DNA from: a bacterium
GTDB taxonomy: Bacteria; Hinthialibacterota; Hinthialibacteria; Hinthialibacterales; Hinthialibacteraceae
DNA length: 64,000 nucleotides
Direction of reading: 5' to 3'
NCBI GenBank assembly: GCA_963663405.2
Contig: CAXXSM010000150.1
Coordinates: 42,193 to 106,192 of the forward strand
Shown here: piece by piece, positions 1 to 64,000 of the stretch
How the letters are laid out: each line of letters begins with the position of its first letter
Numbering within the stretch: the first letter of the stretch is position 1
The notes under the pieces: model-generated
What the model was told of the DNA's origin: nothing
Database searches by the model: none
Seen by the model: only the letters and a program-made list of their open reading frames with translations
Translations under genes and position numbers: made by a program

Positions 1-436
1 CCATTGTTCCCAGTTTGACGATTTGACATTCCGGACAATTCTGCATAACCGCCCATATCACATTTAAAGTCGCCGTCAAGTTATTTGTCATCGTAAGCCG
101 GGCTTCATCATAATTCTTCATACCATACGGCGCCGCAGGCTGTTCGGCGTAATGAACGACGGCGTCAGGGATAAAATCAGAGAAGATACGATCCATAAAT
201 CGGAAATCACAGCAATCTCCAATTTCCACTTGGATCGTTTTCCCAGAGGTGTCCTTATAGATACGCGCGCGTTGGATTAAGTTCGGATTCTCGATTAACG
301 CCTCGGAATCGGTTTGTTTGGCTATTGTCCTTCGTAAATAATTGTCGACAACCATTACATCATGTTCCCGTTCGGCAAAATACATGGCTGTCGGCCAACC
401 CAGATACCCATCACCGCCTAAGACTAAAATACGCAT
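1..436 (-). CDS. sqdB: UDP-sulfoquinovose synthase-like NAD-dependent enzyme (5' part; runs off the window edge)
   Basis: Manual translation from ATG at 436 (RBS GAAGGAG): MRILVLGGDGYLGWPTAMYFA...VVDNYLRR...VVHYAEQPAAPYGM...IVKLGTM. These are SqdB/SQD1 signature motifs. Not in the ORF track because it is truncated. Confidence 0.85.
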   Translation of the reverse strand, partial: MRILVLGGDGYLGWPTAMYFAEREHDVMVVDNYLRRTIAKQTDSEALIENPNLIQRARIYKDTSGKTIQVEIGDCCDFRFMDRIFSDFIPDAVVHYAEQPAAPYGMKNYDEARLTMTNNLTATLNVIWAVMQNCPECQIVKLGTM

Positions 437-500
437 GATCTACACTCCTTCTTGCCATGGATGATTCATCCTGTTCTCTCCAACGCAATGATTAAGGCAT

Positions 501-1571
501 TCAACGCGAGCTATCCATTTCTGAAGACAATAAATTATGTAAATGCAAATATTTTCTTAATTCCTCTTTTGGCATCGCCTGGCCGGCTTTTGAATTGTAT
601 GGATGCTTCACTTGACCGGTGATGAATCCGGGATAGTGGTAATCGATCGAATCATATATTGATTTAAACGCGGGAGTGACTACATAGTAATTCTTTAATT
701 CAATCGTTCTTCGCGTTTCTTCTTCGTTGATTAATTCTTCATACATTTTTTCGCCGGATTTAACGCCGATGATTTCGATGGGCACATCGCTGGGATCCAA
801 ACCGTAAGCAGGGGCCAGTTCTTCAATCATCACTGCGGCCAGATCCTGTATTTTTACAATCGGCATTTTTGTAACAAAGACTTCTCCCCCACGCGCTAAA
901 AATACACTTTCCATAACGAGCCGGACGGCTTCTTCTAATGTCATAATGAATCGCGTCATACCGGTGTCAGTCAGTGTAACCGGCCCTTTGGAGGCGATTT
1001 GACGCTTAAACAACGGTATAACCGATCCGCGCGAGCCTAATACATTGCCAAAACGTGTTGAGGAAAAGATCGGACGTTCTCCTCGGCGGAGTGAATGCGC
1101 CGCAGTAAAAAGCCGCTCACCCATCAGTTTGGATGTGCCCATGACATTCGTTGGATTGACAGCCTTGTCTGATGAAGTGAATACAACACGATGAACATGA
1201 TTCACAATAGCGGCGTCAATAATATTCTGGACACCTAGAATGTTAGTCTGCACGGCGTCACGAGGCGATTCCTCGCACAAGATGACATGCTTTAACGCGG
1301 CGGTATGCAGGACAATATCAATTCCATTCATCTTGTGGATTAATTTCCCCCGATCCCTGACATCGCCTAAATAAAAATGAACCGCTGGATTTGTCCGATA
1401 GGTCTCGTTTAGGAAAAATAAATCACTTTCATTATTGTCAATCCCGATAATCTCAGCCGGTTGATATGGTATCAATTGCCGAAGTAATTCATGGCCAACA
1501 GTGCCACAAACGCCTGTGATTAAAACATGTTGTTCTTGCCAAGGATTCATCGGTTTTCCACAATCTTTCAT
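501..1571 (-). CDS. CapD/PseB/FlaA1-family UDP-sugar 4,6-dehydratase (Polysacc_synt_2)
   Basis: ITGVCGTVG, HTAALKHV, SSDKAVNPTNVMGTSK, TRFGNVLGSRGSVIPLF, GEKMYEEL motifs. Confidence 0.9.
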   Translation of the reverse strand: MKDCGKPMNPWQEQHVLITGVCGTVGHELLRQLIPYQPAEIIGIDNNESDLFFLNETYRTNPAVHFYLGDVRDRGKLIHKMNGIDIVLHTAALKHVILCEESPRDAVQTNILGVQNIIDAAIVNHVHRVVFTSSDKAVNPTNVMGTSKLMGERLFTAAHSLRRGERPIFSSTRFGNVLGSRGSVIPLFKRQIASKGPVTLTDTGMTRFIMTLEEAVRLVMESVFLARGGEVFVTKMPIVKIQDLAAVMIEELAPAYGLDPSDVPIEIIGVKSGEKMYEELINEEETRRTIELKNYYVVTPAFKSIYDSIDYHYPGFITGQVKHPYNSKAGQAMPKEELRKYLHLHNLLSSEMDSSR

Positions 1572-1579
1572 GAGATACG

Positions 1580-3813
1580 TTAGCCGTCCGTTTCATCCAC
1601 AATTCCCGATGGCTCTTTTCGATCGCTGACTTTTTCATGCTCGCAGCTATGTTTATCAAGCATACTTTCTAATTTCCAAAAGAGACCTTCATTCTTTTTT
1701 AGATCCTTAAAACTGCCGGCTTCTACGATCTGGCCATTGTCCAGCACATAGATCCAATCCGCAATGTACAATGTTTTCAAATGGTGCGTCACCATTAATA
1801 TAGTTGTACAATCACGCAACGAATCGAGTAATGCTAAAATCTGTCTTTCACTCTCGCTATCCAGCGCGCTGGTCGCCTCATCGACAATCAGCAGTTCTGG
1901 ATTACGCACAATCGCGCGTGCAATGGCTAATCGCTGCCGCTGCCCAACCGAAAGAGAAACGCCGCTTTCTCCAACGAGTGTATCGTATTGGTCAGGCAAT
2001 CGCATAACAAACTCATGCGCGCCGGCCTGCTGAACTGCGTGTACAATATCCTCCATTGAAGCCGAAGGATTGGCGCATTGAATATTTTCACTTACGGAAA
2101 GGTTGAATAAGAATGTGTCTTGTGAAACGTATCCAATACGTTTCCGCCATTCGCGTATGTTAAGATCGTTCATTGATTTGTTGTCGATGCGAATAGAACC
2201 TTCATTCGATTTTTGCAGGCCAATTAACAAATCGCAAATGGTTGATTTGCCCGATCCCGAAGGCCCTGCGATGGCGGTAATCCCATGCCGTGGGATTTCT
2301 AGATTTAGATTTGTGAATAAAGTAGATTGTTCATCAAACGAAAAACCAACATTTTGAAATGAGATATTTTTCTCAATCTTGTTAAACCCTATACCACTAT
2401 CCAATGATTCCCGCTCAATATTTTGATTCACGAGATCATTCGCCAAGTGAATGGAAGGTAAATACGATATCAGCGTAATCCTCTTTGATAACATCTCAGA
2501 GAGATTTAAAAACAATCGTTGAGACGCAATAACAAAGAAAGCGATTGTAGGAATAATCGTATCGATAGGGCCGATTTGCGCATAAATATAATAAAGAAGT
2601 GATCCGAGTAATATGGATACGATTAACAATTCAACGATGACTCGCGGTAATTCAGCAGCCACACCGATCCGTACAATCAAACGCATCAATCGATCGATCT
2701 TCTTTTTAAATAGCGATAATACTCGATTCTCCAGCGAAAAGGATTTCACTTGCCGGATCCCCGAAAGACTTTCCGCGCAGAGTCCGCTAACTTGCTGGTT
2801 TAAAAAAATTTTTCCTGACCGATCCCATAGGAATAACGCTGACTGATCCCCCATTGGAGAAGGACAACAATGAAACCTGCGGCAAACGAGATCAGCGTAA
2901 TAAACCAATTTTCAATAAACAATGCGATCGTAATACATACAACAAAGGCAAAACGGCCTAAGAAATCGATCGCATCCGTCAAACCTTTGGACGCAAAGAT
3001 AGGTTCTGTGATTACATTATTCAACAAGACGCCATGTTGTTGCCTGCTTAGAATTCGATAGGACGAAAAAATATAATTTTGTAAAACATTGCACGACCAA
3101 TATCCACGTAAATTGGTTAGAAAAATCTTGGAAAGATACGTTCGAGTTAGGATCAAAAGATTTTTGATAAAGATCAGTAAAAACGCGATCACGCAGACAA
3201 TCACCAAGTGATATTCTTTCTGAAAATAGTAAGACAAATAGGAAAGCAAGATCGAATGCCCGCGTTCATACATGATCAGATCAGGAAAAATGTCTCTAAA
3301 AAGATACCGATTGAATAGTTCGATTTGTTCTTGACTTAAATTTGAGAAATCTTTATCTATATAGTTCCTTGTTTCAGAAGATAGTTTTAGATTGCGGAAT
3401 GAATCTTCTTGATAGAAATCGGGTTGTTTCAGTAGTAAATTTAATTCACTAATTATACGTTCCTGATCTTCTTCATTTAGAGGTTTTTGATTGGAGATAT
3501 CCTCGACGGCCTTTTGAGACTCTTCTGTTAAGCGAATATAGATTTGTTTTCCTGGATTGGGTAGTTCCTGGCTTTTTGCGTTTAACAATTCTACACAAAA
3601 CTCTTTCCAATCGTCAATCGATTCAACGGTTAATTGAAGATCGCTGTCATTCTCTCCAGGCGTTAATATCGCCTTAAGTAAAGGCAGGATCATCCCCAAA
3701 CTTAACGTTTCCGCCACCGCCGTAAGCATGATGACCGCGAAAAGGATCATGGCGAAGTATTTATACGGACCGAAGATCGACAAAGAAAAAAGATATTTTG
3801 ATTGTTTAGACAT
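1580..3813 (-). CDS. ABC transporter permease+ATPase (PglK/MsbA-like glycan flippase), split by one frameshift at ~2801-2813
   Basis: N-terminal TM ORF (2800..3870; likely start 3813, TAATG overlap) joins the NBD ORF (GPSGSGKST, LSVGQRQR, DEATSALD) if one A is added in the GAAAAATTTTTTTA tract, giving GQEKIFLNQQVSG. Confidence 0.85.
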
Positions 3814-4784
3814 TATTTCTGAAATAGTTCGATTAGTTTTTTGATCGTGTATTGTTCCGTTTTCGCCCACGCGTCATAGGTGGAACCGCCAATGTGCGGT
3901 GTCAGCAGTAAGTTATCGTGTTCCCGCGCATAGCGCAGAAGTGGATGATCGGAAAATTCAGAGGAACCGGAAAAGCCTTTTTTAAATTCTCCTGGAAAAA
4001 CATCCATCGCCGCCCCTGCGATCCGTCCGTTTCGCAATTGTTCGAGAAGCGCGGTTGGATCAATAATCTCCGCTCGCGCTGTGTTGATAAACACGGAGCC
4101 GGATTTAAACGCTGCAAATACATCCGCGTTAAGTAAATTCTCTGTCTTTTCATTGTGCGGAACATGCAGGCTGATCACATCATTTTCTGAAACTAATTGC
4201 ATCAAATCGCCCACGCGGTTGACGCCTTCGATCCCTGAATCGTCGACATATGGATCGTAATACTGCACACGCATTCCAAAACACAATCCATACCGCGCGA
4301 CGATACTTCCTAAACGCCCTAAACCGATGATCCCCAAAGACATGGATGAAAGCATAGCCTGACCTGGAAACAAGCGCCGGTTCCAAATTCCATTCTTCAC
4401 AGAATCAAAGGACCAGGGAGTACGCCGAATCAAAGCTAGAAGCAATCCCCATGTATGTTCAGCTGTGGGAGTAATTGTCTGCAGGAATTCCTGCTCATTC
4501 GCGAGAGAAATGACAGCGATCTTTTTTTCCTGCGCGTAGCGGACATCGATGTGAGGCACACCCGTCGTATTGGAAGCGATGGCTTTTAATCGCAGGCATT
4601 GATCGATTTTCTCATTTCCACAGAAAAAACCCAACGGCGCGAACGTGCAGTCAATTTCCTTTAACACTTCAGGTGTGTCTTCTTCAGGATCTTCCAATTC
4701 AATGACATGAAAGCGATCGTGAAGTAAAGATAAAGAACCAGACTGAAACTGCAGCATGGAATAGTATAAAACGGTTGGCTTCAT
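3813..4784 (-). CDS. D-isomer-specific 2-hydroxyacid dehydrogenase (SerA-like)
   Basis: TAEHTWGLL, GIIGLGRLG, INTARAEI, MDVF.GE, TPHIGG. Confidence 0.9.
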   Translation of the reverse strand: MKPTVLYYSMLQFQSGSLSLLHDRFHVIELEDPEEDTPEVLKEIDCTFAPLGFFCGNEKIDQCLRLKAIASNTTGVPHIDVRYAQEKKIAVISLANEQEFLQTITPTAEHTWGLLLALIRRTPWSFDSVKNGIWNRRLFPGQAMLSSMSLGIIGLGRLGSIVARYGLCFGMRVQYYDPYVDDSGIEGVNRVGDLMQLVSENDVISLHVPHNEKTENLLNADVFAAFKSGSVFINTARAEIIDPTALLEQLRNGRIAGAAMDVFPGEFKKGFSGSSEFSDHPLLRYAREHDNLLLTPHIGGSTYDAWAKTEQYTIKKLIELFQK

Positions 4785-4821
4785 TATTGAAATAATCTTT
4801 ATTGTAGTAACAAAATCATCA

Positions 4822-4917
4822 TCTGAATCAGGATAGACTGGATTATTATGATTAACAGGATATGTAGTAAAAAAATCTTCCTGAAAAATCCTTCCATTCT
4901 GGACATCCTGATTCAGA
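4822..4917. repeat. REP-like palindromic element
   Basis: Perfect 13-bp inverted repeat TCTGAATCAGGAT...ATCCTGATTCAGA with internal GGAT/ATCC subrepeats; related to the copies at 61652-61742 and 61836-61880. Confidence 0.7.
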
Positions 4918-4973
4918 CAAAGAAAAATATTCTATCTTTCTATACTCTGGTAATTTAGGAAATTCGAATTATC

Positions 4974-6131
4974 TTAATACGTCATCCGCTTATTAAACAA
5001 CGAAGGGCCAATATCAACTGTCGACAATACATCCGCAATCTTGTAGCAGGAAGGTTTATCCCCATAAGGGGAAACACAATTCTGAATTTTCGCTTTAAAA
5101 TTTTCATCATAAAGGCATGTCTTCAAAGCTTGGAGTATCGCCTCTGTATCCGTTTCTACATGAATGCAGTTTTCCGCCCGCTGGCGGTCGGATTGCCGTG
5201 GCCCCACCGTGATGGATGGAAGTTTGAACGTTGGCGTTTCAATGATACCTGCGCTGGAATTGCCAACAAACACACTCGCCACGTTTTGCAATCCCCAAAA
5301 ATCCTGACATTCAATATTGGGATAGATCTGCACTCCATCGCTTCCCCGCGTTTCTTCGATTGCCTCTACAATTCCAGCGTAATCCGAATCCGTGCAGGGA
5401 TAGACAAAAATCTTTTGCGCATCGACTTGCATTACCGCATCGACAATGGATTTCATTTCTTTGTAAGAAGCGCCATCGGCGCAGGTATCGGAATGCTGCA
5501 AGATCAGCAGTAATGGCCGGTCTGGATCAAGGTTGAATTTTTTTTGGATCTCTTCCCGTGACGTGTATTCGCCCATATGAATCATATCGAGATGCGAATC
5601 CCCAACGACATGCACGCGCCAAGGTTCTTCGCCCATTTGGATAATCCGTTGCGCGCTGGCTTCGGTCGATGGAAAATGGATATGAGACATTTTCGTAATC
5701 GCATGCCGGATAAATTCATCAATATTTCCTGAGATGTCACCGCCTTGGATATGAGCGATGGGGATACGAAAATGAATCGCGGTTACAACGGTCGACAGAA
5801 TTTCACCTCGGTCACCTAACACTAATAAGATATCCGGATTCTCTTGATGAAACACCGACGACATCCAATCCATACATCGTGAAAGCGCTTTCGTACGATC
5901 GATTGAACGGTCGCCCTCCTGATCCATAGGAACCAAGTGCCGTATATCAAACCACTGCTGCACTTCGTGATACGTATTACCGAAATCTTCATAGAGATGT
6001 TGATCGGTCGCAACAATGACAATTTCCACACCGGGGCGCCGGTGCAGTTCTTTCAATGTCGGGATGATCGCGCCGAAACCACCACGTTTTCCAGTGACGA
6101 CTAATATTTTTCTCGATCGACTTGCTTTCAT
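4974..6131 (-). CDS. neuC: UDP-GlcNAc 2-epimerase, hydrolysing (NeuC/LegG family)
   Basis: VTGKRGGF, LGDRGE, HIQGGDISGNIDEFIRHAITKMSHIHF, VGNSSAGIIE, SPYGD. Confidence 0.9.
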   Translation of the reverse strand: MKASRSRKILVVTGKRGGFGAIIPTLKELHRRPGVEIVIVATDQHLYEDFGNTYHEVQQWFDIRHLVPMDQEGDRSIDRTKALSRCMDWMSSVFHQENPDILLVLGDRGEILSTVVTAIHFRIPIAHIQGGDISGNIDEFIRHAITKMSHIHFPSTEASAQRIIQMGEEPWRVHVVGDSHLDMIHMGEYTSREEIQKKFNLDPDRPLLLILQHSDTCADGASYKEMKSIVDAVMQVDAQKIFVYPCTDSDYAGIVEAIEETRGSDGVQIYPNIECQDFWGLQNVASVFVGNSSAGIIETPTFKLPSITVGPRQSDRQRAENCIHVETDTEAILQALKTCLYDENFKAKIQNCVSPYGDKPSCYKIADVLSTVDIGPSLFNKRMTY

Positions 6132-6134
6132 TTA

Positions 6135-7190
6135 TTATTCCTGTGGAGTGACTGTATGACCTATCATTTCCAATGTAATCAATGTGTCTGCGCTTACATT
6201 TACATTCAGCGAAGCGCCTAGGATTTCGTTCAGTCGTTCAGGAGAAATCCCATTGCCTGGACGCTTAAACGTAAGATCTTCACGGCGCAGGATTGTCCCC
6301 GCTGAAAGATCATGTTTTGCTACAATACTTTTTCTCGCCCACAACAGGCTTTTTTCCTCATTTAGAGTGCGGAGCATTTCCTTCGAACCGAGGGCCGCTT
6401 CCAAGCGGCGCACGCTACTGACAAATTCCACTAATTCTTCTGGATCACAAGCCACCTTCCAATCCTGCGCGTTGGGGATGTTTTTCTCAAGCGTAATATG
6501 TTTTTCAATAATCGAAGCGCCTAACATGACCGAAGCGGCGGCGATATCGTGTGTCGCGCAGTGATCCGAATATCCAACAGGTCCTAGAAATAATTCTCTT
6601 AGTGTTGAAATAACTTTTAAATTAACATCTTCCGGGGGCGTGGGATAACTGGTCACGCAGTGCATCACCGCGACTTGACGGGCCCCTTCTTGCTGAAGCG
6701 CACTAAGACTCTGTTCCAATTCTTTTTGTGTATACATTCCAGTCGAGAATACAATCGGTTTCCCCTTCTTTGCGACAGCGCGGAAAAACTCTGGATTACT
6801 GACTTCTCCAGAACCGATTTTGTACAACGGTGGATTCAGAGTCGAAAGAGCGTCTAGACTTTCCAGATCGTGCGCCGTAGCAAAAAAGAGAATCCCCGCG
6901 TCATTCGCGTATTCTTGAATGGATTGAAATTGGTCAATCGTCAGTTCTTTACATTGCATCCTCTCCGTCCATTCACTGTTCTGTGAACTGATTAGCGAAG
7001 AGGTGCGAAAGATTTGAAACTTAACCGCATCCGCTTTGGCTTGAACCGCCATGTCAACTAATTGATACGCTTTTTGGACATCACCGAAATGACTAACTCC
7101 CGCTTCCGCAATGATAAAGCATGGAGCGTTCCCACCGATTTTCCTCTCACCAGCGTAAAAGAAAGGAACAAAGAATTCTCGTTCAATCAT
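6135..7190 (-). CDS. neuB: Nonulosonic acid synthase (NeuB family) with C-terminal SAF domain
   Basis: IIAEAGVSH.G, AVKFQ, KIGSGE, MHCVTSYP, GYSDH, IIEKHITL, KRPGNGI. Confidence 0.92.
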   Translation of the reverse strand: MIEREFFVPFFYAGERKIGGNAPCFIIAEAGVSHFGDVQKAYQLVDMAVQAKADAVKFQIFRTSSLISSQNSEWTERMQCKELTIDQFQSIQEYANDAGILFFATAHDLESLDALSTLNPPLYKIGSGEVSNPEFFRAVAKKGKPIVFSTGMYTQKELEQSLSALQQEGARQVAVMHCVTSYPTPPEDVNLKVISTLRELFLGPVGYSDHCATHDIAAASVMLGASIIEKHITLEKNIPNAQDWKVACDPEELVEFVSSVRRLEAALGSKEMLRTLNEEKSLLWARKSIVAKHDLSAGTILRREDLTFKRPGNGISPERLNEILGASLNVNVSADTLITLEMIGHTVTPQE

Positions 7191-7234
7191 ACGAAGATAC
7201 CAAAAATAAGTTTTTAATTACATATGATGAATGG

Positions 7235-8347
7235 TTAAGGATGCTCGTGTCGGTTCCATAGCACATTTTGCTGAATAACTGATGTGTCAATTCGATCTTT
7301 GGCTTGCAGAATTTGGTGAAAGCAATCCCGCGTCAATGCGTCTTTAACAGTGATTCTATCCTTTGAAAGATTTCCGGAAGAATCTGTTGTCTGTGGAAAC
7401 GTTCCATCCGCGGTTTCTTTCCTCGGATTCGAAACGGATTTAATTTCTACGGAATAACCTGCGTTTTTGGCTTGCTGTTGAACAATTTCCGCTAATTGAT
7501 TGATGGTGAGTGTTTCTAAATATTGAATTGCAGTGCGAATGGAACCGGGGATTGGAGATTCCTGTATCGACCTCTCAACACAAGAAATAGCGTTATCGAT
7601 ATGCAATAACGCGCAGGTTCGGTTCCCTTCCCCATAAACAGTCAAGGGATAGCCGATTGCTGCTTGCACAGTAAAGCGGTTTACAACCGATCCAAACACT
7701 TCATCGTAATGAAAGGCGATATGTAAGTATGGATGCAGTTTTGATTCATCCGTTTCGAAACCGTAGACAATACCTTGCTGTAAGACAGTCGCCTTCATTC
7801 CCCAATTTTGACAGGCGAATTGTATATTCTGCACACACTGAACATCCGCCACATGATAGAAAGACGCAAAACTGGATGAAGACGTATTATCTTCACCTTC
7901 GCATTTGTGTAATCCCTGTATCGAGATTAGATGAATGTCCCGCTCCGCCCGTTGGACAGCGAAGAGAACGTTCAAGATTCCCGTGACGTTGTTTTGATGG
8001 GTCAACACCGCGTTCGCGCGGTTTTTCATGGAGAAGGGAGCCGAGGGCTGACCAGCGCAGTGTATGACCACATCCGGCTGCGCTCTGTCAAAGACGTGAT
8101 AGATAGCCCCTACATTTGTCATATCACTAATGTAGTACTGGATCTCTTTTCCTGTCATCTCACGGAATTTCGCGACACGCCGGTGAATGGGAAATACTTC
8201 AAACAGCGGTTCGGCCCCCATTTCCATTTCCCATTTCCGCTTGATCAGGTTATCCATAATAGTGACATCATAACCCAGCGACGCCAGGCGCATAGAAAGA
8301 GGCCATCCAATGTATCCATCCCCACCGATTACAAGTACTTTCGTCAT
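7235..8347 (-). CDS. SqdB-like NAD-dependent epimerase/dehydratase, catalytically divergent paralogue
   Basis: GGDGYIGWP, HCAGQPSAPFSM, QGIVYG, YDEVFGSVVNRF.VQAAIGYPLTVYGEG match SqdB. The KLGTMGEYG motif is absent and SFYHLSK reads SFYHVAD. Confidence 0.8.
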   Translation of the reverse strand: MTKVLVIGGDGYIGWPLSMRLASLGYDVTIMDNLIKRKWEMEMGAEPLFEVFPIHRRVAKFREMTGKEIQYYISDMTNVGAIYHVFDRAQPDVVIHCAGQPSAPFSMKNRANAVLTHQNNVTGILNVLFAVQRAERDIHLISIQGLHKCEGEDNTSSSSFASFYHVADVQCVQNIQFACQNWGMKATVLQQGIVYGFETDESKLHPYLHIAFHYDEVFGSVVNRFTVQAAIGYPLTVYGEGNRTCALLHIDNAISCVERSIQESPIPGSIRTAIQYLETLTINQLAEIVQQQAKNAGYSVEIKSVSNPRKETADGTFPQTTDSSGNLSKDRITVKDALTRDCFHQILQAKDRIDTSVIQQNVLWNRHEHP

Positions 8348-8350
8348 GAA

Positions 8351-9892
8351 TCAATTCCTATTCGTTTTTTCTTCCAACACCCGGCGGATAGTATAGGTTG
8401 CGATATCATCAAACTGCTCTTCTACCGTTCGATCGTGTTCAACGATGGTTCGCCCGCCTTTGGCTAACAACTGAGTGAACAAATTAGCGCGCACACTGCC
8501 TTTGATATGCGCGGCGATATACGCGATAATACTGGATTCGTCAAATTGATAGTTCTCAAGCAAACAACGGATCGACGCGCTTAAATCATATATACTTCTC
8601 ACATGATGTACCATGCTTTCCGGAAACACATAATAGGGGCTGATTCCCAACGTGATTAATGGGATCTTCCGCATCACCGCTTCCAAGCCGATCGTGCCAT
8701 TGATGACAAGAACCATTTTGGCGTGTTCTAAAATATTCTGCGAACTGACTGACGATTCAATCAATAAAACATTGGGTATCGCGAGAATTTTCTTATAATA
8801 ATCAACAGTGCGAAATCCCCATGCGTTGGGATGATCTTTCACGACAAGTTTCCACGTCACCGGCAGGTTCATGGCGATGTTGCGTATCGTTTCAATTTGA
8901 TTCTGATATGGCCGGCCAAACACCGACAACGCCACTTCGGGTTCGGTATGCATGGGATAAAACGCGTAGGTATGATTGGCTAATTCCTTTGGAGAAGTAT
9001 ATAAGGAACGCAATCCCCGCTGAATCCGCCGCGCCCGTAAAGGCTTAATCAATCGATTGTGTATCTCCGAAGTTAACACACCTGGAAAATGATTGTCGTT
9101 GTATGCGGGTGAACGCCAATACTGAATACAATTTGTCAGAAAACCAAGCGCATTTTTAGCAGGGAGAACTTTTTCCTTTGTCTCTTTTTTTAACTTGATC
9201 GCGCCTTCGTAGGTCAGCAGTTTATTTCTCGTTCGTTGATAGAATTCAGCCGCTTCCTGGTAAGCGGCGTCATCGTTCACGCTCCCATTCCGGTAATCCT
9301 TGAAGGCGTTGTAAATATGAGGAGACAGTTCAAACGGATCAGTAAAGAGAGATATGTAGTTCTCAATCCGCGTCAGTTTCAATTGTAAATAGGGAACGCC
9401 GCGCCGCTTCGCGAAAAGGTAATAGAGATAATCGCAAAACGTTACCGCGTTCAGCGCCAAAACCGCGTCCGGTTGAATTTCATCAAACTGCTTTTCAATC
9501 GAGTGAAGCGCTTCCTGAAGAATTTGCAGCATCCGATCGTGGCGGAACCGGGGAACGTAATCCTGCTGAAACTTACATTTATTCCCATGATAGATTCTTC
9601 GGTCAGCAATCAAGGCGTTCCATAGCGTCGCGTCGCCGATCTGCTTTTCATACCTAGACAGCAGATCGAGATCGAGATCGGTCTGCGGAGCCTTCTGCGT
9701 AATTTCCCATTCTTTGACAAGAGAGAAATGGCCCGATTCAAATTCAGGGAATTCTTCTGCGATTTTTAAATATTGATAGTGATCGGCAACGGAAAAACCC
9801 GCGTGGTCCAATGCGCCTTGCCGCCGGATCGCCTCCATCATACGCCAAAAAATACGCAGCCCTGTGGATTGTGTGACAAAGATTAAATTCAC
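8351..9892 (-). CDS. Capsule-synthesis (KpsS/LipB-like) ulosonic-acid glycosyltransferase
   Basis: FYPMHTEPE, LVVKDHP and INGTIGLEA motifs typical of the Capsule_synth family; lies in the neu cluster. Confidence 0.7.
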   Translation of the reverse strand: MNLIFVTQSTGLRIFWRMMEAIRRQGALDHAGFSVADHYQYLKIAEEFPEFESGHFSLVKEWEITQKAPQTDLDLDLLSRYEKQIGDATLWNALIADRRIYHGNKCKFQQDYVPRFRHDRMLQILQEALHSIEKQFDEIQPDAVLALNAVTFCDYLYYLFAKRRGVPYLQLKLTRIENYISLFTDPFELSPHIYNAFKDYRNGSVNDDAAYQEAAEFYQRTRNKLLTYEGAIKLKKETKEKVLPAKNALGFLTNCIQYWRSPAYNDNHFPGVLTSEIHNRLIKPLRARRIQRGLRSLYTSPKELANHTYAFYPMHTEPEVALSVFGRPYQNQIETIRNIAMNLPVTWKLVVKDHPNAWGFRTVDYYKKILAIPNVLLIESSVSSQNILEHAKMVLVINGTIGLEAVMRKIPLITLGISPYYVFPESMVHHVRSIYDLSASIRCLLENYQFDESSIIAYIAAHIKGSVRANLFTQLLAKGGRTIVEHDRTVEEQFDDIATYTIRRVLEEKTNRN

Positions 9893-9933
9893 GGATTTAT
9901 TTTCAAATTAGAGAACAAAAAAGGCAGAATGAA

Positions 9934-10980
9934 TTATGAATCGCTGATATCTTCAAGTTTAAGTAAAACATCGGCGGGCAGATCGCGCGCGGCTTTTTTC
10001 CCAACGACCGTATTGAGTTTGTAACTCGGAATACCGGAACCAGGACGTTTCACCCATACATTCACACGCTCTTGAAACACTTCATTGGCTTTAACCGGCG
10101 CAATAGTGACAACGCTTTCCGAAAAACCATGCCGCACTTTTTGCGCTTCATCGTTGAGAGATTTCTCACTCCCCAAGGCGGATGAAATCGCGCGGACGCC
10201 TTCCACCAGTTCCTTCAGTTCGTCCGGTTCAATGGAGGATTGTTGATCGATGCCAGGCAGCGCGCGGGAGAGTGTAAAATGTTTTTCTACTAGACATGCG
10301 CCTTTGGCCGCCGCGCCGAAACAGGCGTAATTACCTTGACAGTGATCCGATAGCCCCACCAGGACACTGCACTCGTCCCGCAGGCGGTCCATCACTCCCA
10401 AATTGACATTCTCATAGGCTGTTGGATAGTTGGATGTGCATTGCATCACAATCAGATCCGGCGTTTTCCCGCGAATGACATTGACGGCGTTTTTCACTTC
10501 ATCCCAATCGGCGGTGCCAGTTGAGAGAATGACGGGCTTCCCTTTTTCGGCGATGTACGTCAGAAAAGGAATATTCGTCACTTCGCCCGATCCAATTTTG
10601 TACGCGGGGACCCCCACCTTTTCAAGCAGATCCACCGCTTCCACAGAAAACGGCGTGGACAAAAAAAGAATGCCCTGTTTTTCCGCCTCCTCTTTGAGCG
10701 CCATGTGATCGTCAAAAGATAGTCCACAATCCGTCATGATATCAAATAACGATCGTGTAACGTGTGAACCGGCGTCGCTGCCGATCGACCGGTCAGGCAG
10801 CATTTCGGCTTCAGCGATATGGGTTTGAAATTTAATAATATCCGCGCCCGCCGCTTTCGCTGACCGCACCATCTCCAAGGCGATTTCACGGTCGCCGTTA
10901 TGGTTGATCCCCGCCTCGGCGATCACCAGCGTCCGGTTACCCGGTCCCACGTTATAAGGTCCAATGGTTATCGCATCCAC
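9934..10980 (-). CDS. neuB: Nonulosonic acid synthase (NeuB family), second copy
   Basis: IAEAGINHNG, IKFQTH, STPFS, KIGSGE, MQCTSNYP, GLSDH, EKHFTL, WVKRPGSGI. Confidence 0.92.
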   Translation of the reverse strand: MDAITIGPYNVGPGNRTLVIAEAGINHNGDREIALEMVRSAKAAGADIIKFQTHIAEAEMLPDRSIGSDAGSHVTRSLFDIMTDCGLSFDDHMALKEEAEKQGILFLSTPFSVEAVDLLEKVGVPAYKIGSGEVTNIPFLTYIAEKGKPVILSTGTADWDEVKNAVNVIRGKTPDLIVMQCTSNYPTAYENVNLGVMDRLRDECSVLVGLSDHCQGNYACFGAAAKGACLVEKHFTLSRALPGIDQQSSIEPDELKELVEGVRAISSALGSEKSLNDEAQKVRHGFSESVVTIAPVKANEVFQERVNVWVKRPGSGIPSYKLNTVVGKKAARDLPADVLLKLEDISDS

Positions 10981-11007
10981 AATTTCTCTCCTCCCATGAC
11001 CCGGTAT

Positions 11008-12018
11008 TTATAGCCATTCGTCGATGGTATAGTCCACATCGGACGTAGCCCATTTCGGATAAATAATACCATGTTCGATGACGTGTTTCACGCCTTCTTC
11101 TGTGCTGATCCTTGGCTCAAATCCCAATATCTCACGCGCTTTCGCCGTATCACAAAAGCGCTCAAATATTTCGCGTTCTTTCGTCCGGTCCGTATTGGCA
11201 AATTGATTCTGTATCTTCGGTTCGAGTTTATCTTCTTTACCACACAGCCGGATGATCATCTGGGCAAGTTCCAATAATGTAAGTGGATCACCGCTGTTCC
11301 CGATGTTAAACACTTCACCATCCGCCTTGGGATTAAAGAGCGCATCCAGCAGCCCGCGCGCCGAATCCTGCGAATAGCAGTAAGACCGGACCTGCTTTCC
11401 ATCACCATACACGACAGGTGGCTTGCCTTCCAGGCAATTGCGAATGAACTTTGGAATGACAAACTGCGCGATCTGGAACGGGCCATACGTATTAAAGAAA
11501 CGCATAATCGTATAATTGAATTCCGGATAGCGCTGCGCGTACGCCTGACAAAGTTCCTCTCCGGTCATTTTCGTCACGGCGTAGACGGTCTTGCCATGTG
11601 TACGGGTTTTTTCCGTTACTGGATTCTCCAACGGTTCACCGTACACTTCAGACGAGGAAGCGAAAATAATTTTCTTTACACGGTGTTGAATGGCGATATC
11701 CAAGACATTCTGCGTTCCATTGACGTTGATCTCCAGGCAACGGAGTTTGTTGGTTTCCGTGCGCCGTACCCCTAAATACGCGGCGAGATGAACGACGGCG
11801 TCGCAGCCGGCCAATGCGTCCCGCAGTGACGAACAGTCTAGAATCGAACCATAGTAAATATCAATCTTCGGATCGATCGACGACTCGACACGCGCGATCT
11901 GTCCACGCAAATCAAACAACACAACGGAAACGCCCCGCCGGACCAGTTCTTTGCAGACTTGCATTCCAATGCAGCCCGCCCCTCCTGTGACTAACACTTT
12001 TTTTAATTCGTACGGCAT
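11008..12018 (-). CDS. NAD-dependent nucleotide-sugar epimerase/dehydratase (extended SDR)
   Basis: VTGGAGCIG, VHLAA, ASSSEVYG, YAVTK (YxxxK), RFFNTYGP. Confidence 0.9.
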   Translation of the reverse strand: MPYELKKVLVTGGAGCIGMQVCKELVRRGVSVVLFDLRGQIARVESSIDPKIDIYYGSILDCSSLRDALAGCDAVVHLAAYLGVRRTETNKLRCLEINVNGTQNVLDIAIQHRVKKIIFASSSEVYGEPLENPVTEKTRTHGKTVYAVTKMTGEELCQAYAQRYPEFNYTIMRFFNTYGPFQIAQFVIPKFIRNCLEGKPPVVYGDGKQVRSYCYSQDSARGLLDALFNPKADGEVFNIGNSGDPLTLLELAQMIIRLCGKEDKLEPKIQNQFANTDRTKEREIFERFCDTAKAREILGFEPRISTEEGVKHVIEHGIIYPKWATSDVDYTIDEWL

Positions 12019-12074
12019 ATTCCATCCGTCCTTTACAAAGGAGATTCATTTCTATATTGTTGAGTTTACACAAT

Positions 12075-13335
12075 TCAACAATTTCCAGCGCACATACATT
12101 GACGTTTTAAAGGCTGAAACTTCAGATAGGTCAACGAACGCCAAAGCCACTCGAAGGGACCAAACTGAAAATAACACAGCCAGATCACAGAATACATTAA
12201 TTGTATAATCCAGATTGTGAAGACAAAAAGAAACTGTTGATAACGTTCCAAATAACCATACCACCCCAATCCATGCCCATAAAAGAATAATGTGCCCAGA
12301 ATGGATTGCATCAGATAATTGGTCAACGCCAGCTGACCCGCCGCGGAAAATCCCCGCGTCAAACACCCTGCCTTTCCACTCTTAATCCACAGAACCATTA
12401 TGCTGATCCACATTAATGCGATCAATGGAGCGGAAAATAAATAAAGAGGCCTGCAGAACATACTATACGCCTGGTAATCCCAGCTTGTTTGACACAAAAT
12501 GATGATATCCAACAAGGTTAATGGTATCCCCACGAACAGACCGATTCCGATTAGGTATCGATACAAGCGCTTGCTTCCTTCTCCGCTCAACACTCCCCAT
12601 TTGAACAGCGCCATACCTAACAGCATCATTGCGCCAACCTGAAAGATACGCCCATGAAAGAAAAAACTTCTTACCTCAAGATGATACGCGATGAAAAAAC
12701 GCAATGACATTTGGTCTTTATAACCACCGCGGAAAGTGTCGAGAAAATGCTGGATAGTACGATTTGACACTTCCCAGTTTCCATGAATCCGGCTTTCCAG
12801 CGCCGCGCCTTCCAACTGATAGATTTGCCAACCATGTTCTAACGTAATCCCTGCATAAATCAGATGAAAGACAATCGCCAGGAGAAGTAGCCATTTGGGT
12901 GAGAGTTTTCTGAACAAACAAAGAACGGCCGCGCACATCGTATACCGCGTTAAGACATCGCCGGACCAAATTAAATAGGCGTGCGCCAATCCCATAAGCC
13001 CCATCACAATGATCCGCCGGTAATAGACAAAACAACGGATTGCGGCCCCGCGCTTCCACCCGTGACATCATTAGAACAATACCCGCGCCGAACAGCATCG
13101 AGAAGATGCTAATGAATTTCGAATCAAACAAGAGATGGCTAATGAACCAGACGCCGAAATTGATCCCGCTGAAATCTCCATACGTATTCGGATTGTCATA
13201 CGCGAACGCGGGCATCGCCATCACTTGGATATTCATCATCAGAATCCCCAACACCGCCATACCACGCACAGCGTCCAATGTTTGGATACGATAAGGTTGG
13301 CTTATGGGGCCAATCTGGGAATTCTGCATTGGCAA
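12075..13335 (-). CDS. DUF418/YeiB-family membrane protein, frameshifted at ~13030
   Basis: RIQTLDAVRGMAVLGILMMN...KFISIFSMLFGAG in one ORF and GQLALTNYLMQS...GPFEWLWRSLTY in the other. Removing one T from CCGTTGTTTTGTC gives PLFVYYRRIIVMGLMG. Confidence 0.85.
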
Positions 13336-13347
13336 ACAACCAAGTGA

Positions 13348-14523
13348 TCAGTATGCGATGATCTTTTGGATGAGGTTATTGTTGATTTCAACCGATTCGA
13401 GAACGTCTACGATCTTCTGAGCGGCATCTCCATTTCCATATGGATTGACGACATTCTTCACTTTTTCTTTAAACGTCTCGTCATAAAGGGCGGTTTGAAT
13501 CGCGTTGATAATTTCATCGACATCATGGGATACATCGATCACATTCTCCGCCCGCAGACGGCCGTTCTGCCGCGTGCCGATATTCACTGTAGGCAGTTGA
13601 AAACTCGGCGCTTCGCGAATCCCCGCCGACGAATTGCCGACCATAACCGAAGCATGGCGCATCAAACTGAGAAAATCCTGGTTCTCAATATTCGGAAAAA
13701 TATGAAAGCGCGAGAGTCCCTTCATCTCATCGATGATCTCCCGCCCCCCCGCGTCGGCGTTCGAGTAGATCGTGACAACCTCCGCTTCGGGGAAATTCAT
13801 CAACGCTTGAATGGCGATCCGGGCCTGCGCGACTCCCTGCCCGTATTCCGTCGTTACGGGATGGTACGTAAAGAGAAAGAGCGGACGCTCCAGATCAAAG
13901 CCGAATTGAGCGGCCAGTTCTTCTTTCCCCTTCAATTCAACCGAGTTGATAATATCAAGATAAGGACAACCGGTTTGAAACACCATCTCCGGATTCTCGC
14001 CCATTTTGATGATACGCTCAGCGGCGTCGGGCGTGGCGGGAAAATGGATGTGCGACAGTTTGGTGACGGCGTGGCGGATGCTTTCATCAATCGTGCCCGT
14101 CACCTCACCGCCTTGGATGTGCGCAATGGGAAGATTTAACAACGCCGCCGACTGTGCGGCGGCCAAGGTTTCAACGCGGTCTACCGTCAATAGAAAAATA
14201 TCAGGTTGAATCTCATGGAGCGCGTCCGCGATCCCATCCGAGCAGCGCGCGGCCGCTTTCGCCATCCCATAAGGACTGTCGTCGTCCGTATACATATTCA
14301 CCCGCGCGGCGATATCAAAACCGTCCTGCTCAATCTGTTCAACGGTATATCCAAATTCTTTCAACAAATGAATACCCGTGACAATCAGTTTTAATTCCAG
14401 ATTCGGGCGTCTCGCGATTTCATGCAAAACGGATTTCACACGAGGATAATCAGCCCGTGTCCCAGTCATGCACGCGATCCGTCGTTTGTTCTTTTTCATC
14501 GATTTTCTATCCAGTACATTCAA
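13348..14523 (-). CDS. neuC: UDP-GlcNAc 2-epimerase, hydrolysing (NeuC family), second copy; likely start 14499
   Basis: MTGTRADY, HIQGGEVTGTIDESIRHAVTKLSHIHF, TYHPVT, VGNSSAGIREAP, NPYGNG. Confidence 0.92.
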   Translation of the reverse strand: MNVLDRKSMKKNKRRIACMTGTRADYPRVKSVLHEIARRPNLELKLIVTGIHLLKEFGYTVEQIEQDGFDIAARVNMYTDDDSPYGMAKAAARCSDGIADALHEIQPDIFLLTVDRVETLAAAQSAALLNLPIAHIQGGEVTGTIDESIRHAVTKLSHIHFPATPDAAERIIKMGENPEMVFQTGCPYLDIINSVELKGKEELAAQFGFDLERPLFLFTYHPVTTEYGQGVAQARIAIQALMNFPEAEVVTIYSNADAGGREIIDEMKGLSRFHIFPNIENQDFLSLMRHASVMVGNSSAGIREAPSFQLPTVNIGTRQNGRLRAENVIDVSHDVDEIINAIQTALYDETFKEKVKNVVNPYGNGDAAQKIVDVLESVEINNNLIQKIIAY

Positions 14524-14531
14524 TTATGGAA

Positions 14532-15242
14532 TTACTCTTCAAAAAAATAGCGGTACGTCTCTTTTCGCCGGTTCAAATAAAATTCCGCCAAAAGAAAATC
14601 ATCTGGGTAGTCGATGTCAATGTCAACCCAGCCGTCATCCAATACAAAAGGTTTGATGTTCGAACCGAGAAAACAATCGTTCTTCAATGTCCGCGCCGTG
14701 CGGAACATGAAGAGATGCCCAGTGAGCACATGCAGTATTTTTGAATTGGAGAGCCGGTGGGGAAGTTGTTTCTCGTAGGGCGTCCAAAATTCCTCCCCCA
14801 ATTCGCCAAAAATCTCTCTGGATTTCCGAACCGACACCATCGAATCCGCTTCGGGCGATCCACGCATTTCCTCAATGGCCTTATTGATCATCTGGGGCGT
14901 ACGGAACGGATTGGTCGGTTGCAGCAAGATCAGAATATCCACCGAATAGCCTTGTTGATCCTCAATCCATTCAACCGCATGCTGAATGACACGAAAATTG
15001 GGCACGCTGTCATCACACAATTCCTGCGGCCGCCGGATAATTTCCGCGCCGTAAGAGGCGCCTAAATTCGCGATCTCATCACTTTCCGTACTGACATATA
15101 CGCCTGTCAACGAAGACGCCAGTTTGGCGGCTTTCACCGAGTAATAAAAAAGAGGATAACCGCAGAGTGGTTTAACGTTTTTATTTGGCAATCGGTTGGA
15201 ATGGCCTTTCGCTGGAATAATGGCGGCAACGTTTTCTTTCAC
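14532..15242 (-). CDS. neuA: Acylneuraminate cytidylyltransferase (CMP-nonulosonate synthetase)
   Basis: AIIPAKGHSNRLPNKN, VSTES, LLQPTNPFR, DIDIDYPDDF. Confidence 0.9.
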   Translation of the reverse strand: MKENVAAIIPAKGHSNRLPNKNVKPLCGYPLFYYSVKAAKLASSLTGVYVSTESDEIANLGASYGAEIIRRPQELCDDSVPNFRVIQHAVEWIEDQQGYSVDILILLQPTNPFRTPQMINKAIEEMRGSPEADSMVSVRKSREIFGELGEEFWTPYEKQLPHRLSNSKILHVLTGHLFMFRTARTLKNDCFLGSNIKPFVLDDGWVDIDIDYPDDFLLAEFYLNRRKETYRYFFEE

Positions 15243-15257
15243 GAAATTACTCTCTCC

Positions 15258-15914
15258 CTATTTCTCCCGTGTTAGTTCCACGTCCATTGCCGCATCCCCC
15301 CAAATAGCGCGAAGCGAACGGCTGTCCTCCATCAGTGGGAATCCACAAAGGGCGCCCAACGCGTAGGTGTCTCCCGCATAAAGAGTCATAAAACGCGAGA
15401 GGAAAGCCACAACGAGCGCCGGTGAATGCGCGTAATCATTCGGAGCCTGTTCATCCGATAACGCCGGCGAAGATTCCACTCGCAAAGGAGTGTCACGCTC
15501 CCGTTCAATCCGCTCTAAGGGCATCAAATCCCCCAGCGTATGAAATCCCTCGATCCACTGCCCATAATAAACCGCGATTCCATGATCCCGAAGCCGAATC
15601 TGATGTTCCAGCCGCGTCAATTCATCAATCACGTAAGGGCTGTACAATCCGATCCACAACCGGCATCCAGCAATATATCGCCCCGCGTCTTCGATGGACA
15701 CGCCTTGGCAATCTGCCTTGAGTTCAATCGCCAAACCGGCGAATCCCATCACTTTTCCCGCAAACTTGGGAATACAGATCGACCCGGCGTTGTACGACGC
15801 GACATGCGGAGGACATAAATACGCCAGAGGAAAGCGGCTTTTCTTAATATCCCACGTTCGTATGGAAAAATCCGAATTTCCGACGACAAACCAAAATTCA
15901 CCATTCAGGGCCAT
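15258..15914 (-). CDS. Degenerate fumarylacetoacetate-hydrolase-like protein
   Basis: Weak FAH-fold traces (AGLAIEL...DAGRYIAG; VAFLSRFMTLYAGD); overlaps the upstream FAH gene. Confidence 0.5.
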   Translation of the reverse strand: MALNGEFWFVVGNSDFSIRTWDIKKSRFPLAYLCPPHVASYNAGSICIPKFAGKVMGFAGLAIELKADCQGVSIEDAGRYIAGCRLWIGLYSPYVIDELTRLEHQIRLRDHGIAVYYGQWIEGFHTLGDLMPLERIERERDTPLRVESSPALSDEQAPNDYAHSPALVVAFLSRFMTLYAGDTYALGALCGFPLMEDSRSLRAIWGDAAMDVELTREK

Positions 15915-16942
15915 ATCTCTTCCTCACTTTCCCGCAGGTCGTTTACTGGATTTCGGAGCACTCCGATCTTCTCGTATTCAATCTCGAAGTAATCCTCATC
16001 TGTCAGACGCATATCCTGCTCAACCGTATACCCATCGATACTCATCGTTCCCATGTGGATTATCATCCCTGGCTTCAACGTGAACATGCGGGAAAGATAT
16101 TCAATCGTATGCTCAATGTCATTGACCAGGGCTTGGCTGTACGAACGCTCCCTCTGTATGCCAGATAGGCGGTTATAAATCATCAGGTTATATGGATCAG
16201 GAACCTCATCTCTCGATACCAGATAAGGACCGACCGGCGCAAATGTGTCAATGCTGCGCGAATAGAACGAGGTAGTATGCCGCGCGGCGAACACACTACT
16301 GTCGGTTTCGACCAGCGCTTCATCAATCCCCCGTAGAGCGTACTGCTTCCAAGTGTCCGAACACATATCGTTGACCAGCGTATACCCAGCGACATACTCC
16401 ATCGCCTCTTTCGCGGGTACGTACCTCCCGGTTTTTCCAATAATGACGCCCAACTCCGCCGCAGAACGAAAATTGCGTAAATAGGGTGGAATCGTTACGG
16501 TCTCTTTATGACCGATCAAAGCCGTACGGGAACGGGGGCGCAGGAATCCCTGGGGATAGCCGGGAATCTGATAAGGCTTGTCCCGGAAAAAGAACGGTGA
16601 ATTGCCGCCAATCCCAAACATCAACGGTGGATTGGGAATCGGGGGCAGCCAACGTATCGCTTCGCAATCAAACCGCGCGTTCCGTAAAAGAAAAGAATCC
16701 CCCTCTTCCATCACCCAAATAATAAAATCATTCATCCGTCGAAGACCGTCGGAGCCTTCCATTCCTAATTCCAGCAGGTCAATCAAACGAAAACCGGTGA
16801 TATCGGTTTGGAAAAATCGGGGCTTGCTAAAGGTTTTCATATTGGGAACCGCCTTCACTACTTCATGAATATCAAAGACGGTGTCTCCAACCACCAAACC
16901 GGTCCGCTCTTTTTCATTGGCAATAAATGACGCGAGCTTCAT
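15905..16942 (-). CDS. Fumarylacetoacetate hydrolase family protein
   Basis: ELGVIIGK..RYV...AMEYVAGYTLVND, DTFAPVGPYLV.RDEVPDP, YLSRMFTLKPG, IGVLRNPV. Confidence 0.85.
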   Translation of the reverse strand: MKLASFIANEKERTGLVVGDTVFDIHEVVKAVPNMKTFSKPRFFQTDITGFRLIDLLELGMEGSDGLRRMNDFIIWVMEEGDSFLLRNARFDCEAIRWLPPIPNPPLMFGIGGNSPFFFRDKPYQIPGYPQGFLRPRSRTALIGHKETVTIPPYLRNFRSAAELGVIIGKTGRYVPAKEAMEYVAGYTLVNDMCSDTWKQYALRGIDEALVETDSSVFAARHTTSFYSRSIDTFAPVGPYLVSRDEVPDPYNLMIYNRLSGIQRERSYSQALVNDIEHTIEYLSRMFTLKPGMIIHMGTMSIDGYTVEQDMRLTDEDYFEIEYEKIGVLRNPVNDLRESEEEIWP

Positions 16943-17020
16943 TGTTTCGATTCCTTATATGTTTAGGCTGGTAAAATGGAAACGTTGTATTTTTGGATTT
17001 CTTGATCGCATGAGATATAT

Positions 17021-17257
17021 TTACTGCATTATTCCAAATGGCTTAGAAATATCGGGGGGCAACGGATCATCAAAATTGTCCATCATCTTAATCTTTCCTT
17101 TCATCGCCCCTGGAACACGAGATTCTTTGGGAGTTCTGGCTATAGGAACGATTTTCGCAATAGGTTTTCCATTTTGTTCCAATATCACTTCGTGCCCCGC
17201 TTTTACACGCTCGAGCAATTCCAACAAATTTGCTTTTTGAATATCGGTTGTAAGCAT
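17021..17257 (-). CDS. Phd/YefM-family type II antitoxin (no cognate toxin adjacent)
   Basis: KANLLELLERVKAGHEVILEQNGKPIAKIVP plus RVPGAMKGKIKMMDNFDDPLP tail; start placed at MLTTDIQ. Confidence 0.8.
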   Translation of the reverse strand: MLTTDIQKANLLELLERVKAGHEVILEQNGKPIAKIVPIARTPKESRVPGAMKGKIKMMDNFDDPLPPDISKPFGIMQ

Positions 17258-17307
17258 TGAATTGAGCAATTCCAAATCCATTCTTTTGAAGCGCACCTTA
17301 TCAAGTA

Positions 17308-17937
17308 TCAAAAACAGGACACAAAGGATATCTGTTTCTCTTTCGCGATTTCTTCCACTTGCGCGAGTTCATCATTCTTGTCGGTATGAGAGGCTAACGA
17401 GAGGAGTAAATCCGCCGAACCGTTTTTCCGCAGCCAATCCAGATTGTAAATCGAATGATCCACACAGCGTTTTCCCTCATTTTTAGGATCGACAATGCCT
17501 ACTAACTCCATCCGCAGTTCCCGCACGGCGAGATAGGCCAGTTCCGCGACTTCCCCGCTCCCATAAAAAATGACTCGCTTCTTGTTTTGCGCGGCGAAAG
17601 GACGCATGGCCTCATTGGCTTTCCGGCGCACTTCGCGGATGTATTGAAACGAATACTCTAAAAATTCATACGTCAGCCGGGCTTTTTCTTTAATTCCGCT
17701 TGGTGTCAACAAATAGCGCAGCCGTCTTCTTTCCAGCTGTTTCGTCTTGACATATCCTTTATAAATTACCCGCTTCAGATATGAATTCACCAAACCCACC
17801 GCCACGCCAAGGCGGGTCGCCAAGTCTTTTTGGGTGGTGTCCGGCTCATCAGAGATCGCTTTGAGAAGATTGAGGATCATCTCCTCATCGCGGTCCATAA
17901 CGCCGTTTTCGTCTCTGGTTTGGGAAGGATTTTTCAT
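17308..17937 (-). CDS. MarR-type winged-helix regulator associated with polysaccharide loci, with C-terminal Rossmann-like domain
   Basis: TQKDLATRLGVAVGLVNSYLKRVIYKGYVK...YLLTPSGIKEKARLTYEFL; FYGSGEVAELAY. Confidence 0.85.
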   Translation of the reverse strand: MKNPSQTRDENGVMDRDEEMILNLLKAISDEPDTTQKDLATRLGVAVGLVNSYLKRVIYKGYVKTKQLERRRLRYLLTPSGIKEKARLTYEFLEYSFQYIREVRRKANEAMRPFAAQNKKRVIFYGSGEVAELAYLAVRELRMELVGIVDPKNEGKRCVDHSIYNLDWLRKNGSADLLLSLASHTDKNDELAQVEEIAKEKQISFVSCF

Positions 17938-18111
17938 AATAATGAAGTATTCAGGCAGGCTTCGCCCCCGTCAGCGGTCCTTTTTCAAGGCGCGGAAAGG
18001 GAAAATTTAGATCTATTCGATCAGAATCAAGGATCTATATTGACTCCTAAATCCTTATATATCAAATCATTAAATCATGAAACTAGCATAATTTCAAAAT
18101 TTAAAATTCAA

Positions 18112-18131
18112 TATATGATTTTTATCATATA
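18112..18131. promoter_or_regulatory. Candidate operator overlapping the -10 box
   Basis: Perfect palindrome TATATGAT-TTTT-ATCATATA. Confidence 0.55.
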
Positions 18132-18152
18132 AAGAATCCAATCCCCTGTCAA
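18124..18152 (-). promoter_or_regulatory. sigma70-type promoter for the glycan operon
   Basis: Minus strand TTGACA-N17-TATGAT in AT-rich intergenic DNA upstream of the MarR gene. Confidence 0.75.
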
Positions 18153-18407
18153 GTAAAAAAAGAAAGAAAATTAAAATAAATTTTAAAAACGAAGCCGGAT
18201 AAAAAACTGGAACTAGATTATCCCCAATGGAGGATAAAATATCGTCATTGGGAGATGATTCCACCTGTACGCTGGTATCGTTCAGTCCATTCTGGGGATA
18301 GAACACCGCTGAAATTCGTGTATATTTGGCCTTGCCTTCTCTCTTGAATCAAAAAGTAAATACGCTGAATAAAACGGTCTAAAATCGAATGTGTATTGGA
18401 GGTATGA

Positions 18408-18797
18408 ATGATGGAGAACCGGCTCCCGCCACCGGACGAGATCGACAAGGACGAACGGGTATGGGCGGCGTTTTGTCATCTATCCGCGTTTAGCGTTTTT
18501 CTCCTATTTGGCTTTGGTCATATTGTCGGACCGCTCGCATTTTGGCTTCTAAAACGGCAGGAATCGACGTTTCTTGATGAACAAGGGAAAGAGGCGGTCA
18601 ATTTTCAAATCAGTATATCCATCTATTTCCTCGTCAGCGCAATGGCCGCTTTTCTTATTTTCTCTTCCGGATTTGTGGTGATTTTATTGCTGGGAGTGAT
18701 GTGGGCCTTATTCTGGTTTATTTCGGTTATTTTCGCCGCGGTTAAAGCCAACGATGGGGGGCTTTACCGCTATTATCTCTGCATTCGTTTTTTATAA
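18408..18797 (+). CDS. DUF4870-family membrane protein
   Basis: ERVWAAFCHLS...GPLAFWLLKR.ES.FLDEQGKEAVNFQIS...AAVKANDG..YRY. Confidence 0.85.
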   Translation: MMENRLPPPDEIDKDERVWAAFCHLSAFSVFLLFGFGHIVGPLAFWLLKRQESTFLDEQGKEAVNFQISISIYFLVSAMAAFLIFSSGFVVILLLGVMWALFWFISVIFAAVKANDGGLYRYYLCIRFL

Positions 18798-18826
18798 CTT
18801 TTAATTCGCTAATATTACAATGGAGG

Positions 18827-18848
18827 GCGGGCGTCCCGCCCGCAAAAA
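18827..18848. terminator. GC hairpin between convergent genes (terminator or REP-like)
   Basis: GCGGGCG-TCC-CGCCCGC followed by A5. Confidence 0.45.
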
Positions 18849-18859
18849 ATCCCCCCCTC

Positions 18860-20059
18860 TCACTCTTCCCCCCTTCGGTGACGAATCACTAAGTCTAACA
18901 AAAAATTGATAGCGGCGACAGCCAAGGTTTGTAATCCCGCCAGAACAAGAAGCGCCCCCACAGCGATGTATGTCCAAGGATAACCCGTGATTTCTCCACT
19001 CGTTAGATATTCCCGAAGAGGATTGATATTGATAGCGATCCCAGCGAATAGACTCAGAAATCCAACAGGAGCCAGCCATTTTAAAAGACGCTGGTACAAC
19101 GGTGTGCGGGTAGAAACACAATTATGGAAAATATACACGATTCGATGGGCCAACACACCAGCGCCGGTGAGCGTCAATCCTCCAATAAAGAACGCGGTGA
19201 GCGCCAACATGCGGTAGATACGATCATCGGGAACTTTCCCTGGCCGGAACGCGTCGGCGATTAAACCAGGCGCGTACACTGCGCAGGCTAAAAACAAGAG
19301 ACACGACACTGAACCGAAAAAGAGCAACGGACGGTAGATTAACGCCATTTCCAGAATAACCAGCAAAAACCGGATGCCATCCTGGAGAACGCTCAGCTTG
19401 GATTCTCCGATTCTCTCCGCATACGGCATGGGAGCTTCGCAAAGCGTCAATTCGGGATGAAACAACACGCGGGATGACATCGCCGGGGTGAAGTGAAGAC
19501 CGTCGGGTAGAGGGTAGAGTTTCGGCAGCGATTCCGTTTTCATCACCCGCATACCACTGGCGGTATCGATAATTTTTTGCCCGGATAGAGTTCCAAGTAG
19601 AAACGCATAAATGTTATTCCCCAACCGCCGCACAAAGGGTATTTCACTTTGTGGACCGAGCCGCGAACCGAGAACCACATCGGCGTCCGCCTCTTTCTGC
19701 TTGTTGCAAAGGGTAGAGAAAAAGAGGGGATCACACGTGCCATCCGCGTCAAGAAAACCAACAAGAGTTGTGTTGCTTACCCGGAATCCATACTTGATTG
19801 CGGCCCCGTAACCTTTGTTCTTTTCATGCTGAAGCAGTGTAATCTCTGGAACGTATTTCGAAGCGAGTTCATAGGTCCGGTCGCGGGAACCATCATCAAC
19901 GACGATGACACGAATCTGTTCCAGTTGTGTTTCTTGGGCGATCGTTTCCCGCGCGTCAAGACAACGCTGAATGATCGATTCAATCGCCTGCTCTTCGTTA
20001 TAAGCGGGAATCACAATCGTGAGTCCGTTTTCCAATGAACTATGAGTTGTATTCTCCAT
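18860..20059 (-). CDS. GT2 glycosyltransferase (DPM/ArnC-like) with C-terminal TM helices
   Basis: IVIPAYNEE, VVDDGSRD.T, NKGYGAA, FLDADG, DTASGMR; start placed at MENTT. Confidence 0.88.
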   Translation of the reverse strand: MENTTHSSLENGLTIVIPAYNEEQAIESIIQRCLDARETIAQETQLEQIRVIVVDDGSRDRTYELASKYVPEITLLQHEKNKGYGAAIKYGFRVSNTTLVGFLDADGTCDPLFFSTLCNKQKEADADVVLGSRLGPQSEIPFVRRLGNNIYAFLLGTLSGQKIIDTASGMRVMKTESLPKLYPLPDGLHFTPAMSSRVLFHPELTLCEAPMPYAERIGESKLSVLQDGIRFLLVILEMALIYRPLLFFGSVSCLLFLACAVYAPGLIADAFRPGKVPDDRIYRMLALTAFFIGGLTLTGAGVLAHRIVYIFHNCVSTRTPLYQRLLKWLAPVGFLSLFAGIAININPLREYLTSGEITGYPWTYIAVGALLVLAGLQTLAVAAINFLLDLVIRHRRGEE

Positions 20060-20329
20060 ACTCCATCCAAATCCAATCAACTTTTCATCCCATGGGGATT
20101 CTCTTGTTTGTATACAGAACGATACCCATACCAATAGGTTACGAATATATGGAGGGAGTATAGCTCGAATCGTGGTTTGGGGGAATGTGGAGTGGAACAT
20201 GCGGTAGGATGTTTTATAAAGAGCGCTGTTTGAATCGAGAAAGAAAACGTTTACAAAAAAACTCGAGATATGATAAAATTGAACGTGTGAGGGGAAATCC
20301 AGAATAAAATAATCAAAAGGAAATGTAAA

Positions 20330-20872
20330 ATGAAACAAAGCGCGTTCACTCTGATCGAGCTTCTCATCGTGGTAGCGATCATCGGAATCTTAGCGGCGAT
20401 CGCCGTTCCGAATTTCCTTGGCGCCCGCCTCCGCGCGCAAGTCGCCAAAGCGCATGCGGAAATGAATACATTCGTCACAGCGACGGAGATGTATCGTATG
20501 GATAATGGGGAGTATTTTCCTCATAACCACACCCCTTGGCAGAATAAATATCTGACAACACCTATCGCCTACGTTACCTCGGTACCTACCGATCCCTTTC
20601 AGAAAGGCCCGGGCCGAACGGAAGAACAATACTCATTTAATGAATACCATAGAGATCCCATCTGGTATCCCGACGGTACTCTCTGGTTGAATTATCACGA
20701 AAGACACCGTCAAAGCGAAGAAAATATGTCCCGCGCAGAACGGGGACGGCCTTGGGCATACGAACTATGGAGCGTCGGTCCCAATGGAATTGTAGACCAA
20801 CCGGCTTTTATCTATTATGAAATGACCAATGGACTTTCCAGCGATGGTATGATTGTCTGGGTTCGCCCCTGA
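20330..20872 (+). CDS. Prepilin-type N-terminal cleavage/methylation domain protein
   Basis: MKQSAFTLIELLIVVAIIGILAAIAVPNF; C-terminal SVGPNG...NGLSSDG. Confidence 0.9.
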   Translation: MKQSAFTLIELLIVVAIIGILAAIAVPNFLGARLRAQVAKAHAEMNTFVTATEMYRMDNGEYFPHNHTPWQNKYLTTPIAYVTSVPTDPFQKGPGRTEEQYSFNEYHRDPIWYPDGTLWLNYHERHRQSEENMSRAERGRPWAYELWSVGPNGIVDQPAFIYYEMTNGLSSDGMIVWVRP

Positions 20873-20929
20873 TTTGTTAAGAGCAAGTATTTCACAGGAT
20901 TACTGGGTAAGAAAAAGGAAAAGAAGTAG

Positions 20930-21574
20930 ATGAAACACCGTGGATTTACTCTAATTGAACTCCTGATTGTAGTGGCGATCATAGGCATCTTGGCGGCGAT
21001 CGCTGTGCCCAATTTTTTAAACGCCCAAGTCCGAGCGAAAGTGGCGCGGGCGCGGAGCGATCTGCGCAATCTCTGCGTAGCGCTCGATAGTTATCAACTC
21101 GATCGAAATCAATTCCCCTGGCCTCTCCTCGGCGGAAATACAATCAACGTAGTCTACGAACTCACTACGCCCGTATCCTATATCTCCAGCGTCGATTTGG
21201 AAGATCCTTTCGCCCCGAAAGAAATGATTGAATACATGCGGGATCAAGGCCAGAATGTCTTTGACAGCTATGTCTATGTGAATTATCGCGGGCGGTGGGG
21301 ACAAAGCGAATGCGCTGGACGGTATGGCGTACCCCTCTCCGATTGCCCACGAGGCTATGGGATGAAATCACTCGGTCCCGACGGAGAAAACACGGGGGGC
21401 GTCCACTGGCCACTCGAGATGAAACTCAAAGGGGGAGAAGTCACCCCCGGCAACGCCTTCGTCACCCCCGGTATGCACGCCAATGACCGGCTTTACAATC
21501 CCTCCAACGGCCTAAACAGCATCGGAGACATCATCCGCTTTGGTGGAGAATTGGCAGGATCACAGGGGGGGTGA
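20930..21574 (+). CDS. Prepilin-type N-terminal cleavage/methylation domain protein, paralogue
   Basis: MKHRGFTLIELLIVVAIIGILAAIAVPNF; SLGPDG...YNPSNGLNSIGDI. Confidence 0.9.
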   Translation: MKHRGFTLIELLIVVAIIGILAAIAVPNFLNAQVRAKVARARSDLRNLCVALDSYQLDRNQFPWPLLGGNTINVVYELTTPVSYISSVDLEDPFAPKEMIEYMRDQGQNVFDSYVYVNYRGRWGQSECAGRYGVPLSDCPRGYGMKSLGPDGENTGGVHWPLEMKLKGGEVTPGNAFVTPGMHANDRLYNPSNGLNSIGDIIRFGGELAGSQGG

Positions 21575-21589
21575 AGTTGGAAATTCTTA

Positions 21590-24500
21590 TCAATTTTTTG
21601 AAAGCAACAGTTTTAAAACATTATTACTCTCATTAATCTCTTTCACTTCATCACCCGGATCAACATCAATCCGAAAAAACTGCCCTAAAAGTTCTTCCGG
21701 GATTTCAATCTCAGCAGCAATCGATTTTGGGATTAAATCAAGTGGCGCTTTTAAATCCTTCATCTCGATCGTTTTTTCCCAACCGTTTTGAGTCGCAATC
21801 CGGATTGAGAATTCCGGTACGTTTTCGGTTCCTATGTTATGAACCGTCAATTTGAGATTCTGAGGAGAAGTTCTTTCGATATCTTGCAAACCAATAGCCA
21901 GATCAGGAAGAAATTCCGGAGCAGGAGAAGAATCAATCTGCCGGACCGAAAGGATTGTCAATTGATGGGGAGGCAATGTCAATTGAAGCGGAATCCCTCT
22001 TTCTGTCACCCTCAGTTTTCGTAAAAAGAAAGGGGAACTGGCCGGATTTTTAAGCGAGACTTCATAGGTTCCATTCTCCAAACGCCAGAAGCGCGCTCCC
22101 ACCTCCGCTGGAGAGTCCGAAAACACATACAACTGCGCTTCCAGTTTTTTTGTATCAGACGCAGTCACAAAGGCCTCCGCTTCATCCCCCACCCCGTTCC
22201 ATGTGACAGCGTGAACAGGATAGTAAGTAGGATTCCCAAACGATCCAGTCAACATAGAGGTTAATACCGCGTTCCCTGGAATGGAGACACGGTCCGTGAA
22301 GAGAACCTCAGTCGTGATCATTGGAAGATTGTGACTCAATCCGCTGATGATCCCCTCCAATTCATGTTCTAATTTCAAAGAATCTCCCGTCAACCGATAG
22401 CGCATGGCGCCGGACGCCCGTTTGAGAAGCAGATCGTCATAGCGATCGTCTCCCGAAAGAACGCGCCATTTTTCCAGCACATCATAAAAAGCGTCCGTAT
22501 CGTGAAGTTTCCCCACCCATTCGAGACTGCCTTCTTTTGGATTCTCCTGTCCGGATCGCTGATACACCCGGATCGCATCCAGCGCGGCTAAGATCGGTTC
22601 AAGGATTTCATCATTTCCTGTTTCCGCCCAAGCGGCGAGCATGATGTGATAGAGTGTGCGCGTATAGGATATGGCCGTGAAATCGTTATACCCTTTCGTC
22701 TGCCACCAATGATCCGCATAACCGCCGATCCGCCCATCGGGAAAGGAGACGGAACCGGGAAGGATTCCCACCGGCTTGCCCCGGTCCTCGCTACGCCCCG
22801 CATTCACCCAGGCCATCGACCAGTTTGAAAGAAGATCGCGCACAACAGGATGACCACTGTACCACATCACCCAAGCGCCGGGTTTCGCGGCGCGTCCGTT
22901 CAGGGGCGTATCGGCCGACCGGGGAATGGTGTCAACCGTCTCTGAAGCGGAGAAGTAATGAGACTTGAAATGCAGGTCACCGTTATCATTGAGAGCGGTC
23001 CAGACAGTTTTCATACACCGCATAGTTTCGAGACAGGTTTCAAAATATTTCGGATCACCATAATGAGCGGCCATCATGAGGGGTTGTGTATCCGAAACCG
23101 GTTCAGCGGCGTGTTCGACATCCCCGATTTCTTTGCTATACCCATGCTCCACCACCCCCGACGCGAGAACGCCATCCGCGATCCGCTGGGCGCCAAGACG
23201 CGTAATCGGATCATTTACGGCAAGAACGAGGGGAATCCAGCTGCGCAGAATTTCAACGTCATCCCCCCAGCCACCACCGAGCTCTCCATTTTCACTTTGT
23301 CTGCGTTTTACCCAATAATAAATCACCTCTCGCAGCCTGCCCAGCGCTTCCCGCTGGAGAACCGCCCATCGGGGAGCGGTTTCCGGGGCGGTTTGCTCTC
23401 CATACACATGGCGGATCGATTCACCAAGATACATGCGCGGAAGTTCATGGCCGGGATAGAGTTCACACAAGGCGCGTGCGTGTTTCTTTCCCAAGTCATA
23501 ACAATGTTTCCAGCCCCCTTCGCGTCCATTCCAATACGAGACGCGCATCTGAATCAAAAGCGCAAGCGAGTAAAGGGGATCGGTCACTGGCACAGAATTA
23601 CATAATTCATAAGCGGACCAGTACCGGTGATAGCAGTTTAAATCCGTCTCCTCACGCGCCCATTGAAAATTCCACATCCGCAGCGTTTCCAGCGCCAAGA
23701 GAACGCGTTCGTCCACTTCGAGACGCTCCCGGACAGCGGGGGATGGGGATTTTATTCCACACAACTTTTGAATAGAAGATTTCAACAAGTGGATACGCAT
23801 CTCATCAGATGTATCGATATGGCTTGCGATAGTATCCGCCATTAGAATCCAATCGAGTTCATTTTCATCCTGGGGATATTCGTCCAGCAGATCAAGAGCC
23901 CGATTCACATTGTTATCATTCAGGGCGTCGAGGATATTCTGAAACGATTCATTTGGTGTTTGGACGATCAGTTTAGGGCCTTGCCGTTTGATCGACCATT
24001 GAGGAGCCGTGCGCAGATGAACTCCCAATATAGAACTTTTATTCTCCCCCAAATACCAGAGACGCCCATCCTCTGGTTCTCTCGTTGTATATTCCTTCCA
24101 CGAATCCGGACGGGATGGGGCGTAATCAACTTCAATAAGAATAATTCCATCTTTGGGAGCCACCGGGACTTTTACACTTTTAACAGGAGTCCCCCCCTGC
24201 GACCCCCAAACCTTTCCCCAGGCGTCAACATTCTCCGCCACAAGCGTTCCATTGATCCGCACACGCAGATCGTGCCGGCGTTTCTGATAACGGCCTACAA
24301 AAACCGTCACGAGATATTCGCCGGAAGGAACATCAACGCGAAATCGGATAGGCCCATCATCTTCAAATCCATCTCGATAGAGAGCCTTCCCCGGTTCCAC
24401 GAGATGAAGCGGATAATGCGCGTCCCCCTTCTCCGACAGTCCGGATTCATCATCAAAACCCGTTTTTGGAACCGATACCCAGCCGTAACCCGTTGTTTTT

Positions 24501-24667
24501 GAATAGATTGTATTTTCCGTTACCGGAAGAGAGCCCAACGCGGCGGGAGAACCATCCGGCCCCATATCAAACAGAATTTCAACATCTTCAGCCAAGGCCG
24601 CCGGGATCACAGCGAAAATCAAAATGAAGGTCAAAATAGTACTTTTTTTATACGTATGGAATCTCAT
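21590..24667 (-). CDS. Large secreted protein: galactose-binding-like N-domain, helical core, CARDB-like C-domain
   Basis: Signal peptide (ILTFILIFAVIPAALA-ED); FDMGP.GSP...YSKTTGYGW...FRVDVPSGEYLVTV; C-terminal LPDLAI...VHNIG...VDPGDEVKEINESNN. Confidence 0.65.
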   Translation of the reverse strand: MRFHTYKKSTILTFILIFAVIPAALAEDVEILFDMGPDGSPAALGSLPVTENTIYSKTTGYGWVSVPKTGFDDESGLSEKGDAHYPLHLVEPGKALYRDGFEDDGPIRFRVDVPSGEYLVTVFVGRYQKRRHDLRVRINGTLVAENVDAWGKVWGSQGGTPVKSVKVPVAPKDGIILIEVDYAPSRPDSWKEYTTREPEDGRLWYLGENKSSILGVHLRTAPQWSIKRQGPKLIVQTPNESFQNILDALNDNNVNRALDLLDEYPQDENELDWILMADTIASHIDTSDEMRIHLLKSSIQKLCGIKSPSPAVRERLEVDERVLLALETLRMWNFQWAREETDLNCYHRYWSAYELCNSVPVTDPLYSLALLIQMRVSYWNGREGGWKHCYDLGKKHARALCELYPGHELPRMYLGESIRHVYGEQTAPETAPRWAVLQREALGRLREVIYYWVKRRQSENGELGGGWGDDVEILRSWIPLVLAVNDPITRLGAQRIADGVLASGVVEHGYSKEIGDVEHAAEPVSDTQPLMMAAHYGDPKYFETCLETMRCMKTVWTALNDNGDLHFKSHYFSASETVDTIPRSADTPLNGRAAKPGAWVMWYSGHPVVRDLLSNWSMAWVNAGRSEDRGKPVGILPGSVSFPDGRIGGYADHWWQTKGYNDFTAISYTRTLYHIMLAAWAETGNDEILEPILAALDAIRVYQRSGQENPKEGSLEWVGKLHDTDAFYDVLEKWRVLSGDDRYDDLLLKRASGAMRYRLTGDSLKLEHELEGIISGLSHNLPMITTEVLFTDRVSIPGNAVLTSMLTGSFGNPTYYPVHAVTWNGVGDEAEAFVTASDTKKLEAQLYVFSDSPAEVGARFWRLENGTYEVSLKNPASSPFFLRKLRVTERGIPLQLTLPPHQLTILSVRQIDSSPAPEFLPDLAIGLQDIERTSPQNLKLTVHNIGTENVPEFSIRIATQNGWEKTIEMKDLKAPLDLIPKSIAAEIEIPEELLGQFFRIDVDPGDEVKEINESNNVLKLLLSKN

Positions 24668-25017
24668 TCGATACACCTCCGTAGGTGGATTATACACGCA
24701 ACACCACACCCGTATATCTCTTCTGATGTCTCCATCTCCTCCCTATCAAGTCCATTGTGCTTGATTGTGATACACTTACACCGACCAACAGCGAAAAGAC
24801 AACTAGACGCAAAAACAAATTATCCACAAAAAATATTGATGTTTACAGATGCTTCATATATAGTAAATAACAGATATCTATCTTTCCGGGACCTTCTACC
24901 CCCAGATCCAACAATAAATGAAGATTGGGGGAACCTGCGCAAACCAACCTTTGGCTATATCACCGGATCGTCACACAATATGGAAAAGATATTGTCTTAA
25001 TTCGCAAGGGGGGAATC

Positions 25018-26022
25018 ATGAAATTCACAAACATTCTCAAATCCATAATTCTATCGATCCTGTTCACATATAGTTCCATAAATATATGTGCGCAGAATAT
25101 CAACACACCTGAAAACTTTCCCGGCCGGCTGTTTCGCGGTGCCATTGAAAAAATCATTGGCGTCGAACCCGGCGGATCATTCACCGCCGGACAGGCGGCG
25201 GAAGTCACACGAATCGATATTCCTTCTCTCTTTGATGAGACTGGATCTGTGACGGATTTAACTGGGCTGCAGTTTTTCCCTGCATTACGAAATTTCAACT
25301 GCTCGTCCAATCAAATCACGAGTATCGATCTCTCTCATAACACGGCGTTGGAAGTTCTACGCTGCAGTGGGAATCCATTAACGAATTTGGATCTCTCCCA
25401 CAACACAGCGTTAAAACGTCTTAACTGCAATGCGTGTCAATTAACCAATTTGGACGTCTCCCACAATACAGCATTAGATACTCTCCACTGTAAAATAAAT
25501 CATTTATCCAGCCTGGATGTTTCTAACAATGTCGCATTGGAGCGGTTTGACTGCAGTGAAAATCAATTAATCCATTTGAATGTAACTGGAGCCACTCCGT
25601 TGAGATTCCTCTTATGCTCCGAAAATCAATTATCCAGTTTGGATCTCTCTCAGAATACAGCCTTAAAAAGTCTGACGTGCGATACAAATCACTTAACCGT
25701 TTTGGATCTTTCGAACAATACGATCATGGCTGGAGTCTGGTGTTCATACAATCGGCTGACAAACATTGTAATCTCTGAAAGTGGCGCAATATCATTTTTA
25801 GACTGTTCGAACAATCATCTAACCAGCCTTTCCAGTTTCGTCTCCAATCCAAGTCTTGGACAAGATGACACGTTGATTGTCACAAATAACTACATTGGCT
25901 GCGCCGATCCAAACACTGCTCTCCATGATATCGAAGTTCTTAAAGAACGAATGGGAACCGGTTTTCGCTACGATCCCCAAAAAGAATGTGAAACCGGCGT
26001 AGAGGATTGGTCATTGCATTGA
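25018..26022 (+). CDS. Secreted single-module capped LRR protein (9 Cys-containing 21-aa repeats)
   Basis: RBS GGGGGAATC-ATG, signal peptide, NINTPENFP N-cap, LxxLxCxxNxLxxLDxSxNTA repeats, NNYIGC..YDPQKEC C-cap, ends TGVEDWSLH. Confidence 0.88.
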   Translation: MKFTNILKSIILSILFTYSSINICAQNINTPENFPGRLFRGAIEKIIGVEPGGSFTAGQAAEVTRIDIPSLFDETGSVTDLTGLQFFPALRNFNCSSNQITSIDLSHNTALEVLRCSGNPLTNLDLSHNTALKRLNCNACQLTNLDVSHNTALDTLHCKINHLSSLDVSNNVALERFDCSENQLIHLNVTGATPLRFLLCSENQLSSLDLSQNTALKSLTCDTNHLTVLDLSNNTIMAGVWCSYNRLTNIVISESGAISFLDCSNNHLTSLSSFVSNPSLGQDDTLIVTNNYIGCADPNTALHDIEVLKERMGTGFRYDPQKECETGVEDWSLH

Positions 26023-26516
26023 AAATAATAATTTCCTTTTTAGAAAAGAATTGTAAATAAACTGATAACAGAGGGAAATCATGTATCTCACAAGCATCTC
26101 TAAATTCACCGTCTCAGTCTTGTTTATTACAAGCCTATCGATCCCCACCTGGGCGCAGAATATCAACACACGGGAAAACTTTCCTGATCCAGAATTCCGC
26201 GCAGCTGTTGAAACGTTCATGAACGTCTCCGCGGGAGGTGAGTTTACCGCCGTGGAGGCGTCTTCGAAAACTAAAACGATGAAATGTTCTGGACAATATA
26301 AAAAAGCCTCTTCGCTATTTCATGTGGGTAGAGGGTAGAACCTCGAGAAGATTACATTCCAATTTTCCTCTGCCAAACAGATGGTTACGATCAACTTGTA
26401 GACGTTTCGATATCTGTTAAGCGACAAGTATTTTGCAGTAGGATTGCCCTCCATCGATCCGTTTGCGGGTCTGGATTTTATCGAAGAAAAAAGAACCATA
26501 TCTTTATGTGCCGCAT

Positions 26517-26742
26517 GCTTGTGGAGTCTGTGGTCAGGCGCCTCAATAATCTTTCTCATTCCCCCTAATCTTTCGCAGGTGGCTGTCCAAATCTTGTGGG
26601 CAAACCGGCAGGAACTTTCTCTTCTCACCCAGAGTATCGGCGGTTTGTCCATAAGATGGCAGAATCCACAAGCCCTCACTCGTTCGGATTACTGATCATG
26701 AATCGCAGACCGGAGAGACTCAGCCGGTTTCATCCGGTGTCT
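26517..26742 (+). ncRNA. Putative structured RNA within the IS, antisense to the transposase
   Basis: Nested stems 26517-30/26660-73 (13/14) and 26591-607/26641-57 (17 bp, 2 G-U), plus a hairpin at ~26707-26742; wobble pairs work only on the + strand. Confidence 0.35.
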
Positions 26743-26796
26743 TTTGCTTAGTTTGGCGGCTTGCCTGCAGAAACGGGAACGATTCAAGCCGTATTA

Positions 26797-28050
26797 CTAT
26801 TTCGTGTGGGGCGAGGGAAGAACCTTGGGAAGATTGAATTCCAACTTGCTTCCAATCAAATAGATGGTAGTGATTAAATTGTTGACGTTGCGATAGCCTC
26901 TCGCACGGGCCTTGGCGGCTTGGATCAGGCTATTCATCCCCTCCAACAGACCATTGTTGATTCGCGAAGTAAACCAACGCACCACACCAGCCCAGTGCTC
27001 CTTGATCGTTTTCGCGGCCTTGATCATAGGCTCAATCCGGCTGTGAGTCGCCCAATAATACCACTTTTTAAGAAACGATTCCCCCTCCTCCGGATCGTCG
27101 AACGAAAACACGTCTTGGAACACGGATCGCAGATGGTAGGCTTTCACCGTCTTCAATTTGCTCCCTCGTACATCTTGAAAAATTTCGTTCCGTTTCTTCT
27201 CTTGCTTGTCCGTGAGATTCCATTCATTCTTCAGCCAAATATACTTCGTCCCCTTCAATAATTCGGGATAAATCGCTTGGTCTTGTTTGCGCACTTCGTC
27301 CACAGCTTGATTGATAATCCTCATCAGGTGGTATTCATCAAATGTCATTTCGGCGGCCGGGAAATTGGCTTCAATCCCGGATTGAAACGCCTGGGACATA
27401 TCCAAACAAAATTCCTCCACCTGCTCCGCCTTTCCGTTATGCGTCTCTAAATCCTCTTTGAACGCCCCCACCGTTTGAGCGTCCTTTCCATCGGTGGCAA
27501 ACATCACGCTGCGCTCGTCCAAATCCATGAATACGCTGACATAATTGTGCCCTTTGGCCTTTGAGGTCTCATCCACCCCCACCGCCTTCACTCCCGAAAA
27601 ATCCTCCCTCTCTCGCGCGTCCATCACATAATGAGTCAGCACTCGCCAAATCAGCGTGTCATATTCTCCGACCACTCGGCTGATCGCATTGGCCGTCATC
27701 CCATTCTCCGCCAGTGCCATGACCAACGCTTCAAATAACAACGTAAATCCCGCCCCCGGACGGGCCCAGGGAAGATTCACTGTCTTGACTTTATGATTGG
27801 GACATTTCACACGAGGTTGCCGGGCGTGTAAATACGTCTCATACTGAAAGAAATTCAGATGCCTCCAAGTGCGTCGTTTCGTATCATGCACTCCACACAG
27901 GTTCCCGCATTCGGGACAGGGAAACAGACTCCCCTCGGGAAAGTCCAGCGTGAGGTGCAAGGTTTTTTCTTCCTCAGGAAACTCGGCCTGGACGACCTGC
28001 CATGGCTCACTCAAACCTAACGCTAACCGGAATAATTCTTGGTTCTTCAT
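26797..28050 (-). CDS. ISL3-family DDE transposase (intact)
   Basis: LFRLALGLSEPW, CPECG zinc finger, WRHLNFFQ, VGVDETS, LDMS, FDEYH, NGLLEGMNSLIQAAKARARGYRN. Confidence 0.95.
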   Translation of the reverse strand: MKNQELFRLALGLSEPWQVVQAEFPEEEKTLHLTLDFPEGSLFPCPECGNLCGVHDTKRRTWRHLNFFQYETYLHARQPRVKCPNHKVKTVNLPWARPGAGFTLLFEALVMALAENGMTANAISRVVGEYDTLIWRVLTHYVMDAREREDFSGVKAVGVDETSKAKGHNYVSVFMDLDERSVMFATDGKDAQTVGAFKEDLETHNGKAEQVEEFCLDMSQAFQSGIEANFPAAEMTFDEYHLMRIINQAVDEVRKQDQAIYPELLKGTKYIWLKNEWNLTDKQEKKRNEIFQDVRGSKLKTVKAYHLRSVFQDVFSFDDPEEGESFLKKWYYWATHSRIEPMIKAAKTIKEHWAGVVRWFTSRINNGLLEGMNSLIQAAKARARGYRNVNNLITTIYLIGSKLEFNLPKVLPSPHTK

Positions 28051-28060
28051 TCTCTTCCTT

Positions 28061-28078
28061 CTCTCTCTCTCTCTCTCT
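28061..28078. repeat. (CT)9/(AG)9 microsatellite just upstream of the transposase RBS
   Basis: CTCTCTCTCTCTCTCTCT, 10 nt from the start codon. Confidence 0.9.
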
Positions 28079-31000
28079 TGGGATTGGGATCTTTGCCTTT
28101 AGCCTGGGCGGAGGATCGGACCTTGCGGGGACGCGAACTGAGTGCTGACCAAGAAGACTGTCGAAGGACGGTCTAGCACCGCCCTTCTTGTTAGTTTATC
28201 TCGTCGGGATTGGTACGTAAGCGATATATCTTCGGGAGGATGGAGGAAAGCCTTCCCCAAATCTACCCACTCGATTCAGCGAAGAGCCATAAAAAACAGA
28301 AAATCAAAGAGACAACAGGATTGCATTTCTTCCCAAATATCACATCGCTCGATTGCTCGTGGAATCAGTTAAAAAAACTGGATCTCTCCCACAATACGGC
28401 GTTGCACTCACTCAAGTGTAACTGCAATCAATTGATCGAACTGAATCTCTCTCACAATACAGATCTAGAGGAACTTGACAGTTCGGGCAATACTTTAAAA
28501 AACCTGGATGTCTCCAACCTTACCAAATTATCCTCACTCACTTGCAGTAACAATCAAATCACCGTTCTGGATGTTTCTCAAAACACAGCCTTGAAACGGC
28601 TCTACTGCTGGGGAAATCAATTGACCCACCTGGACGTCACCCACAACACCGCGTTGGAATCGCTCTACTGTTTGAGCAATCAATTGACCAGCCTGGATGT
28701 CTCCAACGCCATCGAGCTGCAATCTCTCGACTGTCGGGAAAACCTATTGACAAGCCTTTCCACGCTCACCGCCAATGAAGGACTTAGTCAAGGAGACTAT
28801 GTCAACGTGCAAAATAACTATATCGGATGCGCCGATCCAGACACCACCGCGGCTGACATCCAAATTCTACTCGCGCGAATCGGCCAATACGATAAAAACA
28901 GCCGGCCACGCACAGGCTTCATTTTCGCGCCACAGAAAGCATGCGCAACAGAGACCCCGGATTCACAGAATATAAATACACCAATCTTTTTCCCCGATCC
29001 AAATTTCCGCGAGGCGGTCGAGGAATTCATGGATGTGGAACATAATAGAACATTCACGGCGGCGGAAGCCTCAATTAAAGATGGAACGCTGGATTGTTTG
29101 TTACTTGACATAAAAGATACAACCGGTCTAGAGTTTTTTCATGCTTTAACCGGGCTTAATTGCGCAGCCAACCAATTGACGCGCCTGGATGTTTCTAATA
29201 ATACAGCACTAACCGGCTTGATTTGCACTCAAAATCAATTAACAAGCCTCGATGTTAGTAACAATCCCAAGTTGGGACTGCTCCTTTGCTATGAAAACGA
29301 ATTAACAAGTTTGGATGTCACTCACAATCCCATGTTGGAATCACTTCGCTGTGATTTTAATCAACTCACCAGTCTAGATGTTTCTAATAATCTTGTATTG
29401 ACCACCCTCTGGTGCAGAGGCAATCAAATAGCGGATCTAGATGTCACTAACAACACTGCATTGTACTCTTTCTACTGCAGTGGAAATGAATTGACCAGCC
29501 TTTCAAGTTTTGTCGCCAACGAAGGGCTTGACGCCGGAGATTTTGTTAATGTCAGAGACAATTATATTGGCTGCATAGACCCTGACGCAGCCGCAAGAGA
29601 TATAGAAATATTAAAAGAACGTATTGGACAATTGTTTTTTTACGAATCCCAAAAAGACTGCGCAACCGCTCCCCCGGATTTACGGAACATCAACACATCG
29701 GAAAACTTCCCCGATCCAAACTTCCGCGCGGCGGTCGAAGAATTCATGGGTGTAGAATCCGGCGGTGGATTTACAGCGGCGGACGCTTCGATCAAAGAAG
29801 GAACACTGGATTGTTCCAACCGTGGAATCGAAGACTTGACCGGTATCAAACTCTTCCCACAATTAACTGGACTTATCTGCAAAGCCAATCAACTGCGAGA
29901 CCTAGATCTTTCCTACAACATCGCTTTAGAGTATCTCAACTGCTCCGCGAATCAACTCACCAGTTTGGATCTTTCCAATAACACGATGTTGAAGCGCTTC
30001 GATTGCAGCGCCAATCAACTCACCAATCTAGATATTCACAACAATACTGCCTTGGAATGGTTGGATTGCCATCAAAACCAATTAAACAGCCTCTCTAGTT
30101 TTACCGCCAACGAAGGACTTGGAACGGGCGACTATGTCAACGTACAAAACAATAGCATTGGTTGCGTGTACCCAGAGTCCACTGAGGCAAATATACAAAT
30201 TTTAAAAGAACGCATTGGTGAATCATTTTTCTATGAATCACAGAATGTGTGTGAAACGGATCCAAATAAAATACTAAACATTAATACTCCAGAAAACTTT
30301 CCCGATCCAAATTTCCGCGCGGCTGTCGAAGACTTCATGGGTGTGGGATCCGGTGGAGAATTTACAGCGGCGGACGCCTCGATCAAAGAAGGAACACTGG
30401 ATTGCGAGAATCGCGGCATTCAAGACATGACGGGTTTAGAACGTTTCCCTGCTATTCCCGGACTCGTTTGTGGAAGGAATTCTATTTCCAACCTTGATGT
30501 CTCTTATAATACCTCTTTAACTATTCTGATATGTGATTCACTTGATAATCTGACAAATATCGATCTCTCGCAGAACACCGCATTAGAGTCTCTCAACTGC
30601 GGTTTCAATGATTTAACCAGCCTTGACGTTTCACATAATACCGCTTTGGTCAATCTTGAATGCTATTATAATCAAATATCCAGTCTGGATGTCTCGCGCA
30701 ACGCCACATTGGAATCTCTCGTTTGTTATAACAACAAATTAACCAGCCTGGATGTTTCTAACAATCCCGGTTTGCATGAACTCGGTTGTGATCATAATCG
30801 ATTATCCAGCCTTGATGTCACACACAACACCGTACTGACTAAACTCACTTGTGGAGACAATGAAATACCAGATTTAGATATCTCCAAGAATCCTATGTTA
30901 GAATATCTCTCCTGCTCGTATAACCGGCTGACCAGTCTTTCCAGTTTTGTCGAAAACGAAGGTCTTGGCCCAAAAGATTGGGTAACTGTAAGCAACAATT

Positions 31001-33217
31001 ACATCGGTTGCATTGATCCAGAAACCGCACAGCAACACATTCAAATTCTCAAAGAACGAATCGGAGAAAGATTTTCATACGAACCGCAGAAAGACTGTAA
31101 CACAATGGACTTAGATTCTTTCAATATCAACACTCCGGAGAACTTCCCCGATCCAAAATTCCGAATAATCGTAGAGACTTTTATGGGTGTGAATCACGAA
31201 GGGGAATTCACAGCGGAGGAAGCCGCTAGTAAAGATGGTAAACTGGATTTTTCTCTTCGTGGTATCTATGATATAACCGGAATTGAATATTTCACTGGAC
31301 TGACAAGACTCGATTGCGGCGACAATCCATTGACTCGTTTGGATATCTCAAACAATACTGCTTTGATTCATCTAAGATGCGCCAGGACTCAATTAATCAA
31401 CCTGGATGTCTCCAACAATCTTGCTCTAGAGTCACTCTATTGCGATGGCAATCAATTAACCAGCCTGGACATCTCCAACAACACCGCTTTGACTACTCTT
31501 TTATGCAACAGTAATCTATTAACTACTCTGGATATCTCCAATAATCCGGCCTTAGAGACTCTCCATTGTGATGACAATCAATTAACAATTCTGGACATTT
31601 CAAAGAATTCCGCGGTAAAAACTCTCTACTGCGGTGATAATGCATTGACAGTCATTGATCTCTCAAACAATCCCGCGTTGGTGTATCTTCACTGTGAAGA
31701 CAGCCAGTTAACCGCCTTGGATCTCTCGAACAATCCCGAGTTGGAATCTCTCTACTGCGCTGGCAATCTATTATCCAGCCTGGATACCTCCAGCAATCCA
31801 GCGTTGATGTATCTACACTGTAACCGCAATCAAATATCCAAACTGGATGTATCTCAGAACACCGCGTTGGTATCTCTTAACTGTTATTGGAATCGATTAA
31901 CCAACGTTTCCAGTTTCACCACTAACGAAGGCCTTGGAACAGAAGATTTTGTCGATATTCGAAACAACTATATTGGTTGCGTGGATCCAAACGTATCGAA
32001 TAATGATATGCAAATTCTTATCGATAGAATTGGAGACAGTTTTAAATATGAACCACAATTCGATTGCAACACAGCAGAACCTGACTTAGCGAATATCAAC
32101 ACGCCGGATAACTTTCCCGATCCGAATTTTCGAAGCGTGGTAGAGGACATTATTGACGTACAACATGGTGAGCCATTTACTGCGGCACAGGCGGCTCAAG
32201 TAAAAAGTATGGAAATTGCCAGTAGTGAATATTATAGGCTTAATATCAATGATTTTTCTGGAATTCACTTTTTCACTGGCTTGGAGTATCTCAACTGCGC
32301 AAATAATAACTTAACTAGCCTGGATCTCTCATCTAACACTGCTTTAGTAATACTTCACTGCGTTTCGAATCAATTAACCAGTTTGGATCTTTCTCACAAC
32401 ACCGCGCTAAAGTCACTCGACTGCGATCACAATCAGCAATTAACCAATCTGGATATCTCTCAGAACACGGCTTTGGAATTCCTTGATTGCGATATGAACT
32501 TATTGACTAGTCTTGATCTTTCTCAAAATACTGCTTTGAAACATCTCCAATGTGAGTTCAATCAATTAAAAAACTTAAATCTTACGAATAATACTGCTTT
32601 ACAATATATCAAATGCGGGGGCAATCAATTAACTAGCCTGGACGTCTCTAACACAACTGCTCTAGAGCACCTTTCTTGCAGCAACAATCAATTGACAACT
32701 TTGAATGTTTCCAATTGTCCTGGTTTAATTGAACTATGGTGCCAAAGTAATCTATTAACCAGCCTGGATATCACTAAGAATCCTGCTTTAATTGAACTCG
32801 CGTGCAGGTACAATCAATTGACAAGCTTGAATGTCTCTCACAATATCGCTTTATCTGAATTCTCTTGCTCGAACAATCAATTAATCAATTTGGATATTTC
32901 TCAAAACACTGCGCTAGTTAGGCTCTACTGCGCTTGGAATCAATTAACCAATCTTGATGTTTCCAATAACACCGCATTGGAATATATTAACTGTTCAGAC
33001 AATCAATTGACAAGCCTTTCCAGTTTTGTCGCCAACGAAGGTCTTGGATCAGGAGACGCAGTGGAAGTGTACAACAATTACATTGGTTGCATAGATCCAG
33101 ACGCAGCCACAAGAGATATAGAAATTCTTAAAGAGCGAATAGGAAGAAGATTTTATTATGAATTCCAGAAGGATTGTGAAACGATGCCAACGAATTAATT
33201 TCCCATCAAGAAGAAAG

Positions 33218-33241
33218 AACCGCATAAAAAATGCGCGGTTT
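33218..33241. terminator. Possible terminator between convergent LRR and lptD genes
   Basis: AACCGCATAAAAAATGCGCGGTTT imperfect hairpin. Confidence 0.4.
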
Positions 33242-33261
33242 CTAGTTTTATAAAACGTCAA

Positions 33262-35670
33262 TTACCGAAACACATTAACCGGCTGATTCCGCATCCCCTT
33301 TTTGTTCCCGAATCCTGTAAAACTGAAGCCGATGTTTATGGATAGATCGTCATCCAGGGTTGGGTGATCGCGGTAGACGATGTGGAATGTGGTGAAGAAA
33401 TCGTACATGTCGCGGGATACACCGAGGGTGGTGCGGCGGATCTTCTCATCATCCAGATCGAACCAGATGCCGGAAAAAACCTGCCATTTATTGGAGACGT
33501 CGTACAACATCTGAATCGCCGCATCCTCTTGTTCGTCCCGTTCGGTCAGTGGATTCAGGTTGGGGAATAGATACGTATTGTATCCCATCGTGAAATGCAG
33601 GCGGGAAAGCGGGCTGATCTGCGCGTAATAGTACGAAGAACGAACCTCGCTGTCGTCCACATCGTATCGCAAAGTATTCCCTACAGAGAACCACGGAAAC
33701 GGGTAAATATCAAATTCTTCGATCCAGTCGGAATAGCGGTAATCAGTATGGTTGGCGAAATCATCCGAGAACTCAAAATTATCGTACAACAGATTATCGT
33801 CCGGCATATAGTCATACGCGAGACCCGTCGTAAACCGGAAAAAATCACTCGAAACGCCACCCTGGTCTTTCCCTTGGATGCGCGTCCGCAACAGCGCCGA
33901 TACGCGGTGCATCTGATACCGCACCTCATCCGTAGGATCGATATACGGAAATCGGATATCCCGCGCGCCGGGGATCACTGAATTCATGACTTCTTCTTCC
34001 AGCGCGTTGTCCGGATGGTAGTACTCATAGCCAAACACAGGCTCCACGACGATACGCATCCGATCGTACCGGTCTAAAAACGGCTCAAATTCAGCCGTCG
34101 AGCGGTTTGAGATTTCCAGCCCCCCCTGGGGCATGGAGCGGGTGACCGAATCAAAGTTGTATGTGTTTTGCCGGTCATCCAAAGTACGCTCAGGATCGCT
34201 GTATTCCGTGCCCCGATACCCCACCCAGGGTTTAAACGTCCAGCGGGCGGGTAAAAGAATCGGGTAGGCGAACTTCAGATTCGCATCGTACCGGTCAACC
34301 TCATCGATAAAGAGCGTATTCTGGATAATCTGATCCTGAATCCCATTCTTGATGGGAATCGTGTATCCTTCTTCCCGGCGATAGCGTCCGAAATCCAGCT
34401 GCAGGTTTGTGTATACATTCGAATCGAAAAGATTGGTCGGATAATGTTCAAAATGAACCTGCGGACGCCGTTCCACATAGGGCAGCCCGTTGTAGTAAAA
34501 CGAATCGAACCGCTGCGCGGCGGTCAGGCGCATGCTCTGATCGTCCCAACGTTTCACCAAATCGATATGCGAGACGGAATCACGCTGGATCGCGTCCGGA
34601 TCACTTTCCCGCACCCGTTCGGGGCCGTGATAATCCCACAGATATTCCGAATCGGATAGTTTATGCGCCCGGCCGGATATACGCATATCGTAGGGCAGAT
34701 CCTGCGCGTATTCACCAGATACAATGTATCGGTCTTCATCTTCATAAATGTTATCGTTGTCCGCCCCATCCTGCGCGATATGCCACCCATAGATCTCCCC
34801 TTTCGGGCTGTACTCTCCCCCCTTCACATCGAACTGAAATTTTCCGCCGGCGCCGACTCCTACATCCGTAAAATAGTCTCCATAGAAATCAAATTCATAT
34901 TCACCCGGTTCACCCGGCACGATATTCAACCGGTTGAACGCCGCGTACCCAAGGCGGGAATAATGGGCGAAATCGAAATAGTACGCGACTTTGCTCTGTC
35001 CCAAGGATTGTGTAAAAAATGGAAGATAAAACATCGGGTACGATTGGACGTTCATAACAATGTTATTCGCCCAAAACCGGACATTCGGAACTACCACGAC
35101 TTTATCAAAACCGAAGTAATACGTAGGAACCGGCCAATCAGAACCGGTCAATTGTCCTTTCCGGACCGTATATTCAGGAATCATTTCCGCTTCGGTGGCG
35201 CCGGCGGGTCGCTTAGCGGGACGCCGTTTGTACGTAACCGAATCTCCTTTGAAGAAAACGCCCTCCGCGAGTTCGGCTTCCTTTACCTCTTCGAGTATCC
35301 CTTGGTTCTTTTCGATGTAAAAGACTAGATGTTCGCCCCGCAAAATCGATCCCTGATCCCACAACCGGACATCGCCGGAAGCGTGAATTGTCTGTTCGAT
35401 CTGGTTATAAATAATTGTGTCAGCGGTGATAGATCGATCCCCAATGATGACGGATGGGCGTTCTTCTCCTTTAGGACGAAGCATAATCGTTTCTGTGGGG
35501 ATATCGTATTCATAATCCCCACGCAGGATTTCAAAAGGAGTGGAACTCTTTTCCTGGGAAAAGCCGTTCCCCACGATACCAAAAAAGAGAAGGGATAGAA
35601 AACAGATAACCTTGATATTCATAACGTAGACGAAACGGAAATTAACCGGATATTTCATAGTCAACCCCAT
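33262..35670 (-). CDS. lptD: LPS-assembly outer-membrane protein LptD-like (likely start 35622)
   Basis: Signal peptide, OstA-like N-domain (ITADTIIYNQ...ASGDVRL), YPMFYLPFF, LSDSEYLWDY, aromatic-rich beta-barrel, ~790 aa. Confidence 0.75.
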   Translation of the reverse strand: MGLTMKYPVNFRFVYVMNIKVICFLSLLFFGIVGNGFSQEKSSTPFEILRGDYEYDIPTETIMLRPKGEERPSVIIGDRSITADTIIYNQIEQTIHASGDVRLWDQGSILRGEHLVFYIEKNQGILEEVKEAELAEGVFFKGDSVTYKRRPAKRPAGATEAEMIPEYTVRKGQLTGSDWPVPTYYFGFDKVVVVPNVRFWANNIVMNVQSYPMFYLPFFTQSLGQSKVAYYFDFAHYSRLGYAAFNRLNIVPGEPGEYEFDFYGDYFTDVGVGAGGKFQFDVKGGEYSPKGEIYGWHIAQDGADNDNIYEDEDRYIVSGEYAQDLPYDMRISGRAHKLSDSEYLWDYHGPERVRESDPDAIQRDSVSHIDLVKRWDDQSMRLTAAQRFDSFYYNGLPYVERRPQVHFEHYPTNLFDSNVYTNLQLDFGRYRREEGYTIPIKNGIQDQIIQNTLFIDEVDRYDANLKFAYPILLPARWTFKPWVGYRGTEYSDPERTLDDRQNTYNFDSVTRSMPQGGLEISNRSTAEFEPFLDRYDRMRIVVEPVFGYEYYHPDNALEEEVMNSVIPGARDIRFPYIDPTDEVRYQMHRVSALLRTRIQGKDQGGVSSDFFRFTTGLAYDYMPDDNLLYDNFEFSDDFANHTDYRYSDWIEEFDIYPFPWFSVGNTLRYDVDDSEVRSSYYYAQISPLSRLHFTMGYNTYLFPNLNPLTERDEQEDAAIQMLYDVSNKWQVFSGIWFDLDDEKIRRTTLGVSRDMYDFFTTFHIVYRDHPTLDDDLSINIGFSFTGFGNKKGMRNQPVNVFR

Positions 35671-35678
35671 GTTTAAAC

Positions 35679-35773
35679 ATATAAACCATCATGATCGAGA
35701 TCCCAACGTGCAAATGAAAATGAGTTGTGGGAGCAATCACTAATGAGAAAACATTAGAAACTCATTTTCATAT
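35679..35773 (-). repeat. ~95-bp dispersed intergenic element, copy A
   Basis: ATGAAAATGAGTT..AACTCATTTTCAT stem plus TTGCA..GATCTCGATCATGATGGTTTATAT tail; homologous to 46767-46860 and 60239-60332. Confidence 0.85.
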
Positions 35774-35823
35774 GAATCCACATTTTATGTCAAATTAATA
35801 GCGGCGCCTATGTGATGAGTCCA

Positions 35824-36294
35824 TTATTTCTGATTTTTTGGTCCAGCGGCGAACCGTTCCAACACCCATTCAGGAATCCGGCACGGAGCGACTCGTCCAT
35901 TGTTCTCTTTGCAACAAGCCATTTTCGTCACTCCACTCGCGATGCGTAATGGCTGGTTCTCATCATCCCGGCGGTTTTCACATAGAATCTCATAGTAAAA
36001 AGTCAAATACGATCGGCCCTTCTCCGGAATCCAAGTTTTGATCTGCAACGCATCCCCCAGCCGCGCGGGAGAGAGATAATCCAATTCGGCCCGGCGGCAG
36101 ACAAAAAGGCAATTCTTTTCAAGCATATCCACTAGAGTAAGATCGAATTCTTCCACATAGAATCCTCGCGCCCGTTCAAACATTTCGAGATAACGCGCAT
36201 AATAAACCACACCTCCCGCGTCGGTGTCACCATAACAAACTCGGTAAGGATACGCGCAAACAGGAAAATCGATGTCTTCAATCCGGACGCTCAT
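35824..36294 (-). CDS. YbgC/FadM-family acyl-CoA thioesterase
   Basis: YRVCYGDTDAGGVVYYARYLEMFERAR, LDYLSPARLGD. Confidence 0.88.
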   Translation of the reverse strand: MSVRIEDIDFPVCAYPYRVCYGDTDAGGVVYYARYLEMFERARGFYVEEFDLTLVDMLEKNCLFVCRRAELDYLSPARLGDALQIKTWIPEKGRSYLTFYYEILCENRRDDENQPLRIASGVTKMACCKENNGRVAPCRIPEWVLERFAAGPKNQK

Positions 36295-36313
36295 AAAATG
36301 CCCTTCTCAATTG

Positions 36314-38155
36314 ATGGCTTTATTGCAGGCCGGGATTCTAATCCGCTGCCTATTCCTTCCTTTAATCGGTTTTGAACAGGACTTTCACTTCTTCGCCTCC
36401 TGGGCGACCCATCTTGCAGAGAATAGCGTCATAACGATTTACGACAAGCCGGAAGAACTGAGCGTGGGATTCATCAATTACCCGCCCTTCTACCTCTACA
36501 TCCTATCCGGCCTCGCCCGCACATACCGGTGGTTTTTTACCGGCCCTTTGGAGACACGCGTCTTTCTCTGCATGATAAAATCCGTCACAATCCTTTTCGA
36601 AATATTGACCGCGTTTCTCCTTTACCGCTTTCTTCTGCGCAAGACGGATGAACGAACCGCACTATACGGATTCGGTTTCTATTTTCTTAATCCAGCCATT
36701 TTCTACGTCAGCGTCTATTATGGCCAAGTAGACGCGATATTCAGCGCCTTTCTCTTATTAACCACTATTTCTCTGATCGATGAAAAGTACTTTTGGGGCG
36801 GATTTTGGGCCGCTTGCTCGTTGTTGATGAAAATACAATCGATCCCATTCATGCCCCTCTTTTTCTTCTGGCCGATCGCGCGGGGACAATACAAGAAGAT
36901 TATTCCATTCGTTTGTGGATTCGCGATCGCCTCCTTTGTGATTCTAGCGCCGTTTCTGTTCAGCGGACGGCTGGAGAAAGTGTATCATTATAGCGTCGAA
37001 GCGAGTGTAGAATGGGGAAAATACCTATCTGTCGGAGCCTTCAATCTTTGGTATCTACACGCCGATCCATACACACTCGATAAGCGGATTTGGGGATGGC
37101 TTTTCGGAGCCGATGGGATACTAACCGCCTATCCGTTCATACACTATTTAACATACAGAAACCTAGGCGTAGGGCTATTCGGCATCGCGTTTCTCGGGAT
37201 GCTGACCGCGGTATGGAAGCGTCCAGATCGAGAGGGACTCTTGAAAGCCGCCGCATTTATCGCGTTGGCGTTTTATATGCTTCCGACGAAAGTCCACGAG
37301 CGCTATTTATTCCCCTTCTTCGTTTTCTATGCGCCCCTGGCTTTGACCTGCCTGACGAGGCGGTTCCTGTTCATCGGATTCAGCGCCTCTTATTTACTGA
37401 ATCTCATAGTAATTTGCCCCCTCATTGGCGAAGTACATTACGTTGAAGAGATCGATTCTACCCTCGGAGCCGCCGCAGCCGCTTGGAATGTGGTTTTATT
37501 CACGGCGTTTATCGTGTATGAATATGTAATCCCATTTCGATCTCAGGAAAAATCATTCCCCTTGCTCGCGAAAACAATCGGATTGTCGATCGCCTGCGTC
37601 TCGATCGTTCTATATCTCCGGGCCGATGCGAGAACCGATGATCCATATACCCTCTATCTCAGCCGGATAACGCCTATTTCGTGTATACAAGATTGGCCGC
37701 CAATTCCACCGGAATTAAGCGATCCACCCCCGGATTATCAACTTCGCATGGATCTATCCACGGACGAGAATCAATTACGGATCGGCGATCATCTCTACCG
37801 GTATGGGATCGGCGCGCACGCCAATTCACGCATCGAATACGACATTCCCCGGTATTACACCATTTTCGAAACTTGGGTGGGAGTAGATTACGAAACAATG
37901 GAGAATTTCAAACTGTACCCGGACCGGGCGACTGTTTCCTTTGAAGTCTGGGTGAATGGAGTCAAACTGGCGGAAACACCCTTAATGATCCCCACATCAC
38001 CTCCTAGGAAAATCTCAGTGCGTCTTCCCCGGAGCCAAGAAACCAACCGGTTGACGTTAATTGTGAGAAATGGAGAAGATGGTTCCGCATCTGATCATGC
38101 GGACTGGGCGCTGGCGCGAGTAATACGAACTTTTCTACCCCCGGCGGAGAGATGA
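36314..38155 (+). CDS. GT-C-fold membrane glycosyltransferase fused to NPCBM/NEW2 carbohydrate-binding module (start uncertain)
   Basis: QDFHFFASWA, NYPPFYLY, LNPA..Y.S.YYGQVD, TKVHERYLFP; C-terminal YGIGAHANSRIEY...VGVD...DG..SDHADWALAR. Confidence 0.8.
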   Translation: MALLQAGILIRCLFLPLIGFEQDFHFFASWATHLAENSVITIYDKPEELSVGFINYPPFYLYILSGLARTYRWFFTGPLETRVFLCMIKSVTILFEILTAFLLYRFLLRKTDERTALYGFGFYFLNPAIFYVSVYYGQVDAIFSAFLLLTTISLIDEKYFWGGFWAACSLLMKIQSIPFMPLFFFWPIARGQYKKIIPFVCGFAIASFVILAPFLFSGRLEKVYHYSVEASVEWGKYLSVGAFNLWYLHADPYTLDKRIWGWLFGADGILTAYPFIHYLTYRNLGVGLFGIAFLGMLTAVWKRPDREGLLKAAAFIALAFYMLPTKVHERYLFPFFVFYAPLALTCLTRRFLFIGFSASYLLNLIVICPLIGEVHYVEEIDSTLGAAAAAWNVVLFTAFIVYEYVIPFRSQEKSFPLLAKTIGLSIACVSIVLYLRADARTDDPYTLYLSRITPISCIQDWPPIPPELSDPPPDYQLRMDLSTDENQLRIGDHLYRYGIGAHANSRIEYDIPRYYTIFETWVGVDYETMENFKLYPDRATVSFEVWVNGVKLAETPLMIPTSPPRKISVRLPRSQETNRLTLIVRNGEDGSASDHADWALARVIRTFLPPAER

Positions 38156-38334
38156 TCAATAACTGATAATACAGCGCTTTCTGATTCATTGCCACGAATC
38201 CAACGTCGATCCAGCGGAGATGATTTCTTTTTCCGTGCAAGCCGGAATCAAGGAATTGATTCGCTTAAAATAAAACATTCAGAGGTTAGTTAGCGGGAAA
38301 CGCTGTTCCTATCAATTCAAAATCGACCTTTTTC

Positions 38335-39078
38335 TCAATGCAAGGACCAATTCGATACTGCCGTTTCACATTCATTCTGTGGTTCGTATATAAACCCGAA
38401 GAATCCTAGGGGAACAGCTTTTCCTAATCGCTCTGTAAGAATTTGAAAATCACTCATCGCGGCATTTGGATCAACACAACCAATGAAATTGTTTCGAACA
38501 TCAACATAGTCTCCTTGTCCAAGACCTTCGTTGGCTACAAAACTTGAAAGGCTGGTTAATTGATTTGCTTGACACAAAATACGCACTAAAGCGGGATTCT
38601 TGGAGACATCTAAGCTGGTTAATTGATTTTCACTGCAAACGAGATTTTCCAAAGCGGGATTGTTAGAGATATCTAAACTAGTTAAAGAATTGGCATTGCA
38701 GGCGAGTATAGTTAAAGCGGGATTGTTGGAGGCATCTAGGCTGGTTAATTGATTGATACCACAAAAGAGTACAGTTAAAGCAGTGTTTTTGGAGACATCC
38801 AGATTGGTTAATTGATTGCCTTCGCAGTAGAGTTCTGTTAAAGCGGGGAAAAGTGCAATCCCGGTCATCTTTCCGATACCGCGCCTAGAACAATCCAATG
38901 TTCCATCTTTTATCGCTGCTTCAGCCGCCGTGAATTCCCCCCCTGGCTCCACGCCCATAAATTCCGCAACCGCCGCTCGGAAGTTCGGATCAGGAAAGTT
39001 CTCCGGTGTGTTGATATTCTGGGAAAATGTGTTTGAGGAAATAAAAACGATGATGAATGCAGAGATGAAGTATTTCAT
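38335..39078 (-). CDS. Secreted single-module capped LRR protein (5 repeats)
   Basis: Signal peptide, NINTPENFPDPNFRAAV N-cap, same C-cap, ends TAVSNWSLH. Confidence 0.9.
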   Translation of the reverse strand: MKYFISAFIIVFISSNTFSQNINTPENFPDPNFRAAVAEFMGVEPGGEFTAAEAAIKDGTLDCSRRGIGKMTGIALFPALTELYCEGNQLTNLDVSKNTALTVLFCGINQLTSLDASNNPALTILACNANSLTSLDISNNPALENLVCSENQLTSLDVSKNPALVRILCQANQLTSLSSFVANEGLGQGDYVDVRNNFIGCVDPNAAMSDFQILTERLGKAVPLGFFGFIYEPQNECETAVSNWSLH

Positions 39079-39344
39079 GATTTTTCTCCGATCAATCGAT
39101 AGATAATTCATGTATCATACAACGATTCCTATTTAGCGTGAATCTCTATTCCCATTAAATAGGATTAAATCTCTCAAAAACCTAACTAGTCATTCGACCT
39201 TTGGATCTCAAGAAAAACGCTGATAAACTGATAATGCCATACAGAATCGCGAAGAAATCACTATTGAACGGGATTGTAAGAAAGTGAAATGAGCAATGAA
39301 AGGTAATGCAAGGTTGATCGAATCCGTTTAACATCAATCAGTAA

Positions 39345-41738
39345 TTACTCTTTCTGCAAAGCAAGATCGAGAACTTGATCCATCTCCGAAACAAACTCGA
39401 TTTTCATTTTACTGACCACATGCTTTGGGATATCCGGTAAATCTTTGCGGTTTTCTTCCGGCAGGATCACACGGGGGAAATCAGCGCGATGAGCGGCAAG
39501 CACTTTTTCTTTGATCCCGCCAACGGGGAAGACTTTCCCCCGCAGGGTGATCTCACCCGTCATGGCCACACCCGGCGCAACCGGTCTTCCCGTCAACGCG
39601 GAGATCAAAGCCGTTGCGATTGTGATTCCAGCGGAGGGGCCGTCTTTCGGAATCGCGCCTTCCGGAACATGGATATGAATATCGAAGCGTTGATGAAAAT
39701 CCCGTGAAAGATTCAATGCGCGGGAGCGGGACCGGGCGAAACTCAAGGCGGCCTTGGCGGATTCCTGCATGACTTCACCCAATTTACCCGTGAGAGTCAG
39801 TTTCCCGGATCCTTCCATAATGGTCACTTCGGTGGAAAGGATTTCCCCTCCGGCGCTGGTAACCGCCAAACCAGTCGCGCAGCCGATTCCATTCGCTTTA
39901 CTGTCTTTCGACTCGCGGAAACGGGGAATCCCCAAAAGGTCGTTGACCATTTTTGGAGTGACCTTCACACTTTTCTTGAGTTCTTTATTGACTGACTTCC
40001 GGGCCAGTTTCCGGCAAACCGAAGCCAGTTCCCGTTCAAGATTACGAACGCCCGCTTCCCGTGTGTAATCCCGGATGACTTGTAAAACCGCCGGACTCGA
40101 AAAATCGGGTTTGATCGTTGTCAATCCATGATTCGTGATCTGTTTCGGGATCAAGAAATCCGTAGCGATATGCACTTTTTCTTCTTCCGCGTAACTGGGA
40201 ATCTCGATCACCTCCATCCGGTCCTGCAACGCCGGCGGCACTGGATGAATCACGTTCGCGGTGGCGATAAACATGACATTGGATAGATCGAATTCCACTT
40301 CAAGGAAATGATCGCTGAACGAGCAATTCTGCTCCGGATCAAGCGCTTCCAACAAAGCGGAAGAAGGATCGCCGCGAAAATCGGCGCTCATTTTATCGAT
40401 CTCATCCAATAAAAACACAGGATTATTCGATTTCACCTTTTTGAGCGATTGAATGATCCGGCCCGGCATCGAACCAATATACGTGCGCCGATGTCCCCGG
40501 ATTTCCGCTTCATCCCGCACACCACCGAGTGAAATACGCACAAAATTACGCCCTAAAGCGCGGGCGATCGACCGCCCAAGAGAGGTTTTCCCTACACCGG
40601 GAGGGCCGACAAAACAGATAATAGGGCCTTTAAGATCCTTCTTTAACTTCCGCACTGCTAAAAATTCGAGGATTCGTTCTTTGGGTTTCTCAAGCCCATA
40701 ATGATCCTCATTTAGAATCGCTTCCGCTTTTTTATTGTCGAGCCGGTCTTTGGTGGATTTCGACCAGGGTAGATCACAGAGCCAATCCAGATAATTCCGC
40801 ACAACCGTGGCTTCCGGTGAAAGCGGAGGCATGGATGATAGGCGTTCCAACTCCTCTTTCGCCTTTTCTTCCGCCTCTTTGCTCATTTTCGCTTGCTTGA
40901 TCCGCTCGCGGTACTTATTCCATTCTTCCGCGCCATCATTCTCTTTCCCCAATTCCCGCTGAATGGCTTTGATTTGCTCGTGCAGATAGTATTCCTTTTG
41001 GGATTGTTCCATCTGCTTTCGCACTTCACCTTTGATCTTCTGTTCCAATTCGAGAATTTCCACCTCGCCCGTGAGGAGTTTGGAAAGATATTTAAGCCGT
41101 GAAGAAGGAGACACACTGGCTAGAAGACGCTGCTTATCCGCGACTTTCACCGATAAATGCGCCGCGATACTGTCCGACAAGCGGGACGGATCGTCCTGAT
41201 TCATAATCGAGAGAAGAGTCTCTTGCGGTACTTTACGGTTCAATTTGACGTAGGATTCAAATGACTCATTGACATGCCGCATAAGAGCCTGGAGTTCAGG
41301 TCCTTTTTCTTTCCGCTCGCGGAATGTAGTAATTTTAGCGATATAATACTCATCGGGCTTAATTTCAGAGATCCGAACCCGGTCCATCCCTTCGACCAAC
41401 ACTTTGATCGATCCATCCGGCAGTTTGAGCAATTGAAGGATATTGACTAACGCGCCGACCGCATAAAGATCCTTTTGTGAAGGATCATCAACCTCTATCT
41501 TTTTTTGAGCGACTAGAACGATGCGTTTGTTCGCTTGCATTCCCGCTTCCAGCGCAGCGACCGATTTCGGACGTCCTACAAACAAAGGGATAATCATTCC
41601 CGGAAAAATCACTACATCCCGAAGCGGAAGAAGCGGATACTCATTCTTACCCAAAGCCACTTCTTTTTTCTCTTCTTTCAAGGCTTTATCCACTTGCTCA
41701 ATACTATCGATAGTTAAATCCGGTTCCGTTTTCTTCAT
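39345..41738 (-). CDS. lon: ATP-dependent Lon protease
   Basis: [50 protein letters not shown]. Confidence 0.98.
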
Positions 41739-41950
41739 GTTTATCTAGTTCATTCTGTTGGGATTCGATTTTTTCAAGGCAAATCGGTGAATTCAGATTT
41801 CAGAGTTTCAATGCCATTCAAGCATGCAAAGGGGATAGTGAAGACTCCAATCGGCTACAGCGATAAAAAAAAGAAGACAATTGATGATCGTATCCTTGAC
41901 TTAGAGGAGTCCACTTAAATGATTGTTTTGCCTAAGTCCGCAAATTTGAT

Positions 41951-42958
41951 TTAAGATTCCGACTTTTCATTCGAATTATCAGCGGCGATCGCAATACCGC
42001 TATGAGGCGCTTCGTAGAAGACTCCCATTTTACGAAAGCGATCGTACCGGTCTTGGATCAATTCTTCCGGGCTAAGACCACTCAATTCGCCTAAATGCTT
42101 TAAAATTGCCTCTTTCACCAACTTGGCTGTCTCTTCGGGACCCCGATGCGCCCCACCAAGCGGTTCGGGAATGATCTCATCAATCAGCCCCAGATTCTTT
42201 AAATCGGAAGAAACGATCCGCATCGTCCCCGCCACACTGGAGGCTTTTGTCCGATCTTTCAAAATAATCGCCGCGCAGGCCTCCGGTGTGCAAACCGCAT
42301 AATAGGCGTTTTCCAAGATTAACACTCGGTTCCCTACACCGATTGCCAGAGCCCCGCCGCTTCCCCCTTCCCCCAGCACTACACAAATAATAGGGACGCC
42401 AAGCTGCGACATAACCTCTAAATTCTTCGCGATCGCTTCATGCTGCCCCCGTTCTTCGGCGCCGATTCCTGGAAACGCCCCTGGAGAATCAATGAACGTA
42501 ATGATCGGTGTACGAAATCGGGCGGCGGTTTCCATGATCCGGCGCGCTTTCCGGAAACCTTCCGGATGAGGCATACCAAAATTTCTCCGGATGTTCTCAT
42601 CGGTATCCCGGCCCTTTTGATGACCGATCACAGCGACAGAGATCCCCTCGATCGTACAAAAACCGGACACGATCGCTTCATCGTCCCGGAACGCCCGGTC
42701 TCCATGCAATTCCACAAAATCTTCTGTAATCCGGTGGATATAATCCAAGGTGTAGGGACGATCCGGATGACGCGCCAATTGAACGCGCTGCCAGGGGGTT
42801 AAGTTCGAAAAAATCTCGCCAAGCAGCCCATCTAATTTTTCCCGGAGAGGATGAATTTCGTGAGAGAGATTCACATCCCTGGAGTGCGCGTACACTTCTA
42901 ATTGTTCGATCTTTGATTCAACTTCCCGTAACGGTTTTTCAAATTCCAGATAGCGCAT
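41951..42958 (-). CDS. accA: Acetyl-CoA carboxylase carboxyltransferase alpha
   Basis: YLEFEKP, VQLARHPDRP, ELHGDR, GHQKGR, GEGGSGGALAIG. Confidence 0.97.
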   Translation of the reverse strand: MRYLEFEKPLREVESKIEQLEVYAHSRDVNLSHEIHPLREKLDGLLGEIFSNLTPWQRVQLARHPDRPYTLDYIHRITEDFVELHGDRAFRDDEAIVSGFCTIEGISVAVIGHQKGRDTDENIRRNFGMPHPEGFRKARRIMETAARFRTPIITFIDSPGAFPGIGAEERGQHEAIAKNLEVMSQLGVPIICVVLGEGGSGGALAIGVGNRVLILENAYYAVCTPEACAAIILKDRTKASSVAGTMRIVSSDLKNLGLIDEIIPEPLGGAHRGPEETAKLVKEAILKHLGELSGLSPEELIQDRYDRFRKMGVFYEAPHSGIAIAADNSNEKSES

Positions 42959-43439
42959 TCTTTTACACTTTCACTTTATTCATTCAGACAATGATAAAAC
43001 GGCAAAACGCCGGGTTGGTTTTCAATTTTTGTTATATTCGAGCAATACGAATCATTTTTGTATAAGGTCAGGCACATGAAGTGATATACTAACAATCACC
43101 AATAAACAAGACATTAAGACGCTTATTCTCCCCCCAGGACTGGGGGGACGAATCCTATTACTTCAGATGACTGACCAATTACTCATTTTTATAATAAAAT
43201 GATTATACTCGAATCAATAAAAAATTTATCCCTTGGAGTCCCCCTAGACACAAACCATTGCAAATCTTTCACCCCAGCGCAGCATTGAGAGTCGAGATGG
43301 TTCCACTAGAATGGAATCCATTGTATACGTCCAATCTCAGTTGAACAATATACGCCAGTACGACGTAGAAAAAAGAGATCCATTAATCTTCTCTCTCCCG
43401 CTTAGGAATTCGGGAATTTTGTGGTACTGTTCTTGCGCT

Positions 43440-44453
43440 ATGAATATCAATCGAAAATATATCATTCTCGCGATCACGGCTCTAATCTTAGGGATACTGC
43501 TCTGGCACATGGATATTCCATTAGCCATCGAGAAAATCCAGAACGCCGATTTTGGATGTATCGTATTAGCGACATGCCTCTCCTTTTTTTTCCCGCTTTT
43601 GTGCGCTATTCGGTGGAACATTATTTGTAACTGCCTCGGCGCCCATCTCGGATTATGGGAAAGCATAAAAATCATCATGGCCGCCTGGCCGCTCGCTTCG
43701 ATCACGCCAGCGAAATCGGGCGATCTCATTAAGATATTGTTCCTGAAAAACATTCTCACCTATTCGCATACGACCGGTGTCATCCTCGCCGAACGGATTA
43801 TGGATTTCGTCGCCCTCTGTCTCTATGCGTTCGTTTGGAGCGCGGTTTTCGGCCTTTGGGATAAAGTCATCATTGCGGCGGGTTTATTAGGGGGCGTCCT
43901 GGCTTTCTTTCTCGTCGCCGCTTCCCCCTTGGTTCAATTCGTTCCAGGTAAATGGCGGTCATTCTGCGAGCAGATTCTGGAAGCGTCCCAAAAAATGTGT
44001 ATGGACTGGCGGCCGTTCTTCTGGATCGTTGTAGTGAGTTTATTGAATTGGTTTCTTTCTTTTTTGCAAACGTGGCTCTGCTACCGGGCCTTTGGCGTTG
44101 ATCTTTCTCTCTATCACATCATGGCTGTCATGCCGTTCGCCATTTTCATCGGCCTCATTCCAATCACACTTTCCGGCATGGGGACGCGGGACACCGCGAT
44201 TTATCTTCTCTTCCGCAATCTCGTCGACGCAAGCGTGACAAAAGAGATTCATTTGATGGTGGGATTTTTATACTCAATTTTCGGCTACTGGCTTCTCTCC
44301 TTGTTGGGATTACCCTTTCTCAAAGCGGCCCTGCAAGGAGCGATCGGTGGCGTCAAAGGAGAAGACCTTCGCAAAATCGCTTACAACACTCTCTCCAATC
44401 CAACCCCTGTGGATTCACCGGAGCCTTCTTCCGGTGTGGATCAGGTAAAATAA
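43440..44453 (+). CDS. UPF0104 / lysylphosphatidylglycerol-synthase TM (flippase-like) protein
   Basis: AIRW, ITPAKSGD, ERIMD, IPITLSGMGTRD; multi-TM. Confidence 0.82.
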   Translation: MNINRKYIILAITALILGILLWHMDIPLAIEKIQNADFGCIVLATCLSFFFPLLCAIRWNIICNCLGAHLGLWESIKIIMAAWPLASITPAKSGDLIKILFLKNILTYSHTTGVILAERIMDFVALCLYAFVWSAVFGLWDKVIIAAGLLGGVLAFFLVAASPLVQFVPGKWRSFCEQILEASQKMCMDWRPFFWIVVVSLLNWFLSFLQTWLCYRAFGVDLSLYHIMAVMPFAIFIGLIPITLSGMGTRDTAIYLLFRNLVDASVTKEIHLMVGFLYSIFGYWLLSLLGLPFLKAALQGAIGGVKGEDLRKIAYNTLSNPTPVDSPEPSSGVDQVK

Positions 44454-44609
44454 GGGAACAGTTATTCAGAAAGGATGGATATTTCATTAACCTTGTTCGA
44501 TCGTTGATTCTATTGTACACTTTCGTCTCATTCATTCGAGGAGCATGAATATGGGATAATAATAATCGACAATTTAGCTTCTTTCTCATGTTCGCGGATG
44601 AACGATAAC

Positions 44610-44633
44610 AGGGTTCCTAGAAACCCTTTTTTT
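44610..44633 (+). terminator. Possible intrinsic terminator
   Basis: AGGGTT-CCTAGA-AACCCT followed by a T run. Confidence 0.45.
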
Positions 44634-44811
44634 AATATATTGTTGTTGGATTATTTAGCTAAATGGACGCGCTCATCAAGAACTGGTTTCCATGCTTGAA
44701 CTCATGAAAACAGATTGTAAGACCTATTTTGGAGAACTAGGATACGTCAGGACATCCATATTTTATGAGCGTGGCTGCGATAAGGTATTATATAATCAAA
44801 GGAGACGTTAC

Positions 44812-46623
44812 ATGAAAACGCCTACGAACAACAAGAAACTGATCGAGTGGGTCGAAGAAGTCGCTCAGCTGACTCAACCCGACAGCATAGAATGGTGTGA
44901 TGGATCTAAAGAAGAATACGATCGAATGATCAAAATCACGGTTGATAGTGGTGTAGCCATCCAATTAAATCCTCAAAAACGTCCGAATTCTGTCCTGTTC
45001 CGTTCCGATCCTTCTGATGTGGCCCGCGTGGAAAACCGTACTTATATCGCGTCAAAAACCAAGGAAGCGGCCGGTCCAACCAACAATTGGATCGATCCTG
45101 ATGAACTCAAAAAAACCATGAAAGGACTTTATCAGGGCTGCATGAAAGGGCGGACCTTGTATGTAATTCCTTTCTCAATGGGACCGGTCGGTTCAGACGC
45201 CGCTAAAATCGGTATTGAAATCACTGATTCCCCCTATGTCGTGGCGAATATGCACATGATGACCCGCGTCGGAACAAAAGTTCTCGAAGTATTGGGAGAG
45301 GATGGAGAATTCATTCCCTGTCTTCACTCCGTCGGTAAACCCCTGGCCGAAGGCGAAACCGACGAGGGCAAATGGCCATGCGCTCCCATCGAAGAAAAAT
45401 ACATTTCCCACTTCCCCGAAGAACGCACAATCTGGTCGTACGGTTCCGGCTATGGTGGAAACGCTCTTCTCGGGAAGAAATGTTTGGCGTTGCGTATCGC
45501 TTCCGTTATTGCGCGTGACGAAGGCTGGATGGCCGAACATATGTTGATTCTTGGAATCACGAATCCCAAAGGCGAAAAAAAATATATTGTCGCCGCGTTC
45601 CCTTCCGCCTGTGGCAAGACCAATTTGACCATGCTGATTCCGACAATTCCCGGTTGGAAAATTGAAACCGTGGGGGATGATATCGCCTGGATGAGATTCG
45701 GCCAGGATGGACGTCTCTATGCGAGTAATCCCGAATCGGGATTTTTCGGCGTGGCGCCAGGGACATCCATGGATTCCAACCCAAACGCCTTGCTATCAAT
45801 CGAGAAAAACGCCATCTTCACCAACGTCGCTCTCACGGAAGACAAGGATGTCTGGTGGGAAGGAATCGGATATCCACCTCCCGGCAAATTGATCGACTGG
45901 CATGGAAATGAATGGGAAGAAGCCACTGCGGAAAAACCCGCCGCCCATCCCAATTCCCGCTTTACCGCCTGGGCGTCGCAATGCCCGGTGATCTCACCGG
46001 ATTGGGAAAATCCCGCCGGTGTGCCGATTAGCGCCATCTTATTTGGCGGCCGCCGCCCAAGTACGGTTCCTCTCGTCTACCAGGCGCGAAATTGGAATCA
46101 CGGCGTATTTATGGGCTCCATTGTCGGATCTGAAATCACGGCGGCCGCGCTCGATCTCAAAGCCGGAACCATTCGCCGCGATCCATTCGCCATGCTCCCA
46201 TTCTGTGGGTACAACATGGGCGACTATTTCCAACATTGGATCAATCTGGGCGCAAAAGCGGAAGCGGATAAATTACCCGAAATTTTCTTTGTCAACTGGT
46301 TCCGTAAAAATGAAAACGGTGATTGGCTATGGCCCGGATACGGCGAAAACAGCCGTGTTCTAAAATGGATCTTTGAACAATGCAGCGGTGAAGGAAAATC
46401 CACCGAAACCGCCATTGGTATCGTTCCCACAGCCGACGCCATCGACCGCCCCGATGGGGTATCTAATGAAGACATGTCCGAATTGCTTGCTCTGGACAAA
46501 GAAGGTTGGCTGAAAGAAGTCAATTCCATCCGGAACGAACATTACCCCAAATTCGGCGATAAACTCCCTAACGAACTCATTGTCGAACTCGATAAACTGG
46601 AAGAACGATTGAAAAACACTTAA
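44812..46623 (+). CDS. pckG: Phosphoenolpyruvate carboxykinase (GTP)
   Basis: [61 protein letters not shown]; RBS AGGAG before MKTPT. Confidence 0.97.
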
Positions 46624-46732
46624 TCAAGTCGATGTAAAGAACAAATGCGTCACGTAGAGCGATAGAATTATTAATCCGGCTCCATCTCAATTTGTACCTT
46701 TTGAAAATAGTTGCAGAAAAGAAAAAACGAAT

Positions 46733-46766
46733 CCACCCTCCCTCAGCCGGGGAGGGTGGTTTTTTT
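46733..46766 (+). terminator. Intrinsic terminator of pckG
   Basis: CCACCCTCCC-loop-GGGAGGGTGG followed by T7. Confidence 0.85.
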
Positions 46767-46860
46767 ATATGAAAATGAATTTCAGAGACTGGCTCATTCA
46801 AGGTTTCTACCGCAACTCATTTTCATTTGCAATTGTGATCTCAATCATGATGGTTTATAT
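46767..46860 (+). repeat. ~95-bp dispersed intergenic element, copy B
   Basis: ATGAAAATGAATT..AACTCATTTTCAT-TTGCAATTGTGATCTCAATCATGATGGTTTATAT, upstream of uvrA. Confidence 0.85.
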
Positions 46861-46954
46861 GAATAACGCTGGTCCAATTGAATCAAAAAGCGATCGGCGT
46901 ATACTTCTAGCATTCCCGAATCGGCGCGGTCACTCTTACGCAGGAACGTTTATT

Positions 46955-49777
46955 ATGAAAAAAATTATTCTCCGGGGCGCGAAAGAACATAATTTAAAAT
47001 CAATCGATCTAGAGATCCCACGAGATCAACTGGTCGTATTCACCGGAGTCAGTGGATCGGGGAAATCGTCCTTGGCGTTCGATACGATCTACGCCGAGGG
47101 ACAGCGCCGCTATGTTGAATCACTGTCAGCCTACGCCCGCCAGTTTTTAGGCCAGATGGAAAAACCCAAGGTGGATTTTATCGCGGGCCTTTCACCGGCT
47201 ATCTCCATCGAGCAGAAAAGCACAAGCAAGAATCCCCGCTCCACCGTCGGCACGGTGACAGAAATATACGATTATCTCCGGCTGCTCTTTTCCCGCTGCG
47301 GTGTTCCCTATTGTCCCGATTGCAGAATACCTGTTGGATCTCAAACCTTGGATCAGATCGTAGATCGAATCATGAACCTGCCCGAATCGACGCGCTTCAT
47401 GCTCCTCGCCCCCAAAGCGAGGGAACGGAAGGGGGGAATACAAAGATCTATTCGACCGCGCTCGGAAAGACGGCTTTGTCCGTGTCCGCGTCGACGGCCA
47501 CATCATGGATCTCGATCAAAAAATCGCCCTGGATAAAAAACTCGCGCATACCGTCGAAATCGTCATCGACCGATTGGTGATGAAACCCGATATTCAATCC
47601 CGCCTGTCGGATTCGGTCGAAATGGCTCTCAACCAGGGAGACGGCGTATTAATCGTCAACGTCCCCGGCGAAGAAGATACCCTTTACAGCGCGAAAAACG
47701 CCTGCCTGCAATGCGGTCGCTCATTCGATGATCTAACACCCCAGCATTTTTCGTTTAACCATCCTATCGGCATGTGTTCAGAATGCGATGGGTTGGGACG
47801 AAAGTTGGAACTCGATCCAGAATTGATCGTTCCCGATCCGAACCGCTCGGTCGTGGATGGCGCGATTGTGCTTTTGAAAAATCTATTTGATGAAGACAAC
47901 AAAGCGCAATACGCCTTCCACGCGAGAAGACGCATCGAAACCTTCGCCCGCAAGCATAAAATCTCCCTAACACAACCATGGAAAAAACTTACCAAAAAAG
48001 CGGTGAACTTGCTGCTCTACGGAGACAAGAAAAGCACAAAGGATTATCCAGGCGTCATCCCAGAAATTGAGCGCTGGTTCGCCAATACATCATCGGAAGG
48101 ATTCCGCACGTACCTCCTGGAAACATTCATGCGCCGGATTCCCTGCGAATCCTGTCAGGGCGGCCGATTGAAACCCGAAGCGCTGGTGGTCCAATTCTGC
48201 GGGAAGCAGATTAAAGAAGTGACGGATTTGAATGTCTCCTCCGCCCTGCGTTTTTTCAAAGAAGTGGAACTCGATTCCCGGCAGGAACAGATCACCGGTG
48301 ACGTTCTTAAGGAAATCCGTGGGCGGCTCAAATTCCTAGACGACGTAGGACTTGGTTACCTGACCTTGAGCCGCGCCGCCCCAAGCCTGTCCGGGGGGGA
48401 AGCGCAGCGCATCCGGCTCGCCAGCCAGATCGGCAGCGCGCTGGTTGGTGTTTTGTATGTCCTGGACGAACCCAGCATCGGCCTGCATCAGCGAGACAAC
48501 CAGCGATTGATCGACACTCTCTGCCACCTGCGCGATATAGGCAATACGGTTCTCGTTGTAGAACACGATATGGAGATGATGGAATCCGCCGATTACATCG
48601 TGGATTTTGGACCCGGCGCAGGCCGGGATGGCGGAGAAATCATCGCTGCGGGAAATCCCAATACAATTCGAAACCATCCAGATTCGCTCACTGGCGCATA
48701 TCTCGCGGATCGCGACCGAATCGAAATTCCTCAACAACGCCGCCAAGGAAACGGAAAAACGATCTCCATCCTCGGCGCGCGGGAGAATAATCTTCAAAAC
48801 ATCGATGTCGACTTGCCCCTTGGTGTATTTACCTGTGTGACCGGTGTATCCGGTTCAGGGAAAAGCAGTCTGATCACCGAGATTCTCTTCAAAGCGATGA
48901 GCCGGAAACTGCACCGCGCCCAGATTCTTCCCGGTGAACATAAAGATATTAAAGGCGCCGAATATGTCGATAAGATCATTGAAATCGATCAAAAACCCAT
49001 CGGCCGGACACCCCGTTCCAATCCCGCGACCTACGTAAAGGCCTTCGATCCGATCCGTCAGCTATTCGCGGAACTTCCCGACGCGAAATTAAGAGGGTAC
49101 AAAGCGGGCCGCTTTTCATTCAATGTCCGGGGAGGACGCTGTGAAGCCTGCAATGGAGACGGTTCAAAAAAAATTGAGATGCACTTTCTTCCCGATGTCT
49201 ACGTCACCTGCGAAGTCTGCAAGGGTAAACGTTTCAACCGGGAAACATTGCAGGTCCGCTATAAAGGACACTCGATCGCCGATGTCCTTAATCTAACCAT
49301 CAAAGAAGCGCTGGAATTATTTGACACAATTCCTCGAATCACCCGGATTCTGAATACACTCTGCCGGGTGGGACTCGATTATGTTCCTCTTGGCCAACCG
49401 GCGCCGACCCTCTCCGGAGGAGAAGCCCAACGGGTGAAACTCGCCAAAGAACTCGCGCGCCGGGACACAGGCAAAACACTCTACATTCTCGATGAGCCGA
49501 CAACCGGCCTACATTTTGAAGATATCAAAAAATTACTTCATGTCTTAGATGAATTGGTCGAACGAGGGAATACGGTAATTGTAATCGAACATAACCTGGA
49601 TGTCATTAAATCCGCTGATTACATAGTCGACTTAGGACCCGAAGGTGGAGATGGAGGCGGAAGAGTGGTTGCGGCGGGAACTCCAGAAGAAATCGCGCAA
49701 CATGAAAAATCTTTATACCGGCCAGTTTTTTAAAACCAATTCTAAACGAGCGCCTTCCCCAGAGAAAACCAGCATGA
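46955..49777 (+). CDS. uvrA: Excinuclease ABC subunit A (frameshifts at ~47435 and ~49713; end approximate)
   Basis: [53 protein letters not shown]. Removing one G gives RKGEYKDLF; removing one T gives EKSYTGQF. Confidence 0.95.
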
Positions 49778-49834
49778 TTAAGATATAATATTATTGTGTA
49801 TGGGATGGAGGCAACATAAAAAGGAGTTGTTTGA

Positions 49835-50577
49835 ATGGGGAATCCCACCCTGCAGCGAACGCACGGACGCGCTCTCGATGAATTGAGAGAATTCACTTTT
49901 CAACGCCGGTATCTCGAATTCGCGGAAGGATCCTGCCTGGTCCAATTCGGGCGAACGAAAGTGATCTGCGCCGCTTCGATTGAGGACAAAGCGCCTCCCT
50001 TTCTAGTTGGCTCTGGGCAGGGATGGGTAACGGCGGAATATGCGATGCTGCCGAAATCAACCCAAAAACGCTCTCCCCGCTCAAAAATCAAGAGCGGCCG
50101 CAATCAGGAGATCCAACGGCTGATCGGACGATCGCTGCGCAGCGTCATGGATTTGGTAAAAATCGGTGAGCGCACGATCTACATCGATTGCGACGTTATC
50201 CAGGCGGATGGAGGCACACGCACGGCGTCCATTTCCGGCGCGGGCGGTCGCTCTGCACGACGCGTTGTCGTTTATGATGAAAAATCATTTAATCAAAGAA
50301 TGGCCTATGCGGGAACTCGTCGCCGCAACGAGCGCCGGGATTGTGGACGGGGGTGACGTGTCTTGATCTGGATTACAGCGAAGACAGTGTCGCCGACGTC
50401 GATTTCAACGTCGTTCAAACCGAATCCGGGCATTTCGTCGAGATTCAGGGAACCGCCGAACAAATCCCTTTCGACAGAAACCAACTCAATGAAATCCTTC
50501 TACTCGCCGATAAAGGGATTAAATCAATCCTCAAAGCGCAGCGCGCCATTCTCGCTTTAGAGGAATCCAGTCCTTAA
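49835..50577 (+). CDS. rph: Ribonuclease PH (two +1 G frameshifts at ~50243 and ~50351)
   Basis: [77 protein letters not shown] across three frames. Confidence 0.95.
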
Positions 50578-50594
50578 AAATAGCGGAACACATT

Positions 50595-51128
50595 ATGATT
50601 GAGTGGCTTGATTCTTTTATCTATCATACTGTCTTCTATGTTCCCACGTTTCTGATCCAGGAAGGTGAGAAAATTCCGTTTGAGCCCTGGACCAATCCGG
50701 CGGAACAACAACAGCATCTGGCGACGACTCTGATCATGCTGGGTGTGTTGTCGGTTATTATCCTCATCATTCTTGCGATCAACTTTCAATATCTGCGTTG
50801 GAGACGACATAGTGAATTTGTGTCTGAAATCAGGTCCCTTAAACTTGATTCGGATACAGAAAGCGCGCTCTCGAAAGTCGTTAAACGATTTTCTTTGGAC
50901 GATCCTAAAGAAGTGTTAGCTTCCTGCGAACTTTTCGATGAAATGGCGGTCGAGGAAATGAAACGCATTCTCTCTACGCCAGGAACCGTTCAATCCAAAA
51001 CAGAAACCATTGACGCTCTGTATAAAATCCGCGCAAAAGCGTATCAATCCAATCGGATCGATTCAGAAGTAATAAACGAAGAAATAGAACGAAAAGAATT
51101 CAATGAAAAATGGCAGGAACCGAAGTAA
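50595..51128 (+). CDS. Hypothetical single-pass membrane protein
   Basis: 177-aa ORF with one hydrophobic helix (LIMLGVLSVIILIILAI), co-oriented with rph. Confidence 0.6.
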   Translation: MIEWLDSFIYHTVFYVPTFLIQEGEKIPFEPWTNPAEQQQHLATTLIMLGVLSVIILIILAINFQYLRWRRHSEFVSEIRSLKLDSDTESALSKVVKRFSLDDPKEVLASCELFDEMAVEEMKRILSTPGTVQSKTETIDALYKIRAKAYQSNRIDSEVINEEIERKEFNEKWQEPK

Positions 51129-52082
51129 TGGATGTTTGATGCGCAACGTGAGATAAGTAGTCTTCTCCCCTCCGAAAATCTCCTTGAACCTCTCCACTCC
51201 TTGCAGACCGCCACTAGCGCCGAAATTGAAGACCGAAATGTTTCTTTCCGAGGCGTCTTGGATCATATCCGCCATTAGAAGTTTGCTGCCATTCAGTTCA
51301 GAATACGAATCATTTCGAGCGCCGGAATGATACAGCGCTTCCCCTTTTCCATAAAACATGACATCAATCGCGATTATTTCACCTTCATACTCCGCCCGCC
51401 AGATCCGGACCTCATCCCCCGGCAAATCTACCAATGCGTCAAAAAAAGAAAGCGGCAGCGTTTCCACCCCTTGCCAGCGTTTGCAGGCTTTCTGATACAA
51501 CGTCTTAATCGTATCAATCGATCGCGCGTCATTCGACCAGCGCGTTTGAACGCCATCTCTTTTCGCCCGGCGGATGGTGGTCCGATTGCGGCTTTTAATC
51601 CGTTCCTTCCAGATCGTCTCAAATGGCTCGTCTAGATGGAGAATATGCGTCGTTCGTTCAATGACTTGAAAAAGACGAGTATTAGAAAATTCGCGTGTGG
51701 TTTCGAGATCAGCGGGATTCAGCGTTACATCACAAATTGGCGTTTTCCAATCCAGATCATACCGCGCGGCGGCTAGGTAATGCCTAGGTGTAAGCGGTGA
51801 AGAACTAATCAATCCACCATAGGATCCCCAATACATAGAATCCAGTTTCCGGATTCCAAAGCGCACAGGAACAGCAAATGCGGGAAAAACCGCTTCGCTT
51901 CCATCCGAAAACGAAAACCAGCGATGACATGGACGCGCGTGCGGCAAAACCTTACTGAGTATCTCCGCCCAGCGGGGAGTCTGGAAAAATGAATACCGAT
52001 TCACGTCTCGCAGAATATCACGCCAGACCGATACGGGACATTCATCGGGAATCCGGGCGGTTTCTACTACCGCTAGGCTCAT
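51063..52082 (-). CDS. GNAT/FemAB-like (BioF2-like) acyltransferase
   Basis: FFQTPRW, YGGLI, RTTIRRAKRDGV, FNFGAS...GVERFKEIFGG. Confidence 0.8.
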   Translation of the reverse strand: MSLAVVETARIPDECPVSVWRDILRDVNRYSFFQTPRWAEILSKVLPHARPCHRWFSFSDGSEAVFPAFAVPVRFGIRKLDSMYWGSYGGLISSSPLTPRHYLAAARYDLDWKTPICDVTLNPADLETTREFSNTRLFQVIERTTHILHLDEPFETIWKERIKSRNRTTIRRAKRDGVQTRWSNDARSIDTIKTLYQKACKRWQGVETLPLSFFDALVDLPGDEVRIWRAEYEGEIIAIDVMFYGKGEALYHSGARNDSYSELNGSKLLMADMIQDASERNISVFNFGASGGLQGVERFKEIFGGEKTTYLTLRIKHPLLRFLPFFIEFFSFYFFVYYF

Positions 52083-53725
52083 GAATGATTCTCCTCGCTG
52101 GGCTCGATCCAATCATCCACCCGGCGGTCCGGATTCACCGTTATCACCCGGAAATCCCCAATCCGCTTTATTTCGGATGACACTCCCAATAGTTCATGCA
52201 AAGTCGGCACAATGCTAAGCGTTACCCGGTTCCTTTGACAGACGCGCACAATCGATAATAGATCCGGCATCGAAAGTGTGGGGTCCGCAACCAACACTTC
52301 ATCCACTTTCCGCGCCGGCAGCAACCGTTCCAAATCGGCGATCTCCCCCAAGCGGTCTCCATCTTCATGAGTGGACCGGACATTGGAATGCGTAACGAGA
52401 TACCCCAGGGGAAGATTCCCCAATTCCGGATATTGTTTCATCGCGGATACAATCTCCATCGCCGTTGGATTGGTTCCCACGACAATGATACGGTCCATAT
52501 TCATCCCGCGACGATGCAAGTACCGGTCAAGAACGAGGAATCCCCATCGCCAAGCAAAAAGCGCCGCCGTAAACGATAGTCCGAAAAAACCAAAGACGAC
52601 TCGCGAATATCCATGAAATTGGTGTTCCCGGAAAATATCCTTAAAAAATAGAAACTGAAAAACAATCGATAGAAAAAGTACAGAGAACGCCGACTTGACC
52701 AATTGGATCAGCAGCGTTTTCAAATCCATATATTTATCTCGCACGTAAAGCCGGTTGACCCAAAGCGCAAAAACACTTAGAAAGGAAACAACAACCAGCA
52801 GGTCACTATAGGCGGGCATATCCAACAAATTGTCATATTCGGGAAATGGGTCCGCTGTATTGGAAAAAATTCCGCTGCGAAAATAAAGCCAGTATGAGCC
52901 AAGAAAAGTAAGAGGCGCCAAAACAGCGTCTCCCAATCCTAAAACCATTGGACGAATCCACCGGGCGATACGCTTCTGCCGCCGGTAAGACAATCGGTCG
53001 AATAATAGAAAGAAAAAATAGGGTACACTGATCAACGCTCGCTTCCAAATATCACGAGGCCGCTTAATAAATCGATAGAGTCCCTCCAATCCCAGATTCT
53101 GCAACCAAACCGGCGCGCGCTTTTCTCTTCCAATTATAAAATTAAATGCGCCACCGATGCCGATCATGACGGATACGCCCAAATCCTCTTTGCGCCGGTG
53201 AATCCAATTCTCCTGCCTGGGAGCGCCCAAAGCCACAAAGAGGATGTCGGGATTCGCTTCACGCACGATCCCGATGGTTTTCGCTTCTTCCTCTGGATCT
53301 TCTTCAAACCGGTAGGGAGGACAGTAACTTCCCGCCACAATTAATCCAGGATATTCGTTCTCGAGTTTTCGGGCGGCCGCTTCGGCCACACCTTCCTCGG
53401 CGCCTAAAAAGAAAACACGATACCCTTCCCGCGCCGCCAATGCACACATCTTTGGGACCAAATCGACGCCGGTAATTCGTTCTTTAAGAGGCGTGCGATG
53501 AAGATGCGACGCGAAAACCACTTGCATCCCATCCGGCACTACCAACTCGGCGTCACGGAGCGTTTGTCTGAATTCCAGATTCCGCCGGGCGCAGATCACC
53601 TGCTCAATCGCGGGAGTGACAATCTGATGCGGACGCCCGCTTCGAACCATGTCATTGACGCGGGAAATCGCCTCTTCCATGGTCACATTATCGATTTCAA
53701 CACCAAGAATCTCAACACGTTTCAT
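52079..53725 (-). CDS. WecB/TagA/CpsF (GT26) glycosyltransferase fused to a WcaJ-like TM + CoA-binding region
   Basis: ILGVEIDNVT, VPDG, ERITGVDL, FVALGAPRQE, IGIGGAF, KRAP.WLQ.LGLE; then DAVLA..F.GSYWLYF, IIVVGT, LPLGYL, VDEVLVA, LSIVP. Confidence 0.85.
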   Translation of the reverse strand: MKRVEILGVEIDNVTMEEAISRVNDMVRSGRPHQIVTPAIEQVICARRNLEFRQTLRDAELVVPDGMQVVFASHLHRTPLKERITGVDLVPKMCALAAREGYRVFFLGAEEGVAEAAARKLENEYPGLIVAGSYCPPYRFEEDPEEEAKTIGIVREANPDILFVALGAPRQENWIHRRKEDLGVSVMIGIGGAFNFIIGREKRAPVWLQNLGLEGLYRFIKRPRDIWKRALISVPYFFFLLFDRLSYRRQKRIARWIRPMVLGLGDAVLAPLTFLGSYWLYFRSGIFSNTADPFPEYDNLLDMPAYSDLLVVVSFLSVFALWVNRLYVRDKYMDLKTLLIQLVKSAFSVLFLSIVFQFLFFKDIFREHQFHGYSRVVFGFFGLSFTAALFAWRWGFLVLDRYLHRRGMNMDRIIVVGTNPTAMEIVSAMKQYPELGNLPLGYLVTHSNVRSTHEDGDRLGEIADLERLLPARKVDEVLVADPTLSMPDLLSIVRVCQRNRVTLSIVPTLHELLGVSSEIKRIGDFRVITVNPDRRVDDWIEPSEENHS

Positions 53726-53835
53726 GATGGTACTATTCTAAAAGAGAACCAGTAAATCTGAAAGTAATCCTATCCACCTTTAACCACTAAGCCCTTCAAA
53801 TCCAACGCCCGTCTATTACGCGATCTTTTCCACTG

Positions 53836-53844
53836 TGGTATGAT
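53836..53844 (+). promoter_or_regulatory. Candidate extended -10 promoter
   Basis: TGgTATGAT ~55 bp upstream of the Gfo gene start. Confidence 0.4.
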
Positions 53845-53897
53845 AAAAAATCATTATGCGTACCAGCAGACAGCGATCGATTGCAGAGAGGAAAATC

Positions 53898-55202
53898 ATG
53901 AGCGAATCAAAACCTATTTCAAGACGTAATTTTCTGAAAAAAACCAGCGCCGGAGCCGTGTTGGGTCTAACCGCCGCAAATTACCGGTCCCTGGCCGCCT
54001 CCAGCCCCAACGATACAATCGTGATGGGATTCATCGGCGTAGGAGGAATGGGAACGGGGAGACTCAATGAATTCATGCGGCATGATGACGTCAAAGTCGC
54101 CGCAATCTGCGACGTGGACGAAAGCCATCTCAACCGCGCCATCGGCGAAGTCGAAAAACGCAGGGATCACAAGCCAAAAGGTTTCCACGATTTCAGAGAA
54201 CTGCTTGAAATCGGCGAGATCGACGCAGTCACTGTGACCACGCCCGATCATTGGCATGCGCTTCCCACTATCACAGCGTGTGAAATGGGCAAAGACGTCT
54301 TCGTCGAAAAACCCCTCTGCCACAACATCGCGGAAGGCCGGAAAATGCTCGAAGCGGTCAAAAAGAACAAACGAATCACGCAACTTGGAACCCATATCCA
54401 CAACACAGGCGGGAACTACCGCCGCGTCGTCGAAATGGTCCGTTCGGGAAACCTTGGCAAGATCACCCGCGTGCACTGTTGGAAAACTTCAAATATCGAA
54501 GGACTTAAGGTCCAACCGGACGGCGATCCACCAGCGGAACTGGACTACGATTTCTGGCAGGGCCCCGCTCCGAAACGGCCCTACAATCCCAACCGTTCCC
54601 ATTTCAGTTTCCGCCATTTTTGGGATTATTCCGGAGGTACCTTTATCGATTTTTGGTGCCACATCACAGACGTCGTCTTCTGGTCGCTGGAATTAGGGGG
54701 ACCGAAAACCGTCGCCGCGACAGGTGGACGCTTCTTTGTCGACGATCAGACCGAAACGCCGGATTCCATGGACGTGCTCTATGAATATCCCGAACTCGTC
54801 CTCGCATGGACCCTGCATCCCAAAGGCCTGCCCGGCTATCAACACATGGGAGGCATCGGCTGCGTCTTCGAAGGAACAAAAGCGAATTTGGTTACCAATT
54901 ACGACAAGAATGAAATCTGGGTGAATGGCAAAAAAGACGACGATTTCCCCCGCCCGGAAAAATCCATCCCTGAATCGCCGGGACATCTCCGCGAGTTTCT
55001 CAACAGTATCAAAACCCGCGAAGAATGCACCTGCAACATCGAATACGCACACCGGTTAACCAAACCCGGCCACCTCGGTAATATCGCCTACCGGACAGGA
55101 GAAAAACTCGAATGGGATGACGAAAATGAAAAAATTACAAATAGCAAAAAAGCGAACCGGCTAGTCAAAAGACGTTATCGCAAACCTTGGAAGCTGGTGT
55201 AA
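53898..55202 (+). CDS. Tat-exported Gfo/Idh/MocA oxidoreductase
   Basis: SRRNFLK Tat motif, GFIGVGGMG, TPDHWH, DVFVEKP, LDYDFWQGPAP. Confidence 0.92.
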   Translation: MSESKPISRRNFLKKTSAGAVLGLTAANYRSLAASSPNDTIVMGFIGVGGMGTGRLNEFMRHDDVKVAAICDVDESHLNRAIGEVEKRRDHKPKGFHDFRELLEIGEIDAVTVTTPDHWHALPTITACEMGKDVFVEKPLCHNIAEGRKMLEAVKKNKRITQLGTHIHNTGGNYRRVVEMVRSGNLGKITRVHCWKTSNIEGLKVQPDGDPPAELDYDFWQGPAPKRPYNPNRSHFSFRHFWDYSGGTFIDFWCHITDVVFWSLELGGPKTVAATGGRFFVDDQTETPDSMDVLYEYPELVLAWTLHPKGLPGYQHMGGIGCVFEGTKANLVTNYDKNEIWVNGKKDDDFPRPEKSIPESPGHLREFLNSIKTREECTCNIEYAHRLTKPGHLGNIAYRTGEKLEWDDENEKITNSKKANRLVKRRYRKPWKLV

Positions 55203-55240
55203 TAGAGCAATATAAAGATAATAACACTAATATTTTCGTT

Positions 55241-55319
55241 TTTGAATCACGGATTCCACGGATAATATAGAGTTATTTTCCGCGCAATCCGTGTATCTCT
55301 GAGCCATCCATACTTCAAA
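55241..55319. repeat. Degenerate REP-like palindrome between convergent genes
   Basis: TTTGAATCACGGATTCCACGGAT...AATCCGTG...TTCAAA. Confidence 0.4.
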
Positions 55320-55361
55320 TGAATAAGAAGAAAATGTGAGAAGAATTCGATTCGCGCTAGA

Positions 55362-55832
55362 TCATTCCTGATTCATTACAGCGATTTTATCGGCCTGTTG
55401 TTTCTTATACTCCGCCAGTTTCTCCACAAGCCCCGTATCTACCAGAGATAGCATCTGAACGGCGAGAATCCCTGCGTTGTAGGCTCCATCGATCGCTACG
55501 GTAGCGACGGGAACGCCTTTCGGCATCTGTACGGTTGAATAGAGAGCGTCTTGACCATTCATGGGGGATCCAGAAAGCGGCACTCCAATGACAGGAAGCG
55601 CCGTCTGCCCCGCAACGGCGCCCGCTAGATGCGCCGCCATTCCCGCGCCGCAGATGAATACACGAATTCCATCCGCAGGCGCATGTTGAACGTAATTACT
55701 TACCAATTCAGGAGATCGGTGCGCCGACAGAATTCTCATTTCAAAGGGGACGCCAAATTCCTCCAACGCGCGGGCTGCTCCTTTCATGATTTCTCGGTCC
55801 GATGGACTCCCCATTATTATAGATACTTTCAT
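55362..55832 (-). CDS. purE: N5-carboxyaminoimidazole ribonucleotide mutase
   Basis: [42 protein letters not shown]. Confidence 0.97.
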
Positions 55833-55841
55833 ATTCTTACC

Positions 55842-56123
55842 TGTTAATAACCTTGAATTTAATAAACTTACAGTCTTCGTTCCTCACCCTCAAAACTCTT
55901 GGCATGCAATAGAAATTTACAGCCAAATTATTCACTCCTGAATCAAATCCAAATTATATATAGGATATAACCACCTAATTTCATTACACTTAAAAATATA
56001 TCCCTAATGTCATTTCAGATAAATCAAATAATCTAACTACTACAAGCCATCGTTGATTGGCTACTAACATCCTAGTTATTCATACTCAGCATCGCCTGTG
56101 AATAACTTGTGAGTTTATCCACA
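55842..56123. promoter_or_regulatory. DnaA-box cluster in AT-rich intergenic DNA
   Basis: TTATCCACA 56115-23; TGTGAATAA 56097-105; one-mismatch boxes at 56076, 55928 and 55842. Confidence 0.55.
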
Positions 56124-56139
56124 ACTAGAGGTATCATTT

Positions 56140-57810
56140 TTAGAACAATCCAACGATTTTCCCATCTAGCTCTAAATCGATCTTCAAGGCATTGGGATTT
56201 TTTGGCAATCCCGGCATGAGCATTATATCACCCGTGATCGCGACAATGAAACCGGCTCCAGCGCGCGGATCAAGTTCTTCTACGTGAAGTGACCACCCAC
56301 TTGGCGCTCCAAGGGCCGTTTTATCATCGGAGAGTGAGTATTGTGTCTTCGCCATGCAGATCGGAAGTTTATCGAGCCCATCCCGTTCAATTCGTTTGAT
56401 TTGCCTCTCTGCGCGCACCGAGTATTTCACATCATCGGCGCCATAAATCTCACGGGCGATGGTTGTCATTTTCGTTTTGAGAGAGAGATTTTCGTCGTAT
56501 AGCGGTTTGAAATGAGATGGCTTTTCTTCGATGGTTTTAATCACCGTCTTTGCAAGTTCCACACCGCCTTCCCCACCACGGGCGCAGACCTCCGAGACAG
56601 CGGCTGAGATTCCCAGATCAGAACAATATTTATATAAGGCTTGCACTTCTTCATCTGTATCGCTTGGGAAACGATTAATCGCGATTACCGGTGGAACGCC
56701 AACTTTCTTTACATTTTGAATATGCGCCTTCAGATTGCTGCAGCCATTGAGCATCGCTTCTACATTTGGATTCGAAATATCTTTCAACGGAACGCCGCCA
56801 TGCAGTTTCAGCGCGCGAATACTGGCGACAATTACAGCCGCTGATGGCTCCAAGTCTCCAACGCGGCATTTGATATTGAAAAATTTCTCCGCCCCTAGAT
56901 CCGTGCCGAATCCCGCTTCAGTGATGCAGTAATCCCCCAGTTTCAGCCCCATCTTGGTGGCGATAAGACTATTGCATCCATGCGCGATATTCCCAAATGG
57001 ACCGCAGTGAATCAAAACCGGTGTGCCTTCTATGGTCTGAACCAGATTCGGTTTGATCGCTTCCTTCATCACCACCATCAGCGAACCGACAACGCCAAGT
57101 TCACGAGCATAAACCGGTTTCATCTCTTTGCTGTAGGCGACTAAGATATTGGACAACCGTTCTCGAAGGTCTTCGATATCTTTGGCTAAAGCCAGGATGG
57201 CCATGATTTCAGAAGCGGCGGTGATCAAAAAACTGGTCTCTCTTGGAAAACCGTTGATCCGTCCTCCCAATCCAACAACGACAGTCCGCAGTTGCCGGTC
57301 GGCGAGATCGATCACACGCGACCATTTGATCCGTCCCCGGTCGATGTTCAGCTCATTGCCTTGAAAAATATGATTATCAACAATCGACGACAAAAGGTTA
57401 TGCGCGGAGGTAATCGCGTGAAAATCGCCTGTGAAGTGCAGGTTGATTTCATCCATCGGCAGCACCTGCGCATACCCTCCCCCCGCCGCGCCGCCTTTCA
57501 TGCCGAACACGGGACCCAGGGATGGTTCACGTAGACAGACCACATGTTTCTTCCCCAAAACACCAAACGCCTGGGCCAATCCGATTGAGGTGACGGTTTT
57601 CCCTTCCCCGGCGGGGGTGGGGGTCATCCCCGTGACCAAAATCAGTTTGCCACTCGGTTTGTCCGCCAAACGATCCAACACATTAAGATGTATCTTCGCC
57701 TTCGTGCGCCCATACAGATCGATTTCATCTTCTGAAAGCCCTAAATCAGCGGCAACATCGGTGATAGGACGCAGTTCCACGCTCTGCGCAATTTCGATAT
57801 CACTTTTCAT
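56140..57810 (-). CDS. fhs: Formate--tetrahydrofolate ligase
   Basis: MKSDIEIAQ, TPTPAGEGKT, REPSLGP.FGMKGGAAGGGY, INLHFTGD, GPFGNIAHG, TEAGFG.DLGAEKF. Confidence 0.97.
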   Translation of the reverse strand: MKSDIEIAQSVELRPITDVAADLGLSEDEIDLYGRTKAKIHLNVLDRLADKPSGKLILVTGMTPTPAGEGKTVTSIGLAQAFGVLGKKHVVCLREPSLGPVFGMKGGAAGGGYAQVLPMDEINLHFTGDFHAITSAHNLLSSIVDNHIFQGNELNIDRGRIKWSRVIDLADRQLRTVVVGLGGRINGFPRETSFLITAASEIMAILALAKDIEDLRERLSNILVAYSKEMKPVYARELGVVGSLMVVMKEAIKPNLVQTIEGTPVLIHCGPFGNIAHGCNSLIATKMGLKLGDYCITEAGFGTDLGAEKFFNIKCRVGDLEPSAAVIVASIRALKLHGGVPLKDISNPNVEAMLNGCSNLKAHIQNVKKVGVPPVIAINRFPSDTDEEVQALYKYCSDLGISAAVSEVCARGGEGGVELAKTVIKTIEEKPSHFKPLYDENLSLKTKMTTIAREIYGADDVKYSVRAERQIKRIERDGLDKLPICMAKTQYSLSDDKTALGAPSGWSLHVEELDPRAGAGFIVAITGDIMLMPGLPKNPNALKIDLELDGKIVGLF

Positions 57811-58088
57811 AAAGCCATTCCTTTCTTTCTCCCCGAAAAATAGCAATTCAATTGAATCACGGCGCCAATAAAGCGCCAGGATTAAAGAGTAAAATCTAGT
57901 TCACTTTCAAAACAAAAGTTTTTGCGATTATAGAAAAAGATACGGATTCACGAAAGCGGGAGAGTATTCAAAAAAACAAAATAATGAGAAGAATCCACAT
58001 AAGATCAAAATGAGAGCGATTCCGGTTGGATTAGCGGGTAGAAAAACAATAATTAATGACGGAGAAAACTCGATAACCTTCTCCCCAT

Positions 58089-60203
58089 TTACAACAATCT
58101 TTTGTAAATAAACCTTGGAATATGGAACTGCATTTTATTAAGAACGCTTCCAAAGATGACGCCTTGTTGTTTTTTAATTGTCTCGATCAGATTCGCCACG
58201 ACCTGCCAGCGGGTTTTTTCCGCCTCGATCACAATCACCGCGCCATCCACTTTCCGGCAAAGCGCCATTCCATCGGGAGAAGTCACGGAGGGTGGAGAGT
58301 CGATGAAAATATAATCAAAATCGTCCTTCAACTCTTTAAAACGCTCATTAAACTCGGGGGAATCCAAAAGCGCCGATGGTGACGCGCTCAATGAGATCTG
58401 GCTGATATACAGACTGGAATCCCCCACTTGATTAAGCGCGTTCTGCAGATCCGCGCCCTCATCGATCGCTTCTTTGATTCCCTTTTCCGCTTCAATCCCG
58501 AAATATTTACATTGTGTGGCCTTTTTGACGTTGATATCCAAGAGAAGAGTTTTTTTATGAAATCGGAGAGCGGTCAATTTAGCGAATTCACGAATCAATG
58601 TAGACGCGCCCTCGCCCGGATTGCATCCTATGAACTGAATTGTTTTTCCTTTTCGCTCTTCCAGCAATTCCGAACTGAGATTGTGATAGAGCGGGATCAG
58701 TTTATCTTCAATTCCGGTGTACCGGGATGGCTCCTGAGTCTCTTTTCCCGTGTCTTGCAAGGCGTCGAATTTCGCTGGAACACGGAGCGAACCCAACGAT
58801 GCGAGCACAGGCAGATTCAGCCGTTTTGTAATCTCTGTGTTTGTTTTCATCGAATCATCAATATATTCGATGAAGAACGCGAGGAGAATTCCACCAAGAA
58901 GTCCGCAGAGGATCCCCATCAAAATATTGAATATCTTTTTAGGACGGATGGGGCCAATCGGCGCCGTCGCTCTTTGGACAATGCTGACATTGGAAATACT
59001 ATCGATATCAAGCGCCGTGGAAATCTTGGCCCGTTGCAGGCCGTTACGGTATTCGCGATATTCCCCATTCAGAATCTCAACCTCTCGCTGCAACCGCTGC
59101 AATAGAATCTCACGGCTCGCCAGCGTAGCCAATTCCTGCCGGCGCCCCGCCAGTTCTTCGTTCAACGAATTCACACGCGCGGCTAACGATTCCTGCCGTG
59201 TGATTTCATTCGCGATCTGCAGTTGAAAGAAAGTTCCGCTGGATAGATCCCCCTGAATCTGCGCGTGGATTGATTGATATGTTTCGGTTTCCAATCGAAG
59301 TGGGAGTGATTGAAGACCGTTCATACGGACAGGACCGGTACCTTTTAACAACATCTGGAGCGAAGCGATTCTCGCTTGCGACGAACGGATTTCGCTGGTC
59401 GCGCCGCTGATTTCCGCCTGCAGACCGGCAATCGCCGCAATCAGTTCTTTCTTCTGATCGAGAACGGAGAAAAGACCGAACTCGTTCTGCATTTTTTCGA
59501 GTTCCTCTTCTTTTCCATTCAGAGTTTTTGTTAAATTCTTCGCTTGATCCTCAAAGAATTGGGGAGACACCTGGGTTCGATGTACAGTGATGTGATATTG
59601 CAGATAAAAATCCAAAAGGCTATTCAGCGCGTTTTGAGCCACCTGAGGATCAAACCCGTCGTAATTCAAATTGATGATATGGCTCTTCCGTTCCACTTCA
59701 ACATAGAGATTCTTCATGAAATGATTAATCGCTTTTTCACGAAGCGTCAAACCGGGAGTTAAATCAAGACTAACTAAAACTCCGCCTTCCGCCTGATTAC
59801 CTCCGCCGGCGGAAGGAGAAGGAGACGGCGTTTCACCCGGTTTTTTGAAGAAATTCTCCACACCGATCTTATCAACTACTTTTTCCGCGAGGATCCGGCT
59901 TCGGATTATCACCAGTTCGGAATTAACTTGGTTTTCCCGGCTTTGAGTCAATCCCGTCGTTGGTCCGACGACGGACGGGTCAACAGATACGCTCTCCCGG
60001 CCGATCAAGATAAGGATTTTCGCGTTGGACTGATAGACTTTCGCAGTTAAATAGGTCCAGATCGTTACAGCCAATACAACAACCACAAAGAAAATACAGA
60101 TTTTCCGTTTATGCCGAAAAATCACGTTCAGAAAATCCCGGAGTGAAGTCTTATCTTTCCGCTGGAGATTGGGTTTCGAAGCCTGCGCCACTGATCGTTC
60201 CAT
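58089..60203 (-). CDS. Wzc/GumC-type polysaccharide co-polymerase with degenerate BY-kinase domain
   Basis: SLRDFLNVIFRH, coiled coil, PIRPKK + GxxxG TM, GEGAST, YIFIDSPP, VLNK. Confidence 0.85.
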   Translation of the reverse strand: MERSVAQASKPNLQRKDKTSLRDFLNVIFRHKRKICIFFVVVVLAVTIWTYLTAKVYQSNAKILILIGRESVSVDPSVVGPTTGLTQSRENQVNSELVIIRSRILAEKVVDKIGVENFFKKPGETPSPSPSAGGGNQAEGGVLVSLDLTPGLTLREKAINHFMKNLYVEVERKSHIINLNYDGFDPQVAQNALNSLLDFYLQYHITVHRTQVSPQFFEDQAKNLTKTLNGKEEELEKMQNEFGLFSVLDQKKELIAAIAGLQAEISGATSEIRSSQARIASLQMLLKGTGPVRMNGLQSLPLRLETETYQSIHAQIQGDLSSGTFFQLQIANEITRQESLAARVNSLNEELAGRRQELATLASREILLQRLQREVEILNGEYREYRNGLQRAKISTALDIDSISNVSIVQRATAPIGPIRPKKIFNILMGILCGLLGGILLAFFIEYIDDSMKTNTEITKRLNLPVLASLGSLRVPAKFDALQDTGKETQEPSRYTGIEDKLIPLYHNLSSELLEERKGKTIQFIGCNPGEGASTLIREFAKLTALRFHKKTLLLDINVKKATQCKYFGIEAEKGIKEAIDEGADLQNALNQVGDSSLYISQISLSASPSALLDSPEFNERFKELKDDFDYIFIDSPPSVTSPDGMALCRKVDGAVIVIEAEKTRWQVVANLIETIKKQQGVIFGSVLNKMQFHIPRFIYKRLL

Positions 60204-60238
60204 GATCCGTCCCCTATGTGATGATTTATTGCGATTTT

Positions 60239-60332
60239 ATATGCAAATGAGTTTTAGATACTTGCTCGTTTGCATTCGCTCCCGCAACTCATTTTCATTA
60301 GCAATTGTAATCTTGATCATGCTGGTTTATAT
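60239..60332 (+). repeat. ~95-bp dispersed intergenic element, copy C
   Basis: ATGCAAATGAGTT..AACTCATTTTCAT-TAGCAATTGTAATCTTGATCATGCTGGTTTATAT. Confidence 0.85.
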
Positions 60333-60537
60333 ATACCATAGCAAAATGATGAAATCAAATGGACTTCCATTATAATCCAAAACATTTCATCCTTTATATT
60401 CTATCCATTCTTTATCGAAAAACTCCCCCTTCTCACAGAACAGTGGAAAGATCTGTATAAGATGTATACTATTCCAATCGGCTATCGAGGCAAAAACGTA
60501 AATTTCTGAAGCGCCGCATGTAAAGAAAACCAAATCT

Positions 60538-61542
60538 ATGGAAACAGAAAACGATTTATTATTAGATGTGCGGGATTTGCAAACTCATTTCTTCACGGCG
60601 GACGGGATCGGCCGGGCCGTGGATGGAGTCAGTTTCCAAGTGCGGAGAGGGGAGACGCTGGGTCTAGCTGGAGAATCCGGTTGCGGTAAAAGTATGACCT
60701 CGCTCTCCATTCTACGATTAATCCCCTCCCCGCCAGGACGGATCGTCTCTGGAGAGATCTTTTTTAAAGGTCAAAATCTGCTCAAACTCAGCGAACGGGA
60801 GATGCGGCGGGTGCGAGGCAACCAAATTTCGATGATCTTTCAAGAACCAATGACCGCGCTCAATCCTGTATTCTCCGTGGGCGAGCAGATCGCGGAGGTT
60901 TTCCGGATTCACCGCCACATGAATCACCGCGACGCGTTCGACGCCGCCGTCGAAATGATGGAGAAAGTGCGCATCCCCGCCGCGCGGCGCCGGGCGGTGG
61001 AATATCCACATCAATTGTCCGGTGGAATGCGACAGCGGATCGTTATCGCCATGGCCCTGGCGTGCGATCCTGACTTACTGATCGCCGATGAACCTACGAC
61101 CGCTCTGGATGTAACCGTGCAAGCCCAGATTTTAGCGCTGATGGAAGACCTGAAGGAACGGACCAACGCCGCCATTATCCTGATCACCCACGACCTCGGC
61201 GTCATCGCGGAAACAGCGGACCGGGCCGCCGTGATGTACGCCGGACAGATTGTAGAGGAATCCCCCATCGAACAACTCTTCGCCGATCCACTGCATCCTT
61301 ACACCCGTGGGCTTCTGCGCTCGATCCCCAAGATGACAGAACGCTCAAACAAGAAGCTCAACGTTATCCCCGGAACCGTCCCCAGCCCCACACACTTCCC
61401 CACCGGCTGCCGGTTCCACCCCCGCTGCGCCGAACGCTTCGCTCCCTGCAACACCCGTGAATGTGAATCAATTAAGATGGCTGATGGACGGACCGCACGC
61501 TGTTTTCTCTATTCCGAAAAAAACACCGAGCAAAAAGCGTGA
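60538..61542 (+). CDS. Oligopeptide/dipeptide ABC transporter ATP-binding subunit (OppD/DppD-like)
   Basis: [50 protein letters not shown]. Confidence 0.93.
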
Positions 61543-61651
61543 CTTGATTTTATAATGGTGAACTGGTTTTACAGTGAAAATCTGGTTCATCCGGCAAGTG
61601 AGTACAAATATATCATTTTGGGGAATTGCGCTCTTGGTTGAGGATGGCTTA

Positions 61652-61742
61652 ATTGTCTGAACCATGATTTAAAGGATTATAGGATTACCAAGATTAAAAT
61701 CAAGAAAATCAAGCGAATCAAGTAAATCAAGGTTCAGACAAT
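61652..61742. repeat. REP-like palindromic element (plus half copy at ~61836-61880)
   Basis: ATTGTCTGAACCATGATTTA / TAAATCAAGGTTCAGACAAT (19/20) with 9-nt-period AATCAAG subrepeats. Confidence 0.75.
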
Positions 61743-61909
61743 AAAGAATCCTGCAGAGTGGCGTTAGGATTCAAAATATCTAGTAAAAAGTGATTAGATT
61801 ATTTTGAAATGTATTCACATGACGGAAGAGCCATAAAAAATCCTGATCATCCTTTAATCCTGCCCATCCAGATTCAGACAAAATATCCTTGATCGCATAA
61901 GAGGTTTCA

Positions 61910-64000
61910 ATGGAAAATACAAAACCAAGCATTAATCCCTACATATTAAAATTCCACTCACATTCCATATCTTTATCTCGCGCGCTTGCGCTATCAACCA
62001 TGCTGACAATCATTTTCACAAATCCAACAAATGCCATTGAGAATCCTTCAATTCACGCGAGCCGCGATCCCATAACACGGCATATTCACATTGAATATAA
62101 AATACCAGAAACTGCGCCGCAAGAAGTAGTGATCGAATGTTTCTGGACGCATTGGGGCGAGGAACAATGGCGCCCCGCTCTGGTCACGCCTTACATTTCC
62201 GAAACCGCATGGGCGCTGGCGGAGCCGGAAAACAAAGATTTATGGTTCAACCAAAAGCGGATCATTGAAAAACACGCCGCCGGCTTGGTCCGGACACTGA
62301 TCTTCAATCCATATCCTGAAGCGCAGCGGGATGGACAAGTCGATATACAATTCCGCCTACGAATATCAACCCCTCAAAAAACCACCATAACCGAATACAC
62401 AATTCGGATTCAACACGACAACCGGGATGTTGTAACCATTGAAGACTGGACGCAAGTCATCCAAAAAGACGGGATAATCCGTGAAAGTCAAAACGCAGAG
62501 GGAAATAAGAATCGTTGGATCTTCAAAGAAAATAAAGAGAATCCGTTTCGATCCTTTGGGAACTGGCTTGAAGGAAACGCAGGGCCGCATACGTCATTGC
62601 CGCAGCTCACCTACCCCCTTGATCTTCGCGGAACCTACGCGGTGTTTGTCTGCGCGCCTGGTTCAATCATGCTGCGATTCACGGGCGATGAACGATTGGA
62701 CCACCTCAGTTCACGCGCGCCTGGCCAAGAAGTGTTATGGCGCTGGAAAAAGATGAATTGGCAACATCTCGTCATCAAACAACCACACCGCCATAACGGC
62801 TGGGGCGCAGGCAGTATCGATTATATAAAATTCGTTCCTCTCACCGATGAGTTAATCACACAGTTGGAAGCCCCTTATGCAGGAAAACCCGATAAAATCA
62901 TTGCTGGTTTTTGGGAACCGTATTCCTGGTCGTTTCATAACGACATCCAAAACACCTTACAACACCGGGAAGTGTTGACCGCCTATAAAGAAGCCCGTTT
63001 CACAATCGTAGACACACAAGTCAACCGGTTTGGCGAAAAAAGCCGTTTACGAAACACGCTTAACAGATCAATTGCTTCACAACACTGTCGGCGATCCCCT
63101 CGCGAATGAAGAAATCCCCGAAACAATCAATGTCGGTAAAATGCAGCAATTCACGAACATGCTGGACGCCACGCTGCGCTATACAAAGGAACTCGGTCTA
63201 ACCGCCCACGCTAATTTTGGGGCCAGCGCGTGTTATGTAGGGACGCCTCTTCAAGGTGATTTTTCAAAAAAACATCCCGATTGGCATCGGGGAAGTCAGC
63301 TGCGGTATGAAGTCCCAGAAGTGCGCGCATACGCTCTCAGCCTGTTCCGCGAAACGCTCGAAATGGGAGCGCCTGGAATCTCTCTCGATTTCATGCGCTA
63401 CCCACAAACAATCGACAAGCCCCAAACCGCAAATCTCTTTCTAAAATCCTTACGCGAACTGGCGGATGAATTCAGCCAAAAACGGGGGAATCACGTTCCC
63501 ATCCTCGTTCAATTCCCTGGAATCGGTGTCCATACTTGGGAAAAATTTGATTTCGTAACGTGGGCGCAAAACGGCTGGGTCGACTACCTTTGCCCCAGCA
63601 ACGACGATGAACGTCATTTACACTTGGACATGAAACCCTACCAAGAAGCCATCCAGGGAACATCCTGCAAACTGCTTCCCAATGTAACTGCATCCGGCTC
63701 CGGTCTCCCTGTGCCAGGGCTGTATTTATGGCGCGTATGGGATCTCTATCAAAACGGTGTGGATGGGCTGTATATCTATCAATCCGACGCGAGAGTATTA
63801 GGAACGCCAAGTGAAAGACGCTGTATGCGGCTACTATCCAGCAGTGAAAACGTCAATCGTTGGTGGCGGGAAGACGCCCAGACACGCCCTCAGCGCAGCA
63901 AAGGAATCTACATCACCAAACCATCACGCCCCGCAAGAGGCTGGCGTTCGCGGGAACGAGTTCGCGTATGGCTCGAAGGAATCGAAATGGGGCCGCTTGA
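61910..64000 (+). CDS. Secreted glycoside-hydrolase-like protein (GHL10/DUF187-type TIM barrel), frameshift at ~63040, runs off the window
   Basis: Removing one A from GGCGAAAAAAGCC continues the frame: ...KELGLTAHANFG...KKHPDW...RYEVPEVRAY...GISLDFMRYP...WAQNGWVDYLCP. Confidence 0.65.

Follow-up and report, generated by a model that had tools for sequence, protein, structure and literature searches.

A bacterial surface-glycan operon points to a possible nonulosonic acid with a carbon-bound sulfonate

The window, the whole 64,000-nucleotide stretch of DNA that was analyzed, has a tightly spaced gene cluster at its edge. An open reading frame listing together with Pfam and NCBIfam scans placed the listed genes in a single operon, every one on the minus strand, which continues for at least six genes past the window edge. 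A preliminary description of this DNA had named a co-directional gene set running beyond that edge, and all of the genes named there were found. Absent from its list were genes for a PGDH-like dehydrogenase, two FAA-hydrolase-family proteins, a DUF418/YeiB protein and a MarR-type EPS regulator. The layout is best explained by a surface-glycan operon with two nonulosonate (NulO) modules and no fewer than 22 genes, of which the first 16–17 are in the window.

The co-directional run opens with a MarR-family EPS-associated regulator (17308..17937), which matches PF13412 and scores 70.1 bits against TIGR04176, below the cut-off of 88. Two FAA-hydrolase-family genes follow (15905-16942 and 15258-15914; PF01557, 131.8 and 31.1 bits). 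This family was matched in just 1 of 75 SqdB-selected loci, and the two genes do not belong to the conserved module. The single NeuA-like CMP-ulosonate cytidylyltransferase of the operon (14532-15242; PF02348, 66.4 bits) is one of only two PF02348 matches in the whole genome; it shares 30% identity with E. coli K1 NeuA and reaches 108.8 bits against the PseF model TIGR03584, as compared to a cut-off of 205.7. Next come NeuC1 (13348-14523), a hydrolyzing 2-epimerase of the classical type by both tree and motif (TGTRADY), and a DUF418/YeiB-family membrane protein (12075-13335) in which NF008093 matches both of two frames. An extended SDR (11008-12018; SSEVYG...YAVTK; PF01370, 197 bits) has a LegB-like model as its best NCBIfam match (164 versus a cut-off of 475) and is probably of the sugar-nucleotide epimerase, dehydratase or decarboxylase type. 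The nonulosonate synthase NeuB1 lies at 9934-10980.

Beyond NeuB1 lies a putative ulosonic-acid transferase of the KpsC/KpsS type (8351-9892; PF05159, 44.7 bits). Its operon, like that of KpsS, also contains an ABC exporter and a gene for ulosonate activation. The 513-residue protein matches PF05159, the family of the CMP-Kdo transferases KpsC/KpsS, over residues 252-420, but its similarity to E. coli K1 KpsC/KpsS extends over only 72-91 residues. It is followed by SqdBL1 (SqdB-like 1; 7235-8347), NeuB2 (6135-7190), NeuC2 (4974-6131), a PGDH-like D-2-hydroxyacid dehydrogenase (3813-4784; PF02826, 157 bits) and an MsbA/PglK-type ABC exporter assigned by family matches (1580-3870). A short CapD/PglF-type UDP-GlcNAc 4,6-dehydratase (501-1571; SDK...MGTSK; PF02719, 315.6 bits) reads SSDKA...MGTSK and fits the PglF/WbpM-type TDK...Mx3K signature, with Met for the SDR Tyr (Table 1 of PMC8987622); its PseB score (TIGR03589, 277) is below the cut-off of 407.75. 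Its identity to the CapD that adjoins SqdB in locus L065 of the cultured Desulfatibacillum alkenivorans DSM 16219 is 61%. SqdB2 (SqdB-like 2; 1..436), of the UDP-sulfoquinovose-synthase type, has its first 145 codons (2-436) in the window and the rest outside. Glycosyltransferases of 388 and 372 residues lie just downstream of the edge, the latter a GT4 five genes downstream.

Both the ABC gene and the DUF418 gene are broken into two frames in this assembly; in other sequencing runs they are in frame. The junction in the ABC gene falls at an A5T7 run; at 2808, one extra T is present in runs X2 and X3, and the X1 and X4 contigs stop there. In the DUF418 gene, the X1 and X2 contigs lack one base at 13029. 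Both splits are probably assembly errors.

The complete SqdB2 protein has 382 amino acids and shares the full-length architecture of SQD1 (1qrr), to which it aligns without gaps (431.8 bits). It retains GGDGYLGW (GxxGxxG), TMGEYG and YHTTK, in keeping with the [ST]MG...Yx3K signature (Table 1 of PMC8987622) and the Rossmann GxxGxxG. Proline stands at the position of SQD1 Arg101, as in many bacterial homologues. SqdB2 scores 436.4 bits against the NF041015 equivalog, under the cut-off of 575; this is a narrow model, since only one of the three reference genomes with a match passed the cut-off in controls. The SqdBL1 sequence is different. An 18-residue deletion takes out the TMGEYG loop, so that SIQGLHK stands where KLGTMGEYG... 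is expected, and the YHxxK motif reads YHVAD, with Asp replacing the SDR Lys. The [ST]MG...Yx3K signature is absent, and with it the counterparts of Agl3 Met145 and Lys186, whose alanine mutants are inactive according to the available text of PMC4388408. In a predicted model (pTM 0.84), whose top structural matches are 1i24, 1qrr and 1i2b (TM 0.89-0.90), SqdBL1 keeps the SQD1 fold with its Rossmann domain. Judged from these residues, SqdBL1 cannot work as an SDR. The preliminary description had placed the sulfonation step with the SqdB-like gene adjoining NeuB2 and NeuC2, which was not borne out: because SqdBL1 has neither the catalytic loop nor the YxxxK lysine, it cannot be the sulfonating enzyme, and the candidate is instead SqdB2, an intact and canonical SqdB that straddles the window edge. 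Unlike known SQD1, SqdB and Agl3 genes, these two lie in a NulO operon and apparently not beside sqdX for sulfolipid synthesis or in an archaeal N-glycan locus. Photo_RC had no match in the genome, and no SqdB homologue was found in the 19 genomes of the same family.

The two NeuB proteins are 34% identical and the two NeuC proteins 42%; each pair represents old paralogues rather than recent copies. NeuC1 (449 bits) and NeuC2 (365.6 bits) both exceed the cut-off of the NeuC_NnaA model TIGR03568 (235.9). Both NeuBs match PF03102 and PF08666 (TIM barrel and SAF/AFP domain) and both fall below the cut-off of the N-acetylneuraminate synthase model TIGR03569 (399.65), with 362.8 bits for NeuB1 and 309.4 for NeuB2. 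In two NeuB trees, neither protein grouped with E. coli K1 NeuB. NeuB1 falls in a seven-row clade (support 99) that was found here only in SqdB loci, as the second copy; given this position, the suggestion that the NeuB1/NeuC1 pair makes ordinary Neu5Ac is unsupported.

The clade of NeuB2 has E29, K57, Q59, K124, H210, H231 and R310 as invariant residues, and the signature residues of NeuB2 are F35, W74, R77, H107, W284 and R310. R310 is the equivalent of NeuB Arg314, which is described as binding the N-acetyl carbonyl in the available text of PMC11339185. H107 and W284 stand at Phe112 and Phe288 of N. meningitidis NeuB, which the available texts of PMC6795526 and PMC11339185 count among the pocket residues. 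The two substitutions sit in the hydrophobic pocket described near the N-acetyl group, and such pocket changes could serve a different N-acyl group instead of a C9 sulfonate. NeuB3 of the same genome, which lies outside the clade, has the short beta2-alpha2 loop as well. In NeuC2, D107 and D138 align to GNE D112 and D143, and equivalents of GNE Arg321 and Gln322 are retained (residues as given in the available text of PMC4793188). The motifs TGKRGGF in NeuC2 and GVSH in NeuB2, noted previously, are both present. The GKRGG motif and further clade-specific residues place NeuC2 in a clade with support of 99; the motif flanks the equivalent of the UDP-binding Arg19, not the sugar C6. Among solved structures, NeuC2 best matches a diacetylbacillosamine 2-epimerase, and B. 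subtilis SpsE is one of the best matches of NeuB2.

In the CMP-Neu5Ac pathway NeuC-NeuB-NeuA (E. coli K1 kps region 2; N. meningitidis SiaA/SiaC/SiaB), one operon likewise combines the three enzyme families. The likeness extends to NeuC2 passing the NeuC equivalog cut-off and to NeuB2 keeping the metal-, PEP- and N-acetyl-binding residues. However, NeuB2 shares 35% and NeuC2 28% identity with its E. coli K1 counterpart, both fall in separate clades, NeuB2 has His and Trp for Phe112 and Phe288, and the gene set includes an SqdB.

This gene set recurs across phyla. NeuB/NeuC genes adjoin SqdB in 35 of 236 SqdB-selected loci (16/81 genome, 16/80 metagenome and 3/75 further loci), which come from Pseudomonadota, Thermodesulfobacteriota, Actinomycetota, Saccharimonadota, Parcubacteria and others. 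In the genome-set SqdB tree, 14 of the 16 NulO-adjacent SqdBs form one clade, separate from the plant and cyanobacterial enzymes. The NeuBs nearest to SqdB behave similarly: 22 of 24 join NeuB2 in one clade without E. coli K1 NeuB (support 99), as do 30 of 32 SqdB-linked NeuBs in a larger tree of 109 rows (support 95). The reverse test began from 80 NeuB-selected loci and a NeuB signature consisting of an aromatic residue at 35, W74, R77, H107 and W284. The signature was present in 15 loci, 13 of which contain SqdB, as compared to none of the remaining 65; in the two exceptions, L275 and L277, neither SqdB nor NeuC lies within 10 kb. Sorted by NeuC type, SqdB was present in 5/5 of these NeuB-selected loci with GKRGG, 1/1 with TRGN and 1/44 with others. 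These results support the assignment of NeuB2 and NeuC2 to subfamilies that travel specifically with SqdB, and the link between the divergent pair and SqdB that was suggested earlier therefore stands, with the NeuB2 clade almost entirely SqdB-neighboring and NeuC2 in the SqdB-linked GKRGG clade. PF05159 homologues (30-37% identity) adjoin SqdB in two loci (L021 and L039). A homologue of the PGDH-like dehydrogenase occurs in 15 of 39 module loci, never alongside the SDR alternative, and is a frequent accessory of the module. A literature search on a link between SqdB and nonulosonates found no paper.

Genes that travel together may also contribute two separate sugars to one conserved repeat unit. 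SqdB2 would then make UDP-sulfoquinovose from UDP-glucose for a glycosyltransferase to add to the same polymer or to a lipid, and NeuC2 and NeuB2 would make an unusual but unsulfonated NulO. Module-type SqdBs differ from other bacterial SqdBs at just four clade-specific positions, none in known catalytic motifs, and in those motifs SqdB2 and the module enzymes resemble ordinary bacterial SqdBs. UDP-glucose is the sole substrate reported for the family in the available texts of PMC4388408 and PMC8987622. Glycosyltransferases lie just downstream, one glycosyltransferase family recurs in 7 module loci, and SqdB2 is six genes from NeuB2 and adjoins CapD, as in the Desulfatibacillum locus. However, no glycosyltransferase family is common to most module loci, and in many of them SqdB sits between NeuC and NeuB without a transferase. 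Two separate sugars would also leave unexplained why NeuB and NeuC subfamilies with altered pockets are almost confined to SqdB loci. We regard this arrangement as possible but somewhat doubtful.

The absence of a legionaminic or pseudaminic acid aminotransferase holds within the window and just outside it, where neither a DegT aminotransferase nor an N-acetyltransferase was detected in the operon or 20 kb past the edge by Pfam and NCBIfam scans; the genome has 17 PF01041 matches, none of them on this contig. Only 2 of the 39 module loci have a DegT gene. The legionaminic acid pathway (PglF-type dehydratase, aminotransferase, acetyltransferase, LegG, LegI, LegF) follows a shared logic in which an SDR alters C6 before a NeuC-like and a NeuB-like enzyme act, whereas this operon lacks DegT and its C6 enzyme is an SQD1-type sulfite adder and not only a dehydratase. 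PAPS-reductase, NIR_SIR sulfite-reductase and DsrA had no match in the 82%-complete assembly, and therefore no source of sulfite from sulfate was seen in it. Among the module loci, 9 of 39 contain PAPS-reductase-family genes (PF01507) right beside SqdB, accompanied in L008 by a CysN-like GTPase, which argues that module SqdBs use sulfite. This weighs against a sulfur-free route, in which the module proteins would be 4,6- or 5,6-dehydratases leading to a 9-deoxy NulO. Agl3 does form UDP-glucose-5,6-ene without sulfite, as stated in the available texts of PMC4388408 and PMC8987622. However, SqdB2 has the SQD1-type signature and not the Asp/Glu pair of dehydratases (Table 1 of PMC8987622), and with CapD the operon already has a genuine 4,6-dehydratase, which makes a sulfur-free product very improbable.

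The presence of SqdBL1 in the module could be a sign of partial disuse: the original SqdB would have decayed to SqdBL1, NeuC2 and NeuB2 would be idle or use an unsulfonated substrate, and SqdB2 with CapD would be a later, unrelated gain. Besides its missing catalytic residues, SqdBL1 is on a long branch of the SqdB tree, no comparable second copy was seen in the 39 other module loci, and the best matches of CapD and SqdB2 are both in the one foreign locus L065; the failure to find sulfite-forming genes in the incomplete assembly agrees with such a history. Yet the SqdBL1 frame is intact over 370 codons. A variant carried by a run from another study is gapless over 7131-8055 and differs there at 30 bases, and the metagenome variant protein P0001 is 97% identical, differing at 11 of 370 residues. 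Similar proteins that lack the triad form a clade of intact proteins, and part of the triad is missing in 22 of 129 library representatives examined, 14 of them outside the starting set. The in-frame ABC and DUF418 genes of other runs also speak against decay. Disuse of the module is unlikely. For SqdBL1 itself, the choice is between a partner without catalytic function and a copy in slow decay.

The gene set of the operon suggests the synthesis of a so far undescribed sugar of nine carbons that bears a sulfonate bound to carbon. The overall explanation, to which we give an even chance on the gene content and comparisons above, is that of two NulO modules, with SqdB2, NeuC2 and NeuB2 leading to a 9-deoxy-9-sulfo-nonulosonate. 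The first module (the KpsS-like gene, SqdBL1, NeuB2, NeuC2, the 2-hydroxyacid dehydrogenase and the ABC exporter, then CapD and SqdB2) would be the local form of a multi-phylum set of SqdB, NeuC, NeuB and NeuA-like genes. SqdB2 would put sulfite on C6 of a UDP-hexose, probably UDP-GlcNAc, because NeuB2 and NeuC2 retain the residues with which related enzymes hold the 2-acetamido group; we know of no SqdB that accepts UDP-GlcNAc. NeuC2 would then remove UDP and invert C2, and NeuB2 would join the 6-deoxy-6-sulfo-hexosamine to PEP. After CMP activation by the single NeuA, the PF05159 transferase would attach the sugar to a glycan and the ABC protein would export the product. The second module (NeuA, NeuC1, SDR and NeuB1) may make another, non-aminated NulO; there is a single NeuA for both modules. 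More tentatively, SqdBL1 may be a pseudoenzyme partner, retained to bind NAD or a UDP-sugar beside the pathway to the CMP-9-deoxy-9-sulfo-nonulosonate and drawn from a wider, unrecognized group of dead SqdBs. The earlier idea of a 9-sulfo-nonulosonate thus gains support of a comparative-genomic kind, with the qualification that the adjoining SqdB-like copy is catalytically dead.

Nonulosonic acids (sialic, legionaminic and pseudaminic acids) influence the way in which hosts, phages and lectins recognize microbes. To our knowledge, what distinguishes the natural variants is always their hydroxyl, amino and acyl groups. If true, a sulfonate bound to carbon at C9 would constitute a new chemical class of nonulosonic acids, permanently charged and sulfatase-resistant. 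In that case, the sulfoquinovose synthase family would also acquire a third role, besides sulfolipid and archaeal N-glycans. SqdBL1 within the module prompts the question whether sugar-nucleotide pathways include pseudoenzymes. The proposal is testable: cultured D. alkenivorans DSM 16219 has the module, and its three core enzymes are small soluble proteins.

All long reading frames between position 17937 and base 1 of the window lie on the minus strand, with intergenic gaps of mostly 3–60 bases. Genes were named by Pfam and NCBIfam matches. From 17937 they are a MarR-type EPS regulator, two FAA-hydrolase-family proteins, a NeuA-like cytidylyltransferase, NeuC1 (13348–14523), a DUF418/YeiB protein, an extended SDR, NeuB1 (9934–10980), a PF05159 (KpsC/KpsS-type) protein, the SqdB-like SqdBL1 (7235–8347), NeuB2 (6135–7190), NeuC2 (4974–6131), a PGDH-like 2-hydroxyacid dehydrogenase, an MsbA/PglK-type ABC exporter, a CapD-type dehydratase and the first 145 codons of a second SqdB-like gene, SqdB2. 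The gene inventory of the preliminary description was therefore right, as was its claim that the operon runs on past the window edge: the adjoining DNA holds the rest of SqdB2 (382 aa in all), a 427-aa protein without a family match, and then a glycosyltransferase, a methyltransferase, a DUF502 protein and a GT4 enzyme. No DegT aminotransferase was found in the operon or in the adjoining DNA, and 17 of the 17 PF01041 matches of the genome are on other contigs, so no legionaminic or pseudaminic acid genes lie just outside the window. The CapD gene bears a PglF-type SDK...Mx3K signature and probably supplies a 6-deoxy-HexNAc branch. The host assembly comprises 8.44 Mb in 170 contigs (47% G+C, 82% complete), and its phylum was represented by 35 genomes in the set examined. 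Elsewhere in the window are an ISL3-family transposase (26797–28050) adjoining a 1662-aa leucine-rich-repeat protein (28210–33198), another leucine-rich-repeat protein (24925–26022) and a 1039-aa CARDB-domain protein (21590–24709).

Two genes of the operon are split. The ABC exporter gene is interrupted at an GGAAAAATTTTTTTAAA (A5T7) run (2800–2815); one extra T at 2808, present in contigs of two sequencing runs from other studies, joins the frames, and contigs from what is probably the source sample stop at 2808. In the DUF418/YeiB gene the break comes from a single surplus base at 13029, which the contigs of runs X1 and X2 lack. Because contigs of other runs keep both frames joined, both splits, at depths of only 2–3.5, are probably assembly errors. 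Split frames also occur in several other genes of the genome, of the DegT family (contigs C113 and C91), and the assembly thus seems prone to indel errors. Alternatively, the run in the ABC gene is possibly a site of slippage in an exporter of surface glycans.

The operon carries one intact and one catalytically dead SqdB. SqdB2 can be aligned gaplessly with Arabidopsis SQD1 (1qrr) across 381 residues (431.8 bits) and retains TMGEYG and YHTTK, corresponding to the [ST]MG...Yx3K signature listed for SQD1 and Agl3 in Table 1 of PMC8987622. Its Arg101 to Pro replacement was rejected as the mark of a new substrate, Pro being common in bacterial SqdBs without nonulosonate (NulO) neighbours. In SqdBL1, an 18-residue deletion takes out the TMGEYG loop, and YHVAD stands at the SDR lysine site. 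According to the text available from PMC4388408, alanine mutants of Agl3 at Met145, Tyr182 and Lys186 are inactive and those at Glu147 and Tyr148 strongly impaired; SqdBL1 should therefore not function as a sulfoquinovose synthase. It is nonetheless predicted to hold the SQD1 fold, as its AlphaFold model (pTM 0.84, mean pLDDT 77) superimposes on SQD1 with a TM score of 0.89–0.90.

Relatives of SqdBL1 (protein rows P0004–P0007 and P0034) likewise lack the triad. With P0001 they form one clade in the SqdB tree, and the sister rows P0002 and P0003 are canonical. A profile search over 1.84 billion representatives was also performed, and 129 rows of 300–480 aa from the best 150 matches were aligned. 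Part of the triad is missing in 22 of these 129, 14 of them outside the starting set, which indicates from sequence comparison that dead SqdB paralogues recur and are no single accident. P0001 is a 97%-identical variant of SqdBL1 (11 of 370 residues differ). A contig from another study's run spans 7131–8055 with 30 base differences and no gap, and P265S and I270M of P0001 are two of the four differences listed for it. If P0001 and this contig are the same variant, most differences would be silent, which suggests that SqdBL1 is under constraint, as a rough inference and not a measured dN/dS.

A housekeeping role in phototroph sulfolipid synthesis was considered for the SqdB genes and rejected: the genome has no Photo_RC match, and an SqdB homologue occurs in none of 19 genomes of the same family. 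It occurs in 2 of the 34 other genomes of the phylum sample. Among 10 long SqdB forms scanned, there was no fusion to NeuB or NeuC; they proved to be SqdBs that either carry inteins or are joined to a class-V aminotransferase. Four of the ten (P0172, P0183, P0190 and P0232) have a fused class-V aminotransferase domain of the NifS/cysteine-sulfinate-desulfinase type, a possible built-in sulfur or sulfite donor. In three SqdB homologues (P0124, P0155 and P0270), inteins that include LAGLIDADG domains interrupt the sequence.

SqdB loci and their 10-kb flanks were gathered from species-representative genomes and metagenomes and searched by tblastn with the operon proteins; the matches listed by three of the locus scans were homologues at most 62% identical to the queries, and the single-protein scan yielded one locus. 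Among the matches listed, SqdB had NeuB and/or NeuC next to it in 16 of 81, 16 of 80 and 3 of 75 loci. After deduplication, SqdB was found with NeuB2/NeuC homologues in 39 of 310 loci, again among the matches listed. The same limit applies to the other members of these 39 modules: a NeuA-like gene in 26, a 2-hydroxyacid dehydrogenase in 15, an SDR in 7 (never together with the dehydrogenase), CapD in 3 and DegT in 2. Recurring gene orders include NeuC-SqdB-NeuB and ABC-NeuB-NeuC-HADH-NeuA-SqdB. Desulfatibacillum alkenivorans DSM 16219 is a cultured carrier, and the labels of module-bearing MAGs include Rhodocyclaceae, Hyphomicrobiales, Rhodospirillales, Gaiellaceae, Saccharibacteria, Parcubacteria and Falkowbacteria. 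The SqdB tree has 104 rows; one 15-row clade (SH-aLRT 91), separate from the plant and cyanobacterial enzymes, takes in 14 of the 16 NulO-adjacent SqdBs from the genome set, and SqdB2 clusters with the enzyme of Desulfatibacillum. The association of SqdB with the divergent NeuB/NeuC pair is conserved. Accessory genes also recur in the modules: 7 loci have a B12-binding radical SAM enzyme, 8 each have the HisF-like and GATase members of a pair, and 8 have a methyltransferase, with coordinates given for L021:7025-9166, L276:16478-18658, L177:2762-3550 and L243:853-1533; these are likely NulO decoration enzymes.

The NeuB and NeuC partners of SqdB belong to subfamilies that have diversified together. 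When NeuBs were labelled solely by distance to SqdB, 22 of the 24 nearest copies and NeuB2 formed one clade (SH-aLRT 99), outside which fall E. coli K1 NeuB, NeuB1, the third NeuB of the genome and each of the 8 farther copies. W74, R77, H107, W284 and R310 are invariant in this clade, and position 35 is aromatic. Aligned to 1xuu, the clade has H107 and W284 in place of Phe112 and Phe288, and its R310 corresponds to Arg314; Phe112, Phe288 and Arg314 are among the residues lining the active site of the meningococcal enzyme in the accessible text of PMC6795526, and that of PMC11339185 places Phe288 in a hydrophobic pocket and has Arg314 binding the N-acetyl carbonyl. In the reverse direction, 80 loci were picked by likeness to NeuB2 alone (6 duplicate contigs already sampled, which leaves the sets less than fully independent). 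The signature was present in 15, of which 12 had a full SqdB and one an SqdB cut by the contig end; SqdB was found in none of the 65 loci without it. A joint tree of 109 NeuB rows united 30 of the 32 SqdB-linked NeuBs with NeuB2 and two exceptions, L275 and L277 (SH-aLRT 95). NeuB2 is thus a member of an SqdB-linked NeuB subfamily. Its short beta2-alpha2 loop, which in N. meningitidis NeuB carries the C6-OH ligand Asn74 (available portion of PMC11339185), was weakened as proof of a changed C6 ligand, as the loop of the third NeuB of the same genome is short too.

NeuC2 is likewise a member of an SqdB-linked subfamily. Its TGKRGGF motif, singled out in the preliminary description, proved to mark a 17-row NeuC clade (SH-aLRT 99) whose rows all come from SqdB modules. 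A second SqdB-linked type has TTRGN(Y/F)AK; the classical TG(S/T)RA(D/E)Y is found in E. coli K1 NeuC and in NeuC1. In the NeuB-picked loci, SqdB accompanied 5 of 5 GKRGG-type, 1 of 1 TRGN-type and 1 of 44 other NeuCs. NeuC2 retains equivalents of GNE Asp112, Asp143, Arg321 and Gln322. GKRGG as a sulfonate-binding site was unsupported: it aligns to human GNE residues 18–24 around Arg19 and Ser23, which bind UDP in the text available from PMC4793188, and, flanking Arg19, it is therefore not read as such a site.

The other NeuC/NeuB pair had been assigned to an ordinary Neu5Ac-like sugar. That assignment is not established, since NeuB1 shares only 35.5% identity with E. coli K1 NeuB and belongs to a 7-row clade (SH-aLRT 99) of second NeuB copies from SqdB loci. 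As this clade (loci L056, L135, L033, L063 and L131) is represented here only by second NeuBs of SqdB-module loci, two NulO modules seem to travel together. The third NeuB (335 aa; contig C70, 78653–79660; L349:8653-9660) lies away from NeuC, NeuA and DegT genes and 2 kb from a 613-aa MptE-like/Maf-type protein, which hints at flagellin glycosylation with NulO.

In other genomes, PF01507 (PAPS/APS-reductase family) genes stand directly beside SqdB inside modules (L008:12255-15134, L029:9290-9967, L033:3025-3723 and L098:5601-6278); in L008 a CysN-like GTPase is fused to the PF01507-type domain. Their BLAST cluster covers 9 of the 39 module loci among the matches listed. These genes look like a dedicated sulfite supply, and their position argues that module SqdBs truly use sulfite. 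The host assembly gave no match to PAPS_reduct (PF01507), NIR_SIR or DsrA, and so showed no route leading from sulfate to sulfite or sulfide; at 82% completeness this does not amount to absence.

No paper linking SqdB to NulO was found in the full-text literature, whose coverage leaves out most subscription journals and is no proof of absence. By their titles, papers on sulfoquinovose and neuraminic acid concern catabolism or genomics. The predicted sulfonated NulO was not found there by name, the nearest topic being O-sulfated sialic acid, and a large NeuB phylogeny paper (PMC8208679) has no word starting with 'sulfo'.

The main rival to a 9-deoxy-9-sulfo-nonulosonate, as proposed in the preliminary description, is a glycan in which sulfoquinovose and an unusual NulO are two distinct residues. 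This agrees with the ordinary look of the module SqdBs and is at odds with the exclusive pairing of the enzyme subfamilies. For the sulfonated nonulosonate, a 2-acetamido sugar is the favoured substrate because NeuB2 retains Arg314 and NeuC2 the Arg321/Gln322 pair; SqdB must then accept UDP-GlcNAc, an activity for which no report was found in the part of the literature examined. The most likely route is one in which SqdB2 would sulfonate C6 of a UDP-hexose, NeuC2 and NeuB2 would bring the sulfonated C6 to C9 of the nonulosonate, NeuA would activate it, the PF05159 protein would serve as transferase and the ABC protein would export the product.

Follow-up and report, generated by a model that had tools for sequence, protein, structure and literature searches.

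The window, a stretch of 64,000 nucleotides from an uncultured bacterium, carries three members of a large gene family, g1, g2 and g3, whose products are capped LRR modules that vary mainly on one face. With a probability of roughly 70%, the approximately 45 genes of this family in the genome form a germline set of putative binding modules, exported by the Sec pathway, that diversified without programmed recombination. A module is a self-contained LRR solenoid that comprises an internalin-type helical N-cap, a series of 21-aa Cys-ladder repeats (n = 3–22) and a C-cap. Ordinary duplication of repeats, blocks and genes would make new copies, five concave residues would then be replaced rapidly, and purifying selection would set in afterwards. 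The diversity is fixed in the genome, as dozens of ordinary, fully encoded genes.

Both the translations and the module parse place eight cap-LRRn-cap modules in the three window genes (Table 1), where the preliminary description had put them. When all LxxLxCxxNxL units are counted, including the one that merges with the C-cap, g1 contains nine 21-aa repeats, the successive modules of g2 contain 7, 6, 4, 8, 10 and 12, and g3 contains five; the recount returned the earlier numbers, which differ in each module. The LRR signal is far above chance (g2 against Pfam LRR_4, E 3.7e-66). The g1 protein runs from a predicted signal peptide ending in ..CAQ through the N-cap, the repeats and a two-Cys C-cap to a tail ending in ..VEDWSLH, and g3 is ordered in the same way, from a signal peptide ending in ..TFSQ to a tail ending in ..VSNWSLH. 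The g2 protein ends in ..CETMPTN, where the W-x-L-H tail is absent. A hairpin-like sequence lies just past the g2 stop codon.

Upon inspection, g2 is not one intact gene: a 1983-bp ISL3 element interrupts the six-module reading frame, a split that had first been overlooked. The element has terminal inverted repeats (26308–26332 and 28262–28286), both of its junctions with g2 are spanned by Logan contigs, and the part of g2 beyond it (28297–33198) continues in the same reading frame as the 5′ fragment. The genome holds 14 full-length copies (blastn), seven of which, including the one in g2, are 100% identical. The insertion is recent and, because it splits the gene, g2 is inactivated in this genome. 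The proposed six-head string gene thus does encode six modules, but it is now broken by an insertion sequence with an 8-bp duplication.

Table 1. Features of the window discussed in the text.
Feature	Position	Strand	Evidence
g1, single module, 334 aa	25018..26022	+	translation, module parse; Pfam LRR_4 E 5.7e-16
g2 5′ fragment severed by the insertion sequence: 75 codons for the signal peptide and module 1 N-cap	26081..26305	+	sequence
Left 8-bp target-site duplication ATAAAAAA	26298..26305	.	sequence
ISL3-family insertion sequence, 1983 bp	26306..28288	-	terminal inverted repeats, genome blastn
ISL3 transposase, 417 aa	26797..28050	-	Pfam DDE_Tnp_ISL3 E 2.6e-70, HTH_Tnp_ISL3, Zn_ribbon_ISL3
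Right 8-bp target-site duplication ATAAAAAA	28289..28296	.	sequence
g2 module 1, rest: N-cap end, 7 LRRs, C-cap with 11-aa insertion	28297..28968	+	module parse
g2 module 2: N-cap, 6 LRRs, C-cap	28969..29685	+	module parse, alignment
g2 module 3: N-cap, 4 LRRs, C-cap	29686..30276	+	module parse, alignment
g2 module 4: N-cap, 8 LRRs (22 aa in one), C-cap	30277..31122	+	module parse, alignment
g2 module 5: N-cap, 10 LRRs, C-cap	31123..32091	+	module parse, alignment
g2 module 6: N-cap, 12 LRRs (22 aa in one), C-cap	32092..33198	+	module parse, alignment
g3, single module, 258 aa	38335..39111	-	translation; AF2 pLDDT 95.2; InlJ E 5.3e-60

The caps are conserved, as had been claimed: the residues that never vary across seven aligned modules include N1, I2, N3, T4, F8, P9, F13 and R14 of the N-cap, and N177, I179, G180, C181, Q214 and C217 of the C-cap. 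Two cysteines of the C-cap (C26 and C55 in cap numbering) are present in each of 19 sequences compared and probably form a disulfide. In a Pfam scan of the window proteins neither cap matched LRRNT or LRRCT, and the two-Cys C-cap, 57–68 aa long, matches no Pfam or NCBIfam model and only 152 of 1.84 billion cluster representatives. It is a lineage-restricted structure that combines one irregular final repeat with a helix and a strand. This type of end cap is what is new here; the internalin-J-like LRR module kind is already known. In their N-cap and repeats the modules share homology with Listeria internalin J (g3 against PDB 3bz5, phmmer E 5.3e-60), in an alignment that spans the N-cap motif FPDxNF and the repeats. 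Foldseek likewise returned 3bz5 as the best match, then InlB, InlA and repebody structures, so that both searches uphold the earlier link to internalin J.

The AF2 model of g3, built from a 29-sequence alignment (pLDDT 95.2, pTM 0.90), has strands at residues 62–64, 83–85, 104–106, 125–127 and 146–148, that is, at repeat positions 3–5. Each cap adds one strand, and the final seven residues are disordered. The predicted ligand-binding face is the parallel β-sheet of positions 3–5 together with the flanking positions 2, 7 and 8. When the window's 49 internal units of 21 aa are compared, entropy is 3.0–3.8 bits at positions 2, 3, 5, 7 and 8, compared with 0.14–0.81 bits at scaffold positions 1, 4, 6, 9, 11, 14, 15, 17 and 19 and 1.6–2.6 bits at all others, in line with a nearly fixed scaffold and variation around the Cys. 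Genome-wide (1935 concave residues from 387 units, relative to long ORFs), the concave positions are enriched in Y (3.0-fold), W (2.2-fold), N (2.2-fold), H (1.7-fold), S (1.65-fold), E (1.55-fold) and D (1.5-fold), whereas R is depleted (0.81-fold); of the Y/W/H/D/R richness first described, all but the arginine stands. Entropy, model and composition agree that variability is concentrated on the β-strand face.

The genome is a 170-contig bin of 8.4 Mb, 82% complete, with a depth of about 2.8 in Logan contigs. In it, an N-cap profile found 58 domains in 44 ORFs and a C-cap profile 38 domains in 28 ORFs, a census that bears out the claim of a large, diversified family; 32 modules are complete, with 3–22 repeats each. 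Most family ORFs have signal-peptide-like N-termini that end in Q immediately before NINT, which suggests that the modules are Sec-exported. Of 40 other genomes searched with g3, 22 gave matches at E ≤ 1e-10, including 17 of the 19 that belong to the same taxonomic family, and multi-module ORFs occur in three of the seven relatives' genomes from which loci were fetched; monomers and strings, the two forms of deployment proposed earlier, are thus found both here and in relatives. Hits at E ≤ 0.001 numbered 6595, mostly InlJ-like LRR surface proteins of Bacteroidota, but both caps are present together in only 15 of the 123 stored proteins; most of these 15 are from this genome or its kin.

Some modules stand alone and bear a short C-terminal tag, T/S-x-V-x-D/N-W-x-L-Y/H/F, which recurs in more than a hundred further ORFs of this genome. 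Among 5550 ORFs of at least 200 aa, 138 end in W-x-[LVIF]-[HYF], versus five for this pattern at an internal site; carriers outside the family include CBM9, LamG, CotH+LTD and FG-GAP proteins. The tag probably serves in sorting or anchoring. g2 is without it. Where modules are arranged head to tail, 8-aa linkers join them, and such strings may confer avidity or several specificities. Domains fused to family modules comprise dockerin, FGE-sulfatase and C-type lectin. The dockerins, and a tag common to many members, enzymes and carbohydrate-binding modules, would suit a structural or scaffolding role in an assembly at the cell surface (cellulosome-like, or docking associated with an S-layer) instead of the binding of diverse external ligands. 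We regard such a role as quite unlikely: dockerin turned up in only three of 49 family ORFs (C47/C99 and C6; six members scanned), 365 of 387 concave heptads genome-wide are distinct, and the face, like a paratope, is rich in Y, W and N. Distinct, paratope-like strands therefore argue for many partners and not for one docking site.

How the strands became different was read from intragenic comparisons of repeats in five younger paralogues, all outside the window. Their ratio of concave dN to scaffold dS is 7.45 (C149), 3.57 (C138), 2.78 (C92), 2.40 (C27) and 2.36 (C55_6507), compared with 0.17–0.46 at the other positions of the same genes, a pattern that fits duplication followed by positive selection. 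The C149 repeats point the same way, with a near-identical 42-nt scaffold throughout and a scrambled xxLxCxx segment. In 14 ORFs of relatives, synonymous sites are at or near saturation (pS 0.60–0.86) and ω exceeds 1 in none; g3 has too few units. The per-site dN/dS check suggested in the preliminary description thus gave concave ratios of 2.4–7.5 in the five outside paralogues but met saturation in g1 and g2 (pS 0.66–0.77). Codon changes between C47 and C99, which are 97.5% identical, are of the kind expected from later purifying selection on concave codons: 0 of 90 concave codons changed, versus 35 of 288 other LRR codons. These two sequences possibly represent two strains instead of two paralogues.

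The value of ω could be raised if gene conversion in short tracts keeps the scaffolds alike. If frequent conversion confined to the scaffold had acted beneath old variable strands, the high rate ratio would reflect a reset of the synonymous clock instead of positive selection. Within C149, scaffold identity (0.92) slightly exceeds that between young-clade genes (0.82–0.89), and uniformity is slightly lower at codons L1, L4 and C6 than at codons 9–21, as such concerted evolution would predict. We nevertheless consider it unlikely. L4 and C6 lie inside the variable segment, and their same-codon fraction is 0.71–0.83 in young genes versus 0.36–0.58 in old genes, which dates the variable segments as young as well. 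Moreover, scaffold identity between genes approximates N-cap identity (0.86 and 0.85 for C92 versus C138), and donor copies of variable segments were not found elsewhere in the genome. The repeat order of near-identical arrays such as that of C149 is possibly misassembled in this low-depth bin.

The preliminary description had instead likened the family to recombinationally diversified VLRs, and this part of it found no support. Recombination of capped cassettes within or between loci, programmed as in VLRs or shufflons and guided by homology in the caps or in the conserved scaffold of 42 nt, would yield new binders or antigenic variants within a population, and several features are reminiscent of it: the cap-LRRn-cap layout with n differing between all modules, near-identical scaffolds in some arrays (0.92 nucleotide identity in C149), internal block duplications of eight, four and two repeats in C149, C55 and C96, and single-cap ORF pieces. 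These pieces, however, adjoin partner pieces or a stop or frameshift, and the genome census contained no silent capless cassette array. A signal-peptide-like leader lies ahead of every gene piece that starts with an N-cap. Window repeats are at most 78% identical in nucleotides (mean 58%), caps are 60–70% identical, and identity of at least 85% over at least 60 nt occurs in only 10 of 4200 family HSPs. None of the 387 concave heptads is common to unrelated genes, the 20 that recur being confined to whole-gene duplicates or local tandem copies, and between genes LRR scaffold divergence follows N-cap divergence. No invertase, recombinase or reverse transcriptase was found near the window genes; the mobile-DNA enzyme closest to them is the one encoded by the element that breaks g2, a transposase. 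Sequencing-run contigs showed no credible alternative joints; those listed are short-sided and paralogue-derived. Programmed recombination is therefore very unlikely.

We give almost no credence to a diversity-generating retroelement that mutagenizes concave codons. Hypervariation limited to a few codons per repeat amid fixed adjacent nucleotides, and the A-rich codons AAT, TAT and AAC in the family consensus at variable positions, would be its expected traces. Yet the genome has only two RVT_1 genes (contigs C77 and C100), neither on a contig with a family gene, and no invariant template copy of an array was found in it; arrays also reach about 1.4 kb, far above the roughly 100–200 nt of known retroelement variable regions.

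The family finds its closest parallel in Listeria monocytogenes internalin J (3bz5), whose role is of the adhesin type. Both share the N-cap FPDxNF...LDC...I.D.TGIE and 21-residue repeats in which Cys replaces the sixth-position hydrophobic residue to form a Cys ladder, and the internalin multigene family likewise contains paralogues differing in repeat number and concave residues. Unlike internalin J, the window proteins lack an Ig-like inter-repeat domain and an LPXTG anchor and have the two-Cys cap instead; up to six complete capped modules share a polypeptide, and the host belongs to an uncultured lineage in which the signal-peptide context is of the Gram-negative type. Matches to NCBIfam internalin_J are partial, at 101–197 bits, far under its cut-off of 1700. 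For P. gingivalis InlJ, one report describes binding to Candida Als3 (PMC5915736). Bacteroidota InlJ-like surface proteins with T9SS sorting or BACON domains have the same 21-aa Cys-ladder repeat but not the full pair of N-cap and C-cap, and their T9SS C-terminal domain (PF18962) is absent from the window proteins by Pfam.

Slit-type proteins also string successive, individually capped LRR domains with differing repeat numbers along one secreted polypeptide, but they are animal proteins with cysteine-knot LRRNT/LRRCT caps and 24-aa repeats, and we know of no homology to the window family except the LRR fold. Lamprey and hagfish VLRs resemble it in the cap-LRRn-cap plan with variable n and the hypervariable, aromatic-rich concave face, and VLR-derived repebodies are among its Foldseek neighbours; in contrast to VLRs, no incomplete germline gene, silent cassette array or copy-choice assembly was found here, the caps are not LRRNT/LRRCT, and the diversity is genome-fixed. 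Large germline families whose exposed strand residues outpace synonymous sites after duplication also include plant NLR/RLP LRRs and Leishmania PSA, for which the literature describes birth-and-death evolution and positive selection on xxLxLxx (PMC2584048, PMC8226289, PMC3341825). The present family differs in being bacterial and secreted (predicted), in having no signalling domain, and in that selection was gauged from intragenic repeats and not from orthologue or allele sets. Against this background, it is probably an internalin-like germline family of adhesins or putative binders that varies mainly at the binding face.

The window holds three LRR genes, g1, g3 and a split g2, which share one modular architecture. 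Each module begins with an N-cap (NINTPENFPDPNFR..V..FMGV..GG.FTA..A...G.LDC....I.D.TGI..F), continues in 21-aa repeats and is closed by a C-cap (SLSSF.ANEGLG.GD.V.V.NNYIGC.DP......I.IL.ERIG..F.YE.QK.C). Our parse of the modules yielded 9 repeats in g1, 7, 6, 4, 8, 10 and 12 in g2 and 5 in g3, exactly as counted in the preliminary description; linkers of eight residues lead from the last cysteine of one g2 module to the next NINT. A cysteine occupies repeat position 6 in 48 of the 49 window repeats (entropy 0.14 bits; 0.17 bits across 387 repeats genome-wide), and both cysteines of the C-cap are kept in every one of 19 caps, so that they probably form a disulfide. Pfam recognizes only LRR_4 and LRR_EndoS in g1-g3, and neither Pfam nor NCBIfam has a model for the C-cap. 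When run against 1.84 billion cluster representatives, a C-cap profile matched 152 at E<=0.001, of which 47 reach E<=1e-10; in many cases the match covers only the first, LRR-like third of the cap, and several of the matches are long proteins bearing 2-6 full caps. Most family ORFs have signal-peptide-like N-termini with a glutamine immediately before NINT (..AFSQ/NINT, ..TAQ/NINT), which resemble the 'Q-rule' of pyroglutamate N-termini in Bacteroidota. In a FastTree of the caps from 32 modules (a short alignment, with no support values), g2 module 6 falls with g1, and g2 modules 3 and 4 fall together; these pairings suggest old local duplications, and we take them no further.

The closest known structure is Listeria internalin J (InlJ). 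A phmmer search of the PDB with g3 matched InlJ (3bz5) at E 5.3e-60, and the matches after it are weaker by at least five orders of magnitude relative to the search threshold. Residues 37-184 of g3 align with residues 13-159 of 3bz5, starting inside the N-cap (FPDPNF / FPDDNF, LDC, I.DMTGI) and continuing along the repeats; the PDB sequence matches stop near residue 190. As in an internalin domain, the N-cap lies directly ahead of the repeats, which are 21 residues long and carry a Cys ladder. We modeled g3 with AF2 on a 29-sequence family alignment (pLDDT 95.2, pTM 0.90), and used this model in place of one from the single sequence, which reached a pLDDT of 52 and gave unusable caps. In the alignment-based model, each repeat contributes a 3-residue strand (positions 3-5), the N-cap is helical with one strand (TLD), and the C-cap adds an extra strand, a 15-residue helix and a last strand; the 7 C-terminal residues are disordered. 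Foldseek again placed 3bz5 at the top, followed by InlB, InlA, InlC2 and VLR-derived repebodies. Past the repeats, where internalins have an Ig-like inter-repeat (IR) region, g1-g3 show no LRR_adjacent or other Pfam match, and the g3 model has the strand, helix and strand of the C-cap in its place. Partial scores against the NCBIfam internalin_J model (NF033187) were 101, 149.8 and 197.3 bits vs a curated cut-off of 1700.

The preliminary description took g2 as uninterrupted. Rather, g2 is split after its signal peptide and N-cap by an ISL3 element (see table). Every ISL3 feature tested (transposase, inverted repeats, duplication and copy number) is present: the terminal inverted repeats are imperfect (25 nt, 80% complementary), the duplication has the 8-bp length typical of ISL3, and 14 full-length copies occur in the genome, of which 7, the window copy among them, are 100% identical. 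Independent Logan contigs cross both junctions, and among the contigs of two runs (one sample, one study) none joins across the site of the element; an IS-free allele may nonetheless exist. Because the duplication is intact, the g2 reading frame is unchanged on either side and seven copies are identical, the insertion is recent. In this genome, the six-head g2 protein would thus be left without an export signal, judging from the sequence. We regard the element as active. The 119-aa ORF within it has an end that resembles the C-terminus of its transposase.

Among the neighbouring genes, the sugar biosynthesis cluster comprises two NeuB, two UDP-GlcNAc 2-epimerases, CTP_transf_3, Capsule_synth and several epimerases. 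UvrA is divided into two overlapping ORFs, either by a frameshift or by an assembly error.

Features of the window around the LRR genes (positions in nucleotides of the window)
Feature	Position	Strand	Remarks
Nonulosonic-acid and capsule-type sugar biosynthesis cluster	501-16942	-	
Two prepilin-type N-methylation-motif proteins	20330-21574		
g1	25018-26022	+	334 aa, LRR gene
g1 predicted signal peptide	25018-25095		
g1 C-terminal tag	25999-26019		
g2 signal peptide and N-cap	26081-26305	+	
g2 predicted signal peptide	26081-26158		
8-bp target duplication ATAAAAAA	26298-26305 and 28289-28296		both sides of ISL3 element
ISL3 element	26306-28288		1983 bp; DDE_Tnp_ISL3 transposase, terminal inverted repeats, target duplication, many copies
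119-aa ORF within ISL3 element	26320-26679	-	3' of transposase gene; no Pfam/NCBIfam match
ISL3 transposase	26797-28050	-	Pfam DDE_Tnp_ISL3, E 2.6e-70
802-aa ORF between g2 and g3	33262-35670	-	no Pfam/NCBIfam match
g3	38335-39111	-	258 aa, LRR gene
g3 C-terminal tag	38338-38358		
g3 predicted signal peptide	39019-39111		
UvrA, two overlapping ORFs	46769-47536 and 47505-49733		UvrA domains in each

The proposal of a large family was borne out by counting paralogues. We searched the six-frame ORFs of the genome (8.44 Mb in 170 contigs, 82% complete) with cap profiles from the window and found 58 N-cap domains in 44 ORFs and 38 C-cap domains in 28 ORFs, together 49 ORF pieces on 28 contigs; because the profiles overlook divergent caps, these counts are minima. 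Complete modules number 32 and have 3 to 22 repeats each. Some members are fusions, with a dockerin and an FGE-sulfatase or with a C-type lectin and a dockerin. Two such 2.9-kb LRR-dockerin-FGE-sulfatase genes on separate contigs (C47:39514-42408 and C99:35155-38055) are 97.5% identical across 2893 nt; they arose by a very recent duplication or come from two strains placed in one bin. A subfamily on contigs C27, C55 (three genes), C111 (two genes) and C149 has an additional domain of about 200 aa at the C-terminus, with the ending EF[VM]DLGIVGDC[QS]; a search with this pattern returned six ORFs (C27 and C149 with one each, C55 and C111 with two each), and the domain has no Pfam match in the two members scanned.

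At E<=1e-10, g3 matched 22 of the 40 other genomes searched. Sorted by kinship, it hit 17 of 19 genomes within the same family, 4 of 6 from two sister families and 1 of 9 from elsewhere in the class; none of the 6 more distant genomes had a match. ORFs with several modules were seen in three of the seven relatives whose loci were examined, with repeat counts of 6,5,6,6 and 5,6 (G021), 7,4,6 (G013) and 6,6,6 (G018). Public records bearing the family carry the labels 'Candidatus Omnitrophota bacterium', 'uncultured bacterium' or 'bacterium', to which we attach no weight. The formate-tetrahydrofolate ligase encoded in the window matched other genomes, of many phyla, at no more than 58% identity, and thus gives the organism no closer placement. 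Cys-ladder repeats as such are widespread (6595 of 7999 scored candidates at E<=0.001), mainly in Bacteroidota-type proteins with T9SS or BACON domains; of 123 such proteins retained, only 15 had both caps, and these came mostly from this genome or its near relatives. A protein atlas search returned nothing beyond generic LRR clusters, and the literature searched does not describe the family; in the available part of one preprint (10.1101/2023.11.21.568195), LRRs are mentioned only for Clostridia giant proteins.

Upon examining where the repeats differ, we found, as first proposed, that variability is concentrated on the concave positions. In the 49 window repeats, positions 2, 3, 5, 7 and 8 have entropies of 3.0-3.8 bits and the scaffold positions stay below 0.85 bits, and the 387 repeats genome-wide follow the same pattern. 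These positions fill and flank the β-strand of the g3 model (a mapping by DSSP register, not by measured solvent exposure), and in LRR proteins this strand lines the concave face. They had been described as rich in Y, W, H, D and R; genome-wide, Y (3.0x), W, N, H, S, E and D are enriched and R is not. Because every LRR family has variable x positions, this pattern alone proves little, and the real question is how the variation arose.

One answer, that of the preliminary description, is recombination. The window repeats and caps are too divergent for this: the 49 repeats have a mean nucleotide identity of 58% (maximum 78%), neighbours at 60% are barely more alike than others, and the caps are 60-70% identical. 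Genome-wide, there are 4200 family HSPs, of which only 10 have an identity of 85% or more over at least 60 nt. They comprise the whole-gene pair C47/C99, a tandem pair on C102, internal block duplications of 8, 4 and 2 repeats in C149, C55 and C96, and some short scaffold matches. Few concave heptads (xxLxCxx) recur: 365 of 387 are unique, and the 20 recurrent ones all lie within the C47/C99, C102 and C149/C55/C96 duplicates. Between genes, scaffold identity equals N-cap identity (0.86 vs 0.85, 0.80 vs 0.83, 0.72 vs 0.72), which indicates that the repeats have not been homogenised beyond gene age. No recombinase was found near the window LRR genes.

Two specific machineries fare no better. A target of a diversity-generating retroelement (DGR) is rejected for lack of an adjacent reverse transcriptase and of a template repeat: the genome has only two RVT_1 genes, on contigs without a family gene (C77 and C100), and no near-identical template copy of the arrays. 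As for VLR-type assembly, the genome census shows no capless or silent cassette array; where a family ORF starts with an N-cap, a leader peptide in most cases precedes it, and fragments adjoin their partner pieces. Pfam finds no LRRNT/LRRCT cysteine-knot caps in g1-g3. Contigs matching the window (two runs of one sample, neither of them RNA, probably the source sample, at a depth of ~2.8) contain no credible alternative joint, those listed having sides of 21-43 nt from paralogous repeats, and argue weakly against alternative arrangements.

Part of the pattern fits duplication followed by selection. A younger clade (C149, C55, C92, C138 and C27, with g3 at its edge) has a 42-nt scaffold (NQLTSLDVSNNTAL) that is nearly identical among repeats, silent sites included, while the xxLxCxx codons are scrambled. 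With scaffold synonymous divergence as the clock, concave dN/dS in five genes of this clade outside the window, whose near-identical repeats may be misordered in the genome bin, is 7.45 (C149), 3.57 (C138), 2.78 (C92), 2.40 (C27) and 2.36 (C55_6507), and 0.17-0.46 at the other positions. This signal bears out one part of the preliminary description. An old set of cassettes with homogenised scaffolds might mimic this signal. The L4 and C6 codons within the variable segments keep the identity of young genes (0.75-0.83 vs 0.36-0.58 in old genes), which argues that the segments are young as well. Short-tract conversion is a possible source of the high concave dN/dS. Once set, the concave face appears to be conserved: in C47/C99, the most recent gene pair, which may be two strains and not paralogues, changes fell in 0 of 90 concave codons vs 35 of 288 other LRR codons. 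In the window, dN/dS is uninformative: synonymous sites in g1 and g2 have reached saturation (pS 0.66-0.77), and the repeats of g3 are too few. The 14 ORFs from relatives are at or near saturation, with omega above 1 in none.

The C-termini of g1 and g3 read ..V.(D/N)WSLH; g2 lacks this tag. A W-x-[LVIF]-[HYF] C-terminus ends 138 of the 5550 ORFs of at least 200 aa in the genome, vs 5 in an internal control, with the logo [TVS]-[PSA]-V-x-[DN]-W-x-L-[YFH]-COOH. Its carriers include CBM9, LamG, CotH+LTD and FG-GAP proteins and 15 LRR family members, and it recurs in loci of two relatives (L036 and L037). In the AF2 model of g3 the tag is disordered, and neither Pfam nor NCBIfam has a model that matches it; it may act as a signal for sorting or anchoring that is specific to the lineage. 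Known routes were considered as well. LPXTG sorting is rejected, as the sole regex match, NPLTN, falls within a g1 LRR. T9SS sorting is rejected because the Por/T9SS sorting domain PF18962, present in many database matches to the family repeat, is absent from g1-g3 and the six further members scanned.

These observations suggest how the family probably works. The modules are predicted to be exported, with the concave sheet as a putative binding site, and new specificities would arise when repeats or genes duplicate and five residues in each repeat are then rapidly replaced under selection. A module may stand alone, form part of a string that provides avidity or several specificities, or act as the targeting domain of another extracellular protein. 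Taken further, this would be a bacterial germline repertoire of surface LRR 'paratopes', produced by duplication and diversifying selection, directed at many external targets and delivered by the W-x-L-Y sorting signal; we give this reading about one chance in four. Dozens of such paratopes would recognise, for example, prey, partner cells, particles or phages; selection would act strongly on five residues of the concave face in each repeat, much as it does in plant immune receptors; and the W-x-L-Y signal would be a previously undescribed one, common to more than 100 other exported proteins. The shared tag may mark an unrecognised protein-sorting route of the lineage. Modules that are small and confidently predicted, such as g3 (mature length 227 aa, pLDDT 95), might be of use as natural scaffolds for binders.

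With VLRs, the family shares only the cap-LRRn-cap layout and the variable concave face; it lacks their silent cassettes and LRRNT/LRRCT caps and shows no sign of their assembly. Adaptive VLR-like assembly in bacteria, the claim that had looked exceptional, is therefore not what the finding shows. The kinship with internalins is closer, as the InlJ N-cap and Cys-ladder repeat are present here, and by analogy the family may work like an internalin-type adhesin family; unlike internalins, it has neither an IR domain nor an LPXTG anchor and scores below the NCBIfam cut-off. The InlJ Cys-ladder scaffold now extends to an uncultured lineage with large genomes, where it is combined with a new, compact C-cap, probably of the disulfide type. 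Also new is the chain of several complete capped domains in g2-type proteins, which recalls the tandem capped domains of Slit. Finally, some paralogues are among the clearer bacterial cases of concave change far outpacing silent sites after repeat duplication, an evolutionary mode similar to that of plant LRR receptors and Leishmania PSA, as the available parts of the sources describe them.

Follow-up and report, generated by a model that had tools for sequence, protein, structure and literature searches.

A conserved three-way junction, putatively a structured RNA, in the right end of an IS21 lineage and its carriage by a composite ISL3 element

Here we describe a 373-bp non-coding fragment, located at 26415-26787 of the window (the whole 64,000-nucleotide stretch that was analysed), which is assigned, by comparison with homologous loci, to the right-end non-coding region of an IS21-family element. 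It contains a predicted three-way junction that is native to this IS21 lineage, where the istB stop and the terminal repeats flank it, and whose stems are, to judge from their conservation, under strong purifying selection. We infer that it works as an RNA read off the + strand. One IS21 lineage has gained a long 3′ non-coding tail with a constrained structured core, and nested insertions have given rise to a new composite insertion sequence that has taken this foreign non-coding DNA to 14 sites.

The composite ISL3 element

In the window, the fragment lies inside an ISL3-family element with the following features:

26306-28288, − strand: composite ISL3 element of 1983 bp, mobile as one unit (from its terminal inverted repeats, target duplication and copies)
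26308-26332 and 28262-28286: terminal inverted repeats of the composite, 25-nt arms, 80% complementary
26298-26305 and 28289-28296: 8-bp target duplication ATAAAAAA
26797-28050, − strand: ISL3-family transposase gene, 417 aa (Pfam and NCBIfam)
26306-26414, − strand: relic of an older ISL3, with an intact right inverted repeat and the ~33 last transposase codons
26788-26811, − strand: inner (right) end of the intact ISL3; its tip is degenerate, GCCGTATTAC vs GGCTCTTCGC at the left end

The encoded protein matches the Pfam family DDE_Tnp_ISL3 (PF01610, 2.6e-70), together with HTH and zinc ribbon domains, and reaches 323.5 bits against the NCBIfam model transpos_ISL3 (NF033550, cut-off 180). The genome that contains the window harbors 14 copies of the composite, and the fragment adjoins the transposase gene in 14/14; both tips could be located at 12 of the 14 loci, and 8-bp A/T-rich duplications are present in all 12. 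Thirteen of the copies are 99-100% identical over a 501-nt query spanning the fragment. Furthermore, in one public run a single contig corresponds exactly to 26306-28288, with a depth of 33 vs 2-5 in the flanks, and composite variants with 93-96% identity, including the junction 26487-26809, were found in runs from other studies. The relic aligns with 26788-26910 of the intact copy (89/131 columns identical), and its translation, ...RYRNVYKLIV..., matches the pattern of the transposase C-terminus. The fragment travels with the ISL3 composite by necessity, because the sole intact right inverted repeat lies past it.

The insertion interrupts a gene for a secreted leucine-rich-repeat protein, which has a signal-peptide-like start at 26081 and 63-bp repeat units on both sides of the composite; the long ORF at 28210-33198 is the continuation of this interrupted gene.

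An IS21 right end as the source of the fragment

The earlier note had attributed the structured region to a subgroup of ISL3 elements. This attribution does not hold, since its flanks are an istB tail and an IS21 terminal repeat, and the same module is found behind intact istA-istB in other genomes. The parts of the fragment that carry this assignment are:

26415-26787, − strand: captured IS21 right end, comprising R1, spacer, structured core and istB remnant (aligned with L044, L042, L046 and L047)
26415-26432, − strand: what is left of the IS21 terminal repeat R1, reading TGTTAAGCGACAAGTATT on the + strand (from the right-end comparison)
26683-26787, − strand: decayed istB remnant, the last ~20 codons and 3′ sequence (nucleotide alignment with the istB ends of L044, L042 and L047)

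The right ends of standard IS21 elements, such as IS5376 and IS21, carry two direct repeats, R1 and R2, which end in CA and lie downstream of istB (PMC10122671, consulted in part). Likewise, direct repeats R1/R2 with a terminal ..TTGACA were seen in L047, L044, L042 and L048, and the side of the homologues that faces away from the transposase presents, in order, a hairpin with a T run, the conserved motif CACCTCCTTT and two direct repeats ending ..TTGTCGCTTGACA. The core is situated ~180 bp inside the right end in IS21-type copies, and several MAG contigs end at the IS21 terminus or within about 75 nt of it. Relative to L044, R2 and about 95 nt have been deleted in the fragment, where R1 alone remains. 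On the opposite side, a full-length istB adjoins the core in L047, L044 and L042 (80% amino acid identity over 255 residues), and L047 has istA too, both IstA and IstB scoring above the NCBIfam cut-offs; the istB remnant of the window is too short for a significant tblastn match. IstA and IstB of this subgroup are absent from the genome that contains the window, where the best IstB matches are 33-35% identical.

In the closest annotated IS21 relatives, whose IstB proteins are at most 48% identical, istB is followed by about 80 nt (83 nt to the next gene in H1), whereas in this lineage it is followed by about 345 nt, junction included. The long tail is therefore a gain of this lineage. In a different IS21-type element of the genome that contains the window (L082 2270-2750, on contig C7, with copies on C55, C64 and C141), istB is followed by ~480 nt of non-coding DNA that finish with two CACTTTTCGACCGCCG repeats; no similar junction was found in this tail. 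Long tails may be common among the IS21 elements of this phylum.

The simplest history that accounts for the arrangement in the window would start with the insertion of an IS21 copy into an old ISL3, followed by that of a second ISL3 into the istB of this IS21, after which the unit between the two good ISL3 ends would have become a new mobile element of 1983 bp. Since the inner end of the second ISL3 is degenerate, the composite moves as one unit.

A three-way junction in the core

The stems, the later hairpin and the duplicated TAATCTTTC that had been named by the earlier note are all present where it claimed them, as confirmed by reading the sequence. A further hairpin, which it overlooked, joins the outer and the inner stems, so that the core takes the shape of a three-way junction:

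26517-26673, + strand: three-way-junction core (~157 nt), made of the outer stem, hairpin 1 and hairpin 2
26517-26530 and 26660-26673, + strand: outer stem, GCTTGTGGAGTCTG / CAGAATCCACAAGC, 13/14 pairs with a single G.A mismatch
about 26532-26543 and 26577-26588, + strand: hairpin 1, GGTCAGGCGCC / GGTGGCTGTCC, the overlooked one
26591-26607 and 26641-26657, + strand: hairpin 2, the inner 17-bp stem, including two G-U pairs
26544-26576 and 26608-26640, + strand: pyrimidine-rich apical regions of the core
26547-26555 and 26566-26574: duplicated TAATCTTTC
26456-26481, + strand: terminator-like hairpin and T run, ~40 nt upstream of the core
26709-26738, + strand: hairpin ACCGGA-GAGACT/GGTTTC-A-TCCGGT, followed by GTCTTTTGCTT; hairpin plus T run 26709-26749, terminator-like by scan

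The folding excess anticipated for the 346 nt under study was recovered on the + strand, with a minimum free energy of -118.8 kcal/mol and a z-score of -3.38 that none of 100 shuffles equalled, and it vanished on the − strand (z +0.32, 66/100 shuffles as good). For the 164-nt core, z is -5.5 on the + strand and -1.5 on the − strand. No match over the core was obtained with the Rfam 15 covariance models, either in small-window or in 6-kb scans: the former gave chance-level rows only, just outside or overlapping the core (E 4.7 and 3.7, far under the gathering scores), and the sole row of the latter fell at 25179-25203 (E 0.79). The homologue locus L049 likewise had 0 matches in Rfam.

Homologues and their genomic neighbors

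Eleven distinct homologous sequences were collected from the genome that contains the window, from related genomes and from metagenomes. A pattern scan gave five matches in genome contigs, two in metagenome contigs and none in viral contigs, while a covariance-model search found matches in 8/26 genomes of the order and in 1/5 genomes of the order of G035; blastn against plasmids found no match. The weak covariance-model matches in other genomes come from relics in which many pairs are broken or a hairpin is missing. Since relics lose the stems, these are kept only in living elements.

The core is always downstream of a transposase gene (istB, or that of an ISL3 or IS110-family transposase) and in the same relative orientation. 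An IS110 enzyme accompanies it only in L015 and L045, and none is present at 9 of the 11 distinct homologues. The genome that contains the window also has, elsewhere, a copy of the core alone, 73% identical. A single-copy gene for an IS110-family RNA-guided transposase (L049 3214-4344, on contig C153) lies 340 nt from a second copy of the core, and the arrangement of an IS110 enzyme beside the core recurs on the metagenome contig L045; it could represent either a targeted insertion into an IS21 tail or a second composite. A remnant of istB beside the IS110-linked copies (L049 and L045) was suggested by eye, and tblastn did not support it (E 0.046 or worse). The same locus contains, at L049 4982-5134, a ~150-bp repeat unrelated to the core, which has more than 30 copies in the genome at 72-91% identity and looks like a MITE.

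A Shine-Dalgarno-like motif, AAAGGAGGTG, is conserved on the IS21 sense strand in five homologues, about 70 nt from the core (about 1118-1130 in L047; 26446-26454 in the window). As a gene start on the − strand it was discarded, as no conserved ORF comes after it, and the ORFs that do, where there are any, are unrelated and 6-21 codons long; its likeness to the 16S tail, compared by eye, stops at the motif. The possibility of an invertible promoter (inverton) was also rejected: all 11 homologues share their internal orientation relative to the flanks, and contigs from four runs, in which rare forms can be missed, contain no strand-changing joint. The tyrosine recombinase encoded in L020 lies outside the IS21 end.

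Selection on the stems

Among the three intact IS21 copies, 68-73 of the 74 stem positions are identical (92-99%), vs 53-65% of the istB third codon positions and 23-38 of the 73 positions of the apical regions (32-52%). The stems are thus better conserved than the ATPase gene of the same IS21 lineage, and such a constraint calls for a function. Apical regions, in turn, are either long (~34 nt) or short (~20 nt), with a difference of 14-16 nt between subgroups, and CU-rich CTTTC-like motifs recur in them. Mismatches are conserved as well, each at a fixed place: the G.A of the outer stem, a G.G and a U.U/G.U in hairpin 1, and a G.U in hairpin 2 (10 of 11 homologues).

In the alignment of homologues, 97.1% of 407 cells are paired, compared with 35-44% in slid controls, so that pairing as such is conserved; together with the double changes and the variable loop lengths, this favors a hairpin over a double-stranded site. 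The covariation among homologues that had been proposed as a check was found in part: four pairs show double changes (a number reached in 7/500 shuffles), with a covariation score of 0.094 vs 0.064 (0/500 shuffles), and the signal is thin. Indeed, covariation evidence is modest because 21 of the 37 pairs are invariant and the set represents only ~6 independent lineages (effective sequence number 1.8). The sequence of the stems is conserved beyond the needs of structure alone, and this fits a protein-bound DNA or RNA site too.

Strand preference

The consensus fold given by RNAalifold has a value of -47.4 on the + strand vs -26.4 on the − strand, and in 11/11 homologues both the energy and the z-score are lower on the + strand (z from -2.2 to -8.6, against -0.9 to -7.0 on the − strand). 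The asymmetry between G-U pairs and A-C mismatches, described at the outset from the window, holds over the homologues, with 30 G-U cells on the + strand, made up of two conserved pairs plus ten one-sided changes, vs 2 A-C cells. A conserved fold that favors the + strand is therefore borne out, in the homologue set, by both folding and wobble asymmetry. Moreover, two of the three read variants that fall in stems are G-U/G-C switches (26580 T>C and 26669 C>T). A terminator-like hairpin lies 38-44 nt upstream of the core on the + strand in 5/11 homologues, the − strand having one such feature; downstream, on the + strand, it is present in only 2/11. Folding, G-U bias, read variants and terminator-like hairpins, altogether, point to a single-stranded + form, most simply an RNA.

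This strand runs inward from the right end of the insertion sequence and is antisense to istB, to the ISL3 transposase and, in L015 and L045, to the IS110-family transposase. The earlier suggestion that a + transcript containing the ISL3 relic would pair with transposase mRNA is weakened by the terminator-like hairpin at 26456-26481, which stands between the relic and the core. A sigma-70 scan of the + strand found no promoter.

Possible functions

The function that we propose, tentatively and with a probability that we would place just short of even, is that of a structured, inward-facing antisense small RNA of the IS21 lineage, which would modulate transposase expression and might be protein-bound. 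The RNA, bounded upstream and, in some copies, downstream by terminator-like hairpins, would measure roughly 200-250 nt and would persist as a long-lived structured antisense molecule. It would damp transposase expression in one of two ways, by base-pairing with read-through transposase transcripts at their 3′ end or by being bound by a protein via its sequence-invariant stems. Against this proposal stand the absence of a promoter from the sigma-70 scan, the divergence between composite variants of the bases directly before the core, the scarcity of downstream terminators (2/11) and, in the composite, the position of the putative RNA, clear of the ISL3 coding region.

Other functions could be conceived for a module of this kind. 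The same conservation at the sequence level, which resembles that of R1/R2, would be expected of a DNA hairpin, a cruciform or a protein-binding site that aids IS21 transposition without any RNA, in the manner of an internal transposase-binding or enhancer site; its position about 180 bp inside the right end and the decay of relics would also suit such a site. Nevertheless, 30 G-U vs 2 A-C cells are unexpected for duplex DNA or for a two-strand cruciform, the spacing of the half-sites varies by 14-16 bp, the arms share with R1/R2 only TTGT.G/GACAA-like fragments (by eye), and the closest annotated IS21 relatives do without a long tail (83 nt in H1), so we regard a DNA-level role as unlikely. 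The mirror structure could instead work on the sense strand, where it would make up the 3′ terminus of the transposase mRNA and would either terminate transcription or protect the message from 3′-exonucleases. The constant position and orientation of the core downstream of a transposase gene would agree with it, and most homologues surpass their shuffles on the − strand too (z -0.9 to -7.0), but this strand gives the weaker fold in all 11, both conserved and newly arisen wobble pairs turn into A.C mismatches on it, and no consistent T run follows the core; to this sense-strand role we accord very little probability.

A third option takes the RNA as a scaffold or cofactor, in which an IS21-encoded or host protein would bind the invariant stems and the variable apical regions would do the work, a layout that recalls guide or bridge RNAs. 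It draws on the contrast between stems (92-99% identical) and loops of variable length (32-52%), on the mismatches conserved at fixed places and on the recurrent CTTTC-like motifs of the apical regions. However, guide-like matches of the loops to insertion flanks were sought in three IS21 copies and none was found, the loops fitting the DNA that flanks the IS21 end no better than shuffles in 3/3. Loop duplexes with the translation-start regions of the ISL3, IS21 and IS110 transposases were not top-ranked (shuffle fractions 0.03-0.94), and IstA has the usual long-form architecture, with no additional Pfam domain. A scaffold thus seems rather improbable. Anti-Shine-Dalgarno pairing with the start sites of its own transposase was also discarded, its duplex energies not being top-ranked. 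More broadly, the core might stand for a new class of structured RNA borne by insertion sequences: a ~160-nt three-way junction whose invariant stems are recognized by a protein and whose apical regions remain free. One IS21 lineage would have acquired it, it would be portable between families (IS21, and ISL3 and IS110 as neighbors), and its role in transposition would be that of a cofactor or regulator, not that of a plain antisense RNA. We hold this to be a long shot; if true, a DDE/AAA+ (IstA/IstB) transposon would for the first time be reported to have an RNA component.

Relation to known systems

The RNAs encoded by insertion sequences act as regulators, as is the case of RNA-OUT, art200 and Asr9/Ssr9, or constitute the core of programmable recombination, like bridge/seek RNAs and omega RNAs. 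IS10 RNA-OUT and IS200 art200 are cis-antisense regulators of transposase translation. Like the core, they are IS-encoded, with very stable mismatched stems that are antisense to the transposase transcript, but they overlap the 5′ end and the ribosome-binding site of the transposase mRNA, whereas the core is a three-way junction that lies 3′ of the transposase genes, with no such overlap.

In the part of the literature that was consulted, the small-RNA module Ssr9/MITEPpu9 of ISPpu9, an IS110 element of Pseudomonas putida, is similarly placed downstream of the transposase gene as an optional passenger of the insertion sequence, is also found apart from the transposase and stays outside the recombination chemistry (PMC12288879, in part). 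Unlike the core, it has been experimentally shown, its carrier is an IS110 element, and copies of the end boxes of that element flank it (PMC12288879, in part). The host here is IS21, with ISL3 and IS110 neighbors as secondary ones, the sequence and the fold are unrelated, and the RNA is putative.

Bridge RNAs, or seekRNAs, of IS110/IS1111 elements share with the core the location in a long non-coding region of the insertion sequence and the combination of conserved stems with variable loops; they differ in being read in the direction of the transposase and in having loops that match target and donor (PMC11187229, PMC11208158, each in part). The core favors the opposite strand, occurs with the DDE enzymes IstA/IstB and no IS110 enzyme, and has no matches between loops and flanks in three IS21 copies. 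The idea of a bridge RNA, raised by the IS110-family neighbor in L015, was dropped because the module occurs with IstA/IstB elsewhere and favors the other strand. No description of an RNA of IS21 or ISL3 elements was found in literature searches that covered titles and abstracts.

Constraint within the composite

The comparison of two composite variants of the genome, which differ at 66 alignment columns, allows the fate of the core within its ISL3 carrier to be considered. Differences are distributed as follows:

Core: 4/164 (2.4%)
Stems within the core: 1/82 (1.2%), a G-U to G-C switch
Flanking non-coding DNA: 28/312 (9.0%)
Transposase third codon positions: 17/418 (4.1%)

Divergence of the core is lower than that of the flanking non-coding DNA (Fisher p 0.006) but not significantly lower than that of the third positions of the transposase (p 0.46). 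The most divergent part between the variants is formed by the 30 nt directly upstream of the core (13/87), and the differences at 26722, 26724 and 26725 all fall in the loop of the hairpin at 26709-26738.

The core is probably carried passively in the ISL3 composite, with at most weak signs of continued constraint. That it is altogether inert there, as dead IS21 DNA kept only by its place between the transposase gene and the sole right end that still works, is a serious possibility, which we judge slightly less probable than its opposite. The fragment must travel in any case, given the degenerate inner tip of the ISL3; the 14 copies make up one recent family, 13 of them being nearly identical; the divergence of the core is not under that of synonymous-like sites; and the genome lacks IstA and IstB of the subgroup. 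Against inertness stand the lower divergence of the core relative to neighboring non-coding DNA, the nature of the changes, i.e., a single G-U to G-C switch in the stems and three changes confined to the loop of the downstream hairpin, and the retention of the fragment by the 93-96% identical composite variants in runs from other studies.

As regards variation in the rest of the element, the copies of the composite range from 1978 to 1987 bp, and a (TC)n run at 28051-28080, immediately before the ISL3 transposase start, is 10 nt longer in one of the two variants than in the other and is possibly a length-variable spacer in the transposase leader. In a run from another study (X3), the relic and fragment (26314-26699) and the left-end tip (28206-28286) are covered at a depth of 9-26, with almost no transposase body at 85% likeness; the element concerned may be a derivative that lacks the transposase, or it may encode a divergent one.
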